Of a stretch of DNA of 64,000 nucleotides, positions 1 to 64,000 are shown piece after piece. How positions within the stretch are numbered: position 1 is the first letter of the stretch; each line of letters begins with the position of its first letter. A model generated the notes under the pieces. The model ran no database searches. It was not told where the DNA came from and worked only from the letters and a program-made list of their open reading frames with translations. The position numbers and the translations under genes were made by a program. Location of the stretch: positions 84,984-148,983 of the forward strand of contig CAVRFW010000012.1 of NCBI GenBank assembly GCA_963720565.1, given 5' to 3'. The DNA comes from Candidatus Bathyarchaeota archaeon. Its GTDB lineage: Archaea; Thermoproteota; Bathyarchaeia; Bathyarchaeales; Bathycorpusculaceae.

Positions 1-848
1 TGCGGCTTTCCCTTGATCACAAATGTCATGAGTACCATGAAACCCATGAGGGTACCCGCCAAGACCGATAATGCTGTGAGTAGGGCGTTACTTGCCGTGT
101 TGTGAAAGACTGAAACGGCAAGAATCCCAGGAAATACAACATCTCCTACTCCCAGGAAATAGGCTTCTCGTGCTTCGCCTTCTTGCAGTTTTTCTTTCAG
201 GCTTCTTGTTTCTTTGAGAAGAGAGTACCCTTTGTTTTTTGGGATGACGAACATTACTGGAAGTTTCCTGTCGATGATGCTGTCAGCAAGGTCTATCATG
301 TGCTTGCTCTTGTACACTGAGAACGCGTCGTACGCAGCCATTGCAATTAACAGTGGAATTACTATCCAGATGTCAAGTGAAATGCCTATCATTGCTGTGG
401 CGCCGACTCCTGTCAGGATGGCAACTGCGTCCACTACATACCATTCAGGTTTCTTAATGAGCAGTAATGTCAGAGCGGCTGAACCGACTATTGACAGACC
501 CAGGGTTAACCACCCGTTTGAGCTGACGAGAGATAGGAGCGGGTAGAACACGTAGAGGCCTAGCACAGCTGTGGCGCCCAGAAAGATCACGCGCAGAAAA
601 TTTGCCTTCTTTAGTTTTATGATAATTAATATTGCTGCCGTGATGACCATTAACATGCCGAAGAAGTACGCTATGTTCCATGGGTCGCTTGGGTTCTCAA
701 ATGCAACTGCACCTGCCGCCTCAAATGGCCCTGCCACCAAGAAAGACAGCAGGAAGATCACGACAAACAAGGCACCCATTGACAAAACGGGTAATACGTC
801 AACGGTTTTTGGCTTATTCATTTTACCTGAAGATTGAGAGTCATCCAT
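1..848 (-). CDS. Presenilin/SPP-family (A22) intramembrane aspartyl protease, 3' end runs off window
   Basis: Manually translated (absent from ORF track): MDDSQSSG... multi-TM, AAYDAFSVYKSKHM (YD) and YFLGVGDVVFPG (GxGD) catalytic motifs. Confidence 0.92.
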   Translation of the reverse strand, partial: MDDSQSSGKMNKPKTVDVLPVLSMGALFVVIFLLSFLVAGPFEAAGAVAFENPSDPWNIAYFFGMLMVITAAILIIIKLKKANFLRVIFLGATAVLGLYVFYPLLSLVSSNGWLTLGLSIVGSAALTLLLIKKPEWYVVDAVAILTGVGATAMIGISLDIWIVIPLLIAMAAYDAFSVYKSKHMIDLADSIIDRKLPVMFVIPKNKGYSLLKETRSLKEKLQEGEAREAYFLGVGDVVFPGILAVSVFHNTASNALLTALSVLAGTLMGFMVLMTFVIKGKP

Positions 849-872
849 TTATTATTATCCCTTCAACAGGGG

Positions 873-1304
873 CTATTCTACTTTAAAGACGAATCTGTAA
901 CGGTCTTTTCCGGCCTTTGACACTTCAACAATTTCAAAAAAGCCTATCTCTCTTGTGTTTTCAACGTGAGGGTCTTTGCAGGGTGTCTTGTCGAAACTTT
1001 CGATTTCCACAATTCTGACATCTCTCACGGAAGACGGAACCCTAGTCAAATCAAAATCTTTCTCAGCATTTTCCCTATCCAAGATGTACTTGTTAACTCG
1101 AAGATTCTTCCGTATCGTCGCGTTGACCTCGTTTTCCAGCGTTTCTCGGTCGATCTTTCGCAAATCCGTTTCAGAGGAAATTTCCATTTGCCCAGCATTC
1201 TCTGCAAACTTCGAGATAACGAATTTTGTGGTTTGAAACTTGCTCTCCAATGTCCTGGCAAGGATGTGTTCGGCAGTTTGAAGTCTGCCTTCGTTTGGCT
1301 TCAT
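873..1304 (-). CDS. AlaX-S-like alanyl-tRNA editing protein (tRNA_SAD domain)
   Basis: QTAEHIL and TPCKDPHVENTREIG motifs; VRIVEIE segment. Confidence 0.8.
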   Translation of the reverse strand: MKPNEGRLQTAEHILARTLESKFQTTKFVISKFAENAGQMEISSETDLRKIDRETLENEVNATIRKNLRVNKYILDRENAEKDFDLTRVPSSVRDVRIVEIESFDKTPCKDPHVENTREIGFFEIVEVSKAGKDRYRFVFKVE

Positions 1305-1389
1305 AATAACCATTCAAAACATATGGCTCTACTTAAGAATCTAGTTGTCTACGCACAGCAACAATGGTCAACAACAAGCGTGAATGCTT

Positions 1390-2016
1390 CTATTTCTTCT
1401 TTCTCTTAAGAGCTACTACCGTTATGACTGCGAAGAATGCTATGCCTATTGCTGCTATGACGTAGAGAACTTCTGGAGGCAAGGATCCAGTGGGTGTTGT
1501 CGTCGGTTCAGGCGATGGAGTAGGCGAAGCTGAAGGCGTAGGCGATTGTGAGGGTGAAGCCGTAGGTGAGGGAGTTGGCGAAATGCTTGGTGTTGGCGTA
1601 GACGTAGGAACAGGTGTTGGTGTAGGTGTGGGTGTTGGAATTATTACCGTGCCAGACCATGTACTATATCCATGAAGATTGCATAAAGCACGTGCTCTAA
1701 CCGAGTATGTATTGCTGTTCGATCCCAGACTATACTGAACGGTGAATGTTTCTGTGCTCTGAGGTTCCTGCGTGAGGTCTGTAGTTGTCCCGTTGATTTC
1801 AAGCTGAACCACTGGTACGTAATGTGAAGCGCCAATCGCAGTCGGAGGTTGATGAGACACAACAATATCCAGCCATATTGTTGATCCGACTTCGTGGGAA
1901 CTAATACTCATAATGCTTGGAACGTTAGCTTTGACCGCTGGCACATGAACGCCACCAAAAACTAAAGCCACGAGCAGTAATGAAACTGTAGCCAAAAACA
2001 ATACTTTATGGTTCAA
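1390..2016 (-). CDS. Secreted/surface protein with Pro-Thr/Ser linker and C-terminal membrane anchor
   Basis: Signal peptide, beta-rich domain with CNLHG, (PT/PS)n linker, TM helix and KRKKK tail. Confidence 0.8.
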
Positions 2017-2500
2017 TCTCTACTCTCCAAGAAATTGAAATGGCCTAAGACGGTTATAAGGCTATGTTGTTGCTATGACATAACAACTGTCAGCCGTAAG
2101 GGGAAGCTTATTTTGGCAGGGCTAGTGCGCCTTCTCCAGGGCTCGTGAAGGTCTCTTCAAAAACAGTCGGTTATCCGAAGTTTGCCTGTCTCTTGCAGTA
2201 TGTTTGAGGAAGACCTATCTAAGTCGTGCAACGCTCTCGGGTGAGCAAATAGGAGAGGGAGCGGTTTTTTCTAAAAACAATAGATTTGCCTCTGCGTTCG
2301 CGTGGTAGTTTCTGGCTGCGATAGTTCATATTCTTCTCTTGAAAAGTACTAAGCGAAAAAGGAGTAGAAGAACAACTGCAGAAAAATCGTCGCAAACGCT
2401 TGTTTTCCTTCTTCTATTCTTACATGGTTCCATGGGCAGCAGCCATAGGTTAAGCATATTAGTTCCAAGCGGGGAAGTTATATTATTCGAAGGTGATTTT

Positions 2501-2728
2501 GTGTCTTCAAGGTCTCAACCTAAAGCCAGCATGAGAGTCAGAATGGAAAATGGTGATTTTTTGAATTTGACTGTTTGGGCTGGAAAGAAAGATCCTGAGG
2601 CTGAAGTTATCACGGTGCAAGTTAGGCGTCTAGTGGGGGATCAGTGGGAGACCGTTGGAAAGATAGCTGCTTACCGAACCAAGCAAGGAGACTACTCGCA
2701 GCTGCCAGAACGCAGCCAGTCCACATAA
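2501..2728 (+). CDS. Small hypothetical protein
   Basis: GGTGA site before GTG at 2501; beta-rich 75-aa product. Confidence 0.6.
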   Translation: MSSRSQPKASMRVRMENGDFLNLTVWAGKKDPEAEVITVQVRRLVGDQWETVGKIAAYRTKQGDYSQLPERSQST

Positions 2729-2855
2729 CCGGCTAAGTATGGTTCAGATGAATTGCAGATAATTTCTACTGGTTATGGTCCGGCAGCCCATTACGAGACT
2801 GTGTTGCGATTTTGTTATTTCTTTGCACATCTGCTTGAATCGTGTAAGCCAGAGA

Positions 2856-3996
2856 TTACCGGTTTTCGATTGAAACAAATGGCCTATTGAATTCGCCAAC
2901 GTACTTTGATGCTGGACGCAATAGAACTGCGTCCTCATACTGCTCTATCACATGAGCGACCCAGCCAGATATCCTACTTGAGGCAAAAAACGGGGTGAAA
3001 AACTCCTTAGGCACCCCTAAAGCATCCATGGCAACAGCCGCGTAGAAATCCACGTTAGGATAAATTTTCCTCCTACCGTAAACAATCTCCTCAATCTTGA
3101 TGCATTTATTGTACAAATCCAAAGTCCTGTCACGATGGCTAAGATCTTCCACCATGCCCCTGAGATGTTTCGTTCTAGGATCTTGCGCCCTGTAGACTCG
3201 GTGTCCAAAACCCATAATCTTTTTCTGGTCATCCAAAAGACCGTTGATATACTCTTCCACTTCTTCCTCAAGATTAATGTCATCTAGCATTTCCATGACC
3301 TTCTCGCTGGCGCCACCATGCAAGGGGCCCTTTAGGGTTCCTATTGCAGAAGTCACAGCTGAATACATATCCGAGTTTGTGCTTGCTGTTACGCGAGCTG
3401 CAAAAGTGGAAGCGTTAAATCCGTGGTCAGCATGAAGAGTCATGTAACGATGCAAAACATTTGTCTCACTTTCGTCCGGAATTGCACCTTTAAACATGTA
3501 GAGATAGTTTTCAGAGAAGCCGAACTCACTTTTCGGTTCAGGAACTGTCTTGTTAAGGCGGCTTCTGTGTATGGTAGCAACTATGACGGGCACTTGGGCT
3601 ATCAATCGCGCAGCTCTTCTCAGGTTAGCCGCCTCAGAGAAGTCATTGCCTTCGGGATCATATTCGGCTAGCCGGGAAACTTCGGTTCGCAGTATATGCA
3701 TCGGGTGACAATGTTTAGGAGTGCGTTTTATGCTGTCAACAATTGGATCGGGCAGTTTCATATCGGAAACAAGTTCACTTCTGAAATTGTCAAGCTCTCT
3801 GCTGGGTTGGAAGCCTTTTGTGAACAAGAAGATAAGCAACCTCTGCGTAAGTAACTCGCCCCACTAAATCGTCGATGTTGTAACCTAAATAATAAAGAAA
3901 CCCGTTGAAGTCAACATAGCTTATTCGGGTTTCAGCCGCGGCAACATCTCTTAATCCTCGAACAACGACACGATCAGATTCTTTAATCATGGGCAT
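2856..3996 (-). CDS. Citrate synthase / 2-methylcitrate synthase (frameshift ~3840)
   Basis: GLRDV N-terminus; HADHGFNASTF, GPLHGGA, MGFGHRVY, YPNVDFY motifs. Confidence 0.93.
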
Positions 3997-4288
3997 TCAC
4001 CATCCTTTTCGCTAAGGTTTGCGTGTGCGATTCCGAACTATAACAGAACGGAACTTATGCATATTCCTTTTCGTTCGAGACGGGTTATCCTGGTCAATTA
4101 TGAAGTGAACAGCGCACGAAATCTCGTTTTCGATATTTTTCATATAGAACGTAGGAAAACTCCTTATTTTGAGATTCGCACGCTAATCAACTTTTTGGGA
4201 GGCAAGATATCGTTAGATTCAGCGAGATTTACCTGAACATCCAACATGGTGCTACGTTTGTTGATCTGGAAGTTTATGCTTTTTGGCG

Positions 4289-5384
4289 TTACCAATCCAT
4301 CTCTGCCTGGTAGTAGACTCTTCCGTTGCCGTATTCATAAGTAAAGGCGTAGACTGCACCGTCTTTCCATCGTGCAATGACCTGCGCCCCCTCGTTCATT
4401 GAAGCCAATGCGTAGCAGCCGTAAGCGTCAATGTGATAGACTGTGCTCTGGCTTTCAAGTGAAGTGCCTAAAGGATTGTCCATAACCAAGTTGGCTGTTC
4501 CGCCTGAATTCACAAAACGCAGCGCTGCCGAACCAGTCTTGGATTGAAGAAAGGTTTTGGCCCCCAGTCACATAAGGCCACATATCTTTGCAGTAAGTTG
4601 CGAAATAACATGGAATACCGCTGAGGATGACAACACTGCCACCGCTGTTCAAGTAGTCTCTCACAACTTGATCGTGCTTGGGTTCAACCGCGAACCAAGC
4701 TTCAAAAACTACCAAGTCGTAGCATGACAGGTCCTCTGGAACATCACCCACGCACACAACTGTGAACCCTTGCTGCTCTATGACCTTAACCATAACGTTC
4801 TTTATTTGCCCGAGTTGTCCTTCCCTCCACCAAGGACCCCAATCTGCCCCATCCGATAAGTGGTGCGCAAGGTAATTGTCATACCAGTTGATGTACAGAA
4901 CTGAATTGCCCTCTTCTGCTGCCCATCTTGCTCCTGCGCCAAACAGCGTCAAAGAAGGAGCTAAATCGTCTGCAGGTGAATGTTCCAAGTCTCGAACTAT
5001 GCTAATTTTCACTTCTAATTGGGATGCTGGGGCTGTGCTCGAAACAGAAAGCCACGCGTCAAGGATATTTTCACCTGGCTCGATTGTATAAACATTATTG
5101 CTGAATGCAACGTGTTTTTCCTGATATCCCGTGTCATTCAAACTGAAGCTCAAACAAGCATTGTAGCTAACAGAAGCGCGGTTCTCCACCGTGACGGTAA
5201 ACTCTAATGTTTCACCAGGAAAAAGGGTTAAAACAGTATCAAACGGCAAGACCTCAAGAGGCTCCTTCACCTCCAAATTGATCGTTTCTGACTGCAGAGA
5301 ACTTCCACCTGCAAATTCTAGGCTAGAAATAAAAATCACTGCAGTAAAAAGAAAACCAAAAGATGCTCGTTTATTCATAGACAT
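4289..5384 (-). CDS. Secreted hypothetical protein: Ig-like domain plus class I glutamine-amidotransferase-like domain (frameshift ~4515)
   Basis: Signal peptide; DLSCYDLVVF and DYLNSGGSVVI; C-terminal YGNGRVYY in second frame. Confidence 0.6.
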
Positions 5385-5581
5385 CGATAAATCTGATCTC
5401 AGCAGCTCTAAAAAGCGTTCTTGTAAAGGTTTCTTGACTAAAACCAGATTTTGTCAGTCAAAATTTCTTGACTAAGCACCCCTGAACGCTCGATTGTCAA
5501 TCAATAGGTCTTGGGCACGCATGACTAAACGCTTTCGTAAACGAGAGCGAGATCATATCTTGATGGAGACATTCTAAGCGC

Positions 5582-5945
5582 TCACGTGCTGTTGACTGCT
5601 GCCTTGAAGTTGTAAGATCCAATAGCTGTAATTGTGTATGTTGCACGCGCAATTCCCCCGCGATTAGTTTTCTGGGTCGCAAAATGAGTCCACTCACCGC
5701 CATTGAGTGAATAGAAGAATGCGATGTCTGATTCCGTCTCCGACAGAGTTACCGTTGATTCTGACTCTGGCTGTCAAAGAAACCTCACCGTTTCGGACCG
5801 AGGAAGATAGAGTAATTGTGAACTGCATATCTACGTGCACTACGTTGCTCGTAACCTGGAACATGCCATAAGCAGCCAAGTCGCTTCCCACTACGCAAAG
5901 CAGAAGAACAATGGCTAATAACGTTTTCATAGGCGTTTTTGGCAT
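5582..5945 (-). CDS. Small secreted Ig-like protein (frameshift ~5731)
   Basis: Signal peptide; continues in another frame as DIAFFYSLNGGEWTHFATQKTNRGGIARATYT...NST*. Confidence 0.6.
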
Positions 5946-6146
5946 GTTCTCACTTCGGGTTCTTCTTGCAGCTATTGTTCGTAACGTTAACAGAATTATG
6001 TTAATAACATAAGTGATTTATGAACTATGAATAATCATTGTTTGAAGCGTATGCAGTTTTCGCAAGAATTCTATGGCTTGTTGAATGCAAACTTTGCTGT
6101 CAGGTTTGTTTTGGTTCGAGTTAGGTGTGCGTTTTAGTTTCCAAAG

Positions 6147-6199
6147 TTCGCGCGCTGCTTTGTCCCGAAAATGGTTAAAAATGGTTATAAGTCCGATTT
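6147..6199 (+). repeat. Left inverted repeat, includes TTATAA TATA-like box
   Basis: TTCGCGCGCTG-CTTT-GTCCC-GAAAATGGTTAAAAATGGTTATAAGTCCGATTT. Confidence 0.75.
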
Positions 6200-6217
6200 G
6201 GCTAATTAGAGTCTGAA

Positions 6218-6587
6218 ATGGACTATTTTGAAAGTCGCATATTGGCCGCGCTCAAAGACGGCAAACCCCACACGTTCAGCCAAATCCAAGGACAAGTAAC
6301 CTTCAGCCACAACACCCTCCAACAGCACCTCACCCAACTCGTCGAGAAAGGCCTTGTTCTCAAAGGAGAAACACCCTCAGAAAAGCTTCGGAAGACCCAA
6401 ATACGCCTACCGTGTCCCGTCCAAGACGGCTAAGCAGGTTGCGGGTGCGCTGGAAGATCCTGGTGTGGAGTTGGTGACCATGCCGTTTAGCAGGGTTAGG
6501 CATGTTTGCAGGTTTGAGAAGGGCGGCTGGTGCAAAGAGAAGAAGGCGCAGTGTTCGCCTCAAATCTGCCCCCAAATCCGAAAATAA
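6218..6587 (+). CDS. Winged-helix DNA-binding protein with C-terminal Cys4 motif (frameshift ~6365)
   Basis: FSHNTLQQHLTQLVEKGLV helix, FGRPKYAY wing, CRFEKGGWC...CSPQIC tail. Confidence 0.8.
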
Positions 6588-6630
6588 GACTTATCACCAC
6601 TTTACACCAATAAAGGGACCAGCGCGCGAA
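6582..6630 (-). repeat. Right inverted repeat, overlaps the wHTH stop codon
   Basis: Reverse complement TTCGCGCGCTG-GTCCC-TTTATTGGTGTAAAGTGGTGATAAGTCTTATTT. Confidence 0.75.
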
Positions 6631-6881
6631 AAGCAGTTGCGTAGGTAAAGGTGACTGAGTCGCCAGCTTTTATCCAGATGCCGTTTGAGAGTTGCCGGAG
6701 GGCTTTTGTTTCACCCTGAATTGTTGCTATCGTTCTTGATGTGCCGGGATGTAACGCATTAAGAGTTAGAAAAATCTTTTTCTTGGCAGGATAGATTCAC
6801 AAGGATTGGAACCATCAAGGCACACGCACGTAAGCTTAATCTGATAGAATCGAAATCTCCACTTCTAATCAGGATGACCAA

Positions 6882-8122
6882 ATGACGCTTCAAAGCAGAA
6901 TGGGGAAAGAGTTTTCGTTCATAAAAGGCAACTATGCCATACTGGTTGTAAGCTGGATCCTGATTGATTTCGCCTCAGAAATCCCAGCGACCTACTATGC
7001 CCTGTACGTTCTCAAACTGGGAGCCACTGAGACAATACTTGGAATGATCGGGCTAGGCAGGTTTCCTTGCCTTGGCTTCGATGCAATTTCCAGGGGGATA
7101 TTTGGCAGACAAGTTCGGAAGGAAATGGCTTGTTTCTTCCATGACTTTTGGAGTAGCATTATCCTACACGCTCTACGCTATTGCACCGTCATGGGTTTTC
7201 ATCCTGATCGGGGCGGTTCTGACTAACTTTTTTAACTCGATTTACCAGCCCGCTCTGATGGCGATGATTTCAGATTCTTTGCCTTCTGAGAGACGTGGAA
7301 TGGGTTTTGGCATAATCATGTTAATAACAAGCACTTCTACCACTCCAGGCCCTTGTCGCAGCCCTCCTCTACAACCAGTTCGGAATGGAGTTGGGCATGA
7401 GAATAGCGTACGGCATTGTCGTTACCCTTTTCTTATTGCTTCAGTTCTTCGATTCCGGCTCAAGGAAACCTTCATAGACACGCCTAAGCCCTCTTGGAAA
7501 GAGTTTTTCCGCTCCTATCCCACCTCGTTGAGGGAAAGTGTGAGGGTTTGGAAGAGAGTTCCAAGTTCAATGTTCTACTTGTTTCTGACCCGGAGCGATC
7601 ATGATGTTTGGAGTTGCGGCCGTGCAGATTTATCTAGTGGTTTACGCGGTGAATGTTCTTCTGTAGATGCGACGGTATGGGCATACGTCTTGCTAGCTTT
7701 GCCTATTACAATGATAGTCTTTTCAATTCCTATTGGAAAGTTTGTAGACAAAATAAACAGGAAAATGCCCATATTGGCGTCATACGGCTTCTTCTTCTTC
7801 TCGTTGCTGTTTTTCGTAAGCGGCTGGTCTGTCTCTCTGCTTTTCCTGGCCCTAGTGTTTCTTAGGAGTTGGACTCGTCATGATGAACTCTGGATCTAGC
7901 GCCCTGCAAGCTGACCTGACACCCAAAGAAAGTCGCGGAAAAGTCCAAGGTTTCTCAAGCTTCGTTAACAACATTATGATGGCGCTGGGTGCTGTCACAG
8001 GCGGATTTCTTTATGAACATTTTTCCCCTGCAATACCCTTCTATGTTTCAATGGGACTTGTCATTCCAGCCTTTCTCCTTACGCTGGCATTGGTCCATGA
8101 GCCCAAAGACAGACAAGAGTAG
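6882..8122 (+). CDS. MFS transporter (several frameshifts)
   Basis: GYLADKFGRK motif A, ERRGMGFG, GKFVDKINRK, ESRGKVQG across overlapping ORFs. Confidence 0.88.
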
Positions 8123-8236
8123 ACACACGGAAAAGGATTTTGAAAACACGGGAATCGAAATGTTGGCTATCCCAAGTTTTATTTATATTTATTGCGTCAT
8201 TATGAATGAAGGAGAAAATGGTGTAGCGATCTCAGA

Positions 8237-9844
8237 ATGGATGCAGTCGCTGTTATTTTTGGCACTGTTGGTGGCTTTGCCATCTTCCTCTATTCATTAC
8301 GCACGTTGAGCGCCAGCGTAGAGAAATCCGCTGGCGAGAAAATTAAGCAGTCGCTTGCCAAACTAACAGGCAATCCCTTGAAAGGCTGTTTTGTAGGCGC
8401 TTTTACTGCGACGATGCTGCAAAGCAGTAGCCTAACGATGATTGTTCTTATTGGCCTGATAAATGCGGGCATTTTGACTCTGAAGCAGGGAATAGGAGTC
8501 ATGCTCGGAAGCGAAATTGGCACTACCGTGACTGCGCAGTTAATAGCGTTTAAAATTGGAGTTTTCTTTCTTCCTTTAATTGCAGTCGGATTCTTCTTGT
8601 CATCACTTGGCAAAAAGTGGAAAATACAAAAACATAGGTCAGATGATAATGAGTTTTGGCCTAATCTACTTAGGAATGGACCTAATGACTAGTAGTATTC
8701 AACCTCTTCAAAACGAGCCTGGCCTAAGCGATTTCCTATTTAATTTCGGACAATTTCCACTATACGGACTAATTGCAGGGATAGCTGTCACTGCTATGTT
8801 CCAGAGTAGTGCAGCTTTAGTGGCTTTGGTAATATCCTTGGGCATTAACAACTTAATCACCTTACCCGCGGCTATAGCTATGGTTCTTGGGGCTAACATA
8901 GGCACTTGTGTTGGCGAGTTGTTTGCAGTTATCGGGTCATCACTCGCGTCAAAAAGATTGGCTCTAGCTCAACTCATGATCAATTTGTTCGGAATTTTGT
9001 TATTCTTTCCTTTTATAGGCAACTTTTCGGGATTTCTTGAAACGTTGTCGTCTGATTTACCTAGGCAGATCGCAAATGCCCACACAATTTTCAACGTATC
9101 AGTCTCCGTAATTATGCTGCCATTAACAGGGGCTTTGGTTTCTCTCCTAGGGAGGCTCCTACCAGGAGAAGAATCTCAAATTAAAAGAGGTACCATATTC
9201 ATAGATGAAAAGCTCTTAGCTGCTCCGTCCATTGCTCTGTCTCAAGCTGAAAAAGAAATTCTTAGAATGGGAAAACTAACATGCGAGATGCTGGATAAAG
9301 CAACATCAGCTGTACAAGACAACAAGAAAGAGGCAATTGCAAAAGTGAAAGAGTTGGAAGGGATTGTGGACGAAATCTATCATGCTGTTGACAAATTCTT
9401 AGAGGATAGTCGATTTGCAAACCTGAACGAGAACGAGTTGAAGAAACTAGCTTATCTAAAGCATAGTCTAAATGATATTGAAAGAGTTGGGGATCACGCT
9501 AATAATTTAGCAGAATTGGCAGAGAAGAAAATGAAAAAAACCTTGAAGTTTTCAGCAGATGCCAAAAGCGAGTTGGCCACAATGTTTATGAAAGCAAAGA
9601 CGATTTTCGAAAAAGCTATGGTTGCCCTTGAAGGTCAGGATGAGGAAGCTGTCAAGATGGTTCGGGAACTGGAAGAGGAGATAGATCGTTTACAGAGAGT
9701 TTTTGAGGCAAACCATATTCGAAGACTAGAGAACAAGGTATGTGATCCACTAGGGGAATAATATTTGTCGATATCCTCAGAAACTTGGAACGCGTGGGTG
9801 ATCATTCAACTAATATTGCAAACTCAATTCTACTAGGGTTCTAA
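8237..9844 (+). CDS. Na+/phosphate cotransporter with PhoU domains (frameshifts ~8612, ~9755)
   Basis: Two QSSS/QSSA repeats, GSEIGTT/GANIGT, IANAHTIFN, two ERVGDH PhoU motifs. Confidence 0.92.
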
Positions 9845-9885
9845 TGCGGCATAATCCTGAATGAATGAAAAAAGCGTGCGCTCGG

Positions 9886-11212
9886 TTATTTGGATGTTGT
9901 GATTTGTACGTCTTTCATTAGGATGTATGGTGAAAGTGAGGGCGGATCAGCTTCGACCCACCAGTGAACGTGCTGGCGTTCCCTACTCACTTCTATTACG
10001 TTGTTTAGCATTTTTAGTGCGTTGTCGCTTATTCGTATGTTTTTCAGAGACTGTCTTGATTTCTCCGTTTTCTATCTGGAAGATACCGTCGCGGGGTATC
10101 GTTGAGAAATCGCCTGTGGCATGGTTTTGGAATCTTGTGTACCACGTGTTTGTCAGGTAGAGGCCGTGTTTTACCTCTTTGATGAGTTCTTCTTTGTTCA
10201 TTTCGCCAGGGTCCATTTCGAGGTTCCATGGCGTGGGGGAGACGATGCCAGCGTTGCCTGTGGTTGCGGTCTTGAAGATTTTCGCTGTGGACGTGTTGTG
10301 GAGGTAGGTTTTCAGTACACCTTTTTCGATAATCACGTTTTCGCGGGTAGGTGCTCCCTCGTCGTCGAAGACTCTGTGTGACATTGAGTAGGCACCCGGC
10401 ACATCTATCAAAGTAACGTTTTCAGACGCAACTTTTTGTCTGAGCTTGTCGACGAAGATTGATAGTTGAACCATCACGTAGTAGGCGGAGGCCATGACTC
10501 CCCACATGCCCAGCAATGAACCGAAGAACAATGGGTCGAAAACCACGTCGAATTTTCCTTCCACTCCAGGTTTTGGGTTTTTTGCTTGTCTGGCTATTTC
10601 TCCTGCTTTCTTGCCTGCTCTTGCAGCCTCAAAGCCTTTTAGTGTTGAGCCGCATTCGACTGCGTGGCCTGAGGCTTCTTTTTCGGAGAAGGCTCTGATT
10701 GAAAGTTCGACCGAGGACCTGTGGTCAGTTCCGGCTGGGCCTTCAGATGATACTTGGTAAACGTCTGAAGTGTTTGTGTAGAAGATGCCTCCGCTATTTG
10801 TTTTTGGACCGGCTTCTTTTTTGGCTGCATCGATTGCTTCGAAGACGAGTTCCGCCGGGTTATCCAGGTTGTCTATTGTTTTGTCGGCTTTGTTTTTCGG
10901 GTAGTTGAATTTTCCTCTAGCGAAACCGCCGTGAGCTGGGTTTTCTTTGGAAACTTTGGCCAATTCGAAGAGGCGTTTCAGGGTCGGGTCTACTTTTTGG
11001 AAGTTGGCTATTTGGGTGGCGACGACTCGTTTCTTCCAAGACAAGACCACATCCGTCACGTAGAAGTTCCAGGCCAGCGACGTGTCAATCTGGTTATTGC
11101 TGAATCGTACTTGACGGTTTCGGCTTGCAACTGTTTTAGCTATTACTTCTTCAGCGCCTAACGCTTTGCTTTTTTTGACGATGTTTTCGGTTTTGGATAG
11201 GATTTCGCTCAT
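9886..11212 (-). CDS. tldE: TldE/PmbA family protein (frameshift ~10048)
   Basis: Starts MSEILSK overlapping TldD stop; VRFSNNQI, FDDEGAPT, TGNAG, TGDFSTIPRDG. Confidence 0.88.
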
Positions 11213-12628
11213 TTCACGTACACTCCCCTGAGCCTTATCATGGGTCCGCCTGTATAAACGGGGATTCCTTGCATGGGATCTCCTTTTCCACATGTAGCTG
11301 CATGCGTATTCGACCTTCTCGGACACGGCGTCTACTGCACTCCAGAAAACCTGCGTGGTTGTCTCGATCACGGGTCGAGCGACGCGTCCCTTGAGTTCGC
11401 CGTTTTCGATCAGGTAGGCTTCGCGACCCACGTAGCGCTGGTTGAAGCGTATGTCGTCGATGTTCCATTCGGTGAAGGACTTCATGTAAACTCCATGCTT
11501 GACATCGTCAAATATCTCTTGTTCGTTATAGTCGCCTGGCTCCACGAAGGTGTTGGACATGCGCACTATGGCTTCCCGGTCGTACCTTGTGGATCGGGAG
11601 GAGCCGTTGCTTCTGGTTTTTAGTTTGGAAGCGCTCTCTCTGTTTTGCAGAAACTCGTTGATGACGCCGTTCTTGTAGAGGTAGCGTGGTCTGGCCTTGA
11701 TTCCTTCGTCGTCGTACTCGAAGTAGCCGTAGCTGTTCTTCACGGTTGGGTCATCAATCACGTTCACTACTGAGCTTCCGATTTTGGTGCCAAGCCAAAA
11801 AGGACCCTTTGGGTATATGAAGGACATGCCTGCTTGGCTCATTTCGCGGCCTAGTATTCTGTCAGCTTCCATCGGGTGCCCGCATGATTCATGTGCAGCT
11901 ATACCCGTAACTTCCGAGCCGCAAATGAGATCCATTTTTCCAGGTGCGACAGCCTTGGCTTCCCTGATCGTGGTCTGCAGCATCTTCGCTTCGCTAATCA
12001 TCTTCTCGGTCAATCGCCATTCCTCCAGTGCTTCCCAACCGCCTGAGTACCCGAACTGCCTGTATGATTGCTCGCACTTCCCGTTTTCCATAACCGTGAG
12101 ATATGCAAACGCGCCAACCGTGGGAAGGTAAGAGGAGATTGCGGAACCTTCAGTGTTGACAAAGTACTTTTCAATCGAACTTGTTCCGGACCTGAACATT
12201 CTTCCCGAAACGTTTACTCCCTGAGAAGTCAGCTCCTTGTCGAGTTCCGTGAATGCATCGATCCGTGTTTCAGCCTGCACATCCTCGAGCCGCGTTTTCT
12301 CCTCTACCTTCCAGCTGGCTTTCACAGCTTTTTCTTTGGCGAAGGTGATTTTGTCTTTCCGGTTTGCCGTTTTCGCCAGTCTAAGAGCGAGGTCAACGAT
12401 GCCTTCTGCCTCTTTTCTAGTCCACTTGTTAGTGGAAGCGAAGCCGATTCCGCCGTCCGCCAAGATTCGCACGCAAAAGCCACTGTCAACTGCTGAAACA
12501 TAAGCGTCTAAGACGCCGTTTTTCATGGAGAGATCTTCGCTTTTCTCGCTGTGCGCCCTAACCTCCGCGTACTCAACCGCTTTTCCTGCGGCAATGCTTA
12601 ACGCATAATCAACCAAGTCTTTGTCCAA
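11209..12628 (-). CDS. tldD: TldD family metalloprotease (frameshift ~11297)
   Basis: HESCGHPMEADR, YDDEG, VRMSNT; corrected C-terminus TCGKGDPMQGIPVYTGGP...VK*. Confidence 0.92.
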
Positions 12629-12854
12629 GTGAATTCACAGCTTCTCTTTAGCAGTAACAAGATTATAACTCTTCGCGAATCTATATTACCCGCCAGAATT
12701 CAAAACTTTTTCTCAAACTGACAAGGATTGGCTACAAAGACATGTTAGGCGCGCTGATACTATATTGTAAATGAGTTGTTGGCCATAGCGAAATTTATAT
12801 CGGGTTTCTTGCGTATTGTTTTAGCGGGGTTTGTGTCTGTGGAGGTGCGGGTGC

Positions 12855-13766
12855 TTGAGCTTTAAGAGTTTGTCAAATTACAAGGTGGTGCTGGTTCTTC
12901 TGCTTGTGGTTGCCATTAACCTGATTGTTTCTGCTCTAGTTTGGTATTCGGATTTTTTTGTTCACGGTGAACTCTATAAGTACGGTTTAGTTTACAGCCT
13001 TGATTGGGCGGATCCATATTGGGTTTCTACTGCGATGCTTTGGGCTGTCCTTGGGGGAGCTACCATTTTTGCAGCCATGGCCAGTTTCGTGCATTATTTG
13101 CCCTGCAGAGAGGTCAACCGGTTTTCCGAATGGTCAAGAGTAGGCGAACCCGCTGTCATGCATTATGTGGACTCTAAATACTCTGGTCGCCTGTTGAGGT
13201 GGACAATGGTTTTGTTACCTCTCTTGGCTCTCGTCTTCGAGGGAATAGGCGTCTTTTATTTTGACCAGAAAAGCTCTATCGTGTGGAACACTCTCAAAGA
13301 CTACGGGCTGCGAAAACGAGGCAGAGTGGGTAACAACTTACAACCTCATCAGTGTGCCTGCCGTCATGTTAATGGCAGTTGCGCTTTTTGTTTTGGTTAT
13401 TCCGGCAGTCGTGGCTGCGAGTAGCGGATCCATGGTGAGGCGCTCCAACAATTTAAGAAGGGGCGAAGCCTCAATTACCCCGCAAATTCGGAAGAAGCGG
13501 TTGAGCTGCAACAGAAGATAGTGCGACCTTTGGAAAGCCCAGGTGAAACGTCAATTGCTTTCGAAAAAGAGGAAATAAAGCCAGAAGACCCGGCAGTTCT
13601 GCAGTCGCCAATCCCAATATACTCTTCAGAGAAACTTTTAACAGTACAGAAAAAACTAGAAATAGCGAGGGCAGAGGCCTCTACTGCAGCTGCGCAGAAG
13701 ACTACAAAAAAGCGGAGAAAACGCTCACGAAGAAAGCGAAGGCAAAGTCGGTCACGGGCACAATAG
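12855..13766 (+). CDS. Membrane protein with polybasic tail, paralog A (frameshifted)
   Basis: FVHGELYKYGLVYSLDWADPYW motif; KKRRKRSRRKRR tail; similar to 14632-15873. Confidence 0.7.
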
Positions 13767-13820
13767 GTGCAGGCATGAAGTCAAGATGGCAGGCGCGTTT
13801 GATTCAATCCTGAAGAAGCT

Positions 13821-14189
13821 TTGCCAATCAGGTTAGGTGCATCGCTATTATTGTGGCGGAATAATGTTTTTCTTCCGGATCTTGAGAATTCTGAATGGTT
13901 GTCTGTGTTGTCTGAAATCGAGAAATTAACAGACTTGAAAGAGAGAATCATTAACATTGCGAGAAACGAGAGAAGCGGCTTGTTGATAATTCCCCTTGGA
14001 GTCTTTCTTGCTGGCACAGGGTTAATCTTCAGTGTCATAGGAAGCAATAGTCCAGCATACATTGGCGGAATCCTGGTTTCTGGGTTGGGGGTTTTTTCAA
14101 CTTTGTTTGGGTTCTACATATCGGTGCATTACGCTCATCAATACAATAACTTGCTCGATGAACTTGAAAACAAGGTTATAGTGAATTGA
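13821..14189 (+). CDS. Small two-TM hypothetical protein (true start probably downstream)
   Basis: Two hydrophobic helices flanked by charged segments. Confidence 0.55.
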   Translation: MPIRLGASLLLWRNNVFLPDLENSEWLSVLSEIEKLTDLKERIINIARNERSGLLIIPLGVFLAGTGLIFSVIGSNSPAYIGGILVSGLGVFSTLFGFYISVHYAHQYNNLLDELENKVIVN

Positions 14190-14631
14190 GCCGGGCAGCA
14201 TTCTCAACAGCGAAGGCATGACAGCGCTTCGTGGGCTAGCGGTTCGTGGTGAGTTCGAAAGTTTCGCATATAATTTGGTAAAAACATAGATGAGGATGCT
14301 TTGCCCACAGCTCTAGGGAACGGTATATTCGTTGGACTATGAGGCACACTAGGTAATCAAATCGCCCACAAAGCTCTGATGCAACAGATAGAATATGCCA
14401 TTAACAAATTGAAAAAAGAAATAGAGAACGGAACACACGAATGTGCTTCTTCGCGCGACGACTTAACGGAAATGACCCTGAAAGCCTTGGGCAAAAGGCG
14501 TTCGACAAAGGGGGAGAAAGCAGTGTTTATCGTTTTATGGTGTGCGCGGGTTGAAAAATTTATATTGTCTATCGGTCGGATTGTTGTAGGATGCCAGATC
14601 AGTGGTTTGATTCCGTGGAAGGGAAGGCTGT

Positions 14632-15873
14632 TTGGATCTTAAGAGTTTATTGAACTATAAGACCCTGTTCTTTCTGCTTTTCGTTGTCGCTGCAAACTTG
14701 GTAGTTTTTGTTTTGCTGGGGCGTTTGGACGGCTTCGTTCACGTTGACTTGTACGGTTACGGCTTGAATTTCAGCGGCGACTGGGCTAATGAGTATTGGC
14801 AGCTGAATGGACTGCTCTGGACCTTCCTTGCCGGAGCCACCGTCTTTACGGCTGTTTCGATGGTTTTGCATTATTTTCATAGTAAAAAGCCTAGCCGCTT
14901 GTCCAAGTGGACAGGATTCTTCGTGCCCATCATCGCCATAGTCTACCAAGTAATTTCCATCATGTACCTTAACCAGATAAACGGACTCGTGTGGAACAAG
15001 CTCTACGATTACGGAGTACGATACGACATCGACTGGTCAGCCACGTATAACCCCATCAGCATGCCAGCCCTCACTCTAATGGTAGTTGCGCTCTTGGCGT
15101 TGATTATTCCGGCGATAAGAACTTTAGACATAATTCAGATCGAGATTGTGCAGGAAGACGAATTCGAGGACGTGGCTACCGAAGATTCTGAAGAAGAGGT
15201 CGAGCAGCAGGAGATAGTTCAACCTTTGGGAAGAACAAGCTCTGCGTCCACAGCTTTAGAAAAAAAGGAATCGGAGCTAAAGATTTTTACAGGTTCGACT
15301 GCCTTGGAGAGAGAAGAGATTGAGCCAAAAAGCCTGACGGTTCTGCAGTCGCCAGAGCAGGCAGTTTTGCCGCCAGCCGCTTTAGAAAATTCGAGTGCAA
15401 AGTCGGCACCTGGGAGAATAGATGAAACAGAACCAAGCTTGGCAGTTCTGCAATCAACAGAACCAGCAGATAGTTCAGAGAAACCTGCAGCGGAAGAGAA
15501 AAAGTTGGACAGAGTTGAGAAAGAAGCTTTGGCTGCAACTGTCAAGAAGACTACGAAAAAGCGGAGAAGACGCTCACGAAGAAAGAGAAGAAGATTACGT
15601 GCCAAGGCGCAGGTCAGTTCAGGGAAACCTGCGGCAAAAGAGAAGAAACTGGCTACAGCTGAAGCAAAGACTCTGGGTGTGCTGAAAACAGCGCCGAAGG
15701 CAATGCAGTCGTCGCCAATAAAGCCTGCTATGGTGTCGCCTGGAAGAAGGAAGAAGACACTGGAAATAGTCGGAGCGGAAAAGTTAGCTGGGCAGAACAG
15801 GAAAAAGCGGAAGAAGCGCTCGCGGAGAAAGAGGAGAAAATCACGTATCAAGGCACCTTCGCCGCAAGCATGA
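14632..15873 (+). CDS. Membrane protein with acidic linker and duplicated polybasic tail, paralog B
   Basis: Four TMs, two LYxYGxxxxxxW repeats, E/D-rich linker, two KKRR/KKRK-RSRRKRR blocks. Confidence 0.8.
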   Translation: MDLKSLLNYKTLFFLLFVVAANLVVFVLLGRLDGFVHVDLYGYGLNFSGDWANEYWQLNGLLWTFLAGATVFTAVSMVLHYFHSKKPSRLSKWTGFFVPIIAIVYQVISIMYLNQINGLVWNKLYDYGVRYDIDWSATYNPISMPALTLMVVALLALIIPAIRTLDIIQIEIVQEDEFEDVATEDSEEEVEQQEIVQPLGRTSSASTALEKKESELKIFTGSTALEREEIEPKSLTVLQSPEQAVLPPAALENSSAKSAPGRIDETEPSLAVLQSTEPADSSEKPAAEEKKLDRVEKEALAATVKKTTKKRRRRSRRKRRRLRAKAQVSSGKPAAKEKKLATAEAKTLGVLKTAPKAMQSSPIKPAMVSPGRRKKTLEIVGAEKLAGQNRKKRKKRSRRKRRKSRIKAPSPQA

Positions 15874-16034
15874 AGTCAACCATCAGCGTTTGGTGTGCTG
15901 GCCTACTCCTTTAATGGTGCAAAGCCTGGATCATGAACATGCAGTTGTGCGTTGCATGTTATGCTATTTAAAACTAAAATAGAAGAATTGATTGAAGATA
16001 AGCTAAACATTGAGGCTTGGAAGTTGATGCATTT

Positions 16035-17298
16035 ATGGGAAAAGAAACCTTTGATGTTGAAAAATCTGCAATGAAGTTAGTTATGACTGATAATGTAGTG
16101 GAGAAGAAGAAAATAGCTAAAAAAATCTTCGATGCTGCATCTGAAAAGGGGATTTTTCCTTCAAGTATTCAAAAGTTTTACGTGGCTCGCGGCAGTGGCA
16201 AATTTAGCGGTTGCACAGTTCCCGCCATAAACTTGAGGAGCATGACTTATGATTTGGCTCGCGCGATATTCAGAGTAGCAGAAAAGAATAATTCTGGGGC
16301 TTTTGTCTTTGAGATTGCCAGGTCAGAAATCGGCTACACCAATCAACCGCCGATTGAATTTGCAGGAATGGTTTTGGCCGCAGCTGTAAAGGAAGATTAT
16401 TCGGGACCAGTCTTTATCCAGGGTGATCATTTCCAGGTTAACGCTGCAAAGTTCAAGGAAAATCCTGAGAAGGAAATTGAAGGTTTACAGGCGTTGATAG
16501 GAGACGCGATTGATTCGGGCTTCTATAATATCGATATTGACTCGTCAACTCTTGTCGATGTATCAAAACCTGATTTGAAGGAACAACAACTTTTGAATTA
16601 TGAAATCTGTGCGAGGCTTACCCAGTTCATCCGCCGTGTTGAACCCAAAGGAGTAACTATCTCGGTGGGTGGAGAGATAGGAGAGATTGGACACCAGAAT
16701 TCGACGGCTGGAGATTTGCACGCATTTATGTCAGGCCTCGAAGACAAGCTGCAGAAGGGTTTGGTTGGCATAAGTAAGATTTCGGTTCAGACTGGCACTA
16801 CTCATGGCGGTCTCGTTCTTCCTGACGGGTCGATGGCGCAGATCAAGCTTGACTTTGAAACGTTGAAGACTCTTTCCGGAAGTGGCTCGAAAAAGCTATG
16901 GATTGGCCGGGGCTGTTCAGCATGGAGCTTCCACTTTGCCTCCGGAGGCATTCCACAAGTTTGTCGAGTGCGAGACTGCTGAGGTGCATTTGGCCACAGA
17001 GTTTCAGAACATGATTTATGAGTCAAAACACTTTCCAGTTCAGCTGAAAAATAAGATATACGAGTGGTTAGCAGTCAATGCGGCTGGCGAGGCTAAGTCG
17101 GGGGAAACAAAAGAGCAATTTCTCTATAAGACTCGAAAGAAGGGGTTAGGACCATTCAAGAAAGAGATCATGAGTTTGCCGCAAAATAAACGTGATGCGA
17201 TTGCCGCTGAGATCGAAAACAAATTTGACTTCCTCTTTAAGCAGCTCAACGTTGTAAACAAGAGAGCCTTAGTGGACAAATACATCGTCCACAAGTAA
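16035..17298 (+). CDS. Class II fructose-bisphosphate aldolase family (frameshift ~16880)
   Basis: VPAINLR, FIQGDHFQ, GGEIGEIG, GTTHGG, AVQHGAST, EVHLATEFQN. Confidence 0.88.
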
Positions 17299-17578
17299 AC
17301 AAGATTGTTCGGACCAACCAAGCAAAAACAGGCTAAGTGTGCCATGAACGTTATTGTTTCCAAGAAACAAGCGAACAGCATAGGAAAGCTGATTTGGGAA
17401 AGAGAGGAGATAAACTGGTTGGTTTGTTCGGTCGCACTCCTATAGAAGGAAACGCTGCGCCTGTCGTTCATTAAGCCTTAAAGAGACTTAAATTTCGAGG
17501 CTACGATTCGGCTTGTGACTGAGGTCTTCACAGCTAGATGATGTTACATCACGCGCCACTTATGTTTCCGTGGCAGAT

Positions 17579-18867
17579 TCAATTGGCGCTATCTTTTTTG
17601 TGTGCGTTTCCATCTTCATCAACCGTTGTAATCGTGTTTGCTGCTATGTCTCTTTGCGCCAAGTAGCCGGGTCCAATCCAAGTGTTTTGTCCTACCTTGA
17701 CTCCGGGCATGAGAAGCGCGTTTATCCCCGTTTTCACCTCGTCGCCCAGGATTACGCCTAGTTTTCTTCTGCCGGTGTCGACGATTTTGTTTTTAATCAT
17801 CATCTTTACATGGTGGCATCGTCGAAGCGGAGGTTGGCTATGAGTGTTCCCGCTGCAAGATTACAGTGCTCGCCGATTATGCTGTCGCCCATGTAGGATA
17901 AATGGCCCACGTGGGTTCTGTCCATGATTATGCTGTTTTTTATTTCGCAAGCGTTGCCGATTCGTGTGTTTCTGCCTAGGCTCGTGCAAGGTCTAATGTA
18001 GCAGTTGGGACCTACGTCGGCACCTTCATCGATGAACGATGGGCCTTCGATATATGCTCCTGAACGAACGCGTGCAGTCTGGGCAACCGTGACTGGCCCA
18101 AGCAGATGGGCTCCTTCCTCTACTGTTCCGAGGACCTTGTGTTCCATTCGCTTAAGTATCCAAGCGTTGGCTTCAAGCAGATCCCAGGGTTGTCCAATGT
18201 CCATCCAGTCGTTTTTTGGGATTTCAGAGGCATAGACTTTCTTCTTGTCTTTAATCATTAGTGAAATGGCGTCTGTGAGTTCTATTTCTCCTCGAACCGA
18301 AGATTTGAGCTTTTTAACTGTTTTGAAAATCTCTGGGTTGAATACGTATAGTCCAGCGTTTGCTAGGTTTGATTGAGTTTCGCCCTGAGCTGGTTTCTCA
18401 ATAAGCTGTTTAATTTTTAGGTTGTTTTCCAGTTCAACTATGCCAAAGTTTTCGGGTTTTCCAACTGGAGTAACGGCCATAACTGCGTTTGGGTTTTGGG
18501 TTTCAAACACTTGAATTAGGTTTTTGAGGACATCTTGTGAGAACAACAGGTCCCCGTAAACGAGAATGAAGGAGCCATCAACATATGGTTCTGCTATGCC
18601 TGCAGCGTTTCCGGTTCCAAGAGTTGAGGGCTGTTCAACATAGTCAAGTTTGAAACCGAATTTTTGTCCGGCGCCAAAATACTCGCGAATTGCCTTGCTA
18701 AGATAGTTTGTGACTATGAGGGCTTCGGTTATGCCTGCCTTTTTTAGTGCGTCAAGGCAGTGTTCAAGGATAGGTTTTCCTCCGACCTTGATCAGGGGTT
18801 TGGGTCGCGTGGCGGTTAGGGGTAGAAGCCTAACGCCTTGTCCCGCGGCTAATATGACGGCTTTCAT
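17579..18867 (-). CDS. glmU: Archaeal bifunctional sugar-1-phosphate nucleotidyltransferase/acetyltransferase (frameshift ~17806)
   Basis: MKAVILAAGQGVRL, RPKPL, hexapeptide repeats, HLSYMGDS, TGRRKLG. Confidence 0.9.
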
Positions 18868-20233
18868 TTGTTTTCTTTTGTCTCCTTGGCGCTATGGATG
18901 ACGGCTTTTCCTTTTTCCATGATTTCGCGTGCAGCTTCTTGCGATTCGCCTTCAACAGTGACTCTAATGAGAGGTTCGGTTCCAGATGGTCTAATCAATA
19001 ACCACCCGTCTTCAAGGGTTATTCTTACCCCGTCGACTGTGGAAAAGTCCTTGAAATTTGGAAAGGCTTGTTTTATGTTCTTATCCACTGAGGCTAAGAC
19101 CAGTTCTTTCACATCATTTTCGCAAGAGACCTTCTCGCGCAAAGTTATGAATCGAGGGACTTCTGCGATGAATTCACTCATGGTCTTTCCCGATTCTTCT
19201 AGGGCGTTGAGAAAAAGAACTGCCGATAAGGGTCCATCGGGACAATAATGATAATTGTCGGGTGCACCCAAGCTCCGCATGGTTCGCCGCCGAAAAGAGC
19301 CCCTACCTGCTGTATTAGTTCTGAGACGTAGACGTCTCCAACTTTGGTTCTTGCGACTTTTCCACCGGCTGCTTCTACCATTCGCTCTATGCACATTGAC
19401 GCTTCAACTGTGGTGACTATGGTGCCGCCTTTGTGCTTGTGGACAATATAGGACGAGTATGCGGATAGTGCGTGGTCGAAGTCGACGAAACTGCCTTTGT
19501 CATCGATGAAAGCTACGCGGTCAGCGTCTCCGTCGAATCCGACTCCCAGGTCGGCGTCCATTGCTTTAACTGTTTTAGAGAGGCCTGCGAGTGATTCTTT
19601 TGTTGGTTCGGAGCTTCTCGCGGGGAAAAAGCCGTCAGGATTAGCGTTTAGAGTAATTACTTCACAGCCGATCTCTCGTAAGGCTGTGGGGGCGACGTGG
19701 AAAGCGGCTCCGCATCCTGGGTCAGCAACGACTCGCCAGGATTTTTTGGGTTTTGCTACCGTTTTCACTAGATCTAAGTAGCGCCTGTTCTCGTCTGAAA
19801 AGGTTGTTTTTCCGATGGCTCTCCAGCTGGCAAGTTCGAAGTTGCCCTCAGCGATTCTCTTTTCGACGGCGTTTTGGAGTTCATCCGCGTAGGACAGACT
19901 GGTATTGTCGAAGATTTTTATGCCGTTGTACTCTGGAGGATTATGCGAAGCTGTAATCATGAAGCCAACATCAGCAGAAAGCGTTCTGGTCAGATACGCT
20001 AGCACCGGTGTTGGAGTTACTCCGATTTTGCAGGTGTCAACTCCGCATGCTGACAGTCCCGAAACTAGGGCGCCTTCGATTAAGGGACCGGTGACTCTTG
20101 TGTCTGTTGCCACAAGCGCTTTTTTCGCTTTTGAGACAGACGCTGTAGCCATGCCGACCTTGCAGGCTAACTCGGGCGTTAAGAACTCGTTTACAACGCC
20201 CCTTACTCCGGAAGTACCGAATAACTTACCCAT
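18864..20233 (-). CDS. glmM: Phosphoglucosamine mutase (frameshift ~19260)
   Basis: LFGTSGVRG, ITASHNP, FDGDADR, RPSGTEP; translationally coupled to glmU. Confidence 0.9.
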
Positions 20234-20811
20234 ACTCAATCAACCTCAAGTATACATTTTGAACGCTTAAAACGATTTTGGAGCTATATTCCCGCGCGCT
20301 CTGGTTAGTGTACTGAGTTTTTTCGACGTTGCTCTTTGTGCAACTACCATTGCGTTCGATAGTTGTCTCTCCGCTTAAGTCGCACGAGTATAGCATTGTT
20401 GAAAGGTAATTTAGCGATGCTATAAAATTTCTTCACTAAAAATATGTAGCATAAATATGGTGTTAGCGAGTGCGTGTACATAAGAACGAGAATGAAGGGG
20501 TGTTCCGGGAAATGCGGGTTTCGAAGCACATGAGAGCGTTAAGTTCGAACAGGAGATCTAAGAATAGTCAAGCTTTGTGGCAATGCTTTTCGCAGACCGG
20601 GTCGGCTCTAGAAGGAATCTTGGTGTTGACACAGTTGTCTAACTGGTTTTTTTGCGGAGGAATTCATTCTTTAATGTATGTTGGGGCGGCGGATAATGAT
20701 TTCACCCCATTATTCTGGGGAACATGCATTGCTTCTGACAGCATAAGACGCGTTCAGCTTGTAGGGGAAATATCAAACAGAGTCTCTTTCAGAGACTTGA
20801 TGGAAACTGCT

Positions 20812-22378
20812 TTAGCCCTCAGCACGTTTATCGTAAGTTGTCTGCAAATTCGCTATTTCAGGGAAGGCTCTCTTCTTCTTTTTCTTACAAGGAAGATACG
20901 CTGCTGTCCCCACCAGTAGTGCTGAAGATGCTGCAACGATTGCAGTTATGACGAGCCAATTGGACGTTAGGAAGTCAGGTGTTGTTTGCACGGACCATAT
21001 CCTTAGATCTGGGTCGCAGAGTTGCGAGATGTACATGCAGCCTACGGTTACTATCTCTACCGTACCGTCATTATCAATGTCGCCGGTGGCTACGTTCCAT
21101 GCGAATACGCCTTCTCCGGTGGTCCAGTCTTCTTGGTATTTCAGCTTGAGGGTTTCTCCGTTCCATGACCAGATTCTAAGCCACGAAGCCTCAGGAGTAG
21201 TGCCTGCATTGAATCCGCCGTAAACGGCCGTTCCCCCGCTGGCTACGATGTTCGATTCGCTCGTCACCATCAACATCATTCAGAGTGATTGCTTTGACTT
21301 CGGTGATGTCGTTGATGAACCACTCACTGCTTTTCTCGAGAGCGAAAACGTTTCCGTTCCAGTTCCAGATTCTAATTTGCGCATTCATTTTTTGGCCATC
21401 ATACGTGAATCCGCCGGTTACTATTTCTGCAGTTCCGTCGCCGTCAACATCGCCCACCTTCACGTTCTCCACTAGCGTATTGCCCATCGGGTCCCCGGTG
21501 ACGGTTACTCCATATACGCCTTCTACCATTCGCCATTCCTCATTGGTTCCCAATTGAAGTTCTTGCCCGTTCCAGTGCCAAATGCGTAGTTGTCCGCTGC
21601 TGTTGGTTAAGCCATGATCGGAGCCGCCGGTTATGATTTCCACAGCTCCGCTTTTGTCCAAGTCATAAGCGTAAACCGAGTTGGCGCTTGCGTTACCATC
21701 AGTATACCATTCATGACTCTTTTCCATGTAGAGCTGATTTTCCTCCCAGCCCAATATGCATAGCCGAGCTACAGTAGTCTGGTTTCTGACGATTGTTCCT
21801 ACCGTTAGTATTTCTTGAACCCCGTCATTATCTACGTCGCCTGAAAATATTGAACGGGCGCTTATCCCCTCATAGTTTGCTTTCAAAACCAAGTCTTCAT
21901 TGTTCCAGCTCCAAACCCGTATTGAACTACTACCGCCAGTGCTGTTTATGACAAGCCCTCCGGTGACTATTTCTGTTTTCCCATCGCCGTCCAAGTCAGC
22001 AGCGTAAATTGACTGCAGAACTCCTGCCCAGTTGAAGTTGACCTCAAGCGTGAAGTTTTCACCATTCCAATTCCAGATCCGAAGCGGAGCTTCCAAATCA
22101 ACCCCTGTATAGTCAGGTTTGCTATACGTCAGTCCGCCAGTAATCATCTCCAATACTCCGTCGTCGTCCACGTCTCCGACAAAAAAGTTGTGAGTGCCAA
22201 AATTGCATGTGCCCCCTACCCCATATGTTGGCCAATGCTGTTCCCACTCCAAAACTAGCACGTCGCCTTGCGCTTTGACTGTTAGACCGATTGAAAATAA
22301 CAAAGTTACGAGCAACAAAACTGATAGAGGCTTGCTTAGACGCTTCAACCCGTACACATCCACAAAGGCATTCTTCAA
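20812..22378 (-). CDS. FG-GAP/VCBS repeat beta-propeller surface protein with C-terminal anchor (frameshift ~21255)
   Basis: About seven DxDxDGxxEI-type repeats alternating with LRIWxWNG; signal peptide; TM plus KKKKKR. Confidence 0.85.
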
Positions 22379-22814
22379 ACTAGATAAAATATGATTATGA
22401 GAGTAATGAGTCTTTAGGGTTTGCTGCGGCTCCAGAGCGAAACTGAAGGAAAAAAGGAGAATTCAAATGCTAAGCTCTAAGGCTGCTGCAAAGCAATCGT
22501 GACTTTAATCCGGAGCTGTGCCCTAGTATACCCTGGGTTTGCTATTCAAAATTGGTTTGCTAAGGGTTGGGTGAAAGTACTTGCCCTTTTCCTAATAGAA
22601 ACGAGTGAATATCCAGGAAAACCATTCTTGCATCAAATTATTTTCCCGAAAGCATAGTTGAAACGTTCACAACCGCAGACGTCCAAATAAGTCCCTAGTT
22701 TGCGAAAGTAGAAGCACGCCCTTGGAATAAAACCTTCAAACACTCTTGAGCCTGTGACGTTCCAAAAATCTTTATTGTTAGACAGCGGAGTTAATAATTT
22801 GGAGGATTGAAATT

Positions 22815-23565
22815 ATGAAGTTGTTAGGAAAGGTAGCCTTGATCACTGGCGCAAGTTCGGGTATTGGCAGGGCTATAGCGCTCTACATGGCTGAAGAAGG
22901 AGCAGATGTGGCAATAAATTATCACTCAAATCTTGCTGAAGCAGAAGAAGCTGTAATAGAAGCAAAAACGTTCGGCAGAAAAGCAATGGCGGTGAAAGCT
23001 GACGTTTCAAGTCACGAAGAAGTTAAGGAAATGTTTGCTCAAGTAATAAAACGAATTTTCTACTCTGGACATTTTGGTAAACAATGCCGGCATTGGCAAT
23101 CTTATGCCTGCAGTAAGCATGAAAGATAACGTTTGGAATACCATGTTGGGGATACACTTGTATGGCACAATGAACTGCACTCGGGAGGCTTTAAAAATTA
23201 TGATACCTAAGAAATCTGGCAAAATCATAAACATTGCATCTATATGCGGAACAACAGGTTGTCTTGGAGCTGCTCACTACTCCGCCGCAAAGGGAGGGAT
23301 AATTGGATACACACACGCGGTTGCAAGAGAAGTCATATCTCAAGGCATCAACGTCAACGCAGTTGCCCCAGGATACACGGATACACCCTTGCTATCTAAG
23401 GGCGGCTTAACTGACGAAATGCTAAAACTGTTGCTTGCTGAAATCCCAATCGGTAGACTAGGCAAACCACGAGAGATTGCGTCTTTGGTGGCTTACTTAG
23501 CAACTGAAGATGCTAACTTCATAGTTGGACAAGTCATAAGCCCAAATGGTGGTCAGGTAATATAG
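22815..23565 (+). CDS. SDR oxidoreductase, FabG-like (frameshift ~23055)
   Basis: TGASSGIG, VNNAG, YSAAK, VNAVAPG. Confidence 0.9.
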
Positions 23566-23637
23566 CCCTGCAAAATTCCTTATCGACAAAGCCATGAACA
23601 TCACCTCGCAGGACCCCCTCAAATTTCTTTGTAAAGA

Positions 23638-23683
23638 TGCAGGGAGAGATTTGAATCCCAGTTAAGCGGATGCACTGGTCTCC
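23638..23683 (-). other. Degenerate tRNA 3'-half-like sequence (possible att remnant)
   Basis: Reverse complement ends GGGATTCAAATCTC-TCCCTGCA (T-arm plus acceptor strand); no 5' half seen. Confidence 0.4.
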
Positions 23684-23877
23684 TATGAAAAACAGAAGTA
23701 AACTATGCGGGTTTCTTTCTGATCGTTGGTTCTGTCCTTATGGTTCATGCTGGCGCATTGAATAAATTGTATCCGTGCTAGCGTGTTAAGTTCCAAAAAC
23801 CAGTTTGAGGATTCATAAATCATTTAAATCTACAATAGAAATTGAAATCGCGCGCTACATTGCGTGGTGTTGGATTG

Positions 23878-24126
23878 ATGAGAAAGCCCAAGTTTTGGTT
23901 TATGGCTGGTGAAGTGCTAACGATTGTGGGAATTGGTGTCTTCCGAAGCGCTGTTGTGACTCTGGCGGGCTTTATTGGAGCTTTGTTGGGCGCTATTGGC
24001 GCTTTGGTGACTTTGACAGGAGTCATCCTGTGTAGTGAAGCGGAGACACTGCCAAAGACGACAACATTGGAACTAACAGTGAAAGTTCTAGAGGATCCCT
24101 TAGAGAACCCAGTAGAGAATCAGTAG
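23878..24126 (+). CDS. Small two-TM hypothetical protein
   Basis: MRKPKFW..., two Gly-rich hydrophobic helices. Confidence 0.55.
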   Translation: MRKPKFWFMAGEVLTIVGIGVFRSAVVTLAGFIGALLGAIGALVTLTGVILCSEAETLPKTTTLELTVKVLEDPLENPVENQ

Positions 24127-24201
24127 GATAACGCGCTTTTCATGACCTAAATCACTGACTAAGGGTTTCGTTCCAAATCGGATACATACCCGGAAAACCG
24201 T

Positions 24202-24351
24202 TTATTTCTTCACTGAAGGGAGCATGTGCCCCTTATGCTCTACCATACTGTGCATTCTCAACTCATAGGGATTTGAAAAATAGACATTGCACATTCTGCA
24301 CTTAAACGACCCATGTTTTGTTCCGCTATGCCAATTTCTATAGGTCGCCAT
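24202..24351 (-). CDS. 49-aa C2H2 zinc-finger micro-protein
   Basis: MATYRNWHSGTKHGSFKCRMCNVYFSNPYELRMHSMVEHKGHMLPSVKK; GGTGA upstream. Confidence 0.8.
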   Translation of the reverse strand: MATYRNWHSGTKHGSFKCRMCNVYFSNPYELRMHSMVEHKGHMLPSVKK

Positions 24352-24552
24352 TCCTTTTTCTCACCAAAACCGTTTTCTAAATCCTCAACTACATAGCATC
24401 CCCGACACTAATAAACCCAGAAACCCAAAGTATTCGACGCTGGTTAGTGCTGAGAAGCACACCCTAAATCAGGTTTGGATCCAAAAAAAATAGTGCAGCA
24501 AAAACATGACCCACACAAAAAGTGAAGTGCTTCTCAATAGTATAGTACACAA

Positions 24553-25020
24553 TTACCTTCTTGGCTCTTCCACCTGTTGCCCATCCATCTCGTAGAAAGT
24601 TGGGATTTTCGCAAGCTCCTTGATTATGGATGCAGGTCTTGACCACTTATAAGACGTGTCAGGCAGGTACCTTCTCATGTAACGACATTCTGGATTGACA
24701 CATCTAGCGAAGACTTCCCAGTAATGCTCCATTTCATTCTCCACCTTATTGTAAGTGTAGCTATAGACCCTGTGCCCGCATATGCACCGGGGAGGGGTCG
24801 GGATAACCTGCTTGGTCAAGCCTATAATCTTGTCTACTTTTGACAGGAGGTCTTTTCTTTCATTTTGTTCGAGTTGTTTCTTAAGCATACTTTCGATTTG
24901 GTGCCAATGTGCCTGTGGGTTCTCTATTTTTAGCTGAGTCGCTAGTTTATGAATTTCAATGATTTCTTCGTTCAAAACCCATTCTCGCGGTCGACCAGGT
25001 TTTCTAGCTTGCGTCATCAA
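24553..25020 (-). CDS. Hypothetical protein with GRPR motif and Cys4 zinc ribbon
   Basis: RKPGRPR N-terminus; CICG...CVNPEC. Confidence 0.6.
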   Translation of the reverse strand: MMTQARKPGRPREWVLNEEIIEIHKLATQLKIENPQAHWHQIESMLKKQLEQNERKDLLSKVDKIIGLTKQVIPTPPRCICGHRVYSYTYNKVENEMEHYWEVFARCVNPECRYMRRYLPDTSYKWSRPASIIKELAKIPTFYEMDGQQVEEPRR

Positions 25021-25184
25021 GTCAAGATTACGCGAACTAAAATTTAAACAATTGTTGTACTGTACAAAAATGGAATCGTCATCTTCGAGTGCGCTGCAAA
25101 AAATGGTTTCTCTTGAAAATTTGCAGTGTGTTTACCCAAAAGATGAAGAAATATCCTCGTTGTCCGGAAAAGAAAGTTGGGTGT

Positions 25185-26443
25185 TTATCCAAAAAAAGTG
25201 GTGTGAAGCACCGCAAAAGACAAAACGCCTGCCACATATGACAGGACCCATGAAACTGTCGTTATTTGTGCTATCCTCTTGCTCTTAGCTGCAAATGATA
25301 TTGATCCAGGACGCCAAAGTGCAACAAGCCATACCCCGAAGAATAATGCGGGAATCGAAAAAATTGCATGCGCTCCGACTGCAACCAAACGCAAAGGTGA
25401 ACTGGAATAAACCTGCAAAGAACCACTGCTCATGGGAGACATAAGCAGTACCAAAGAAAAACTAACTAACGATGCGAAGACTACCACTATCATAATAATC
25501 TCATGCACAAAATAATTGCCTTTTGTTCTGAACCACATGCTCACTAAGACCAAAGCTGTCCACAAAGTCTGCATAACAAGATTAATCTCATGAACACTCA
25601 AACCAATTTCAATCTCAAAATATGGGGCTACGACTATAGCTCCAACCGTCACTAAAAGAACGATGAGGATGACAAGGACTGCGATCTTTCCCTGCGAAGG
25701 GCCACTAGACGCTGGTCTTTTATTCCTCTTTCTTCGGGCAGCAACTATTACTAAAGACAACATTAATGCCGCCAGCACTATACTCACTCCAACCAAGGTG
25801 TAGAACATCGTCTGATTTAGGCCCAGGATCTGAGGACTCCACATGTTTGTAGCGATTGCCTGTACAGTGACAGTCAAGTCCTCAATGTACCAGCCATACC
25901 TATTTGTCACGTTTTTGTAGACTTCTGAAGATCCAACGAACGCACCGGTGGCTTTGTCCCATTCTTTGTGCCTAAGCGAGTCGTTTCCATATGTTACAAT
26001 TCGGGTTGCGCCTAACACTGTTTTTTGCTCTTGACTTTGAATAGTTACGTTAACGGGTTTTCCAGTGTGTGGTGAGTAGTCATAGAATTTGTTTCCTGGA
26101 TCAAGATTCGAAGGAATGATTATCCACCCTTCAACATTTCCTTCAGTAAAGTTAAACTTCCAAACGGCACTTCCTATTGTCCCATTAGCATACCTAGCAG
26201 TTAGATTTATGGAGAATGCTGCACCCTGAACGGGCAAAACCTCTATTCTAAACCATCTAACGTCGTGTGTTGGAGGCGGAGTTACCAGTACCGGTTACGC
26301 CGACGTTGTATTCGATCCAATCTCCTTCTTTGACACCTACCGAAGGCTCGCCATAAGCAGCGTGGGGCTTGCCAAGTGCACTATTCCAACTATTAATGAT
26401 AGTACCAAAACGAGTGTCTAGGGTCAAACGGTGTTTTCCTCAT
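25185..26443 (-). CDS. Membrane protein with extracellular N-domain and multi-TM C-domain (frameshifts in 5' part)
   Basis: 350-aa ORF plus upstream signal-peptide region and GVKEGDWIEY segment. Confidence 0.65.
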
Positions 26444-26869
26444 AACAGCACCATAATAACTGGGTTATTTCATGTTAAAAGGAGTTTTTGTTAAACTTAT
26501 TTGACTAAACAAGAGTCAAAGTTTCTTGACCAACGCTTACCGCATGCCGTCCAGGAGTTCGTTTTGTATGGGGAGTGGCAGCTCACGGAAAATAATTAGC
26601 TCATTTTAAAATCGTCAGATAAAATCGTTAATTGTTCTTTCTTTTCCAGACTTGAAACGAGCGCTGTCGTTCTTCACATTGTGTTAGCGGAGGATTCTTT
26701 GTTGCTCACGCGTGTCCTGCGACCGTCTGCTTCACTTCATAGTTGGCTGTGTAGACGAAATTAGCAATCATTCAGGCCAGTAGTACAGACTTGGATTCAT
26801 GCACCGTTAGGCAATAAGGAACTTCTTGCGACGAGTATACCTATTCCTTCTGAAAGCGCTCGGCCCCTC

Positions 26870-27061
26870 TTATTTCTTCTCCGGAGCTGAGCTGGAAACG
26901 GCGAATGTCACGATGAGCGCGACTAAAACGAGCAGCCCGACCGGGAGAAACACTCCGAACAAGATGTCTCCAATCTGGTCTTTAAACAGATACATGTAAA
27001 CCGAGGAAATTATGGCAACTGCCAGCCAGCAACTCGATATGATTGCAGCTCTATAGTCCAT
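26870..27061 (-). CDS. Small two-TM hypothetical protein
   Basis: MDYRAAII..., two hydrophobic helices. Confidence 0.6.
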   Translation of the reverse strand: MDYRAAIISSCWLAVAIISSVYMYLFKDQIGDILFGVFLPVGLLVLVALIVTFAVSSSAPEKK

Positions 27062-27226
27062 GTTTCGCAACTCATCCTTCAGTCAATAGGTTGTCGTAGC
27101 TCACTTAAGGTTTTGTGGTTGTCAAGGCACAGCAACTATTACGTCTACAAGCTCAGGATTAGTGTCTTACAAACTGTTTTCGGGGTAACTATTCTCGGTT
27201 CATAAGGCTTTTTTGTCTCGGAATTC

Positions 27227-27925
27227 TTGTCTTTTACGGTGCAAAAGCTGAGCATAAAGTCCGCATTGTGCAATTCCAAGTTTAAACAGCTAGTCTTTCT
27301 AATCTGCATTGTATGTGCGGTTATTGTTTATTTCTTGTTGACCAGGATTGACCTGGTAGTTCACGAGGAACTTTATGATTTCGGCTTGATATTCAGCACC
27401 CAATGGGTTGATCCTTACCGAGCTCTCATGTGGTCGATATACGCCTGTCTAGTCGCGTCGGTGGCTTTGAGTGGAACAGTCTTAGTATTTGATCTTCTTG
27501 CAAAGAAACAAGAGACTTCCACAGCTCCTTCTTTGCTTGAAAGAATGCGGAAGGTCGTTGCAAAACTTCTACCTTTGAAACTGCCATTTAGGGTTGAAGC
27601 TTCCAAGCATCCTCAAGGATTATCTGAAGAACACCTCCCATTAGAAGATGACCCTCAGAAAGCTTCAGAGCAACTAATCTTGCCAAAGAAAAACCAGAGT
27701 CTCCGCATCAAGAATTCAGAGGTTGCTGGACCGGAAGAGAATAGTGAAAAACGAGTTAATAACATGTTAATCTCTTGTCCTAAATGCAAAAGAGTTTTCC
27801 AAACTCCTTTGGTGATGCTTGATTTCAGCGGGACAAAACCTGGACTGATGAATGTCTGTCCCTACTGCAATCAAGTGTTGGGAAACAGTGAGGCAGAAAC
27901 TGACGTTTATTGTGATTTAACATAA
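27227..27925 (+). CDS. Membrane protein paralog C with C-terminal zinc ribbon
   Basis: VVHEELYDFGLIFSTQWVDPY motif; CPKC...CPYC. Confidence 0.75.
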   Translation: MSFTVQKLSIKSALCNSKFKQLVFLICIVCAVIVYFLLTRIDLVVHEELYDFGLIFSTQWVDPYRALMWSIYACLVASVALSGTVLVFDLLAKKQETSTAPSLLERMRKVVAKLLPLKLPFRVEASKHPQGLSEEHLPLEDDPQKASEQLILPKKNQSLRIKNSEVAGPEENSEKRVNNMLISCPKCKRVFQTPLVMLDFSGTKPGLMNVCPYCNQVLGNSEAETDVYCDLT

Positions 27926-27944
27926 ATAGATGAGATGGTGAAGT

Positions 27945-28235
27945 ATGGAAACACTTGATTCAGAGAAATCGGAAAAAAGTCGAAAAAAACAAGACGAAAA
28001 AAACGCGTTGCTGGTTCTAGATGAGCTAGGCAAAGAAATAGACACTCTCTGCGAAGAAAAAACTAGTCTCTTAGACATAGAGAGAAAACTCGAAAAAGAA
28101 ATAGATAAGGAAGTCAAACGCAGAGAACAGAAAAGAAAACTCTTGAAAACTGAAGTTGAAACCCTGAAAAAGAAATGTGAAAAACTAACATTCTTCGTGA
28201 ATACGTTTCGCCAAGAAGAGACTGTTGAAACCTAG
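27945..28235 (+). CDS. Coiled-coil protein
   Basis: Heptad E/K/L pattern; GGTGA site; directly downstream of paralog C. Confidence 0.7.
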   Translation: METLDSEKSEKSRKKQDEKNALLVLDELGKEIDTLCEEKTSLLDIERKLEKEIDKEVKRREQKRKLLKTEVETLKKKCEKLTFFVNTFRQEETVET

Positions 28236-28327
28236 CGCGTGTTGCTGGATTTTGGCTGGTAGCTATCGACCTTGATTCTATAGGAGATTTTTATGGCGCT
28301 TGCGTAATCGGAAATAGGCAGGTAATT

Positions 28328-28840
28328 TGGTTGACTCGCAGGTTTTCGCTTCAGCTGCTTTGCTTGCAGTAATTACGGTTTTGCTGTTGTTTCTTGCTGT
28401 TCCGCATGTGATAGATATGCAGAGTAGAAGCCTGGATGAGTGTTATGTGGGGGTGGTTAGCGCGCGTCAGCTACCGACCCCATTTGGACAATGGTAACGA
28501 AATTTGCTCTCAAATGGGGTGTCATGCAGAACGAGCACTTTGAGGCGTTGGAGAGTTTCTGGAAAGACACCACCGAACATCGCATAGATTATGGCTCTGT
28601 AGAAGGTAAGGCGGTGCTTATTTTACCCAGCAACTACGGCTGGGGAATGAGGAAACCTGACGATCACATCTGGGGATTCTGGGGGGCAGACGAGAAATCG
28701 CCTCAAATCTGGATGGTAAGCCGCGAACTCCTGACCAAGTACGGAGCGACATTAGACATTATCTTCGACGATCCAGCATTTCCAGTTTGAATCAAATTAC
28801 AGCCAAATCTACCTATGGAAACGCCACATTGCCATACTGA
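28328..28840 (+). pseudogene. Apparently internally deleted membrane-anchored hypothetical gene
   Basis: N-terminal TM segment (...AALLAVITVLLLFLAVP...CYVGVV) joined at TAGCGCGCG to a C-terminal part (EHFEALESFW...NYGWGMR...DIIFDDPAFP). Confidence 0.55.
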
Positions 28841-28943
28841 ACTATCTTTGGCTTTTGTTGAGTCAGCGAGCGGCCCGGACACACGTAGGGTGCAAAATCT
28901 TATATTCCAAACGCGCTGTAAAAACATACTTTGGGTGCTAAAA

Positions 28944-30614
28944 TTGAATCTAAAAGACACAAAAGCTATTGGCAAAACGATGATTGCAGCAATTCTAATT
29001 GTAATAATAGCCATCGCTGGAGTCGCCAGCTACTATCTATATACGACTCAGGTTCCGAAAATAAAGGACACATTGATCATGGGAACAACTGACTCGGTTG
29101 AATCTTGCTTGGATCCGGCGGAAGCTTACGACTTCTTCGGTTTCGAGATCATTCAGTCTTTGGGTTCGCCACTGGTTGAATATGAAGCGGGTTCGACAGG
29201 TAGCATGGAAGACATTATCCCCGCGTTAGCCACCTCCTGGGAACCTTCGGCAGACGGCTTGGTTTGGACGTTTAATCTAAGGCAAGGCGTAATGTTCGAT
29301 TCTTCAAGAGAATTCACGGCTGAAGACGTAAAATACACATTTGACAGAGGAATTGGCATTGCTGATGAAGACGGAGCGTTCGTGGGCGTTGGAATCGGCG
29401 ACATTATCGACAGCGTTACAGTTGTAAGCGACTATGTTGTTCGATTCAATCTGAAGATTCCTTTCGCCGCGTTCTTGTCACTAATGGCTTTCCAAGCTTG
29501 CTATATTGTTGATCCGATGTATGCGCCAATGAGTGGATCCTCCTGGAGCATAGACGACATTGTAGGCTACGCAGATGGAGACGCGAGGGCAAGTAGCCCT
29601 ATGGGTCTGGGTCCCTACACTCTCAAGAGTTGGACACGGGTTGCAGGCAAAGACACGAAGATGGAGCTCGAAGCCAATCCTCTATACTGGAACGCTGCGG
29701 CAGGATATCCGAAGTCTAAGAATATTGTGATACAGTTCTATGCAGATTCTCCCGGATTAGCCTTAGCAATGACAGCTGGAGACGTTGATGTGGCGTTTAG
29801 ACAGCTTGCAACGAACGATATCGCTACGATGAAGACAAATTCAAACCTTAAAGTTTGGGAGGGCACTGGCGCGTTTATACAATACTTATGTTTGCAGCAG
29901 GATTACGCGCCATTCAACGACCCGACGGTAAGGGGGGCTGTGGCCGCTGCGATCGATAGATCCGCTTTGGTGGAAACTGTGTTCCAAGGGCAGGCTCAGG
30001 AGCTCTATAGCATGATTCCCGCTGGCATGTTCGGACACACTGACGCGTTTGAATCTTATGAAAGCCCAAACTACAATCTAACTAGGGAACTTCTGTCTTA
30101 TGTTGGATACAACGCAAATAACAAGCTGGAGTTTACGTTGTGGTATGAAACTTCAGGGCACTATCCGCAGAGCGCACAACAAGCTTTGATGCTCAAGGAA
30201 GCTCTGGAGGAAAGCGGTGTCATCAGCGTCACTTTGGAAGGCCGGGACTGGGCAGCATACAGAACCGCGAGGCAACAAGAAATAATGCAGGCTTACATTA
30301 TGGGCTGGTATCCGGACTATATCGACCCAGACGACTACATTTTCCCATTCGTACATTCGGTAGGCGGATCATGGATACACCACAATTACGCTAGCGCGCA
30401 AATGGATCAGCTAGTCGAGTCAGCAAGAGGAACTACAAATACAGCTGAACGACAAAGCTTGTATGAGGATATTCAAGACTTGATGGTTGATGAAGTTCCG
30501 ATAATTCCGCTTTATCAGGGCGGTGCCTACGCTGTTTCAAAGCCAAACGTGAAAGGAATCTACTTAGACATCACTCAAAACTGGCGCCACTGGCTGGTCT
30601 ACATCGAAGAATGA
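28944..30614 (+). CDS. dppA: Peptide/nickel ABC transporter substrate-binding protein (family 5)
   Basis: IPALATSW, FTAEDVKYTFDR, GLGPY, GWYPDYIDPD; KAIGKT class III-like signal. Confidence 0.92.
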   Translation: MNLKDTKAIGKTMIAAILIVIIAIAGVASYYLYTTQVPKIKDTLIMGTTDSVESCLDPAEAYDFFGFEIIQSLGSPLVEYEAGSTGSMEDIIPALATSWEPSADGLVWTFNLRQGVMFDSSREFTAEDVKYTFDRGIGIADEDGAFVGVGIGDIIDSVTVVSDYVVRFNLKIPFAAFLSLMAFQACYIVDPMYAPMSGSSWSIDDIVGYADGDARASSPMGLGPYTLKSWTRVAGKDTKMELEANPLYWNAAAGYPKSKNIVIQFYADSPGLALAMTAGDVDVAFRQLATNDIATMKTNSNLKVWEGTGAFIQYLCLQQDYAPFNDPTVRGAVAAAIDRSALVETVFQGQAQELYSMIPAGMFGHTDAFESYESPNYNLTRELLSYVGYNANNKLEFTLWYETSGHYPQSAQQALMLKEALEESGVISVTLEGRDWAAYRTARQQEIMQAYIMGWYPDYIDPDDYIFPFVHSVGGSWIHHNYASAQMDQLVESARGTTNTAERQSLYEDIQDLMVDEVPIIPLYQGGAYAVSKPNVKGIYLDITQNWRHWLVYIEE

Positions 30615-30632
30615 CCTCTAAAATCTCAATAT

Positions 30633-30661
30633 CTCTCTTTTTTTTCTATTTTTTTCTGTTT
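30633..30661 (+). terminator. T-rich archaeal terminator-like tract after dppA
   Basis: Two long oligo-T runs ~20 nt after the stop codon. Confidence 0.45.
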
Positions 30662-30679
30662 GGTGAAAGGGCGATGTAG

Positions 30680-31711
30680 ATGACCCTGCGAACTTACATC
30701 ATTTCCAGGATTTTGCTGACGATACCAATGATATTCATCCTTCTAACAACAGTTTTCGTGATTATGCGTGTCCTCCCTGGAGATCCAGTATTGCTTCATT
30801 TTGAGAAAATCGAGAACCCCGAGGCAATGGAGGCCATGCGGATTCGATTGGGACTTGACAAGCCTTTGCTTTTTCAATATTTTGATTATATTATTGGCCT
30901 TTTCAGGGGAGACCTAGGCAAGTCTATGCAAGATTATTCATCCGTGGGTCAACAAATTTTCTCCGCTTTTCCGGCGACCCTCGAGCTTGCGATCTGTTCA
31001 ATGCTAATCGCTATCTTAATTGGATTGTTTTTAGGAGTTGAGTCCTCAAAAGCGTATAACACGCCAAAAGATCATGTAATAAGAGTATTTGGAATAGTCA
31101 CTTACGCAATCCCGGTTTTCTTCTTGGGAATGGTTTTTCAGATGATTTTCGGCGTCGGATTGCACTGGCTTCCGGTGGGGGGGAGAATCTATCAGGGTTT
31201 GGAGCCGGTCGGACTTGTAGTCGGAGATTTCCAGTTTTCAACTGGCTTGTACGCCATCGACAGCATTCTTGAAGGCAATGTCGTGAAGTTTGTGACGTCT
31301 CTGAAATACCTATTATTGCCTTCGCTGACGTTAGGTTTAGTTCTCTGCGGAATTTTCATCAGGCTCACGCGAAGCAACATGTTCGAAACCTTAAGGTTAG
31401 ACTTTGTGACCGCGGCTAAAGCCAGAGGGTTAAATGAAAGCACGGTGACCTACGGATATGCTCTTAGAAACGCGTTTCTTCCGGTGATTACGATGATGGG
31501 GCTTCAGTTTGCTCTGCTTTTGGGCGGGGCGGTGTTAACCGAAACTACTTTTTCGTGGCCTGGATTGGGAAGGTACCTCGTCGATCGAATAAACTTTAGA
31601 GACTACACGGCTATACAGGGAGTAGTTGTGGTTTTCGGCATTTTCGTTGCTATAGTGAGCTTGGCTGTCGACTTGCTATACGCGTATCTTGATCCGAGGA
31701 TCAGGTTGTAG
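30680..31711 (+). CDS. dppB: Peptide ABC transporter permease
   Basis: LPGDP, GDLGKS, DFVTAAKARGL, ETTFSWPGLG, LDPRIRL. Confidence 0.93.
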   Translation: MTLRTYIISRILLTIPMIFILLTTVFVIMRVLPGDPVLLHFEKIENPEAMEAMRIRLGLDKPLLFQYFDYIIGLFRGDLGKSMQDYSSVGQQIFSAFPATLELAICSMLIAILIGLFLGVESSKAYNTPKDHVIRVFGIVTYAIPVFFLGMVFQMIFGVGLHWLPVGGRIYQGLEPVGLVVGDFQFSTGLYAIDSILEGNVVKFVTSLKYLLLPSLTLGLVLCGIFIRLTRSNMFETLRLDFVTAAKARGLNESTVTYGYALRNAFLPVITMMGLQFALLLGGAVLTETTFSWPGLGRYLVDRINFRDYTAIQGVVVVFGIFVAIVSLAVDLLYAYLDPRIRL

Positions 31712-31719
31712 AAATAGGT

Positions 31720-32613
31720 ATGACTAAAACAAGAATTAGACGAAGCATGCTCGCGCAACTGATCCCTGGAATTGCATCATTAGCCAAGAGGGGCTTAGCA
31801 GGATGGCTGGTCCTTTTCGGGGCGACACTCACTGTGGCAATAATAGTGATGACTCTATTATCCCCTTGGCTTTCTCCTTACAACCCGTCCAAGACTAGAG
31901 TGGGAGAGCCCTTGTTGCCCCCCAGCTCCGAATTCTTGTTTGGAACAGATGATTTAGGCAGAGACATGTTTAGCCGCGTCCTTTCGGGGGGCGGAATAAT
32001 GCTTCAAGTTTCGATTCTGTCCGTGTTTGTCTGCATCATGATAGGTGTCCCGCTGGGTCTATTCTCATCCTACACGGGAGGCGCAGTCGACAAATTCGTG
32101 AACCTAATCATGGACAGCGTCTACGCTTTTCCCGGACTAATTCTTGCAATAGCGCTAACCATAGTTTTTGGCACAGGAGTGATAAACATGGCGGTGTCTA
32201 TTGCGGTAGTCTATGTTCCTTCATACTTCAGAGTAATTCGAAGTCAAGTGCTAAGCATAAAAGAACTGCCTTACGTTGAGGCAGCTAACGCTGCCGGCGC
32301 TAAAAAACGCACAGTATTATCGCGTTACATCTTGCCCAATGTTTTTCCATCTGTAGCTGTAGTTTCCACCGTGAATTTTGCCGATGCGATACTGACGGCT
32401 GCAGGGCTGACATTCATCGGCATGGGCGTGTCCGCGAGCATTCCGGATTGGGGGTGGGACCTGCAAAACGGACGGAGACTCTTGGTGAGTGGCGACTGGT
32501 GGGTCATAGCCTTTCCGGGTTTGATGATTATCCTTCTGGCTTTGGGTTTTGCTCTGATGGGTGAGGGTTTAAGCGAACTACTAAATCCGAAACTGGAACA
32601 GACAGGTGAATAG
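31720..32613 (+). CDS. dppC: Peptide ABC transporter permease
   Basis: FGTDDLGRD, YVEAANAAGA, ILPN, PDWG. Confidence 0.93.
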   Translation: MTKTRIRRSMLAQLIPGIASLAKRGLAGWLVLFGATLTVAIIVMTLLSPWLSPYNPSKTRVGEPLLPPSSEFLFGTDDLGRDMFSRVLSGGGIMLQVSILSVFVCIMIGVPLGLFSSYTGGAVDKFVNLIMDSVYAFPGLILAIALTIVFGTGVINMAVSIAVVYVPSYFRVIRSQVLSIKELPYVEAANAAGAKKRTVLSRYILPNVFPSVAVVSTVNFADAILTAAGLTFIGMGVSASIPDWGWDLQNGRRLLVSGDWWVIAFPGLMIILLALGFALMGEGLSELLNPKLEQTGE

Positions 32614-33593
32614 TCACGACAGATGAGCTGCTAAAGGTTGAGTCTTTGACCGTGGAGTACTGGACAAGAAATGGTAACCTCCGCGCCGTAGATGATGTTT
32701 CCTTCTCCGTGAGAAAAGCCGAGACATTGGGCATAGTTGGGGAGTCGGGTTCAGGAAAATCTACGTTAGGCCTGTCTCTTATAGACTTGATTCCGTATCC
32801 TGGCAAGCTGACCAGAGGCAAAATAATTCTCAACGGCAAAGAGGTGTTAAAGCTTCCCAAAGATGAGTTGCGCAACCTCAGAGGAACAGAAGTCTGCTAC
32901 GTTTTCCAAGATCCTATGACTTCATTGAATCCGGTCAAGAAAATTGGGGCTCATTTTGTAGAACTGATCAGGACTCATGACGCCAATGTGTCTGAGAAGG
33001 ATGCTATTGAACAGGCTAGAAAACTGCTTCGCGATGTTGGCATTCAGCCTGATAGAGTGGATGATTATCCTCACCAGCTCAGCGGGGGAATGAGGCAACG
33101 GGTGATGATTGCCTTGGCCATAGCTTTGAATCCGAGTATTGTTGTGGCAGATGAACCCACGACGGCGCTGGACGTCATTGTGCAGGCGAAAATTCTGGAT
33201 CTGCTGAATACATTGCGTGACACTTACGGGATGGCTCTCATCCTGATAACTCATGATTTGAGCATCGTGCTCCAGAGAAGCGACAACATAATTGTCATGT
33301 ACGCTGGGCAAATAGTTGAGTATGCTCCAAGCGAAGAAGTATATGCAAAGCCAGAGCATCCCTATACTCAGGGGCTTCTCAAGTCGATTCCCAATATTGA
33401 AATCGCTGATCAGAAGCTGGAAGCGATCGCAGGCTATCCGCCGCACCTGCTTAACTTGCCGGGTGGGTGTCGATTCTGGCCTCGCTGCAAGTTTGTCTTT
33501 GACAGGTGCCGAATGGAAAATGTTCCGCTTTTCAAAACTGGAAAAAACCGTCTCGTTCGCTGCTTCCTCTACGAGGAGGGAAGAATAGAATGA
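32610..33593 (+). CDS. dppD: Peptide ABC transporter ATPase (start uncertain)
   Basis: GESGSGKS, FQDPMTSLNP, LSGGMRQR, DEPTTALD, GCRFWPRC. Confidence 0.93.
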   Translation: MVTTDELLKVESLTVEYWTRNGNLRAVDDVSFSVRKAETLGIVGESGSGKSTLGLSLIDLIPYPGKLTRGKIILNGKEVLKLPKDELRNLRGTEVCYVFQDPMTSLNPVKKIGAHFVELIRTHDANVSEKDAIEQARKLLRDVGIQPDRVDDYPHQLSGGMRQRVMIALAIALNPSIVVADEPTTALDVIVQAKILDLLNTLRDTYGMALILITHDLSIVLQRSDNIIVMYAGQIVEYAPSEEVYAKPEHPYTQGLLKSIPNIEIADQKLEAIAGYPPHLLNLPGGCRFWPRCKFVFDRCRMENVPLFKTGKNRLVRCFLYEEGRIE

Positions 33594-34582
33594 GCCAAGA
33601 CGAGATCCTCAGGGTAGAGCATTTGAAAAAGTATTTTCCAGTTGAGAAGAGTTTTCTGGAGAAGACGTTCACTCGCAACAGACACTTTGTCAAGGCAGTT
33701 GATGACGTCAGTTTCAGCGTGTCTAAGGGCGAGATTTTTACGTTGGCTGGCGAAAGCGGATGCGGAAAAACCACAACGGGCAAACTCGCTGTCAGATTAA
33801 TCCCGCCTACGAGTGGAAAAATCTTCTTCGACGGCGCTGAAACCACCAGCCTTGACGATGAATCTTTGCGTGTGCTAAGAAGAAGAATGCAGATAATCTT
33901 TCAAGATCCCTATGCTTCGTTCAATCCTCGAATGAGAATAGGAGATGCCGTGGGGCATCCTCTTGAGATTCACGGAATAGCAGATCATGATGAAAAGAAG
34001 CAAACAGTCATGGAAATCCTAGACAGGGTAGGATTGTCGCCTCCTGAGAAGTTTTTGGATTTGTATCCTTACCAGATGAGTGGCGGTCAGAGACAGCGTG
34101 CTGCCATAGCGAGGGCTCTGATACTTCGACCAGAATTTGTTGTTGCAGACGAACCGGTTTCAATGATTGATGTATCGCTGAGAACAGCAATAATTGATCT
34201 GATGCTGAACCTTAGGAAAGACTTTGGGCTTACATATCTCTTCGTCACGCACGACTTGGCAGTGGCTAAGTACATTTCAGACAGGATAGCCATCATGTAT
34301 CTCGGAAGAATCGTTGAGATTGGAGACCGAGAGACAATATTCTCGGATCCCCTTCATCCGTATACGCAAGCTTTGCTTTCGGCGATACCGGTGCCCGTTC
34401 CGGAAAGAAAGCGTAAACACATTGCACTGCAAGGAGATGTTCCTTCGGCCATAGACATACCTTCAGGCTGTCGTTTCCACACGCGCTGCAGCTACGCAGA
34501 CAAAACATGCAAAGAAGCAGAACGAGAGCTTATTCCGGTCTCACCGAATCACTACGTAGCTTGTAGCCGATGCAAGAACTAG
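33590..34582 (+). CDS. dppF: Peptide ABC transporter ATPase
   Basis: GESGCGKT, SGGQRQR, DEPVSMID, GCRFHTRC. Confidence 0.93.
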   Translation: MSQDEILRVEHLKKYFPVEKSFLEKTFTRNRHFVKAVDDVSFSVSKGEIFTLAGESGCGKTTTGKLAVRLIPPTSGKIFFDGAETTSLDDESLRVLRRRMQIIFQDPYASFNPRMRIGDAVGHPLEIHGIADHDEKKQTVMEILDRVGLSPPEKFLDLYPYQMSGGQRQRAAIARALILRPEFVVADEPVSMIDVSLRTAIIDLMLNLRKDFGLTYLFVTHDLAVAKYISDRIAIMYLGRIVEIGDRETIFSDPLHPYTQALLSAIPVPVPERKRKHIALQGDVPSAIDIPSGCRFHTRCSYADKTCKEAERELIPVSPNHYVACSRCKN

Positions 34583-34793
34583 TGCGCTGTTGAGCAGTTG
34601 CGTCTTGGCAATTTGACGGTGAAATGAGTGGATAAGCAGTTTTAGGAACAGACTACTTCTTCCATTCTCTTGCCTTGTTCCGGCGCGTTTGGAAAGTAGT
34701 AACTTGAAAGTGATTTGCCGGGAAAAGATTATGAGTGAGCATGCGAAGAAGCATGTTGCGTCTTAACCGTTTTGGAAGAGGAACAATAGTTCG

Positions 34794-35063
34794 ATGAGCG
34801 TCATTGAAGATTATGTGGCGGGTATAGAGGGAACATGTGGCCAAGAAGGAAGTGTCATTGTAACATTCAAGTACGACAAGAAGGATGAAGCCTTGGCTAA
34901 GATACATAAAAGGGCCAAGCTGAAGAATTCTATTTCTGGAGTAATCTTTGAATTCGTTTTTCAGGGTTTTAGTTTTCGAGTGTTCCCAACTGGGAAAGCG
35001 ATTTTTAGCAGTGTCCCAAGCAAAGAAATGCTAAGAAGTATTCTCAAAAGCCTTCTTCTCTAA
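34794..35063 (+). CDS. Small hypothetical protein
   Basis: Clean 89-aa ORF. Confidence 0.6.
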   Translation: MSVIEDYVAGIEGTCGQEGSVIVTFKYDKKDEALAKIHKRAKLKNSISGVIFEFVFQGFSFRVFPTGKAIFSSVPSKEMLRSILKSLLL

Positions 35064-35089
35064 ACACTGAATTGCGTGTCCGCGGAGAG

Positions 35090-35812
35090 CTAGACTTGAG
35101 GATTACTTAACTTGGGTTTCAGGTTTGCCTCTTTAACGTCCATGTAGAGCCAGTTTCTCTTCCAAGCTTTTGTTTTTTCCTTGCGATCCTTCTTTTTGAA
35201 CTTGGCTATCTCAACACGCTCTTTGAACACTGGTGAGTCAACAACCATCGTGTGATACCCTTGTCCGTCTTCGCTGCAAACGTCTATTCCTTGCTTGTCC
35301 GCTAGTTCTTTCAATTCTTTGATAGAGTTCTTATCGAGTTCACGACCGAGCCACTCTTTGTTTATGAAGTCCAGGTTTATGCAGTTCATGATGGGTCTGA
35401 TGCCTGCATTTATTTCCTCTTTCAGAACATCGTAGGTATCCTTTGACGGGTTTTCGTTAGGCATCATCAGCTTCAGGCCCAGCTGTTCACACATTGTGTC
35501 ATAGTACGTTTGATGTATTTGCGCACAGCCTGCACCCTTAATATCTCCCACTACGACGCCTTCAATTCCTTCTTCTCTAGTAAGGCGGGCAAGTATTGCA
35601 AGGATATCTTCGTACGCTTTTCTGATTTTAACTTTCATAAGAGGAGTTCCAAGAGTCTTGGATTGGAGTTCCATTATTTTGAAGCTGTGGAAAATGTAGG
35701 GTTCAGCGTACATGTAAGAGAGAAGGTATTTCACTTCGTGACCTTGAGATAAGACCTTCTGATATGCTAAGCAACATTCCTTTCCGCCGCTCCAGTGAAT
35801 AGCAACCTTCAT
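35090..35812 (-). CDS. Diphthine-ammonia ligase / MJ0570-like ATP pyrophosphatase family
   Basis: WSGGKE PP-loop variant, GVVVGDI, WLGREL, YHTMVVDSPVF. Confidence 0.8.
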   Translation of the reverse strand: MKVAIHWSGGKECCLAYQKVLSQGHEVKYLLSYMYAEPYIFHSFKIMELQSKTLGTPLMKVKIRKAYEDILAILARLTREEGIEGVVVGDIKGAGCAQIHQTYYDTMCEQLGLKLMMPNENPSKDTYDVLKEEINAGIRPIMNCINLDFINKEWLGRELDKNSIKELKELADKQGIDVCSEDGQGYHTMVVDSPVFKERVEIAKFKKKDRKEKTKAWKRNWLYMDVKEANLKPKLSNPQV

Positions 35813-36087
35813 TTAGCCAATTCAACCTTGAAGGGCAAAAACACTTTTGGCTAATAAGCCTTCTGCAATTGCGTTGGTCGGCAACAGCGCGCGTTGGAAG
35901 TACCGGGTTAGTTCTTCAGAGATATGCATGTTTGATTTTTGAGTCTGTCATTGACCAGCGGTGTTACTGGTTTCTTGGTCAAGGCAGCGTATTACATGTG
36001 GTACCGACATGGCAACTTTTTCATTAGCGCGCTGAGAAAGTATTTAGATACTTTGAGGTGACTATTTCTAAAGAAGAAGGAGATAAT

Positions 36088-37517
36088 ATGGTCAAGGTTG
36101 TTTTTGTTGAGCCACCCAAAGACTACTGGTTTGTTATGGGTGAATACCTTCCGCCCCCCTATGGACTTCTTCAGCTCGCAGGTTATTTAGAAACGAAGAT
36201 GCCCGAAGTCGAGATCGAAGTCTTAGATTGTCAGGCCCTGTCTCTGGATTGGAAGGGTTTAGAAAGAAAGCTGGAGACTTCTGATCCTGATGTTGTTGCA
36301 ACAAGCGGTTTTGCCACGTGTAATGTGTATGTTGCTGCAAGAACCTTTGAAACCGCAAAGAAACTAAAACCAGAAGTGCTCACAGTTGCCGGAGGGCAAC
36401 ACTTCACAGCCACCGCTCAAGAAAGCCTTGAGCAGTACCCGGAAATTGACGTTGTAGTCAGGGGAGAGGGAGAAGAAACGCTAGTTCAACTGGTTAAGGC
36501 CGTAGATGAAAAAAGGGTTTTCTCTGGAATAGAGGGCGTTTCTTTCAGGAATGCGGACAGGATTCTGCACAATTCTCCTCGTTCTCTTCATCGGTAATCT
36601 GGATAATTTGCCTTTTCCAGGGTATCATTTTGTTAAGGACTACGCGCACCGTTATCATTTCGCGATGATGGCTGGCTCTGATGCGAGGTATGGAATGGTT
36701 GAGGCTTCAAGGGGATGTTCGCATCACTGCACGTTTTGTTCACAGTGGAAGCATTGGCAAGGCTCGTGTAGGCACAAATCCGTGAAACGTGTGGCCGACG
36801 AGATCGAGTTTCTCTACAACAACTACGGGAGCAGACTTCTTTGGCTTGACCGATGACAATTTTGGGTTTGGTCCGCGAATGGAGAATCTGTGTGATGAGC
36901 TGATTGGGCGTGGTTTTTCGGACGATATTACTTGTTTCATGCAGGCTCGGGTTGATGATGTTGTTCGAAATTCGCATCTTCTGCCAAAAATGAGCAGAGC
37001 AGGAATCAACTGGTTACTTCTTGGAGTGGAGAGCGGTAGCCAAAGCAATCTTGATGGTTTCCGCAAGGGCACTAAGCCTGAAGAGGCGGTTGATGCCGTA
37101 CGATTGTTGAAACAGAATGGCATATTCTCTCAAGCATCATGCATAATCGGAAACCGCCAGGACTCCAGTGATTCAATCGAGAATTTGAGGGAATTTGTCA
37201 ATGGGTTGGATCCTGACCTTGCAATTTTCATGATTCTGACGCCTTTTCCTGGAACGGACCTATATGAGGAGGCAAAACTCAAGGGTTGGATAGAGAACTG
37301 GAACTGGGCTGATTATGACATGATCCACGCCATAATGCCGACGGAATCCTTGAGCATAGAGCAGTTGCAGCATGAGCTCTACAGGTGCTATCGTGGCTTT
37401 TTCGGGTCTTGGAGCAGGGTAGCAGAAGGCTTTTTCTCGAAAAACAGCGCAAAAAGGAGAGTTTACAGATATTTTGCGCGGCAGAGTGTTCTAAGACAGT
37501 TAAAGAATCTGGTTTGA
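36088..37517 (+). CDS. B12-binding radical SAM protein (two frameshifts)
   Basis: PPYGLLQLA, VAGGQHFT, RGEGE, SRGCSHHCTFC, DDNF, GVESGS, TPFPGT. Confidence 0.92.
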
Positions 37518-37530
37518 GGATGATTGTTAC

Positions 37531-38304
37531 TTGATTTTAAAGATCAAGAACCGTCGTGACCTGACTCTAATTTTCTTAACGCTATCTTCAATATTCGGTC
37601 TGGTTCTATCCCTCTTGTTTGTTGGATACCCTCCTATTCTTGGAGACGATTGGGCATTTCGCAGTTTGATTGCGGGATCTGCGTTTTGTGCAGTGTGCAT
37701 CTTGGGAATCTTTGCTGCCCTTTTTCCCCGTTCATGTTCAAAGATGCCGAGTTTTGGGAAAAGCAATGGAGACCAAGAGAACCGTTCTTTAATCCACGAA
37801 AAGAATTTGCGTGCACACCATCCCCTATGCGGTAACTATTCTACCCACATCTTGCATATCGGCAATAGAAGACTGTGTGCAACTTGCACGGGGCTTTCGG
37901 TTGGCGCCTTCGGCGTTATCGTTGGCACGATTATGTATTTCTTCGGAGGCTTTCGCGTTGGAGCGCCGCATGTGTTGGTGCTGATAGGAGGGTTGGCTGT
38001 CATTGCAGGTTTATTGCAGTCTGCACTGCCAAAGCTAAGCAACGGTTATGCTAGGTTTTTCTTTAGCATCATCTTCGTTTCAGGATGTTTTCTTATGATA
38101 GTCGGTTTGGATGCAGCGGTCGAGAGTATCACAATTGACCTCTTCTTTGTCGCTCTTTCTATACTCCTGATTATGACGAAGATAGCCTTCTCCCAGCGGA
38201 TCATCTCGAGACGTGCTCAAACTGCTCAATGGAATCTTGCAAACCAGACAGAAAGTAAGGGCGGCGTTAAGGGTTTGTTTTGGAACGAGTTATTTTGTAA
38301 ATAG
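37531..38304 (+). CDS. Cys/His-containing membrane protein
   Basis: Multiple TMs, HHPLC and LCATCTG motifs; 3' end probably frameshifted. Confidence 0.65.
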   Translation: MILKIKNRRDLTLIFLTLSSIFGLVLSLLFVGYPPILGDDWAFRSLIAGSAFCAVCILGIFAALFPRSCSKMPSFGKSNGDQENRSLIHEKNLRAHHPLCGNYSTHILHIGNRRLCATCTGLSVGAFGVIVGTIMYFFGGFRVGAPHVLVLIGGLAVIAGLLQSALPKLSNGYARFFFSIIFVSGCFLMIVGLDAAVESITIDLFFVALSILLIMTKIAFSQRIISRRAQTAQWNLANQTESKGGVKGLFWNELFCK

Positions 38305-38599
38305 CGCCTGCAATCATCAAAACGCCGAAGACTATAATAATTAACCACCAGAAATTAACCGTCTGAGATAACCATCCAGTTTGCTGAAGCAGCATAGAAA
38401 CTCCCCACAGCAGTATTATCATGCCGACTACGATTCCAGCGATTGAGCCGCCGTGAGGAAGACCAAAACATTCTTGTTCCGCTTTTCTGCGTTCATATCG
38501 ACGCGAAGCAACGGTACCGGTTATCAGTCCTGCCCCACATTTCACGCAAAATTCCGCAGTGTCCTCATTCTTAGTGCCACATTTCGGGCAATATACCAT
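38267..38599 (-). CDS. Zinc-ribbon membrane protein
   Basis: YCPKCG...FCVKCG plus two TMs. Confidence 0.85.
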   Translation of the reverse strand: MVYCPKCGTKNEDTAEFCVKCGAGLITGTVASRRYERRKAEQECFGLPHGGSIAGIVVGMIILLWGVSMLLQQTGWLSQTVNFWWLIIIVFGVLMIAGAIYKITRSKTNP

Positions 38600-38911
38600 T
38601 TTTTCACCCGTTAATGGATTTTGTTAAGGTTTGTTAATAAAACTTTTGTCACATTGGCGCCAAGTTGTTTTGCACGCTCTGCAACCTTCTGCGAGCATAA
38701 ACGCGCTACCTTACACTTCTCCAAGGATTTGAATCTGAAGTTCGGCTAGCGCATCTGCGGATTTAACCCAAATTAAACAAACTGCATAATCCGTCTAATA
38801 GTATGAAAAAATAGAACTTTCTCACCCCGGCGCGTGCAATTTCTGGAGGAAAAGCTTTCCCAAGCGAAAAATTCAAGTGCAACCATCAGAATACCTTCTT
38901 CTTGTGAGAGT

Positions 38912-39121
38912 ATGCACGTAGTCAAAATTGTAGAGCTGATAGGTTCTTCACCTCAAGGTTGGCAAGAGGCAACACAGGCCGCACTTAATGAAGCTGCCAA
39001 GACAGTCAAAAACATAAAGGGCATTCACGTAAAAAGATGCACTGCCAAAGTGCAAAACAACAAGATTGTGGAGTACAGAGCAGTAGTCAAAATAGCTTTT
39101 GCAGTAGAGCACGAGCGTTAG
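38912..39121 (+). CDS. Dodecin family protein
   Basis: KIVELIGSSPQGWQEA, EAAKTV, EYRAVVKIAF. Confidence 0.88.
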   Translation: MHVVKIVELIGSSPQGWQEATQAALNEAAKTVKNIKGIHVKRCTAKVQNNKIVEYRAVVKIAFAVEHER

Positions 39122-39611
39122 AATCTTCCATTTTCTTTTCTTAGTTCTTGCTTATTACGTTTGACTAGTATACAGTGAAGTAGTCAGAGTAGATGGTATA
39201 ACCGTGAATGTTAAGTGCTAAGCGGTAATTTTCTGAGGGCAAAGCGGTGCTAAAGCTCAAAGTCACGTTTTTTGTGAATTAGCTGGCAGAATACATACAA
39301 TAAATCGTTGCACTGAATGCCCACTCCCATCGCGCGCGCTCATATTGCAGGTACCAAATTGCCTTGCTTATGTTCTCAGGTGCCTTGTCAACGGTTTTTT
39401 CATTACTGCTGCTCATGGGTGTTCAGGTTTTCTCATCTTCGCCAAGTTTCATCGTTTTGCTTGCCATGGGTTTTACAGGTGTGGCTAACCTCATTTGCGG
39501 TTTGCTCTTGCTTGCCTCAGAATAACTGGATTTTTGAAGACTTTTCGTTTTAACCGTAGTGCGGGGTCTAGATCAGGAACAGACAAGAAGCGGGTTGGAC
39601 GCCAACTCGCT

Positions 39612-42326
39612 TCATCGCCTTGCTGCTTTGCTAATGACGAATTTCCTCAGTTCCTCAGCGATAAAGACCGAACTTGAAACGAGAATTACCAACAGCCAGT
39701 CCCAAACTGAGAGCGAAGTTGTGCCCAAGGCACTCTGCAATGGAGGAAAAACAGTCGCCAACACCTGCAGTGAAACGGAGGCGGCAAGCCCTGCCAACAG
39801 GTATTTGTTGGTAGTCAAACCAATCTTGAATACAGAAGTTGTCCTTGACCGGCAATTCACTGCATTGAAAATTTGAAACATCGCTATGACGGTGAAAGCT
39901 ATGGTCTGAGCCCTTTGAAGGTTTCCATTGTTCAATTCACTTGTGAAAAGCCCCAAGGTTCCAATTGCCATGAAGACACTCACGTAGACAATATTCAATA
40001 TCATGTCCCGGTTGATTATTCTCTCCTTAGGTTTTCTAGGAGGCATATCCATAACACCTTTTTCCTTAGGCTCCATAGCGAGGAACTTATCTAGCAAACC
40101 ATCAGTCACCAAGTTGACCCATAGTATCTGAACTGGCGTGAAAATAAGGGGAACACCTGGCAGAAGAACCAATGCAGCCAGCATCGTAACGATTTCCCCG
40201 GTATTGGTTGAGATGAGGTACTTAACGACTTTCCTTATATTCTCAAAAACCACACGCCCCTCTTCCACAGCGCTAACTATGCTTGCAAAATTGTCATCCG
40301 TTAAAACCATATCAGCAGTCTCTTTCGTCACGTCGGTTCCCGTTATGCCCATTGCAACGCCGATTTCCGCTGTCTTTAGAGCCGGAGCATCGTTGACTCC
40401 GTCTCCTGTCATGGCAACTATGTGACCTTTCCTTCGCAAAGACTCGACGATTCGATACTTATTTGTCGGAGACACACGAGCAAACACAGATGTCTCATTT
40501 ATGACTGCATCCAATTCCTCATCAGACAAACCGTCAAGGTCAGCACCGCTGAGGGCCTGCGTCTCTTTCTCCAAAATGCCTATTTCTTTAGCAATGGCAA
40601 TTGCGGTAATCTTGTGATCGCCTGTCGCCATTACTACCTTGATACCTGCATTCTTGCAAAGCGAAATCGCAGATTTAGCCTCGGCTCTTGGCGGGTCAAT
40701 CATTCCTGCCAGCCCAATAAAAACCAGTTGGGCTTTGCCACGTTGGATATCGAACTTGATGTTGTCAATTTCACTCTTGTCAAAAGTTAAATAAGCAATT
40801 CCTAGTACTCTCAGAGCTTCACTGGCCATATGCGTGCTGACTGCCAAAAGCTCTTTTTTCTTTTGACGTGTTAGCGATTTCACTTGGTCGACTTGAATAT
40901 CACTACACATTTCAAGGACGGTTTCCGGAGCGCCTTTAACATAGACGCTGAGTTTTTCCTTCGAGATTTCATGGAAAGTAGCCATGTATCTATCCTTTGA
41001 GTCAAAGGGAATCTCGTCAATGCGTGGATATTTTTCCTCTAGAGTGTCTTTTTGGAATCCCGCTTTTGCTGCGGCGACGATCAGCGCTCCTTCGGTTGGG
41101 TCGCCATAGATTTCCCATCGACTGTCTCTATCGGTCTTATGCTGTCTTAGTCTTGTATCGTTGCAGAGAACAGCAGCTTGAAGCAATAAACTCAACGATT
41201 CATCCTTGGCTGCATCTACCTTGTTGCCATCTAATTCGAAGTCTCCATGCGGATAGTATCCTACACCCGTAACGCTGACCAATCTGTTGTTTGCGAATAT
41301 CTGTTGGGTAGTCATCTGATTCGTAGTCAACGTTCCAGTCTTGTCAGTACAAATCACAGTGGCCGAACCCAAAGTGTCAACAGCCTGCAACTTCCGGATA
41401 ATGGCGTTCCGCTTAGCCATCCTGTGAACACCAATGGCTAATGTAATGGTGATCACGACAGGAAGCCCCTCTGGAATAGCCGAGACCGCTGCCGCTAAAA
41501 CGAACAAGAACGCCTCGAGAAACTCAAACCCGCGCAGCAGGCTAATTGCTAAAATTAAGCCACTTGCCACCAGCGCGAATAATCCTAGCTTCTTGCTGAG
41601 GTCTGCGGTCTGCTTTTGAATCGGAGTAGCAGCCTTCTCAGTCTCCTTGATCAGTCTGGCTATTTTGCCAATTTCCGTTTTCATGCCTGTTGACGCAACA
41701 ACAGCTTTCCCTCTTCCACGGGTAACCATGGTCCCAGAAAACGCCATGTTCACCCTGTCAGCCACTGCCAAGTCCCTTTCAAGGGGGCTATTCGTTTTCT
41801 TCACGGGAAGCGATTCGCCTGTTAGCATGGATTCGTCGATTTCAAGATTCATCGCCTCTAGAACGCGGGCATCAGCTGGAACCTTCGTCCCAGCTTCCAA
41901 CGCTATTACGTCGCCAACTACGATTTCTTTCGCCTTGATGCGCATCTCAATGGCATTTCGAACTACCTCGGCCTCGGGGGCAGCCAAAGTTTTCAAGGCT
42001 TGAAGAGCTGCCTCCGCCTTGTATTCCTGGAAGAAACCTATGATAGCATTAAGAGCTATAACGACGATTATGACTATCATATCGATGTATTCGTCAACGA
42101 AAAACGAAATCAAAGCTGCAACGACAGAACTGCGACTAGGGGACTCCGCAATTGACCTATAAGCATGCCAAGTTTTGATGATTTGGCTTCTTCTTCCAGC
42201 TCGTTTGCACCATGAATCTGAAATCGATTGTTTGCTTCAGCTGACAGTTAAACCTTGTCTGCTTGTTTCCAGTTTCAAGAGAACCTGCTCGACTTCTATA
42301 GAATGCCAGGCTTCTTCTCCGCTCAA
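39612..42326 (-). CDS. P-type cation (Ca2+-type, IIA) ATPase (frameshifts in 5' part)
   Basis: TGES, PEGL, DKTGTLT, KGAPE, DPPR, TGDGVNDAP; N-terminus LSGEEAWHS reconstructed. Confidence 0.95.
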
Positions 42327-42425
42327 AGTAGCTCCCCCTGCCACGTGACTCCCAGGGTTAATCGGGAAATACGTAATAAAATTTGCGCCACTATCAGCTT
42401 ATCACATTTGCGGGGCGATTGGTGC

Positions 42426-43175
42426 TTAGGTTAGCAGGACAAAGACGTAGATTGCTAATCCTCCGATTAGGTACAAGAAGGGGTTGTCCCAGGTGTGGGG
42501 TGAGTATGCTTCGGTTATGGTCATGAGTAATGGCAAGATTGCGAGTAGGCATAGTAGCGTGTTCGAAGAAAAGAGATTGCGAGAAATACTTAAGGCTATA
42601 ATAGTTGTTAGAAAAACCATTGTGCTTCCTTCGTAACTGCGTGTGTAAACGCGGTTTCCAATCATGTCTTTAGTTTGGTACTTGTGTTTTCCGAAGCGGA
42701 CGCCGATTGGTTCAGCTAAGCCATCGCCGAACGCGGTAATTAGTAAGGGGAGAGCTAGCAAGTCAAGCGGCATTCCTGAGAGTCCGTACAGGTAAGCTAC
42801 GGTGATGAGTGCGATGTTCATGCCGATGATTTGGGTTGTAGCTAGCCTGACTGTATGTGGTCTGTCTTCTGGGCGGTCGTACGAGAGAGAAAGAAAATTG
42901 ATGAATCGGACGCGCTTTCTTATTGGTTCGATGAAGATTAGGGATTCTGCGAAAGATAGAGAACCTGATATGATGAAGTACTCGATGCTGTAATTGAAGA
43001 AAGTTCGGTTAATTAATAGAGTAGAAAGCAATTGAGAAAAATGGATCACTTTTCTGGAATAGTTTACCTTGAGCCTATCCTGTTTAACCAGATAGCTGGT
43101 TACGCATTGAATCGCTAGCAGACCTATGAGTCGGATTGTTTCGAGGATAGGCCAGCTCTGTAATGGTAAAGACAT
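42426..43175 (-). CDS. CTP-dependent polyprenol/phytol/diacylglycerol kinase family
   Basis: RKVIH, GDGLAEPIGVRFG, RSYEGS, WDN. Confidence 0.8.
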   Translation of the reverse strand: MSLPLQSWPILETIRLIGLLAIQCVTSYLVKQDRLKVNYSRKVIHFSQLLSTLLINRTFFNYSIEYFIISGSLSFAESLIFIEPIRKRVRFINFLSLSYDRPEDRPHTVRLATTQIIGMNIALITVAYLYGLSGMPLDLLALPLLITAFGDGLAEPIGVRFGKHKYQTKDMIGNRVYTRSYEGSTMVFLTTIIALSISRNLFSSNTLLCLLAILPLLMTITEAYSPHTWDNPFLYLIGGLAIYVFVLLT

Positions 43176-43305
43176 TTCCCAGCCAAAATGCTTTAGGCTT
43201 TAATTAAGTTATTTCAAATTTGCACCCGAATTTTCCTTCAACTACTGCCTTGCTCTAGTACCTCCGAGAGTGCGCTTTCGTCTGGCTCGAGTTTTGGGCT
43301 CTTTC

Positions 43306-44538
43306 TTAAGCTGTGCTGCAGGTTTTTGGAGTTGTGATTGCAGTCGCATATTCTTTTTCATTGAAATACTTGTTTGCGACTTTTGTAATGTCTTGTTGGG
43401 ATAATGATTTTATTTTGTCTACGTATTGATTTAGGATGCTTTCGTTCTCAAAGTAGAGTTCTGAGTCTGTCATTATTCGCGGTAGGGTATGTGGGCTGTC
43501 GATTGACCTGAAGACGTCGCCTAAAACAAGGTTCTTGCATTTTTCTATCTCATCAACTGGCACTGGATTATTTTTTAGTTTTTGAAGCTCTTTCTGAATT
43601 ATGGTTTGAGTTTGTTTTAGTGATTTTGTTTTAACGGCGCAGTTCACTGAGAAATAGCCAAAATCCAAGCCGGACACATTAACTGAGTCAAAGTCATAAG
43701 TCAGCGGTCTTTTCTCTAACTCAACAAATAGCCTAGAGCTTTCGCCTATCCCCAATATCGCGTTCATCAATTCAATAGCAGGGATATCAGCACTCTTCGC
43801 CTGAGCGGTTTTAAAACCAAAACTCAGGTAAGCCTGAGTTATGCCTGATCTTCTCATTAATGCTTCCGTCTTGGGTTTTCCATCTTCAATGTTTCTTTTG
43901 GGTCTCGATATTGGATTGCTACTGTCTCTTTCCTGAAAGTCTTCAAACAATAAATTGGCGTCTCTGTCTGAAAACTTACCCGTGAGTGTCAAAATCATAT
44001 TTCGGGGAGAATAATACTTTTCATGGGCTTTTCTTATCTTACTAAGCGTTATTTGCCTCACTGTCTTTTTTGTTCCTAAAATCGGATTTTTTGCGGGATG
44101 CTTTCGGAAAAGGCATTTGAGCAATGTTTCTTCAGTTTTATCCCATGGGTCATCGGAAGCTTCGGAAATCTCATTAAGTATTATTTTGCGCTCATGTTCA
44201 AGCTTTTCTCTTTCGAATGTGCTGTCAAACAGTAGTCCTGAAAGGACATTTGAAGCCTCAGGCAATCTTTCAGGGAAAACATCCACAATGCTAAAAGTGC
44301 ATTCTCTTGATGTTTCGAAATTTGAGGCGCCTCCTATCTTCTCGATTTCATGGATAAGCGCTATCCTCTTTTGGGATCCGCCTACCAACATGTGTTCAAG
44401 GAAGTGGGAGGTTCCGATTTCGTCTTCAGAATCATCGTTTGAACCGTATTTTACCGCTAAGGAAAGCTGCGCGGTCAATGCATATGGACGCTGATACAAC
44501 AAAACTATCAAGCCATTGGGAGAATCTCTCGTTGCCAA
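43306..44538 (-). CDS. M16 family zinc peptidase
   Basis: Inverted zinc motif HFLEH, SSRLF. Confidence 0.9.
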   Translation of the reverse strand: MATRDSPNGLIVLLYQRPYALTAQLSLAVKYGSNDDSEDEIGTSHFLEHMLVGGSQKRIALIHEIEKIGGASNFETSRECTFSIVDVFPERLPEASNVLSGLLFDSTFEREKLEHERKIILNEISEASDDPWDKTEETLLKCLFRKHPAKNPILGTKKTVRQITLSKIRKAHEKYYSPRNMILTLTGKFSDRDANLLFEDFQERDSSNPISRPKRNIEDGKPKTEALMRRSGITQAYLSFGFKTAQAKSADIPAIELMNAILGIGESSRLFVELEKRPLTYDFDSVNVSGLDFGYFSVNCAVKTKSLKQTQTIIQKELQKLKNNPVPVDEIEKCKNLVLGDVFRSIDSPHTLPRIMTDSELYFENESILNQYVDKIKSLSQQDITKVANKYFNEKEYATAITTPKTCSTA

Positions 44539-44667
44539 GAAAGACTGCCGTTCATGGGTGCAAAAAGGTGTTTCTCTCTAAAATATCTTCGACGCTCCCC
44601 GCGTTGCAAATAACTTGCATGTTGGGTCTCCAGATTTTAAGCGAGTTAGAGGAGTAAACAGTGCACT

Positions 44668-44871
44668 TACCCTCCGTCTCCAACCTCCTTTGCTACAAAC
44701 CCGGCAAAGAGCTCAATGAGACTGTCTAAGCCAGAAGGTGAGTCGAGCAACACTACTGGATAACAACGCTGCCCAAAGGGCAACGCCAGCCTCAAGAATG
44801 TTCCATAATTCGCCAATCCAGACGAGGATCAATGCTTTTTTACGAAGGGAATTGGTTTTCAAAGTTAACAT
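44668..44871 (-). pseudogene. 5' fragment of a CDF-type cation transporter
   Basis: Manual translation ...WNILEAGVALWAALLSSSVA..GLDSLIELFAG, then abrupt end. Confidence 0.6.
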
Positions 44872-44983
44872 TCATCGCCTTAGCTTTGATTTCACATTTA
44901 CACTGAAGAAGATTTGGTCTCCCACTTGGAGTGCTTGGATTTGGGGAGTGAAAACCTTACTTAGGAACCAACCACTTTATTAG

Positions 44984-44998
44984 TATAATGGCGTTATA
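44984..44998. promoter_or_regulatory. Palindromic operator copy 1
   Basis: TATAAT-GGC-GTTATA upstream of the HTH gene. Confidence 0.55.
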
Positions 44999-45019
44999 TT
45001 TTCGCTGAATCGAAAATCG

Positions 45020-45379
45020 AGCTACCCGATGTGAGACTATTGGAAAATACGTTGTTCCCGTCTTGGGATCCCTAGTAGCGAAGGAGCTGGTCCAAACGTA
45101 TCATCTAACGCAGACAGAAGCCGCTGAGAAACTGGGGACCACCCAAACCGCGATAAGTCAATACGTTAATTCAAAGCGCGCAACAAAAAGCATACGAGCA
45201 ATTCGGCGACATCATGCCAAGAATTCAAGCCATGGCCATAATAAGTGCCGGAGTCCTCGCAACAAGAGAAACAGGACAACAAGAAAGAAGTCACATCGGA
45301 CTCCTGCAGACTATTCTCATCCCTTTTCAATCCGGAACCGGGCAAGAAAGGCGACGACTCTCGGATATGAACCTTGAGT
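45020..45379 (+). CDS. Archaeal XRE-type HTH regulator (frameshifted, ends approximate)
   Basis: CETIGKYVVP..., VAKELV, LTQTEAAEKLGTTQTAISQY. Confidence 0.75.
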
Positions 45380-45456
45380 TTTCCTCGCTCTTCTTAAATA
45401 ATTTTCTATCAATCTTGCAAGAAAGGTTATTAAAGGTTTTATAACACCTCTTGCAT

Positions 45457-45471
45457 CATAACAGCGTTATA
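45457..45471. promoter_or_regulatory. Palindromic operator copy 2
   Basis: CATAAC-AGC-GTTATA upstream of cysK; half-site TATAACAC at 45440. Confidence 0.6.
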
Positions 45472-45487
45472 AAGAGGCTGGTGACGG

Positions 45488-46440
45488 ATGGAGAGGATAT
45501 GTGTTCTTCTGCCCTGGAAACGATAGGAAAGACACCCCATGATTCACTTGAACAGATTAGCGGAAGGATCAAGAGCCAAGAATCGTGGCAAAGCTTGAGT
45601 CAAGAAATCCAGGAGGAAACGTGAAAGACCGAACATGCCCTCAGCATGATTGCTGAAGACAGAAAAAATGGGGATAGTTAATTCTCGCACTGTCATAATC
45701 AAACCAAGGCGGAGCAGGGCAACACTGGGATTGGCTTAGCCATGCATCACCGCGGTCAGAGGCTATCGCTTAATTTTAACCATGCCGGAAACCATGAGTC
45801 ATGAACGTCGAAACCTGCTAAAAGCCTACGGGGCAGAGCTCGTCCTCACGCCAGGTCCTGAAGGAATGAGCGGCGCCATAAAGAAAGCCGAAGAGCTAGG
45901 CAAGAGACACTCCGAAGTCTTTTGTTCCCCAACAATTCAAGAATCTGGCAAACCCTAAGGTTCACAGGGAAACAACTGGTCCTGAAATTTGGAATGACAC
46001 TGATGGAAAAGTAGACATTCTGGTCGCAGGCGTCGGGACAGGAGGTACGATAACTGGCATAGCACGAGTACATCAAACCTATTAAACCAACTTTCAGAGC
46101 AATAGCGGTTGAACCATCCAATTCGCCCGTGTTAAGTGGCGGTCAGAAAGGAGTCTCACAAAATTCAAGGCATAGGTGCAGGTTTTGTCCCTGACTGTGC
46201 TAAAACTCAATTTGGTTGATGAAGTCATAACGGTCAAGGATGACGATGCAATTGAAATGGCACGTCAACTAGCCAGAAAAGAAGGTCTGCTTGTTGGAAT
46301 TTCGGCTGGCGCTGCAACATACGCAGCATTGCAGGTATCTCGTCGTTTGGAAAATGAGAACAAAATCATAGCTCGTTATCCTTCCAGATACAGGAGAGCG
46401 TTATCTAAGTACGGCACTTTTTCAGCAGCCTGGGATATGA
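45488..46440 (+). pseudogene. cysK: Cysteine synthase A, many frameshifts (pseudogene or poorly polished)
   Basis: [60 protein letters not shown]. Confidence 0.85.
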
Positions 46441-46642
46441 GTACTGTCGTTTAGCAAGCTGTCTGTGAAGTTATTGCAGCTGAGAAGTCTACCTGACCGT
46501 AGATTATCCAAACGAGAATAATTAGACTAATCGCGCGCGACGCGAAAAATCGTCCTTCAGAGATTTGCGATAAAATACTTGTGTCGGCGAGGATTCGCTG
46601 CGACCTTCAGTTGCCTCGCCACGTTGCATCAATAAACCAATT

Positions 46643-46657
46643 TATAACACAGTTATA
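46643..46657. promoter_or_regulatory. Palindromic operator copy 3
   Basis: Perfect TATAAC-ACA-GTTATA abutting TTTTTATA box upstream of dsrE. Confidence 0.65.
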
Positions 46658-46717
46658 TTTTTATATCGGGGAAACTACTCATCATTCATCCAGAATTGTA
46701 ATTGGAAAGTGAGAGAA

Positions 46718-47080
46718 ATGAAGGATGAAAAATCAATCCTCTACGTGCAAACAAGCGACAACCCAGAAAGACAATATTCGCCTTTGGTCCTAGCCCAGAC
46801 AGCAAAAGCCATGGGTCTCAATCCAAAAGTGTACTATCTTGGTCAAGCGCTCAGAGTTTTGCTTCCGGGAGCAGCAGAAAAAATCAAAATAGGAAGTTTT
46901 CCCAGCGTCGCAGATATGCTCAACAAAACTATGCAGATGGGTATTGAAATCTACGTGTGTGAAGCATCCAAGCAGATGCTAGGATGGGATAAAGTTACCT
47001 TAATCTCCGGACCAAAAATAGTTGGAGCTGCCACACTCAACGACTTAGCCCTCAGTGCAGCCGCAACGATGTGGTTCTAG
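46718..47080 (+). CDS. DsrE/DsrF-like sulfur relay protein
   Basis: GIEIYVCEAS, KIVGAATL; adjacent to tusA. Confidence 0.8.
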   Translation: MKDEKSILYVQTSDNPERQYSPLVLAQTAKAMGLNPKVYYLGQALRVLLPGAAEKIKIGSFPSVADMLNKTMQMGIEIYVCEASKQMLGWDKVTLISGPKIVGAATLNDLALSAAATMWF

Positions 47081-47130
47081 AAAAGCCAATTTCTCTGACC
47101 ATGCAACCTTCTTGATTTAGGGGGAGAACC

Positions 47131-47367
47131 ATGGATTCAAAAACTGACAAAAAGCTAGATTGCATAGGCCTGTACTGTCCTGAACCAGTCTTCAGGACAA
47201 GAATGGCACTGGACGAGATGCAAGTTGGCGAAACCCTGGAGGTTTTTGCAGATGATCCAGCAGCAGAATCCGACATTCAAAATCTAGTGAAGCACTTGGA
47301 ACAGGAAATAGTCAGCAGCACGAAAGAAGGAGACACAATCCGCATAATAATCAAGAAGATAAAGTAG
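47131..47367 (+). CDS. tusA: TusA family sulfur carrier
   Basis: LDCIGLYCPEP, ADDPAAESDI. Confidence 0.9.
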   Translation: MDSKTDKKLDCIGLYCPEPVFRTRMALDEMQVGETLEVFADDPAAESDIQNLVKHLEQEIVSSTKEGDTIRIIIKKIK

Positions 47368-47453
47368 AAGGAAGAAGAACAGGTTATCCCCTCTGAGAAC
47401 ACGAGTTGTTGAATGCGGGTAATGTTAAGAAATATCCACAGAGGAATGAGAGA

Positions 47454-48638
47454 ATGTCCGAGCAAAAACTTGTAAACATGAATTACGGAGCAGGCAAACC
47501 AGTTGACCCTCGCGTGATTGAGGCAATGCTTCCATACATGGAAACGTTATTCGGCAATCCCTCGTCACTCAGTTTCCATGGTCAGGAGGCGAAACGCGCG
47601 CTGACCGAAGCAAGAAAGAAAGTCGCAGAATTGGTAAACGCTGAAAGGCTAGAATCCGTAATTTTCACTTCAGGAGCTACTGAAAGCAATAACTTGGCAA
47701 TCAAGGGCGTTGCCAACCGAAACAAGAACCGAGGCACACGCGTCATCACATCCAAAATAGAACACATGTCAGTGGTTAACCCTGTAAAATTCCTAACGAC
47801 CAGAGGCTTTGAAGCCACTTTCATTCCGGTTGACAGCTACGGTTTCCTAAGCACGGAAAGCTTAGAGAAAGAAATGAACGACAAAACAGTTCTCGTTTCA
47901 ATAGTCTATGCAAACAGCGAAATAGGAACAATCCAACCAATAAGAGAAATCAGCAAAATTGTCCATGGTAAGAATGCTTATTTGCATGTTGACGCCACTG
48001 CGGCAGCTGGTTTGGTGCCGATTGACGTGCAAGAAGAAGGAATAGATCTGCTCACACTTTCTTCCAACGATATTTATGGACCAAAAGGTGTTGGAGCCCT
48101 GTACGTTAAAGAAGGTGTTCGTTTGGAACCCTTGTTTCAGGGTGGAGGGCAGGAAAGCGGTGTCAGATCGGGAACTGAGAACGTCAATGGCATAGTCGGT
48201 TTTGGTAGAGCTGCGGAAATAGCAAAATTGGAAATGAAGAAAGAAAGCGAGCGTTTGATAAGATTAAGAGATTGTTTGATTCGAGGGTTGACGGAGCCAA
48301 TTCCATATGCATTCCTTAACGGTCATCCAACTGAGCGACTGCCGGACAATGTCTCTGTCAGGTACAGCTTCATAGAAGGCGAATCAATGCTCTTGAGCTT
48401 GGAAATGATGGGTGTTGTAGCTTCATCTGGTTCAGCATGCACATCAAAAACTCTGGAGCCATCTCATGTACTTCTGGCAACCGGGCTGAAACATGAGGAA
48501 GCCCATGGCTCGTTAATGTTGACGTTGGGAAGGCAAAACACTCAAGAGGAAGTAGACTATGTGATAGGATTGATGCCTGGGATAGTTAAGAGGTTAAGGG
48601 CGATTTCGCCTTTGACTCCGAAGGAGTTGAAAGAGTAA
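47454..48638 (+). CDS. iscS: IscS/NifS-family protein with PLP Lys replaced by Asp
   Basis: FGNPSS, FTSGATESNN, IEH, HVDAT, SSNDIYGPKG (canonical S-x-HK-x-YGPKG), SSGSACTS. Confidence 0.92.
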   Translation: MSEQKLVNMNYGAGKPVDPRVIEAMLPYMETLFGNPSSLSFHGQEAKRALTEARKKVAELVNAERLESVIFTSGATESNNLAIKGVANRNKNRGTRVITSKIEHMSVVNPVKFLTTRGFEATFIPVDSYGFLSTESLEKEMNDKTVLVSIVYANSEIGTIQPIREISKIVHGKNAYLHVDATAAAGLVPIDVQEEGIDLLTLSSNDIYGPKGVGALYVKEGVRLEPLFQGGGQESGVRSGTENVNGIVGFGRAAEIAKLEMKKESERLIRLRDCLIRGLTEPIPYAFLNGHPTERLPDNVSVRYSFIEGESMLLSLEMMGVVASSGSACTSKTLEPSHVLLATGLKHEEAHGSLMLTLGRQNTQEEVDYVIGLMPGIVKRLRAISPLTPKELKE

Positions 48639-49027
48639 TGTATACAGACAAAGTAATGGAACATTTTAAGAACCCCCGTAATATGGGTGAGATAGCTGAC
48701 GCTGACGGCGTTGGCACTGTCGGAAATCCAGTATGTGGCGACTTGATGAGCATTTCTATCAAAGTCAAAGATAACCGGTTGGCTGACGTGAAGTTCAAGA
48801 CTTTCGGCTGCGGCGCAGCCATAGCAACAAGCAGTATGACAACAGAGCTGGCTAAAGGAAAGACTCTGGAAGAAGCAATGAAAATAACCCGCGCGGACGT
48901 GGCAGGTTCTCTAGGCGGTTTGCCTCCGGTGAAAATGCACTGCTCAAACCTAGCTGCAGATGCGTTGCATGAAGCAATAAAAGACTTTTACAAGAAACAG
49001 GAAGCTAAGAACGAGGTGAAAGAATGA
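48638..49027 (+). CDS. iscU: Fe-S scaffold IscU/NifU
   Basis: HFKNPRNMG, GNPVCGD, FGCGAAIA, LPPVKMHCS. Confidence 0.95.
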   Translation: MYTDKVMEHFKNPRNMGEIADADGVGTVGNPVCGDLMSISIKVKDNRLADVKFKTFGCGAAIATSSMTTELAKGKTLEEAMKITRADVAGSLGGLPPVKMHCSNLAADALHEAIKDFYKKQEAKNEVKE

Positions 49028-49185
49028 AGCCAAAAGCTTTCCAATGCGAATACTGCAAAACAGATGTTTCCTCAGAACCCTGCAGGCTAGCGAGCATCAA
49101 GACCGTGATTGATGGTAAGGAATACGTTTTCTGTTGCTCTAGTTGTGCCCAGCAGAGCAAAGAGGCCTTGACTAAGAGAAAATAG
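49024..49185 (+). CDS. 53-aa TRASH/YHS-like metal-binding protein
   Basis: MKPKAFQCEYCKTDVSSEPCRLASIKTVIDGKEYVFCCSSCAQQSKEALTKRK; ATGA overlap with iscU stop. Confidence 0.8.
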   Translation: MKPKAFQCEYCKTDVSSEPCRLASIKTVIDGKEYVFCCSSCAQQSKEALTKRK

Positions 49186-49303
49186 ATTTTGCCGCGCAAT
49201 AGTGCGCCGGCCGCGTTCAACATTAGGGGATTCTTCAAAGTCCGCGCTATGATTTTGTGTCTTAGCGCAATGCATAAGTTGTTCCTTTTTTGTAGGAGTA
49301 TTT

Positions 49304-50002
49304 ATGAAAAAAGATGCAAAAATAATGATCACAAAAGATGGCCCCTACCTTGTTTCTGGAGGCTTGCCCATTGACAAGCAAATTATTGGGATAGGAGAAG
49401 AGAATGAGCCTGAGATTTGGGTCAAAAGCAAGAAGGTTCCGGCTGGCGAGCCATGCGCGTTATGTCGTTGCGGAGGATCAAAAAACAAGCCATTCTGTGA
49501 TGGTACACATGGAAAAATTGGGTTCAATGGCAAGGAAACTGCAAGCAGAAAAGCTCATGACAAGCAAGCTCAGGTTTTGGACGGGCCCACTCTGAGGCTG
49601 AAAGATGCATCTGCGTTGTGTGCTGCTGCTAGATTCTGTCACAGAGGCGGAGGAACTTGGGAGCTTACTTATCATTCTGACGAAGCTGCAGCCAGGAAAT
49701 TAGCCATCGAGGAGGCATGCAGCTGCCCATCTGGAAGGCTAGTTGAGTGTGACAGAAAAACAGGGAAGGTGTTTGAAAAGAAGTTTGAGCAGTCAATAAG
49801 CTTGGTGGAGGATCCACAAAACAGAGTGAGTGGCCCAATTTGGCTCAAGGGTGGAATTCCTGTTGAGTCTGCAGATGGAACAACTTACGAGGTTCGCAAC
49901 CGTCAGACGCTATGCCGATGCGGCAAATCCAAAAATAAACCCTTCTGCGATGCCTCCCACATAGATGCGGGATTCAATGACGGCGACGAATCTCTAAGAT
50001 GA
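49304..50002 (+). CDS. Double CDGSH iron-sulfur domain protein
   Basis: LCRCGGSKNKPFCDGTH and LCRCGKSKNKPFCDASH flanking CAAARFC...CPSG. Confidence 0.92.
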   Translation: MKKDAKIMITKDGPYLVSGGLPIDKQIIGIGEENEPEIWVKSKKVPAGEPCALCRCGGSKNKPFCDGTHGKIGFNGKETASRKAHDKQAQVLDGPTLRLKDASALCAAARFCHRGGGTWELTYHSDEAAARKLAIEEACSCPSGRLVECDRKTGKVFEKKFEQSISLVEDPQNRVSGPIWLKGGIPVESADGTTYEVRNRQTLCRCGKSKNKPFCDASHIDAGFNDGDESLR

Positions 50003-50045
50003 GCTAAGAACCAGAGAGAGGTATTCGACAAGAAAGAGCTATTCC

Positions 50046-50384
50046 TCACTGCATTTCAGTGAGTTCCTTGAGTTGTTTTTTGTTTAGGCCAATGCCTGGT
50101 CTTGAGTCTAAACGCTTGTGCACTTTTCCTTTCTTGAACATTATCACTGTCGGATAGTATTCTATAGCGTATTCTTCGCAGACTTCAGGTTCCTCATCGA
50201 CGATGACACTTATGCATTCTTTTGGATTATTCTTTGAATACTCTTCAAAGATTGGCAAGAACCGTTGGGAAAAAGGACACCAAGATGCGTAGAAGAGAAC
50301 AAACGCCTTGTCTTTGCTTTCTATTTCCTTGCTTACGGTGCTTTTTTCTTTGCTTTTTGATACTTGTTCTTCAGCTTTGCTCAT
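50046..50384 (-). CDS. Monothiol thioredoxin-like protein
   Basis: FYASWCPFS, YPT, FKKG. Confidence 0.85.
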   Translation of the reverse strand: MSKAEEQVSKSKEKSTVSKEIESKDKAFVLFYASWCPFSQRFLPIFEEYSKNNPKECISVIVDEEPEVCEEYAIEYYPTVIMFKKGKVHKRLDSRPGIGLNKKQLKELTEMQ

Positions 50385-50408
50385 GAACTTTCACCTAAAT
50401 GCGTTATT

Positions 50409-51269
50409 TCATTCAAGTTTTGCTGGTTTGTGACTCTTGATAAATGTTCCCTCGTCAAGCTCCTCGAAAGCTCTATCTAACTCTTCCTCCGTATTCATCA
50501 CGATTGGTCCTCTCCAGGCCACAGGCTCCTTCAACGGTTCTCCTGACACAAACAAGAACCGCGCCCCATCTTTCGAAAACAATTTCACTAAATCGCCCTC
50601 ACCGAAAACAGCACACTGCCCATTCTTTACCTCTTTGCCGCGAGTTTCTATCGATCCATCAACTACGTAAGCAAAGACAGTGAGGTCCCCAGGTACGACA
50701 TGCTCGAAGGTTTGGCCGGCGGCCAACTCAACATCAAAGTACTCTATGTCGACGGAAAGGTCTCGAACCGGTCCTTCTGTCCCGTCGATTTTGCCTGCAA
50801 CAACCTTGATCCTTTGACCGTTCTTCTGGATTAGGGGGATTTGTTCTTTTTCAATTCCTCTGTATTTTGGATCGATCATCTTCTTTTTCGAAGGCAAATT
50901 CACCCAAAGCTGAAACCCCTGCATCTGGCCATCGTATTTCCGGGGCATTTCTTGATGGATAATGCCTGAGCCTGCAGTCATCCACTGCACATCTCCCGCT
51001 TTTATCACGCCCCTGTTGCCTATGCTGTCGCCGTGTTCAACTTCGCCTGTCCACATGTAGGTGACGGTTTCCATTCCCCTGTGAGGATGCCAAGGAAAAC
51101 CTCTCATGTAGTCTTCAGGTTTGTCTGAGCCAAAGTGGTCCAAAAGCAAGAAAGGGTCAAGTGTAGATTTGTCGTCATTACCTAAAACTCGTTTGAGTTT
51201 GACTCCTGCGCCCTCAAGGGTTGAGCGCCGTTCCAAAATCTTTTGCACTCTTCTTTCCAAAAACTTCAC
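50409..51269 (-). CDS. Pirin family protein
   Basis: DPFLLLD, HPHRGMETVTY, WMTAGSGIIHQE, QLWVNLP, GPIVMNT. Confidence 0.95.
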   Translation of the reverse strand: MKFLERRVQKILERRSTLEGAGVKLKRVLGNDDKSTLDPFLLLDHFGSDKPEDYMRGFPWHPHRGMETVTYMWTGEVEHGDSIGNRGVIKAGDVQWMTAGSGIIHQEMPRKYDGQMQGFQLWVNLPSKKKMIDPKYRGIEKEQIPLIQKNGQRIKVVAGKIDGTEGPVRDLSVDIEYFDVELAAGQTFEHVVPGDLTVFAYVVDGSIETRGKEVKNGQCAVFGEGDLVKLFSKDGARFLFVSGEPLKEPVAWRGPIVMNTEEELDRAFEELDEGTFIKSHKPAKLE

Positions 51270-51417
51270 CTTACACTGACTTAGCTGTCAGGAACTACAT
51301 ATTCATTTTCCTAAGATAACGCACGCTTACCCAAAACTTAACAGTGAAAAAAGTAAGTCTGCGCAATGGGGAAATAGTTTGACAGAACACAATCATTCCA
51401 ATTAGCAATAGTAGGCG

Positions 51418-52009
51418 CTATTCTGTTTTTGTTAGTTTCCGTTTGCGTACCCGTTTTCCGATTGAGAATGATGTTCCTATGTGTTTCCCGACTTTGCGAT
51501 ATGACATATTTGGCAAGCTCCAGACAAGCGGCTTCACTTTTTCAACATCCAGCATCTTGTTTCCATCAAGTACACTTGGGTGAGCTTTAACATCCAAGAT
51601 TTCGCCAATGAACTCCGTGTGTAACCCGATTTCAATTATCTTAATGACTTTGCACTCCAGAACCATTGGAAACTCCTTAACGTACGGTGCGTCAACTAGG
51701 TCACTCTTCACGGGGGTAAGCTTTGTTGTTGAGAACTTGTCCGTAATCTTTTCCAGAAATAATGCCAAAATAATCTGCCTCTTTGACGTATGCTTCTGAG
51801 GGGATACTAATCGTAAATGCTTTACGTTCTATGAGGTTACCGTAGGTGTATGTAGCCTTCCTCAGAGAAACATAGACGCAGGGGGGTTTAGAACAGCAGA
51901 TTCCTGCCCATGCAGCAGTCATAACATTTGGTTTTCCCTCATGGTCGTAGGTGCCTACTACCCAAACGGGAGTTACAGGAGCAAGAGTATTAGCGCCTAA
52001 AGATATCAT
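51418..52009 (-). CDS. Flavin reductase / flavoredoxin family (frameshift ~51750)
   Basis: [39 protein letters not shown]. Confidence 0.9.
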
Positions 52010-52299
52010 AGAGACCGCCTAACAGTTCCTAAACTCAAATCCGATTCTCAACTTTAAGCTTTGCGTGTGAAAAGTGTTTTGCCTATCTTCCTAGTTTAAG
52101 GTCACTGTAGAATCCAGCATTTCATAGCGTGCGCGGGTCGATCGATTGATGTAAACTTGTTCGAAATATATAGTAGCAATGGCTTTAATCCTTCGGCTAC
52201 AAACAGTTTCATCCGGGGTGATGATCTTCGCATTTACGTGGACTCTATCATCCAAACAGTGAAGCCAAAGGCCTCGCTCGACTGAAGTTTAAAACCTTC

Positions 52300-53607
52300 T
52301 TGCAAGAGCACTATCCACTTTTGGGAATTCTTCTCGGTTCCGCTTTGATTTTAATTTCCCTCGGACCGTACTCCAGCTGGGATTCGCAATTGGAGTTCTC
52401 CGCTGCAGTCGGAGTAGTGAAATGGGGATTCCCTTACACCGAATACGGAAATATGATTAACATGCAGCCGTTCGGGTTCTACAATGACGCTTTTTTCTTA
52501 TGGATTTTCGGGGCATCTTACGAAATCGCGGTAGCTGTAACCACCATGTTTGCACTCGGATGCGTCTTTCTCACTTACAAAGTTGGCAAGGTCTTATACG
52601 GAAAGAAAACCGGGCTGTTCGCAGCTGCCCTTCTTGCCCTGACACCTTGGCATGTGATAATGTCTAGAGTCTTTCTCATCGATGTCCAGTGCCTCTTCTT
52701 CAGCTTGCTCTACCTGTACGTCGGAATTCTGGCGATACGCAAGAGTTCCAACGGGCTCTATTTTGCGGCAGGTTTAGTCTTCGGTCTTGCCCTTCTAACA
52801 AAACTCTTCGCCGTATTCATGCTGATTCCACTACTGCTCATCTACGTCTATTCGAGACCGAAAAACCCGTTGCGAACCTTACTGAGCCTTCTTCTATTTG
52901 CTCTTCCTGCTTTCTTTGTCCAATATCTCTGGTACGAGCCCATATCGGGGCGCGGCTTGCCTTCCATTCTCAATCATGATGACTTCTGGATAAAACTGCC
53001 AAGCGGTTTTGCTCCCTCACCTTTCTTCAGTCTAAACTTTTTCAGCGAAGCCTTAGGCATCTTCTTTATCCTCGGATACTTGTTTGCACTACCCGTCATG
53101 TTCTCGCAGAGAAAACAATTCTCGAAGTCTCTGTTCTTTGACCTGGCCATTTTTGCGGCTGTTATTAGCGTTGTCGGCTTCAATTCTTATCTGGTCTTTG
53201 GGTATGACCTGTTAATTCCTTATGTAAATTCCATCAAGTATGACTATCCGATTTTGCCGCTGTTCTGTTTGCTGGCTGCCTCAGCCGCAAAAAACTGTTT
53301 TGTCATTTCTAAGAACAGAGACATAGGCGGAAAGAGGCATGAATTGATAGTCTATTCGGCTGCAATAGGTCTCTATCTTCTGCTCGTGTCTTTGATTTTC
53401 AATTTTCTGTCTCTCAAAACAATGCTAGAGGACAGTTGGTTGACGTTCAATGTGCCTGGCGGACTAAGCTACTCTTTCGAAAGTCTTGCGAACGGTTTTG
53501 GCAGCTCCCAACTTTGGGGTTTTCAACTTCTCGGGTTCTTGCTGATTAACCTTGGACTTTTGTTAAGTAACAGATCCAAATTGCAGTCTTTGTTTTCGGC
53601 GCTTTGA
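52300..53607 (+). CDS. ArnT/PMT-like (GT39/GT83) membrane glycosyltransferase
   Basis: Multi-TM, GLFAAALLALTPWH, LID, GLALLTK. Confidence 0.8.
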   Translation: MQEHYPLLGILLGSALILISLGPYSSWDSQLEFSAAVGVVKWGFPYTEYGNMINMQPFGFYNDAFFLWIFGASYEIAVAVTTMFALGCVFLTYKVGKVLYGKKTGLFAAALLALTPWHVIMSRVFLIDVQCLFFSLLYLYVGILAIRKSSNGLYFAAGLVFGLALLTKLFAVFMLIPLLLIYVYSRPKNPLRTLLSLLLFALPAFFVQYLWYEPISGRGLPSILNHDDFWIKLPSGFAPSPFFSLNFFSEALGIFFILGYLFALPVMFSQRKQFSKSLFFDLAIFAAVISVVGFNSYLVFGYDLLIPYVNSIKYDYPILPLFCLLAASAAKNCFVISKNRDIGGKRHELIVYSAAIGLYLLLVSLIFNFLSLKTMLEDSWLTFNVPGGLSYSFESLANGFGSSQLWGFQLLGFLLINLGLLLSNRSKLQSLFSAL

Positions 53608-53904
53608 GAATATCCGCGCAGAGTTCCATATTCATAACATCGCATGGTTGTTTCCAAATTAGTCTGCAAAGTACTTGATGCATCTCGATATGTTCAATCT
53701 TTGCGTGTTGACAGCTGCTTGAGACGTTAAAAGCATGGCAGGAACACAGTAATGAAATAGTACTTTCGCCAATCTCACCAGACTGTGCGGCCCAAGATCC
53801 GCCAAAAGCTTCAAAGTTGATGCTATACTTATTGGTTAGAACAAGGAAAACCTAACTTACTAGCAGGCACACGTTATAATGGGACGAAGGCTGTGGAAAT
53901 CAAG

Positions 53905-55119
53905 ATGATGAATGGCTCAAGAATTTCTAGGAAGACCGCATACACAGCTATTCTTGCATTGGGCATCGTGAGCATGCTAGGCGACATAGTTTATGAGTCG
54001 GGAAGAGGGATCGCTCCCGATTATCTACTTTTTCTTGGCGCCTCAGCTCTCCTAGTTGGCATAGTTAGCGGCGCGGGCGAGTTCCTAGGCTACGCTGCAA
54101 GGCTCATCAGCGGAAGCCTATCTGACAAGAGCAAAGCCTATTGGCTTTTCATCTTTGCGGGTTATGGTTTAATTCTCGCAATACCGCTCGTAGGTTTCAC
54201 ATACAGCATTGAATTAGTAGTTGTTTTGCTACTCTTGGAAAGGCTTGGCAAAGCGTTAAGGTCTCCGTCAAGAGACACGGTCGTCTCCATAGTCAGCAAA
54301 AACGTCGGTTCCGGAAAAGCGTTTGGGCTTCACGAAGCCATCGACCAGATAGGAGCGATAATTGGTCCATTAATTTTTAGCGGGGTATTATTTTTCACCG
54401 CAAATAGTTATCCTGCCGCTTTTGGAATGCTGCTAATTCCATTTGCTTTGATGGTGATAGCACTGGCTTACGCTTACAAGAGAGTAGGCAAAAGCGTAGA
54501 GTTGGAAGTTAGAAACGCAAGGGACGAGAAAGCTCCGCTTAGTCGCCGGGGATTTTGGGTCTACTGCCTAGCGGTTTTCCTGAACACTGTAGGGCTTATT
54601 CCAGTTGCTCTTATCCTCTTTTCTGGGTCTTCGATTCTTCAGCCGATGGGCCAGGCGTGGATGGCGCCTCTTCTCTACGTTGTAGTGCAGGCGGTTGATG
54701 CGCCTATGGCGTTGGTGTCTGGTCACCTGTTTGATAAGTTGGGCATGAAGATTCTTGGTCTTCCATTCGCCTTATCGGTTTTTCCTGTCTTTTTTGTGTC
54801 TTTTGGCGGTCTTGTAGGAGTTATTGGGGCATGTGTAGTGTTCGGTCTTGTGTTAGGCATGCAAGAGTCGATTTACCGTGCTGCCGTATGCGAGTTTATT
54901 CCACTGTGGAAAAGAGGAACCGCCTATGGCGTTTTTAACACGGTTTTGGGTTTGGGTACGCTGGCAAGTGGAGTAGTGTTTGGTTTCTTCATCGACAGCG
55001 GAAACTCGGCGATAGCCTTGGTCGGGTTTGCTTTGTTGCTACAAGTTAGCGCCATCATAGCCCTGAGCCGAGCAACCAAGTCTTTTCAAGCATCGAAGGA
55101 ATGTGTCAATCTAACGTAA
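53905..55119 (+). CDS. MFS transporter
   Basis: SMLGDIVYE, ERLGKALRSPSRD, FGLHEAIDQIGA, RGTAYG. Confidence 0.9.
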   Translation: MMNGSRISRKTAYTAILALGIVSMLGDIVYESGRGIAPDYLLFLGASALLVGIVSGAGEFLGYAARLISGSLSDKSKAYWLFIFAGYGLILAIPLVGFTYSIELVVVLLLLERLGKALRSPSRDTVVSIVSKNVGSGKAFGLHEAIDQIGAIIGPLIFSGVLFFTANSYPAAFGMLLIPFALMVIALAYAYKRVGKSVELEVRNARDEKAPLSRRGFWVYCLAVFLNTVGLIPVALILFSGSSILQPMGQAWMAPLLYVVVQAVDAPMALVSGHLFDKLGMKILGLPFALSVFPVFFVSFGGLVGVIGACVVFGLVLGMQESIYRAAVCEFIPLWKRGTAYGVFNTVLGLGTLASGVVFGFFIDSGNSAIALVGFALLLQVSAIIALSRATKSFQASKECVNLT

Positions 55120-55237
55120 TCCAAGCTTTTAAGGCATACATACCGCTTGGAATGTGTTCTCGCGCGCGAGTTAGTTGTGTAGAGTAAATTAAAATACTTC
55201 GAGCCTAAATGTGCCTTTTAAAGGAAGGGCGCAGCCG

Positions 55238-56503
55238 ATGGCTTTAGACGTGGTCCTGAGAGGAACAGTAACCATTTGCATCTTGGTTTTTTCAGCCAAG
55301 GTTTTGGGCGAAGTTTTCTCGTGGAGAAAAATTCCGTCGGTTTTGGGCGAGTTGCTTGCCGGAATGCTTCTTGGACCTTACGCCTTCGGTTCCCTCATAA
55401 CAATAAACGGTGTGCCTCTAATTGAGACAAACGAAATTGTCTTAGCATTCGGGGAAATCGGAGGCATACTGATCCTTTTCATAACTGGTCTGGAGATAAC
55501 GTTTAGAGATTTTCGAAAGGTCGGCAAAGCTGCTTTCACAATCGGAACAACCGGAGTTATTGTTCCCTTCATAATGGGGTACGCGCTCGCCCTTGCTTTT
55601 GGACTAAACACCATGACTGGCTTGGTAGTTGGTGCGGCACTGGTTGCTACAAGCATCTCTATCACCGCTTTGGTGCTAAGAGAAATTAATCAGGGCAGAA
55701 AACCAGAATCAAGAATGATGATCAGCGCCGCTGTGGTCGATGACGTGCTAGGACTGGCGATTTTAGGTGTCGTTGTCTCGTTCATTTCGACCTCAGCAAT
55801 TATCACTCCATTAAGCGTGATTACTGTAATTGCCACTTCTCTTGTGACATGGCTTGTTATGACAGTTTTCTCAGCGATTGTTCTTCCGAAAATAATTAAT
55901 TTCTTTTCAAAAGGAACAGAAGGAACACTTGATGCAGCAGCTACAGCGGCATGTTTTGGCGGTGCCGCGTTGGCAGCGTCTCTTGGTTTATCGCCTATTG
56001 TTGGTTCTTTTGCCGCAGGTATGGGTATTGCGAGCTCCAATATGATTGAGAAGATACGCGATTACACCGACAAAATAAGCATAATTTTCTCCCCGGTATT
56101 CTTTGCTTTGGCAGGCGCACAGTTTAACATCAGAAGCTTTTTCACTTCAGACTTGTTCTTCTACGTCTTCTTTGTAGCACTGGTTTTAGTGGCTGTTTTA
56201 AGCAAGATGGTTGGATGCGGAATCCCGGCTGCCTTCTTCTTGAAGGATCGCGCTAAGGGAGCTAAGGTAGGCTACGGAATGATATCACGGGGAGAAGTGG
56301 GACTTATAGTGGCAGGAGTTGCTATCTCGGCAGGAGCTATTTCACAAAGCACGTATGCAGCGATTTTGGGAATGATAATTGTAACCACTGGCTTGGCGCC
56401 TGTATTATTGAGAAGAGCCTGCGACAAGGAACCCCCTGAAGAAGCAACAACAGGAGAATATCCAGACGCGCCCGACTATATACCGAGCTATCCACTCGAA
56501 TAA
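55238..56503 (+). CDS. CPA2 cation:proton antiporter
   Basis: GELLAGMLLGP, ATSISIT, AAVVDDVLG, GMISRGEV. Confidence 0.92.
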   Translation: MALDVVLRGTVTICILVFSAKVLGEVFSWRKIPSVLGELLAGMLLGPYAFGSLITINGVPLIETNEIVLAFGEIGGILILFITGLEITFRDFRKVGKAAFTIGTTGVIVPFIMGYALALAFGLNTMTGLVVGAALVATSISITALVLREINQGRKPESRMMISAAVVDDVLGLAILGVVVSFISTSAIITPLSVITVIATSLVTWLVMTVFSAIVLPKIINFFSKGTEGTLDAAATAACFGGAALAASLGLSPIVGSFAAGMGIASSNMIEKIRDYTDKISIIFSPVFFALAGAQFNIRSFFTSDLFFYVFFVALVLVAVLSKMVGCGIPAAFFLKDRAKGAKVGYGMISRGEVGLIVAGVAISAGAISQSTYAAILGMIIVTTGLAPVLLRRACDKEPPEEATTGEYPDAPDYIPSYPLE

Positions 56504-56629
56504 GTGCGCGCTGCAGCTATTATTATCATAAAAAACTATAGAAAATTCAATTTATTATTGGAATTACGATTTGTTATCCTTATAGGCGAATTTTTATATC
56601 AGATCCGCCCTAATCATTTTGAGGAAGTC

Positions 56630-56914
56630 TTCACGCCAATAAGAGAGTTAACAGTTTCTGGTTCTGACGCGGTAAAAGTGGCTGATGCGCTTAATTCAAC
56701 AACGTATAGAATATTACAGCTGGTTTCTAAAGAGCCACTTGATGTTTCAACAATAGCAGAGAAGCTGGACATTAGTGAAGCTTATGTGAGTGAACAGATT
56801 CGCGGACTAGAAGACTTGAAGCTAATCCAAATCAGCTACGGTCGAGGCAAAAGAGGCATTAGAAAAATAAGCAAGCTAGCATTCGACAGAGTAACAATAG
56901 TCATTAAGCCTTAA
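56630..56914 (+). CDS. ArsR-like HTH regulator (start uncertain)
   Basis: ADALNSTTYRIL, STIAEKLDISEAYVSEQIRGLEDLKLI. Confidence 0.8.
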   Translation, partial: FTPIRELTVSGSDAVKVADALNSTTYRILQLVSKEPLDVSTIAEKLDISEAYVSEQIRGLEDLKLIQISYGRGKRGIRKISKLAFDRVTIVIKP

Positions 56915-57086
56915 TCAGAACTCTTACCGTGCGTCAACAACTTTTCCTTCTGTACATTTTTGGGCGCGCTGCGCCGTTTCTTCTTTGATTTCTTCTTGCT
57001 TTTGCAATATCGCCTAACCTTATCCACAATATATATAGATAAAAACTTATAAATATTGGGAGATTACTATAGTATAATATCGCGCA

Positions 57087-57161
57087 TAGCGCACGCTGAA
57101 TTGACAACAACGGAACTCCACTTCGGGGGGGAAAATAAGAAGCGGGGAGAGGCGAGCGCTA
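57087..57161 (+). ncRNA. Candidate structured 5' leader of the KamA-family gene
   Basis: 10-bp outer stem (9/10 paired) enclosing a C(UUCG)G hairpin, downstream of TTATAAATA. Confidence 0.3.
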
Positions 57162-57192
57162 ACACAATTATTGAATAAACGGAGGTTCTCGT

Positions 57193-58347
57193 ATGCCAGA
57201 GCATAAAACATTAGAGAAATGTCTAGTGAGTGTCAAACAACTGCTAAGGCATGCAAACCTATCTCCGAATGAAGCAAAAAGGCTAGAAGAAATAGTTCAA
57301 GTCCATCCTATGCGCATAAGCCCTTATTATCTTTCACTTGTCGACTGGAACGACCCCGATGATCCCATAAGGAGGATGGCTGTGCCTTCTGATGAAGAAT
57401 TGAACCTTGAAGGATTTTATGATACAAGCGGCGAAGCTGAAAACACTAAAGTGCATGGACTCCAACACAAGTATTCTGAAACCGCTTTGATATTGGTCAC
57501 AAACAGATGCGCCATGTACTGTAGGCATTGCTTTAGAAAACGTCTTGTTGGTCTTCAGACTGAGGAAATACTTAGACATTTTGAAGAAGCAGTTGACTAC
57601 ATTGCAGAGCATAAGGAAATAAACAATGTTCTAATTAGCGGCGGAGATCCGCTTGTGCTCAAGAACGAAATCATCGAAAGGTTTCTTGAGAAGCTGGAGA
57701 AAATAGATCATATTAATTTCATCAGAATCGGAAGCAGGGTTCCCGTTACTCTTCCAGATAGGCTTTCTGACAAGAAACTTCTGGCTATTTTCCGAAAATA
57801 CTCACGAAGCAATAAGAGGCTGTACGTGGTGACTCATTTCAATCATCCGCGGGAAATAACACCTCAATCCACTCAAGCCGTGAGTAATCTGCTCAAGGCA
57901 GGTGTTTTAGTTAGCAACCAGACGGTTCTGCTCAGAGGAGTCAATGATAATCCTCATACACTCGCAACGTTGATGAATAAGCTTGTGAGTATTGGCGTGG
58001 CACCTTACTATGTTTTTCAGTGCCGCCCTGTGAAAAGGGTTAAGCATCATTTTCAGATTCCCATTTGTGAAGGGGTGCGGATAGTGGAGAAGGCGAAAGC
58101 AGAGTGCAATGGTCTTAGTAAACGTTTCAAGTATATTATGTCGCATAAAACTGGAAAGATAGAGATAATTGGCATAATGGACGGGGAGGTTTACTTTAAG
58201 TATCATGAAGCAAGAGACAGGGAAAACTTGGGCGTCATGTTCAAGCGTTATGCAGATGAAGAGGCAGGTTGGCTGGATGACTTCAAAGACATAGAATGGT
58301 CTCCTATCGTAAAATCTGAAATTTTGTTTTCGCTAGCAGATTCGTAA
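57193..58347 (+). CDS. KamA-family radical SAM aminomutase
   Basis: DPIRR, GLQHKY, CAMYCRHCFRKR, SGGDPL, THFNHPRE, NQTVLLRGVND, GKIEI. Confidence 0.92.
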   Translation: MPEHKTLEKCLVSVKQLLRHANLSPNEAKRLEEIVQVHPMRISPYYLSLVDWNDPDDPIRRMAVPSDEELNLEGFYDTSGEAENTKVHGLQHKYSETALILVTNRCAMYCRHCFRKRLVGLQTEEILRHFEEAVDYIAEHKEINNVLISGGDPLVLKNEIIERFLEKLEKIDHINFIRIGSRVPVTLPDRLSDKKLLAIFRKYSRSNKRLYVVTHFNHPREITPQSTQAVSNLLKAGVLVSNQTVLLRGVNDNPHTLATLMNKLVSIGVAPYYVFQCRPVKRVKHHFQIPICEGVRIVEKAKAECNGLSKRFKYIMSHKTGKIEIIGIMDGEVYFKYHEARDRENLGVMFKRYADEEAGWLDDFKDIEWSPIVKSEILFSLADS

Positions 58348-58634
58348 CAGCTTTCGCCGCGAAGAAATACTTTTAGCCTCTAGACTTATGACAACCCTTC
58401 CTTTTTTCTCGTTCTTCTAAATTGCGCGTTTGCTCGGTTTTTTCGAGACCGCCCTCGATGATTCTGTAATCAGGTTCCACGTTGGGTCTTTGCGTGGGTT
58501 CGTTTAGTCTCGATGATGTGAATCTACACAATTATGTTTTGTCGTCTAGCCAGTTTAGAACAACAGTGCGCTTGTGTTTTCCTATGGGAAAGAATATTAG
58601 TTGAAAATGACAACAAATTATTGAAGCGATTACT

Positions 58635-58949
58635 GTGAATGATGAAACAAGTCGTGCTTATGTGCTCGTGACAATTCAGCCGGGGAAGGAGCAGGAGTTT
58701 GCCAACGAGATTTTGTCTAGGGGGTTGCTTTTTAATTCAAAAGTTGACAGGTTAGACTTCGTCCATGGCACGTTCGATTTTATTGTTTTGCTTTCCGGAA
58801 AAACACGCGATATAGATAGCCTAATAATACAAATGAGAAGGCTCCCTTATGTTCGAAAGACGGATACGCTTATCCCGTTTGAAATGCTCAGCTGGGAAGA
58901 TGTATCCTCGACCTCTGAGGAATCTCGATCTGCAAAATCCAGTACTTGA
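58635..58949 (+). CDS. Stand-alone Lrp/AsnC ligand-binding (RAM) domain
   Basis: AYVLVTIQPGKE, VHGTFDFIV, VRKTDTLI. Confidence 0.8.
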   Translation: MNDETSRAYVLVTIQPGKEQEFANEILSRGLLFNSKVDRLDFVHGTFDFIVLLSGKTRDIDSLIIQMRRLPYVRKTDTLIPFEMLSWEDVSSTSEESRSAKSST

Positions 58950-59050
58950 CCTTGATGACTCGTGAGATAGACAAGTGTGGCAAATCATCTGTAAGGATTA
59001 ATGGTGGCAATACAGTATGTATTTAACGTTGAAGAATCGTGAGGATTCGT

Positions 59051-59824
59051 ATGAGCAGTGGAAGTAACCGTATCTTCGTGCTGGTGACAATTCAGCCAGG
59101 AAAAGAGCAAGATTTCGTTTACGAAACAGGATCAGACGAGTTGATACTTAACTCTAAAGTTGACGATATGGTCTTCGTTCACGGCGCGTTTGACTTCCTT
59201 GTTAGCCTCTCCGGAAACACATACGACATAGACCGAAGAATAATTAACATGAGAAAACTGCCTTATGTGATAAGTACCGAAACACTGATTCCTTTCAAAT
59301 GGGAAATTCCACAAAAACCGCTCAAACCACTAAATGTTCCAGCGCCAGTTCCCGCTGCTTTGCCAAATTTTGAACTGAAAACTTACGGCGAAAAACCTAT
59401 TGTCCTCTACTCAACCAGAGGAGGGAACACGAAGAAAGTCGCGGAAGAAATTGCCTGCGAATTGAACTGCCCTATTAGAGAGGTAACCAAGGATTTCGAC
59501 TCTTCCTCCTTTAACCTGAACGAGTTTGACTTGGTACTAATTGGAACGGGAATTTATCAGGACCACCCAAACGAAAACATAATTCGCTTTCTTCGGTCAG
59601 CTGAGCTAGGCAATCAACAATTCGCCCTTTTCATGACTTGGCTTAGGCTCAGGACAGGCGACAAGGATATCTTCAACAAAATAGACCGACTTCTAGAGAG
59701 AAAAGGGAGAAAACTGCTCGAAAACTACTTTGAATGTTTCGGAGATCACTCAAACAAACATCCTAACAACCTGGAACTTGATGCCGCTAGAAAATGGGCT
59801 CGAAACATTGGCAAAAAAGCCTAA
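59051..59824 (+). CDS. Lrp/AsnC RAM domain fused to a flavodoxin-like domain
   Basis: VLVTIQPGKE...ISTETLI then VLYSTRGGNTKKVAE, DLVLIGTGIY. Confidence 0.8.
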   Translation: MSSGSNRIFVLVTIQPGKEQDFVYETGSDELILNSKVDDMVFVHGAFDFLVSLSGNTYDIDRRIINMRKLPYVISTETLIPFKWEIPQKPLKPLNVPAPVPAALPNFELKTYGEKPIVLYSTRGGNTKKVAEEIACELNCPIREVTKDFDSSSFNLNEFDLVLIGTGIYQDHPNENIIRFLRSAELGNQQFALFMTWLRLRTGDKDIFNKIDRLLERKGRKLLENYFECFGDHSNKHPNNLELDAARKWARNIGKKA

Positions 59825-59898
59825 CATCACCTTGCTTAGCATAAATTAGAGCACAAGCGCGCAAGTAGAAACGCCTCCGGTAGCCCTTTTCTTTCTGA

Positions 59899-62800
59899 TT
59901 ATTCTTCTGTTAGATGTGTTTCGTTCTTGACGTATTTTTGGCCGATCATCTTCTTTACCCTGAGGAACCTCGCGAGACCTTTGGCTGTTTCTTTCTCATA
60001 TAGGCTTATTTCTCCGTCGAACAAGCCCAGAACAGCTTCCAGTTCCTCTTGCGGATGCATCCTCGGGTTGACTACGGCAAGTGTGGTGAAGCCCTTTGAC
60101 TTCAGCGCTAGGAGCAGCGTACCCAGCCATCGTCTCGTATTGACGGCGTGGTGCTGCAGCAGAGCGTCTGAGACTATGTCTATACAGATTCTCCTCGATG
60201 CAGCAGCTGTCGGACCAAGGGCGCGGAAGGCCTTTGTCAATGTAATGTCTATTTCTGTCAGGTTCTCAACGCCCTTGAGCTTGAACACGTTCGGTGCGCT
60301 CTGGACCATGGTGTCGGCCTGAGGGTTGCATAGCAACAAGTAGAAGTTGGAAGGGTACTTTTCAGCCAGCTCCTTTGCGCTTGCAGCGTCTGTTGTTAGA
60401 AAGAAAGTGGTTTCTCCAGCTTCAGAGCCTGTCTCAAGGAAGCGCTTAGTGAGCAACAAAATCTCTTCGCTGGAAGGCGCACATAATGCTACGGCGTAGT
60501 TTTCCGGTATGCCTCCTAGCAGCAGACTGTCAAGTTCTAAGGTGCCCGTCGAAACTCTTCCCGGTAAAGCCTCATATGTGGGCTTAGCCAATTGAGCATT
60601 CACGGCAATCGGGTTGGCCTTAAACGTTTTTTTTCTTCCCAGGTCATCCATGTAGAGCACTACAGGGTTCAAATGGAAGTTGCCCGCTTTCGTCACTTCA
60701 AGCTTCATTTTGATCGTTTCAACTCGGAACCCTTCGATACCTTCTTCTCACATCACGACATCGCCATTTTTCAGGCTGCAGAAACCCGGGACAAAGCTTA
60801 ACCTTGAATTCAAGAGGAACTGCCCCCTCAACCTTGATGAGCGTGCCACGTCTCCTACCGACGTTGACCAGGTCACAACGTATCTCAAACTCTTCCCCAA
60901 CCTGAACCCTCCTGGGCATCATAAGGTTCAACTGCACGTTAGCGTGCCCAAACTTCGCCTCAGACTGCTGTAGAAACTGTTCGGTCATGTTCCTAGCTCT
61001 TTCACGAGGAACGCTCGCTGCTTCATGAAGACCCTGTTTCTCCAGAGCCCAAGCTACCATTTGCGAACTAAAGATTCCGATCCAGGGAGTATTAACACCC
61101 TTGTTTGCGCGCTCTTTGAGGGCTTGCTCCCCCTGCTCTCTCATTTCTTTGAAAACTTGATTTGCTTCTTCCCATCGGCCCTTTGGCAGTTAAATATATG
61201 CCCTTCGTGATGGCAGCTTGCCATGTGAGACTAGGGGTGGAAGTCTCTGGGGACAGCTCACACATTCTTTCGAAGTATGTTTCTGCCTTTTTCAAATCTC
61301 CAACTAGACTGTATTGGCGAGCAAGAGCCACGTTGACAGTGTTCTGAATATAATTTGCATCAGTTTTCTCGCTGTACTCCAACGCTTTCAGACTGTGAGA
61401 CAGGGCTTCCGCAAGTTTCCCCTCTTCCTCATCGAACCCTGCCAAAAACACACTTGCGAGAGCTAATTCGTCAAAAGCTCCTAGTTTCTCACCTATCCTG
61501 AGAACCTTGGCATATTCGCATCGTTCTTCCGGGAAAAGCCCGCTGAAGCTGAACCCTTCCCCCAGGTTTAGGGTTGCGACTATTTCCTTGCGGATATCGC
61601 CAAGTTCTCTGAATAAGGCAACGGAGCGCAGAAGGTGACCTAGACCCTTCACGCGCAAATCTTCATAAATGACTGAGAGGAGGTTCGCTTCTCTGCAGTG
61701 CCTCAGCGGTGTCGGCGAGGGAATTCTCTTCCTCAAACACCTTCAGCGCGGCGTCGATTTCCGCCAATTCCTGCTTAAGACCTCCGCGTCCCACCCAGGC
61801 CTAGGCGTGTCCAAGGTTGTTTATTATTCTTGCCATCTCCAGGCGGTCGTCCACGCCCAGCTCTTCAGCTCTCTTTGCGTACTCTATGAGGAGGTCAGGC
61901 CTGTCGCCCTTGGCGTAGGCGGCATCGGTGGCTTTTCTGAGGGCTGCGGAGCTTCACTGCTCCAGTTTCGGAGGCGGCAAGCTCATCAAACAGCTTTATA
62001 GCTTCGGCGTACATGGAGTTGGCAGCGTAAGCATCTCCCAGGTCCCTCCATCGCGGCTCTCTTCTCGTCGGCATGCCCTTCCTGAACGTTCTGGAGGGCG
62101 TATTGAAAGTGGGCGATGGCTTGGGTGTTGCTCCACCTAGCCAGGTCATCCTTCCCTGCAGCCAGAGCGTACTTCACTGATTTCTCCTTGTTTCCAGCCT
62201 GAGAAAAGTGATAAGCCAAGTCGCTCAAAGGCAACGCGGAGCTTCTGGTTCTTTCCAGATTTTCTGCGATTCTTGAGTGGTATCCGCGTTTGAGAGGTGG
62301 CGAAAGCCCCTCATAGAGGGTTTGCCGACTTGTTGCATGGTCAAACCTGTAGAAGTTCTCCTCTGCGCTCACTAATGAGGTGGAATTCGCGATTGCGTTA
62401 AGCGTTTCAAGAACCTCCAAGCTGTCTAGTTGGAGGACTGTGCTGAGGAGTTCTGCATCGAATTTCTCGCCGATCACTGAGGCGGCGTCAAGAACTCTTC
62501 GCTGTGCATACTTTAGCGTACCTAGTCTCCGCAGGATGATGTCTTTGATTTTGGTTGGTATGCCAAGATCGTCGATTGCGAGTCGCCACTGATTATTTTC
62601 TTGGAGTAGGCTCTTCTGTTCATGCAGCATGCGAAGGGACTCAACAACGAAGAGGGGATTGCCTCGACTTTCCGTGGCCAGTTTCTCTGCAAGCTTTTGC
62701 TGCAGGCTGCCTCTCATCATTGTCTTCAGCTATCTTGGAGACTTCGTCTTGGCCGAGACTGGCAGAGTTTTATTTCAGTGAAGAGGTCTTCACGTCTCAT

Positions 62801-63479
62801 CAAGCGCATTATTTCAGCCAGCGGGTGGGGTCGCCCTTCAGAGTCAGCTGTTAATTCTTCGCTTCTGAAAGTGGCGAGTAACAAGAATTCTCTCAGAGTT
62901 GTTTACGGTTCTTGCGATGTAGTTCAGGAGTGCTAGTGAAGCGGAATCAGCCCAGTGAATATCCTCGATGAACAGGATGAGGGGTTGTTGAGTGGATACG
63001 GAGTGAAGCGTCTTGGCTACTCCTGCGTAGACTTGGTCTTTCCAAACTTGAGGTGAAACAACCGCAGGCTTTCCTGCCCTTTCAGCCCAGTTTGCTCCTG
63101 TTAGCCAGGCGGTTATTCCGCGTTCCCTGTTTATCATCTGTGAGGCGCCTGCGAGACCGAGCGCTGTCCCTGGTTGCACGCCGACGAAAGTTCTTCTTCT
63201 TCGAAAGAGGCAAAAAAGGAGTTAAATGCTTCCACGAACGGGAAATAGGGAGCTGCGGAGTCACTGAGGCACCAGCCGGCCGTCAGCACCCACGCCTTTC
63301 TTCGCGCAGCGGCTTTGAGGAATTCGCGGGCGAGTCTGGTTTTTCCGCTACCGGCTTCACCCGATAGGAAAACGGTTTTTCCCTTTCCTTGTAGGGCCGA
63401 ATCTAGAGAAGATTCTAAATGCTCCAGTTCCCGTTTTCGCCCCACCATGACTGGCTCGGGCTAGAATTCCCGCCTTCAT
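59899..63479 (-). CDS. Large STAND-like AAA ATPase with TPR-like, Ig-like and degenerate KaiC/RecA-type domains (many frameshifts)
   Basis: VGRKRELE, GEAGSGKT, FIEDIHWAD, GNPLFV, FDH; helical repeats; RVSTGTLELDSLLLGGIP C-domain. Confidence 0.8.
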
Positions 63480-63616
63480 AGGAAAACCGTCCAACGCGCG
63501 TTCCCATTAGAGAACGTTGACTTCTATCCTTCGCATATTGAAGTTAATTGCTGAAAAGCTTTTTTGTCATTTTCTTCGAAGTTGGAATTGAGTCGCTTTG
63601 GGTTACTATCTTTTTG

Positions 63617-64000
63617 TCAGAGGGGCCAGCCTTTGATCCAGGCAATGTGATAAACGAGGTAGCGCGTGGATGCTCCGGAACGTTGCAATCCCGGAGCCTT
63701 TGACGCGTTTGAATATTCCGGTGCCGACCAATTGGAAGTTGCCGATGTTTTCGGCGTGGCTGAAGTCTGGTTTGGGGAGAATAGATGCAGCCAGAGTTTT
63801 TCAGCTCCACCAGCCCGGTGAGAGTTGGGTTTCCAGGCAAGTTTTTGAATTGCAGGGTTTCCTTAATCATGTCCATACCGTTGCCTGTGACCTCGTTGAG
63901 TTCATGAGTGGAAGGTATAATGGAAGTCGAAATCCTTGGGGAAAGTGTACACCGTGCCCTTTATCGTGACATTGGCCATCGCTACAGCGGTGGTTGGAAC
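63617..64000 (-). CDS. Hypothetical protein, 3' part (frameshifted, 5' end outside window)
   Basis: Reconstructed ...GNFQLVGTGIFKRVKGSG...YHIAWIKGWPL*. Confidence 0.5.

Follow-up and report, generated by a model that had tools for sequence, protein, structure and literature searches.

Comparison with described systems

Insertion sequences (ISs) of the IS5/IS1182 type and their MITEs share with the elements described here the domain order, a length of 1.05-1.3 kb, terminal inverted repeats, a target duplication and the occurrence of non-autonomous derivatives. Unlike them, our clade of transposases scores below the NCBIfam cut-offs, uses a near-strict GCGCGC target and includes one derivative with a winged-helix passenger. 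By domains, repeats and duplication the clade is of the IS5/IS1182-type DDE kind; by score it falls outside the IS5 and IS1182 families proper. According to the accessible part of the source (PMC7002104), ISH1 is 1,122 bp long and duplicates 8 bp of non-repetitive sequence, and the haloarchaeal ISH1/ISH9 group is similar in size, whereas the Bathyarchaeia clade duplicates 6 bp of (GC)3 and thus lies outside ISH1. piggyBac, a TTAA-specific DDE transposase, likewise has a palindromic fixed target and was the top structural match of the predicted transposase fold (E 8.8e-6, TM 0.44); it differs in that identity is 12%, that our clade is prokaryotic and that a period-2 target permits out-of-register rejoining.

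Filler or N-nucleotides arise at end-joining junctions made by Ku-LigD NHEJ, TdT and Pol theta. The (GC)n runs analyzed here resemble such filler, and archaeal MMEJ as shown for Haloferax in the accessible part of PMC12281630, in that extra bases or microhomology occur at deletion and capture joints. Unlike filler, they consist of one fixed dinucleotide repeat and do not track Ku or LigD. Dispersed palindromes of the REP/BIME and HIP1 type are abundant, short and exploited by insertion sequences; unlike these, the runs vary in length, have no conserved arms or stem-loop, are rare in syntenic spacers, are not enriched in genes and sit at breakpoints. Break repair and the uptake of unrelated genes in archaea without Ku are largely open subjects, and the runs, together with precisely inserting jumping genes, point to a little-understood form of genome rearrangement in these archaea.

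Enrichment of (GC)n runs in spacers

We analyzed a 64,000-nt stretch of a Candidatus Bathyarchaeota archaeon contig (the window), for which an earlier note had described an intergenic AGCGCRC(G) motif. The 14 non-coding and three coding GCGCGC sites that it listed (the latter at 30394, 47596 and 61107) were all exact, and its nine one-mismatch spacer sites (~4110, 9873, 25088, 28234, 34581, 43268, 52126, 57088 and 58565) were present; it had overlooked 45176 and the overlapping 39334, which brings the window to 19 (Table 1). With our gene calls, non-coding DNA (22.8 kb) holds 15 of these, versus 4.2 predicted by a first-order Markov model. What places the site at 56506 in the coding class is solely its overlap with a predicted GTG start that lies 3 nt past a stop codon. 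Neither structured RNA nor tRNA was found in the window.

Table 1. Runs, mobile element and strain joint located in the window
Feature	Position	Strand	Remarks
(GC)n run	6149..6155		Left copy of 6-bp target duplication (6150-6155) of the non-autonomous transposon
Non-autonomous element	6156..6621	+	466 bp; terminal inverted repeats imperfect, matching the autonomous IS in type
Passenger gene	6218..6587	+	122-aa winged-helix protein; frameshift near 6380
(GC)n run	6622..6628		Right copy of target duplication (6622-6627)
Orphan run	12749..12754		Upstream of tldD-pmbA fusion gene
Orphan run	20293..20299
Orphan run	23849..23855
Orphan run	28460..28466
Orphan run pair	35887-35893 and 36027-36032		One spacer; gene order broken in genome G002
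Orphan run	39331..39339		9 nt; spacer with gene order broken in genome G003
Run	45176..45181		Absent from the earlier list
Orphan run	46532..46539		8 nt
Polymorphic joint	55078..55168		In strain L045, MFS gene cut at 55078 and joined via (GC)4 to the interior of the CPA2 gene
Run	55161-55168		Within the polymorphic joint; common to strains L023 and L046
Run	56506..56511		Directly 3' of CPA2 stop codon
Orphan run	56964..56969		Shared by strain L023; gene order across the spacer broken in G003
Orphan run	59857..59862		Convergent spacer

Across the genome, we counted 289 GCGCGC sites in spacers and 176 in genes (6.1 versus 1.1 per 10 kb, 5.5-fold), and GCGCGCGC was observed 142 times against 12.3 expected (order-2 Markov model, both strands). 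Upon shuffling of synonymous codons, we found no depletion within genes (148 versus 140.5 ± 9.0), so the excess reflects gain in spacers; the same shuffle gave no sign of restriction-site avoidance. The spacer enrichment withstood both corrections that the earlier note had named, for composition and for codon usage. What did not stand was the fixed word: the motif is real, but its unit is (GC)3-5, that is, 6-11 alternating G/C. Bases immediately outside the runs favor A, with a TA/A preference, and the base 5' of spacer GCGCGC is A in.36, C in.42, G in.09 and T in.12 of cases. One-mismatch variants were clearly enriched (1.2-1.5-fold) only where purine-pyrimidine alternation was kept. Among dinucleotide repeats, GC and CG 8-mers were enriched 26.5- and 17.7-fold, and every other repeat 0.9-3.4-fold. 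Since (GC)n runs are generally under-represented in prokaryotes, as stated in the accessible part of PMC4060949, an excess of 26-fold here, which the genome G116 exceeds by a wide margin, is unusual.

Convergent, divergent and tandem spacers all carry runs, as had been claimed (3.7, 5.2 and 4.8 per 10 kb). The accompanying judgment that a simple promoter element does not fit also held, as neither distance to the start codon nor orientation is fixed. A search around the runs for conserved arms, a flank consensus, palindromic extension or stem-loops found none. A dif/attC-type recombination site was rejected for want of binding arms around the core, tyrosine recombinases (three matches in the genome) because arm-like flanks are absent at runs, and a cruciform or P-nucleotide model because complementarity ends with the run itself.

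A transposase clade that inserts at GCGCGC

A clade of Bathyarchaeia DDE transposases (DUF772 plus DDE_Tnp_1, RNase H-like fold) and its MITEs insert at GCGCGC, duplicating 6 bp. A 6-bp direct repeat at GCGCGC was found in 43 of 67 paired-end elements, a 4-bp repeat in 56 and an 8-bp repeat in 4; asymmetric hexamers in two elements (L255 and L142) establish that the repeat is truly direct, and a single element (L132) is compatible with 4 bp only. The base flanking the IS target (A.44, C.38, G.08, T.10) matches the base 5' of spacer GCGCGC. Three repeat subfamilies share this near-strict target, with identity between their transposases as low as 27-45%. The existence of a compact archaeal transposase clade (about 335 aa) with a near-strict GCGCGC target is well supported, and such an enzyme could serve as a tool for the genetically intractable Bathyarchaeia. 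All three transposases scored against NCBIfam fell below every cut-off (IS1182, 96 of 270 bits; IS5_4, 77 of 140), the nearest annotated plasmid genes were 'IS5 family transposase' at 27-29% identity, and a sequence search of solved structures returned no meaningful match. The terminal repeat presumably resembles that of ISH1/ISH9.

The element between the first two runs of the window is a MITE, having the ends of the autonomous IS, a target duplication, no transposase and multiple copies; its right terminal repeat carries a short deletion close to the tip. The passenger protein has a Cys cluster at its C-terminus, 108 homologues and a predicted fold like that of MarR/ArsR/PadR regulators. We considered it as a Z-alpha-like (GC)n binder and rejected this, as Pfam and fold matches were to MarR/ArsR/PadR, with no Z-alpha among the matches listed, and the protein is present in only 7 of 41 genomes.

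Runs at breaks of homology and gene order

The runs are marks of DNA joints and lie at interruptions of homology and gene order. Leaving transposon loci aside, we found that homology ended at a run on 23 of 36 sides versus 54 of 240 control sides. Of 232 ends of self-homology, 23 lay close to a run versus 3.9 ± 2.0 in controls matched for distance to gene edges, and 16 of 219 versus 3.3 ± 1.7 once IS loci were removed. For gene order, samples of G002 and G003 gave 4 runs in 30.3 kb of order-kept spacers versus 65 in 140.5 kb of broken ones (rate test p=0.0035), an effect that loses significance inside single spacer length classes. When runs were counted on this genome's side of homology ends with G002 and G003, the excess was small or nil (4/94 versus 1.4 and 0/70 versus 1.0).

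A homologue ended within 20 nt of 129 of the 670 runs of at least 7 nt. Where homologues were run-free, ends were flush with runs on 24 of 74 sides, and 13 of the 24 flush ends showed 1-2 nt of G/C microhomology (p=7e-4). Runs lie flush against cut coding sequence, and their variants are mostly transitions, as in decaying sequence. In-place lengthening was not seen among 20 colinear homologues. For eight runs, the homologues on either side were run-free; one of the eight cases is probably no more than local divergence. The clearest two-sided case is L045:7448, from a 93%-identical strain, where the run stands exactly between two joined, run-free coding sequences. Since a run already stands in the window 83 nt from this joint, two successive deletions ending at the old run fit equally well. 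The CPA2 piece captured in L045 ends at a GCGCGC that already existed in that strain's gene. Close to the neighboring run at 56506..56511, homology was lost at 56502 (L031) and 56496 (L046), both strains being without a run there.

The proposal of a recombination or insertion target acting as a cassette junction was borne out in part: runs do lie at homology and synteny breaks and are the duplicated IS target, but we saw no sign of a dedicated cassette system, as conserved arms are absent and many joints fall inside genes instead of in the spacers. Flush or near-flush joints were also present without the transposase, namely in genus g27, where the joint test was non-significant when eligible DNA was limited to spacers (p=0.42), and in G116, in 2 of 20 self-homology pairs.

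Origin of the runs

We give about an even chance to a host end-joining process that creates self-complementary (GC)n ends or puts existing ones to new use, with the transposon exploiting the resulting scars as safe landing sites, and put similar weight on the runs being join marks and re-usable joining hubs rather than promoters. Broken ends would carry, or receive, a short (GC)n tail; as such tails are self-complementary and have a period of 2, any two ends could pair in any register. A tail-less end may join via 1-2 nt of G/C microhomology, and fill-in and ligation would leave a run of 6-14 nt. Because joints within essential DNA would be purged, runs would accumulate in spacers and in accessory parts of the genome. 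Because scars mark dispensable DNA, the IS clade may have evolved to target them, and its duplications and excisions would add further runs. As many run-rich genomes lack such a transposase, the putative writer is probably a host function, patchy across the class. That many Bathyarchaeia use a Ku-independent end joining, in which a putative host enzyme adds the tail as a universal sticky end and the IS clade lands on the scars, we hold at somewhat below even. If true, (GC)n tails would let any two fragments join, and foreign genes could be captured without homology. Being fixed and countable, such a scar would allow each joining event in a highly abundant group of sediment archaea to be dated and mapped, and the enzyme behind it could be traced by contrasting run-rich and run-poor genomes.

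Among candidate writers, Ku, LigD polymerase, an orphan PriS-like gene, Dpo4 and reverse transcriptase all failed to track the trait. This genome encodes a LigD Pol-Ku-ligase operon, and we rejected Ku/LigD or an NHEJ scar because Ku occurs in 8 of 41 genomes and does not follow the runs: G040 has Ku yet one GCGCGCGC, and G018 and G021 have no Ku match yet 227 and 439. The PriS-like gene (C5:40625-41410) had strong matches in 14 of 41 genomes, none of them the run-richest. Dpo4 was found in four of five tested genomes, including both run-poor ones, and not in G116; reverse transcriptase was found in none of five.

An origin from transposons alone appears doubtful. The transposase, whose predicted fold is closest to the piggyBac and Tn5 transposases, would make a staggered cut in GCGCGC, consistent with the 6-bp duplication, and orphan runs would be footprints of lost elements. 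Excision would leave (GC)3 on both donor ends; rejoining out of register would yield longer runs, one-sided resection flush deletions, and captured DNA bracketed fragments. This genome does hold a broken full-length IS (C9:335352-336617) and remnants ending at runs, and G021 has 67 element ends, with MITEs truncated at new runs. Run abundance also correlates with the IS: in family f1 the median is 33 runs per Mb with it versus 3 without, and in genus g17 the two genomes with elements carry 44 and 46 GCGCGCGC versus 0-12 in the other 12. The transposase was matched in 22 of 46 run-rich versus 55 of 255 other genomes, GC content and kinship being uncontrolled. However, only 10 of 260 runs adjoin an element end, a target duplication presupposes a starting run, and the transposase is also present in the run-poor genomes G005, G007, G008, G020 and G029. 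The other 24 of the 46 run-richest genomes gave no transposase match. They include G116, the richest of all (single contig, about 39% GC, 601 GCGCGCGC), which had no A2 or DUF772 match and in which the flanks of 121 sampled runs gave a single short match among them. Per-base decay in its runs is about 13%, which suggests that they are young, so any IS responsible for them should still be recognizable. In G018, three DDE transposase matches were rejected as a run source, as runs are absent from their loci.

It is unlikely that (GC)n is a pre-existing site, kept by selection because a host nucleoid protein, recombinase or nuclease binds or cuts it, and acting as a hub of breakage or recombination, with runs carried along and never newly written. 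Consistent with it, runs at C9:329976 and C9:331908 are shared with G002, and the one at 55161 is present in three strains, with homology diverging directly after; a coding GCGCGC served as a breakpoint in L045; and the TA/A preference borders the run. A cutting site should, however, be depleted in genes, which it is not, and syntenic spacers hold only background run density. The lengths of 6 to 14 nt, the transition-type variants and the absence of flanking arms also speak against a selected site.

That the runs influence transcription, whether as regulatory elements or as Z-DNA, is highly improbable. Runs are scarce in the 50 nt before start codons and somewhat commoner upstream of starts (60-140 nt) and past stops (10-50 nt), and variants preserve purine-pyrimidine alternation; against this, convergent spacers are equally dense (in G116 the densest), and runs are rare in conserved spacers. 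Stretches of 6-10 bp are short for stable Z-DNA, and the idea is weakened by the distribution of gyrase: the five genomes in which it was found, among 301, are all run-poor, and the present genome is not one of them. Ordinary microsatellite slippage, which the variable run length would suit, has a negligible chance and is already largely refuted, because enrichment is limited to GC/CG repeats, in-place expansion was not seen and the joints, with homology stopping at runs, would be left unexplained.

As a minor observation, and as a weak hint only since the contigs come from relatives of 82% likeness, three sequencing runs had contig joints within ~100 nt of the run at 46532..46539, two of them within 2 nt (15 of 33 joints listed).

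GC runs concentrate between genes

The motif is a real feature of the genome under study, G000 (2.09 Mb in 13 contigs, ~45% GC), and the window itself (C12:84984-148983 of G000) has archaeal gene content; one of its proteins has two named relatives, both from Bathyarchaeia MAGs. The motif positions listed in the earlier note were all correct, and its view that the motif concentrates between genes holds in the window, where we observed 15 non-coding GCGCGC against 4.2 expected. The k-mer enrichment that it proposed as a check was found genome-wide, where every leading intergenic k-mer of length 6, 7, or 8 was (GC)n, whether the model was first- or second-order. GCGCGC occurs 289 times in spacers (6.1 per 10 kb) versus 176 times in genes (1.1 per 10 kb), and its frequency in genes is at the level of codon shuffles (148 versus 140.5); genes were predicted with a purpose-built codon model for G000, so coding masks are approximate. 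At 8 nt, the GC repeat is 26.5-fold enriched, versus at most 3.4-fold for other dinucleotide repeats. GC6 and GC8 are generally under-represented in prokaryotes according to PMC4060949.

The unit is a run of 6-11 nt rather than the proposed word AGCGCRC(G), of which the A just outside the run was retained (58%) as the sole flank signal; no palindromic extension was seen. Runs lie in every spacer orientation at no fixed distance from starts, consistent with the earlier judgment that no simple promoter element fits, and they cluster in low-coding regions rich in paralogues.

Runs lie at joints

Joints, places where DNA was cut and rejoined, occur at runs. Within the genome, 23 of 232 homology ends in spacers fell within -12 to +15 nt of a run, compared with 3.9 ± 2.0 in controls matched for distance to gene edges (16 of 219 versus 3.3 ± 1.7 without insertion sequence (IS) loci). 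With IS loci excluded, a homologue that reached the site stopped there at 23 of 36 run sides versus 54 of 240 control sides, the sides being non-independent. When all sequence was compared, homologues ended within 20 nt at 129 of the 670 runs of at least 7 nt. The majority of joints are one-sided, such that one copy is cut and then meets the run while the other continues run-free, and several fragments are bracketed by runs. Run-free homologues ended flush at 24 of 74 sides, and in 13 of these 24 the next base of the parent was the run base. Besides the strain-level case described below, seven runs match run-free homologues to left and right (one probably reflecting only local divergence), and three more do so on one side, with mixed homologues on the other; among these three, the run at C4:26741 joins a transposase remnant to a promoter fragment. 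No in-place (GC)n insertion was found among the runs with a colinear homologue across them (20 of 672).

The suggestion that synteny breaks map to the motif was borne out by rate (p=0.0035) and did not reach significance within length classes in 400-kb samples of two other genomes, G002 and G003. Where gene order matched that of these samples, 4 of 112 spacers contained runs (4 in 30.3 kb in all); where it was broken, 43 of 248 did (65 in 140.5 kb). Direct DNA comparison with the same samples, limited to G000-side runs, gave a weaker signal (4 of 94 ends versus 1.4, and 0 of 70 versus 1.0).

Close strains, with 93-95% DNA identity, were represented by 4 of 35 metagenome loci. The run at 55161 is common to two of these, L023 and L046. 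In a third, L045, homology stops at 55078, inside an MFS gene, and a (GC)4 run follows flush; on the far side of this run is the interior of a CPA2 gene, and neither parent has a run there. The joint resembles a run written where two coding ends met, but two deletions that both stopped at an old run, 83 nt off, would also explain it. A GCGCGC that belongs to this strain's own CPA2 gene marks the end of the captured piece. L031 and L046 stop matching 4 and 10 nt short of the run at 56506, respectively.

An IS clade targets GCGCGC

A clade of Bathyarchaeia IS targets GCGCGC and duplicates 6 bp on insertion, a finding that is well supported. The window holds a non-autonomous element at 6156-6621. 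Among 16 loci of this kind found by protein search alone, eight are bounded at each end by GCGCGC-type runs, beyond which the flanks are unrelated; the other eight are truncated, at a contig edge, or degenerate. The element end pattern occurs 67 times in genome G021 and is present in 36 of 301 genomes of the class. When two ends lie 1.05-1.3 kb from each other, the DNA between them encodes a transposase (DUF772 and DDE_Tnp_1 domains) that has 1840 homologues, scores under every NCBIfam family cut-off, and has a fold nearest to those of the piggyBac and Tn5 transposases. Direct repeats of 4, 6, and 8 bp were intact in 56, 43, and 4 of 67 paired elements, respectively; the search preselected the inner four target bases, but left -5 and -6 unconstrained, where C made up 95% and G 87%, respectively. 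An asymmetric hexamer is repeated at two elements and therefore represents true target duplication, and one element fits 4 bp only. The target is unchanged in two further end subfamilies, whose transposases share 27-45% identity with the first. The size and duplication of ISH1 are covered in PMC7002104.

The only passenger of the non-autonomous transposon is a winged-helix protein with a Cys cluster, whose 108 homologues hardly differ in length. By binding a motif repeated in the element ends, this protein may regulate the IS or help it to function.

Features of G000 and their coordinates
Feature	Location	Size	Remarks
Non-autonomous element	window 6156-6621	466 bp	inverted ends, GCGCGC on both sides
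Frameshifted winged-helix gene	window 6218-6587	122 aa	inside the 6156-6621 element; homologues in alignment A1
Full-length IS copy	C9:335352-336617		one stop codon
IS remnant	C4:26647
LigD operon (L021)	C3:158752-162586		LigD polymerase, Ku, and ligase with a cut-short phosphoesterase domain (fused), then DUF72
PriS-like protein (L022)	C5:40625-41410	261 aa	stand-alone
Integrated element (L144)	C5:25670-29306		478-aa tyrosine recombinase; unannotated 336-aa protein with P-loop-like motif
TldD/PmbA-type protein	window 9983-12628 (-)	881 aa	two halves in a single chain

A proposed host end-joining process and its rivals

Our preferred reading, to which we give an even chance, is that host end-joining would seal breaks through self-complementary (GC)n and that the IS clade would land on these scars and multiply them. 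The joints and the target of the IS come directly from the data, and what we infer is the (GC)n tailing step, the enzyme behind it, and the sequence in which these events took place. Such a scar-writing pathway, which we hold to be somewhat less likely than not, would be categorically new. In a literature search with ISfinder and most subscription papers outside its coverage, no description of (GC)n joints, or of an IS aimed at GCGCGC, came up for Bathyarchaeia; the main text of PMC13343696 does not mention Bathyarchaeia, and its supplements may list these elements. Archaeal microhomology-mediated end joining is treated in PMC12281630, and PMC11708052 connects IS movement with deletions and possibly with breaks already present; further related work appears in PMC12699852, PMC12776410, and PMC10969869.

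That the runs are transposon footprints only is unlikely. Run abundance does correlate with IS presence in family f1 (median 33 versus 3 per Mb; 8 versus 41 genomes), and of the 46 genomes with 40 or more per Mb, 22 carry the transposase versus 55 of 255 others, without control for GC content or kinship. However, a strict scan, which missed the degenerate end at 6622, placed just 10 of 260 non-core runs next to an element end, and the run-rich genome G116 gave no match to this transposase profile or DUF772. The transposon is not enough to account for the runs. Less probable still is that they are pre-existing bound or cut sites re-used as hubs. A regulatory or Z-DNA role is highly improbable, and slippage hardly credible.

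By our measure of run abundance, the count of the string GCGCGCGC, the trait is patchy over the class (present in 265 of 301 genomes, range 0-601). G116, a single contig of ~39% GC that is 86% complete by markers, has 601 matches (L273, L292-L311). A 420-kb sample of it holds 121 non-coding runs of the form TA(GC)nTA, with no shared flanks among them except one 21-nt match. Assuming that run variants, mostly transitions, arise by decay, per-base decay is ~13% in G116, 5% in IS-active G021, and 27% in G000; the G116 runs look young. Flush or near-flush joints also occur in G116 and in genus g27, both without a match to this transposase, the g27 count being not significant under a conservative null. 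For the end-joining reading, G116 is the best test case for a putative writer, the host enzyme that would add (GC)n. Genus g27 (L352, L353, L355, L356, L358) also carries ATGCAT-type repeats, a second alternating purine-pyrimidine palindrome, which adjoin a small repeated element and (GC)n runs and are possibly another target or scar type.

Candidate writers

LigD Pol-Ku-ligase operons are unusual for archaea. Ku is present in all five genomes of G000's genus, and Ku and LigD Pol (over cut-off) always occur together, in 8 of 41 genomes, among which G040, G010, and G020 are run-poor; neither was found in searches of the partly incomplete genomes G018, G021, and G030. Their distribution over the genomes searched led us to reject Ku/LigD as the writer. 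An orphan primase-like gene, Dpo4 (no match in G116), a reverse transcriptase, and gyrase likewise did not follow run abundance in the genomes searched, which are partly incomplete. Among 41 relatives, 14 have strong matches to the PriS-like protein. Searches for DNA gyrase were positive in just 5 of 301 Bathyarchaeia genomes, four of them in one genus.

Other features of the genome

Coding DNA of G000 is depleted in GGGCCC (0.24x), GCCGGC (0.60x), and GCTAGC (0.62x) relative to codon shuffles, which suggests past restriction-site avoidance. Frameshifted genes are numerous across the window (e.g., 7072-8692, 36058-37517, and 45063-46454), and single-base indels in its genes relative to contigs of several sequencing runs suggest assembly errors or recent decay.

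Follow-up and report, generated by a model that had tools for sequence, protein, structure and literature searches.

The window, i.e. the whole stretch of 64,000 nucleotides that was analysed, contains a gene for a small winged-helix protein with a four-cysteine tail (wHTH-Cys4), which is enclosed by inverted repeats (Table 1). A preliminary description of this DNA had placed the repeats at positions 6147-6199 and 6582-6630, and the alignment of both copies indeed yielded 39 matches with one 4-nt gap. Its local score of 22 exceeded those of 3000 random pairs with the same geometry taken from the genome, which reached 14 at most. The TTATAA at 6185-6190, the ATG at 6218 and the overlap of the right repeat with the TAA at 6585-6587 were found where they had been described. 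The distance from the TTATAA to the ATG (27 nt) may reflect the geometry of a leaderless archaeal gene; a scan for sigma-70 promoters found no promoter, as expected in an archaeon.

The limits of the element had to be shifted slightly. The leading TTC, which had been counted as its start, belongs to the flank. Since relatives begin at GCGCGC and since element-free contigs carry the right flank from position 6628 joined to other sequence, we set the element to 6150-6627. In element-free contigs of another sample the host reading frame at the right tip (6628-6748) runs on and contains no GC tract; its continuation is absent at the left flank. Contigs of four other samples showed loose ends located exactly at the element tips. 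A clear target duplication was not found at the cassette, as had been stated before. By comparison with an intact copy of 89% identity, the 4-nt gap proved to be a deletion in the right end of the window copy; intact copies with the same outer ends (type A) mostly measure 481 bp (17/25). With its frameshift (see below) and its shortened right end, the window copy may be dead.

Table 1. Positions of the cassette and its parts in the window
Feature	Position	Strand	Remarks
Whole non-autonomous cassette	6150..6627	+	478 bp here; most intact type-A relatives 481 bp
Left outer terminal repeat, type A	6150..6172	+	Common to 1.1-1.3 kb DUF772/DDE IS; begins with the GCGCGC tip
Left inner repeat	6173..6199	+	TGG units 10 bp apart; cassette-specific; overlaps promoter; putative binding site of the encoded protein
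TATA-box-like TTATAA	6185..6190	+	27 nt upstream of ATG; relatives have a TATA-like box at the corresponding position
wHTH-Cys4 gene	6218..6587	+	122 aa in relatives; C-x7-C-x6-C-x4-C tail; broken here by one extra base near 6365
Right inner repeat	6582..6608	-	Overlaps stop codon
Right outer terminal repeat, type A	6609..6627	-	Lacks 4 bp present in intact copies; loose ends in other samples include full-length right ends
Host reading frame cut at the right tip of the cassette	6628..6748	-	Context, outside the element

The predicted protein of about 120 aa with a winged helix and a four-cysteine tail was recovered in relatives, where it comprises 122 aa, but not in the window copy, which is not one open frame. 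Here, the gene consists of two ORFs (71 and 77 aa) split by an extra base near 6365. This is likely an error of the assembly, since the base is missing from the contig of another sample and the flanking genes exhibit single-base indels not seen in relatives from three runs. Genes of the window, among them those at 6882-8122 and 5694-5945, are split by such indels (e.g., at 7056 and 5729), which do not occur in relatives; the assembly looks indel-prone.

On the N-terminal piece of the window protein the family HTH_20 scored above its cut-off. The family scan gave HTH families only, in line with the earlier statement that a transposase catalytic domain is lacking, and no gene other than that of 122 aa fits inside the 481 bp. 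Structure prediction supported the winged helix with high confidence (pLDDT about 90), while the cysteine tail was less certain (pLDDT 54-66). Fold matches of the predicted model were regulators of the MarR/ArsR type. The best family matches were likewise generic regulators (Lrs14, Sta1, ArsR/SmtB), all of them under the cut-off; for Lrs14/Sta1 membership, 50 and 46 bits were obtained against the models NF040939 (90 bits) and NF053606 (80 bits). None of the Pfam families matched the C-x7-C-x6-C-x4-C tail, which probably binds metal.

The protein searches returned 417 clusters with E ≤ 0.001. Among the matches listed, 109 of 120 clusters had a length of exactly 122 aa and 111 of 120 had kept the cysteine pattern. 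The dN/dS ratios indicate that the gene is under purifying selection, with a median of 0.20 and a range of 0.08 to 0.31 for 105 pairs of 15 genes, all of which were intact, high-scoring and 366 nt long. Longer or fused forms were not detected among 98 candidates, which is weak evidence; among the best 150 matches of a profile search, those with at least 500 aa matched only the HTH part, in many stretches.

Close relatives are labelled Bathyarchaeia. The gene has a patchy distribution within this class (30/401 genomes); beyond it, one true case was encountered among 201 genomes drawn from the phylum, and one Nitrososphaerales record also has the gene. A further candidate (L530) was dropped as it encodes a generic wHTH protein without the Cys4 tail or repeats. 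Searching plasmids gave no match. Viral contigs disclosed one cassette, and out of 15 matches to the end pattern in them two look real, while the rest resemble chance hits. The cassette in the viral collection (L062, 9933-10391) has different ends and a 7-bp direct repeat, and possibly represents a route of transfer.

The source genome harbors three full copies (contigs C12, C8 and C13) that differ in their flanks and have inverted repeats of their own, together with several truncated copies and solo ends. Many copies lie at unrelated sites, all 25 type-A cassettes exhibiting distinct flanks on both sides. This dispersal supports the view of a minimal mobile unit that is moved in trans. Instead of a single-copy gene in conserved synteny without repeats, inverted repeats were present at 55 of 59 full-length loci for which both flanks were available (lenient BLAST threshold). 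An empty site was sought by comparing the flanks with the collected loci, where the sole non-self match was false, being a truncated piece of an IS110 that adjoins a separate gene; three further searches in relatives gave no usable two-sided junction. According to the sequence comparisons, Bathyarchaeia harbor the element as a mobile insertion cassette that is non-autonomous.

The first 23 nt of the window element matched the ends of 34 autonomous IS at a median of 19 of 23 positions, the following 23 nt at six of 23. We detected the type-A outer pattern in 35 of 401 genomes. Sixty-two elements with paired type-A ends were found; 17 of them carry a transposase, 29 match the wHTH gene and 16 contain neither, and 15 of the 17 transposase-bearing elements are 1100-1303 bp long. 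The type-A transposase, which was covered by the Pfam scan, combines DUF772 and DDE_Tnp_1 in one ORF (L105), both above the cut-off. Helper transposases comprise some 330-355 aa. Three intact enzymes, belonging to the end types A, C and D, reached 85, 145 and 133 bits with the IS1182 model NF033551 (488 aa; cut-off 270), and among the IS5 equivalogs the best one, NF033581, gave 76-107 bits (cut-off 140). As neither the IS1182 nor the IS5 cut-off was reached, we call the helper elements IS1182/IS5-like and unclassified.

Each of the end types B, C and D also bounds transposases, which are 30-44% identical to that of type A. The type-E end belongs to an IS5 element of 805 bp, whose C-terminal ORF reached 115.4 bits with NF033580 (cut-off 110); this element and miniatures of it have undergone a burst in the genome G056 with 99 end matches. 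A cassette and matching IS ends coexist in the same genome for type A (G135), B (source genome and G399), C (G383), D (G095) and E (G056). The source genome itself retains only a remnant of a type-A IS on C4, about 100 bp long and 84% identical over 25 aa, together with a broken type-B IS on C9, which belongs to a related subfamily and has the same ends as the cassette on C8. A type-C transposase was not found in this genome (88.8% complete) despite the presence of a type-C cassette. Thus far, a link to an IS was seen for the outer types A to E; the types F, G, H and that of locus L529 were not tied to an IS, the search having covered type G, for which none was found in five genomes.

From the shared ends and the distinct flanks of all type-A cassettes we infer that a cognate DDE transposase very probably moves the cassette in trans. 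Two cassettes with mixed D/B ends (L018 and L310) count against a strictly cognate enzyme, which should not move them; possibly they are intermediates of an end exchange. In addition to the cassettes, other composite structures were noticed. A 2058-bp element with type-A-like IS ends (L099, 1895-3952) lacks a transposase and contains two ORFs resembling, by eye, a radical SAM protein and a chelatase-like protein; it represents a conventional cargo cassette of the same IS. At another locus the right tip of a B-ended gene-less element (L314, 1254-2153) overlaps the left tip of a D-ended cassette, an arrangement indicating that elements insert at each other's tips. Moreover, a different repeated segment (G000, C13:64876 and C9:330311-330465) starts at a type-C-like end or a GC tract, and the copy on C9 adjoins a truncated cassette.

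Inside the outer ends lies a second layer of about 27 bp composed of two or three direct repeats, most commonly with a unit spacing of 10 nt. The tested pattern, which covers the TGG type of this repeat, was present at 56 of 58 ends of type-A cassettes and at 21 of 32 ends of gene-less elements, but at none of 52 ends of autonomous IS. In the source genome, all eight matches of the strict inner motif fell on element ends. The gene-less derivatives range from 132 to 628 bp. Since gene-less elements with inner repeats also spread, the gene is not needed in cis. Three nearly identical gene-less elements of 392 bp with outer and inner repeats (L143, L151 and L157 in G135) point to a recent spread without the gene.

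To trace the two layers, a tree was built of 52 of 79 matching proteins, leaving out frameshifted (including the copies of the source genome), partial and duplicate rows. It required nine changes of the outer type versus one of the inner type. One copy with B ends lies within a group of A-ended ones (support 98/89), and D ends occur with both inner types. A single clade of the B rows was rejected (AU test, p 8e-126), this group having been named after the tree was seen. The comparison of ends and proteins shows the outer tips to be exchangeable, the gene and its inner repeats having moved, as sequences and tree demonstrate, to the ends of four IS subfamilies that are related and of one IS5 element that is not.

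The inner type corresponds to the recognition helix of the protein: all 41 rows with TGG repeats have a SHNT-like helix and all 11 rows with AGA repeats ARST/ARQT-like helices. A locus found later in another class again combined ARST with AGA under a new outer end. As the match between helix and repeat rests on one change in the tree, shared descent explains it equally well. The joint change of helix and repeat lends indirect support to the earlier idea of a protein that binds its own ends. We consider it likely that the wHTH-Cys4 protein occupies the inner repeats on either side and acts as a repressor of its own promoter.

Our data on the junctions indicate that GCGCGC is the tip of the element and not a duplicated target. 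Outside of this hexamer, a repeat of at least 4 bp was observed in none of 61 type-A elements and one of 2 bp in 13; a TA target duplication was rejected on this count (13/61 only). A 2-bp GC duplication inside the tip is possible. In one case, six additional base pairs were seen at an AGCT site, and GC directly adjoins the tip on its outer side at about 47 of 123 type-A ends. One type-F cassette exhibited a 7-bp direct repeat. Where relatives could be aligned, about 4.5-5 kb had given way to a cassette and 420 bp of a gene to an IS, and no tract was present at the junctions of the relatives.

GC runs also occur apart from complete elements. In the source genome, 55 of 77 runs of at least four GC units lie outside long ORFs, compared to 8-13% for six control hexamers and a background of 18%. 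A strict 12-bp palindrome was found in 14-67 copies in 18 of 401 genomes (G364, G081, G089, G095 and 14 more), in two copies in the source genome, and not at all in 274 genomes. We inspected 26 tracts of G364. Eleven of them were bracketed by alignments in G355, which has the tract at none of these places, with size differences from -394 to +9; of seven bracketed in G412, two have a tract somewhere in a long unaligned gap. One G364 tract marks the loss of 83 bp present in both other genomes. Since the tracts are absent at their counterparts in G355, they look like derived scars at small deletions, and such scars may be used anew. The window contains 18 GCGCGC sites between 6149 and 61107, two of which are the cassette tips, while the remaining ones are free. 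One 6-bp GCGCGC within a gene, shared with two of three relatives, was read as chance coding sequence. Unrelated to the cassette, a repeat of about 70 bp with internal inverted arms lies at 5406-5480; it has 15 matches in the source genome, clustered on C7, and many in relatives.

A relation between the element and the intergenic GCGCGC motif had been suggested in the preliminary description. This suggestion found support at the level of single loci: the free tracts match the element tip along with its WA/TW flank bias, and truncated cassette and IS copies end in GC runs whereas their intact siblings have none there. At the genome level the association was weak. The transposase was detected in five of 18 tract-rich versus two of 18 tract-free genomes, the single-contig genome G081 possesses 63 strict tracts and no matching transposase, and several IS-bearing genomes are devoid of any strict free tract. 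A connection between the (GC)n tracts and the GCGCGC-tipped IS is only partly supported. The genome-level figures would fit free tracts that arose as filler when a host repair pathway acted on deletion junctions, with no relation to this IS group, an origin which the match of tip and flank bias and the truncated copies speak against, and to which we give some weight without preferring it. The hexamer, being a palindrome, might also be taken for the crossover core of an invertible or excisable unit that a recombinase, the mover proposed initially, drives into intergenic GCGCGC tracts as landing sites. The GC just outside many type-A tips, by which elements may land in or extend tracts, and the head-to-tail order of ends at some loci agree with this. 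However, it is DDE insertion sequences that share the outer ends, relatives show no tract at the junctions of two elements and at the right junction of the window cassette, and cassettes with IS5-type and other ends carry no GCGCGC at all. The flanks differ at every copy, and both orientations, as expected of an invertible unit, were not seen: four assemblies contained no strand-switch joint, a weak argument given that they consist of contigs. We regard the recombinase as largely refuted and as very improbable.

The remaining explanations concern the function of the protein. Overall, the findings are probably best explained by a cassette with two-layer ends, which is moved in trans by a cognate DDE transposase and whose own protein occupies the inner repeats. 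If the gene were instead an ordinary passenger encoding a metal- or redox-sensing regulator of the host, the inner repeats would merely be its promoter and operator, without a role in transposition. The generic regulators among the family matches (below cut-off), the MarR/ArsR folds and the overlap of the left inner repeat with the TATA box would suit such a regulator, and purifying selection would fit a benefit for the host. It is unlikely, though, in view of the inner repeat having been kept at the 3' end too through at least nine changes of the outer ends, and of its presence at ends of gene-less elements; as the strict motif occurs only at element ends in the source genome, no host regulon with that site was seen there. 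We are similarly sceptical of an adaptor comparable to ORF1 of PIF/Harbinger, where the protein on the inner repeats would recruit or bridge the transposase and give the cassette priority over the IS. Repeats resembling binding sites do abut the transposase site at a fixed spacing at both ends, and PMC2836001, in the part available, offers a precedent for the separation of binding and catalysis. Yet the same core is combined with transposases which share only 30-44% identity with that of type A and with an unrelated IS5 element, contrary to a specific protein contact, and the autonomous IS have their own DUF772 domain and no inner repeats.

For the two-layer cassette, we propose that the transposase of a co-circulating DDE IS cuts and moves it in trans by way of the outer 23 bp. 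The winged-helix protein would bind the inner repeats, which are spaced by one helical turn and overlie the TATA box on the left side and the stop codon on the right, and would thereby repress its own promoter. Bound in this manner, it would be situated right beside both transposase sites. The protein might tune how often the transposase engages the cassette for transposition or excision, whether by helping or by shielding it; on this part we are close to undecided and lean slightly against it. The gene and the inner repeats would form the heritable core, whereas the outer tips are replaceable, possibly through recombination between the inner repeats of neighbouring elements. Gene-less miniatures that keep the inner repeats would ride on both proteins. 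In the GCGCGC-tipped group, insertions are located at deletion junctions and lack a clear target duplication as far as the comparisons go, and loss of an element may leave a (GC)n scar. More tentatively, the family can be pictured as a hyperparasite of insertion sequences with a fixed core and an accessory transposition factor of its own, which exchanges only its outer 15-23 bp when passing from one IS family to another. Its helper with GCGCGC tips would then represent an IS group, so far unclassified, which takes the place of host DNA and leaves (GC)n scars behind in certain genomes of Bathyarchaeia.

By its anatomy, the element belongs to the mobile insertion cassettes: two inverted repeats of IS type surround a coding sequence, a transposase gene is lacking, and, for the types A to E, the ends are common to autonomous IS. 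In the literature searched, whose scope left most subscription journals and ISfinder outside, we did not find a description of this cassette, and it is probably an undescribed variant. In the same sources we found no account of GCGCGC tips or of possible (GC)n scars either. More than 400 protein clusters annotated as ArsR-type regulators would be reassigned to mobile DNA, and the results draw attention to an IS group, as yet unclassified, that is associated with the truncation of genes by deletions in Bathyarchaeia. The family would also offer a small natural system for studying the role of a non-catalytic DNA-binding protein beside a transposase site and the acquisition of new ends by non-autonomous elements.

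The helper IS has the domain make-up of DDE elements of the IS1182/IS5 type (DUF772 and DDE_Tnp_1), from which it differs by scores below the cut-offs of both models. IS1272 is placed in IS1182. According to the accessible part of PMC5678879, this element creates no target duplication and replaces target DNA, and deletion junctions at which IS copies are present without a duplication are on record in what is available of PMC11708052. In its N-terminal winged-helix fold the cassette protein resembles the regulators Lrs14/Sta1, ArsR and MarR; it departs from Lrs14/Sta1 by scores below both cut-offs and by a cysteine tail that has no Pfam family and low model confidence (pLDDT 54-66). With ORF1 of PIF/Harbinger, a Myb-like protein also connected with Tourist MITEs, it has in common that a separate small DNA-binding protein is associated with the element ends (PMC2836001, as far as accessible). 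That ORF1 is encoded by the autonomous element and needed by it, whereas the wHTH-Cys4 gene resides on a non-autonomous element, the IS lacks the sites of the protein, and the fold is a winged helix with Cys4, so that the likeness is an analogy only.

Like archaeal and bacterial MITEs, as presented in the available text of PMC10969869, the cassettes are small and non-autonomous and have terminal inverted repeats. The gene-less derivatives of 132-628 bp are plain MITEs; the cassette differs from MITEs in that it encodes a conserved protein, subject to purifying selection, and has a further layer of repeats independent of the IS. A close counterpart in build is MIC231 of the IS231 group (IS4 family) in the Bacillus cereus group, where, according to the accessible portion of PMC6199540, IS inverted repeats enclose a coding sequence without a transposase gene and a related IS moves the cassette in trans. 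The term mobile insertion cassette is also used in PMC3129680 and PMC2266710, to judge from the parts available. The window family shares with MIC231 the two IS inverted repeats, the coding sequence inside and the missing transposase gene. MIC231, as portrayed in that portion, has the ends of one IS group and a variable passenger in 700 bp to 3 kb, whereas the window family has a constant passenger plus inner repeats in about 480 bp, an archaeal host, and IS ends that vary even across IS families. Known cassettes thus keep the ends of one IS and change their cargo, whereas the family described here keeps its cargo and changes its IS ends, which suggests that the cargo serves the element itself.
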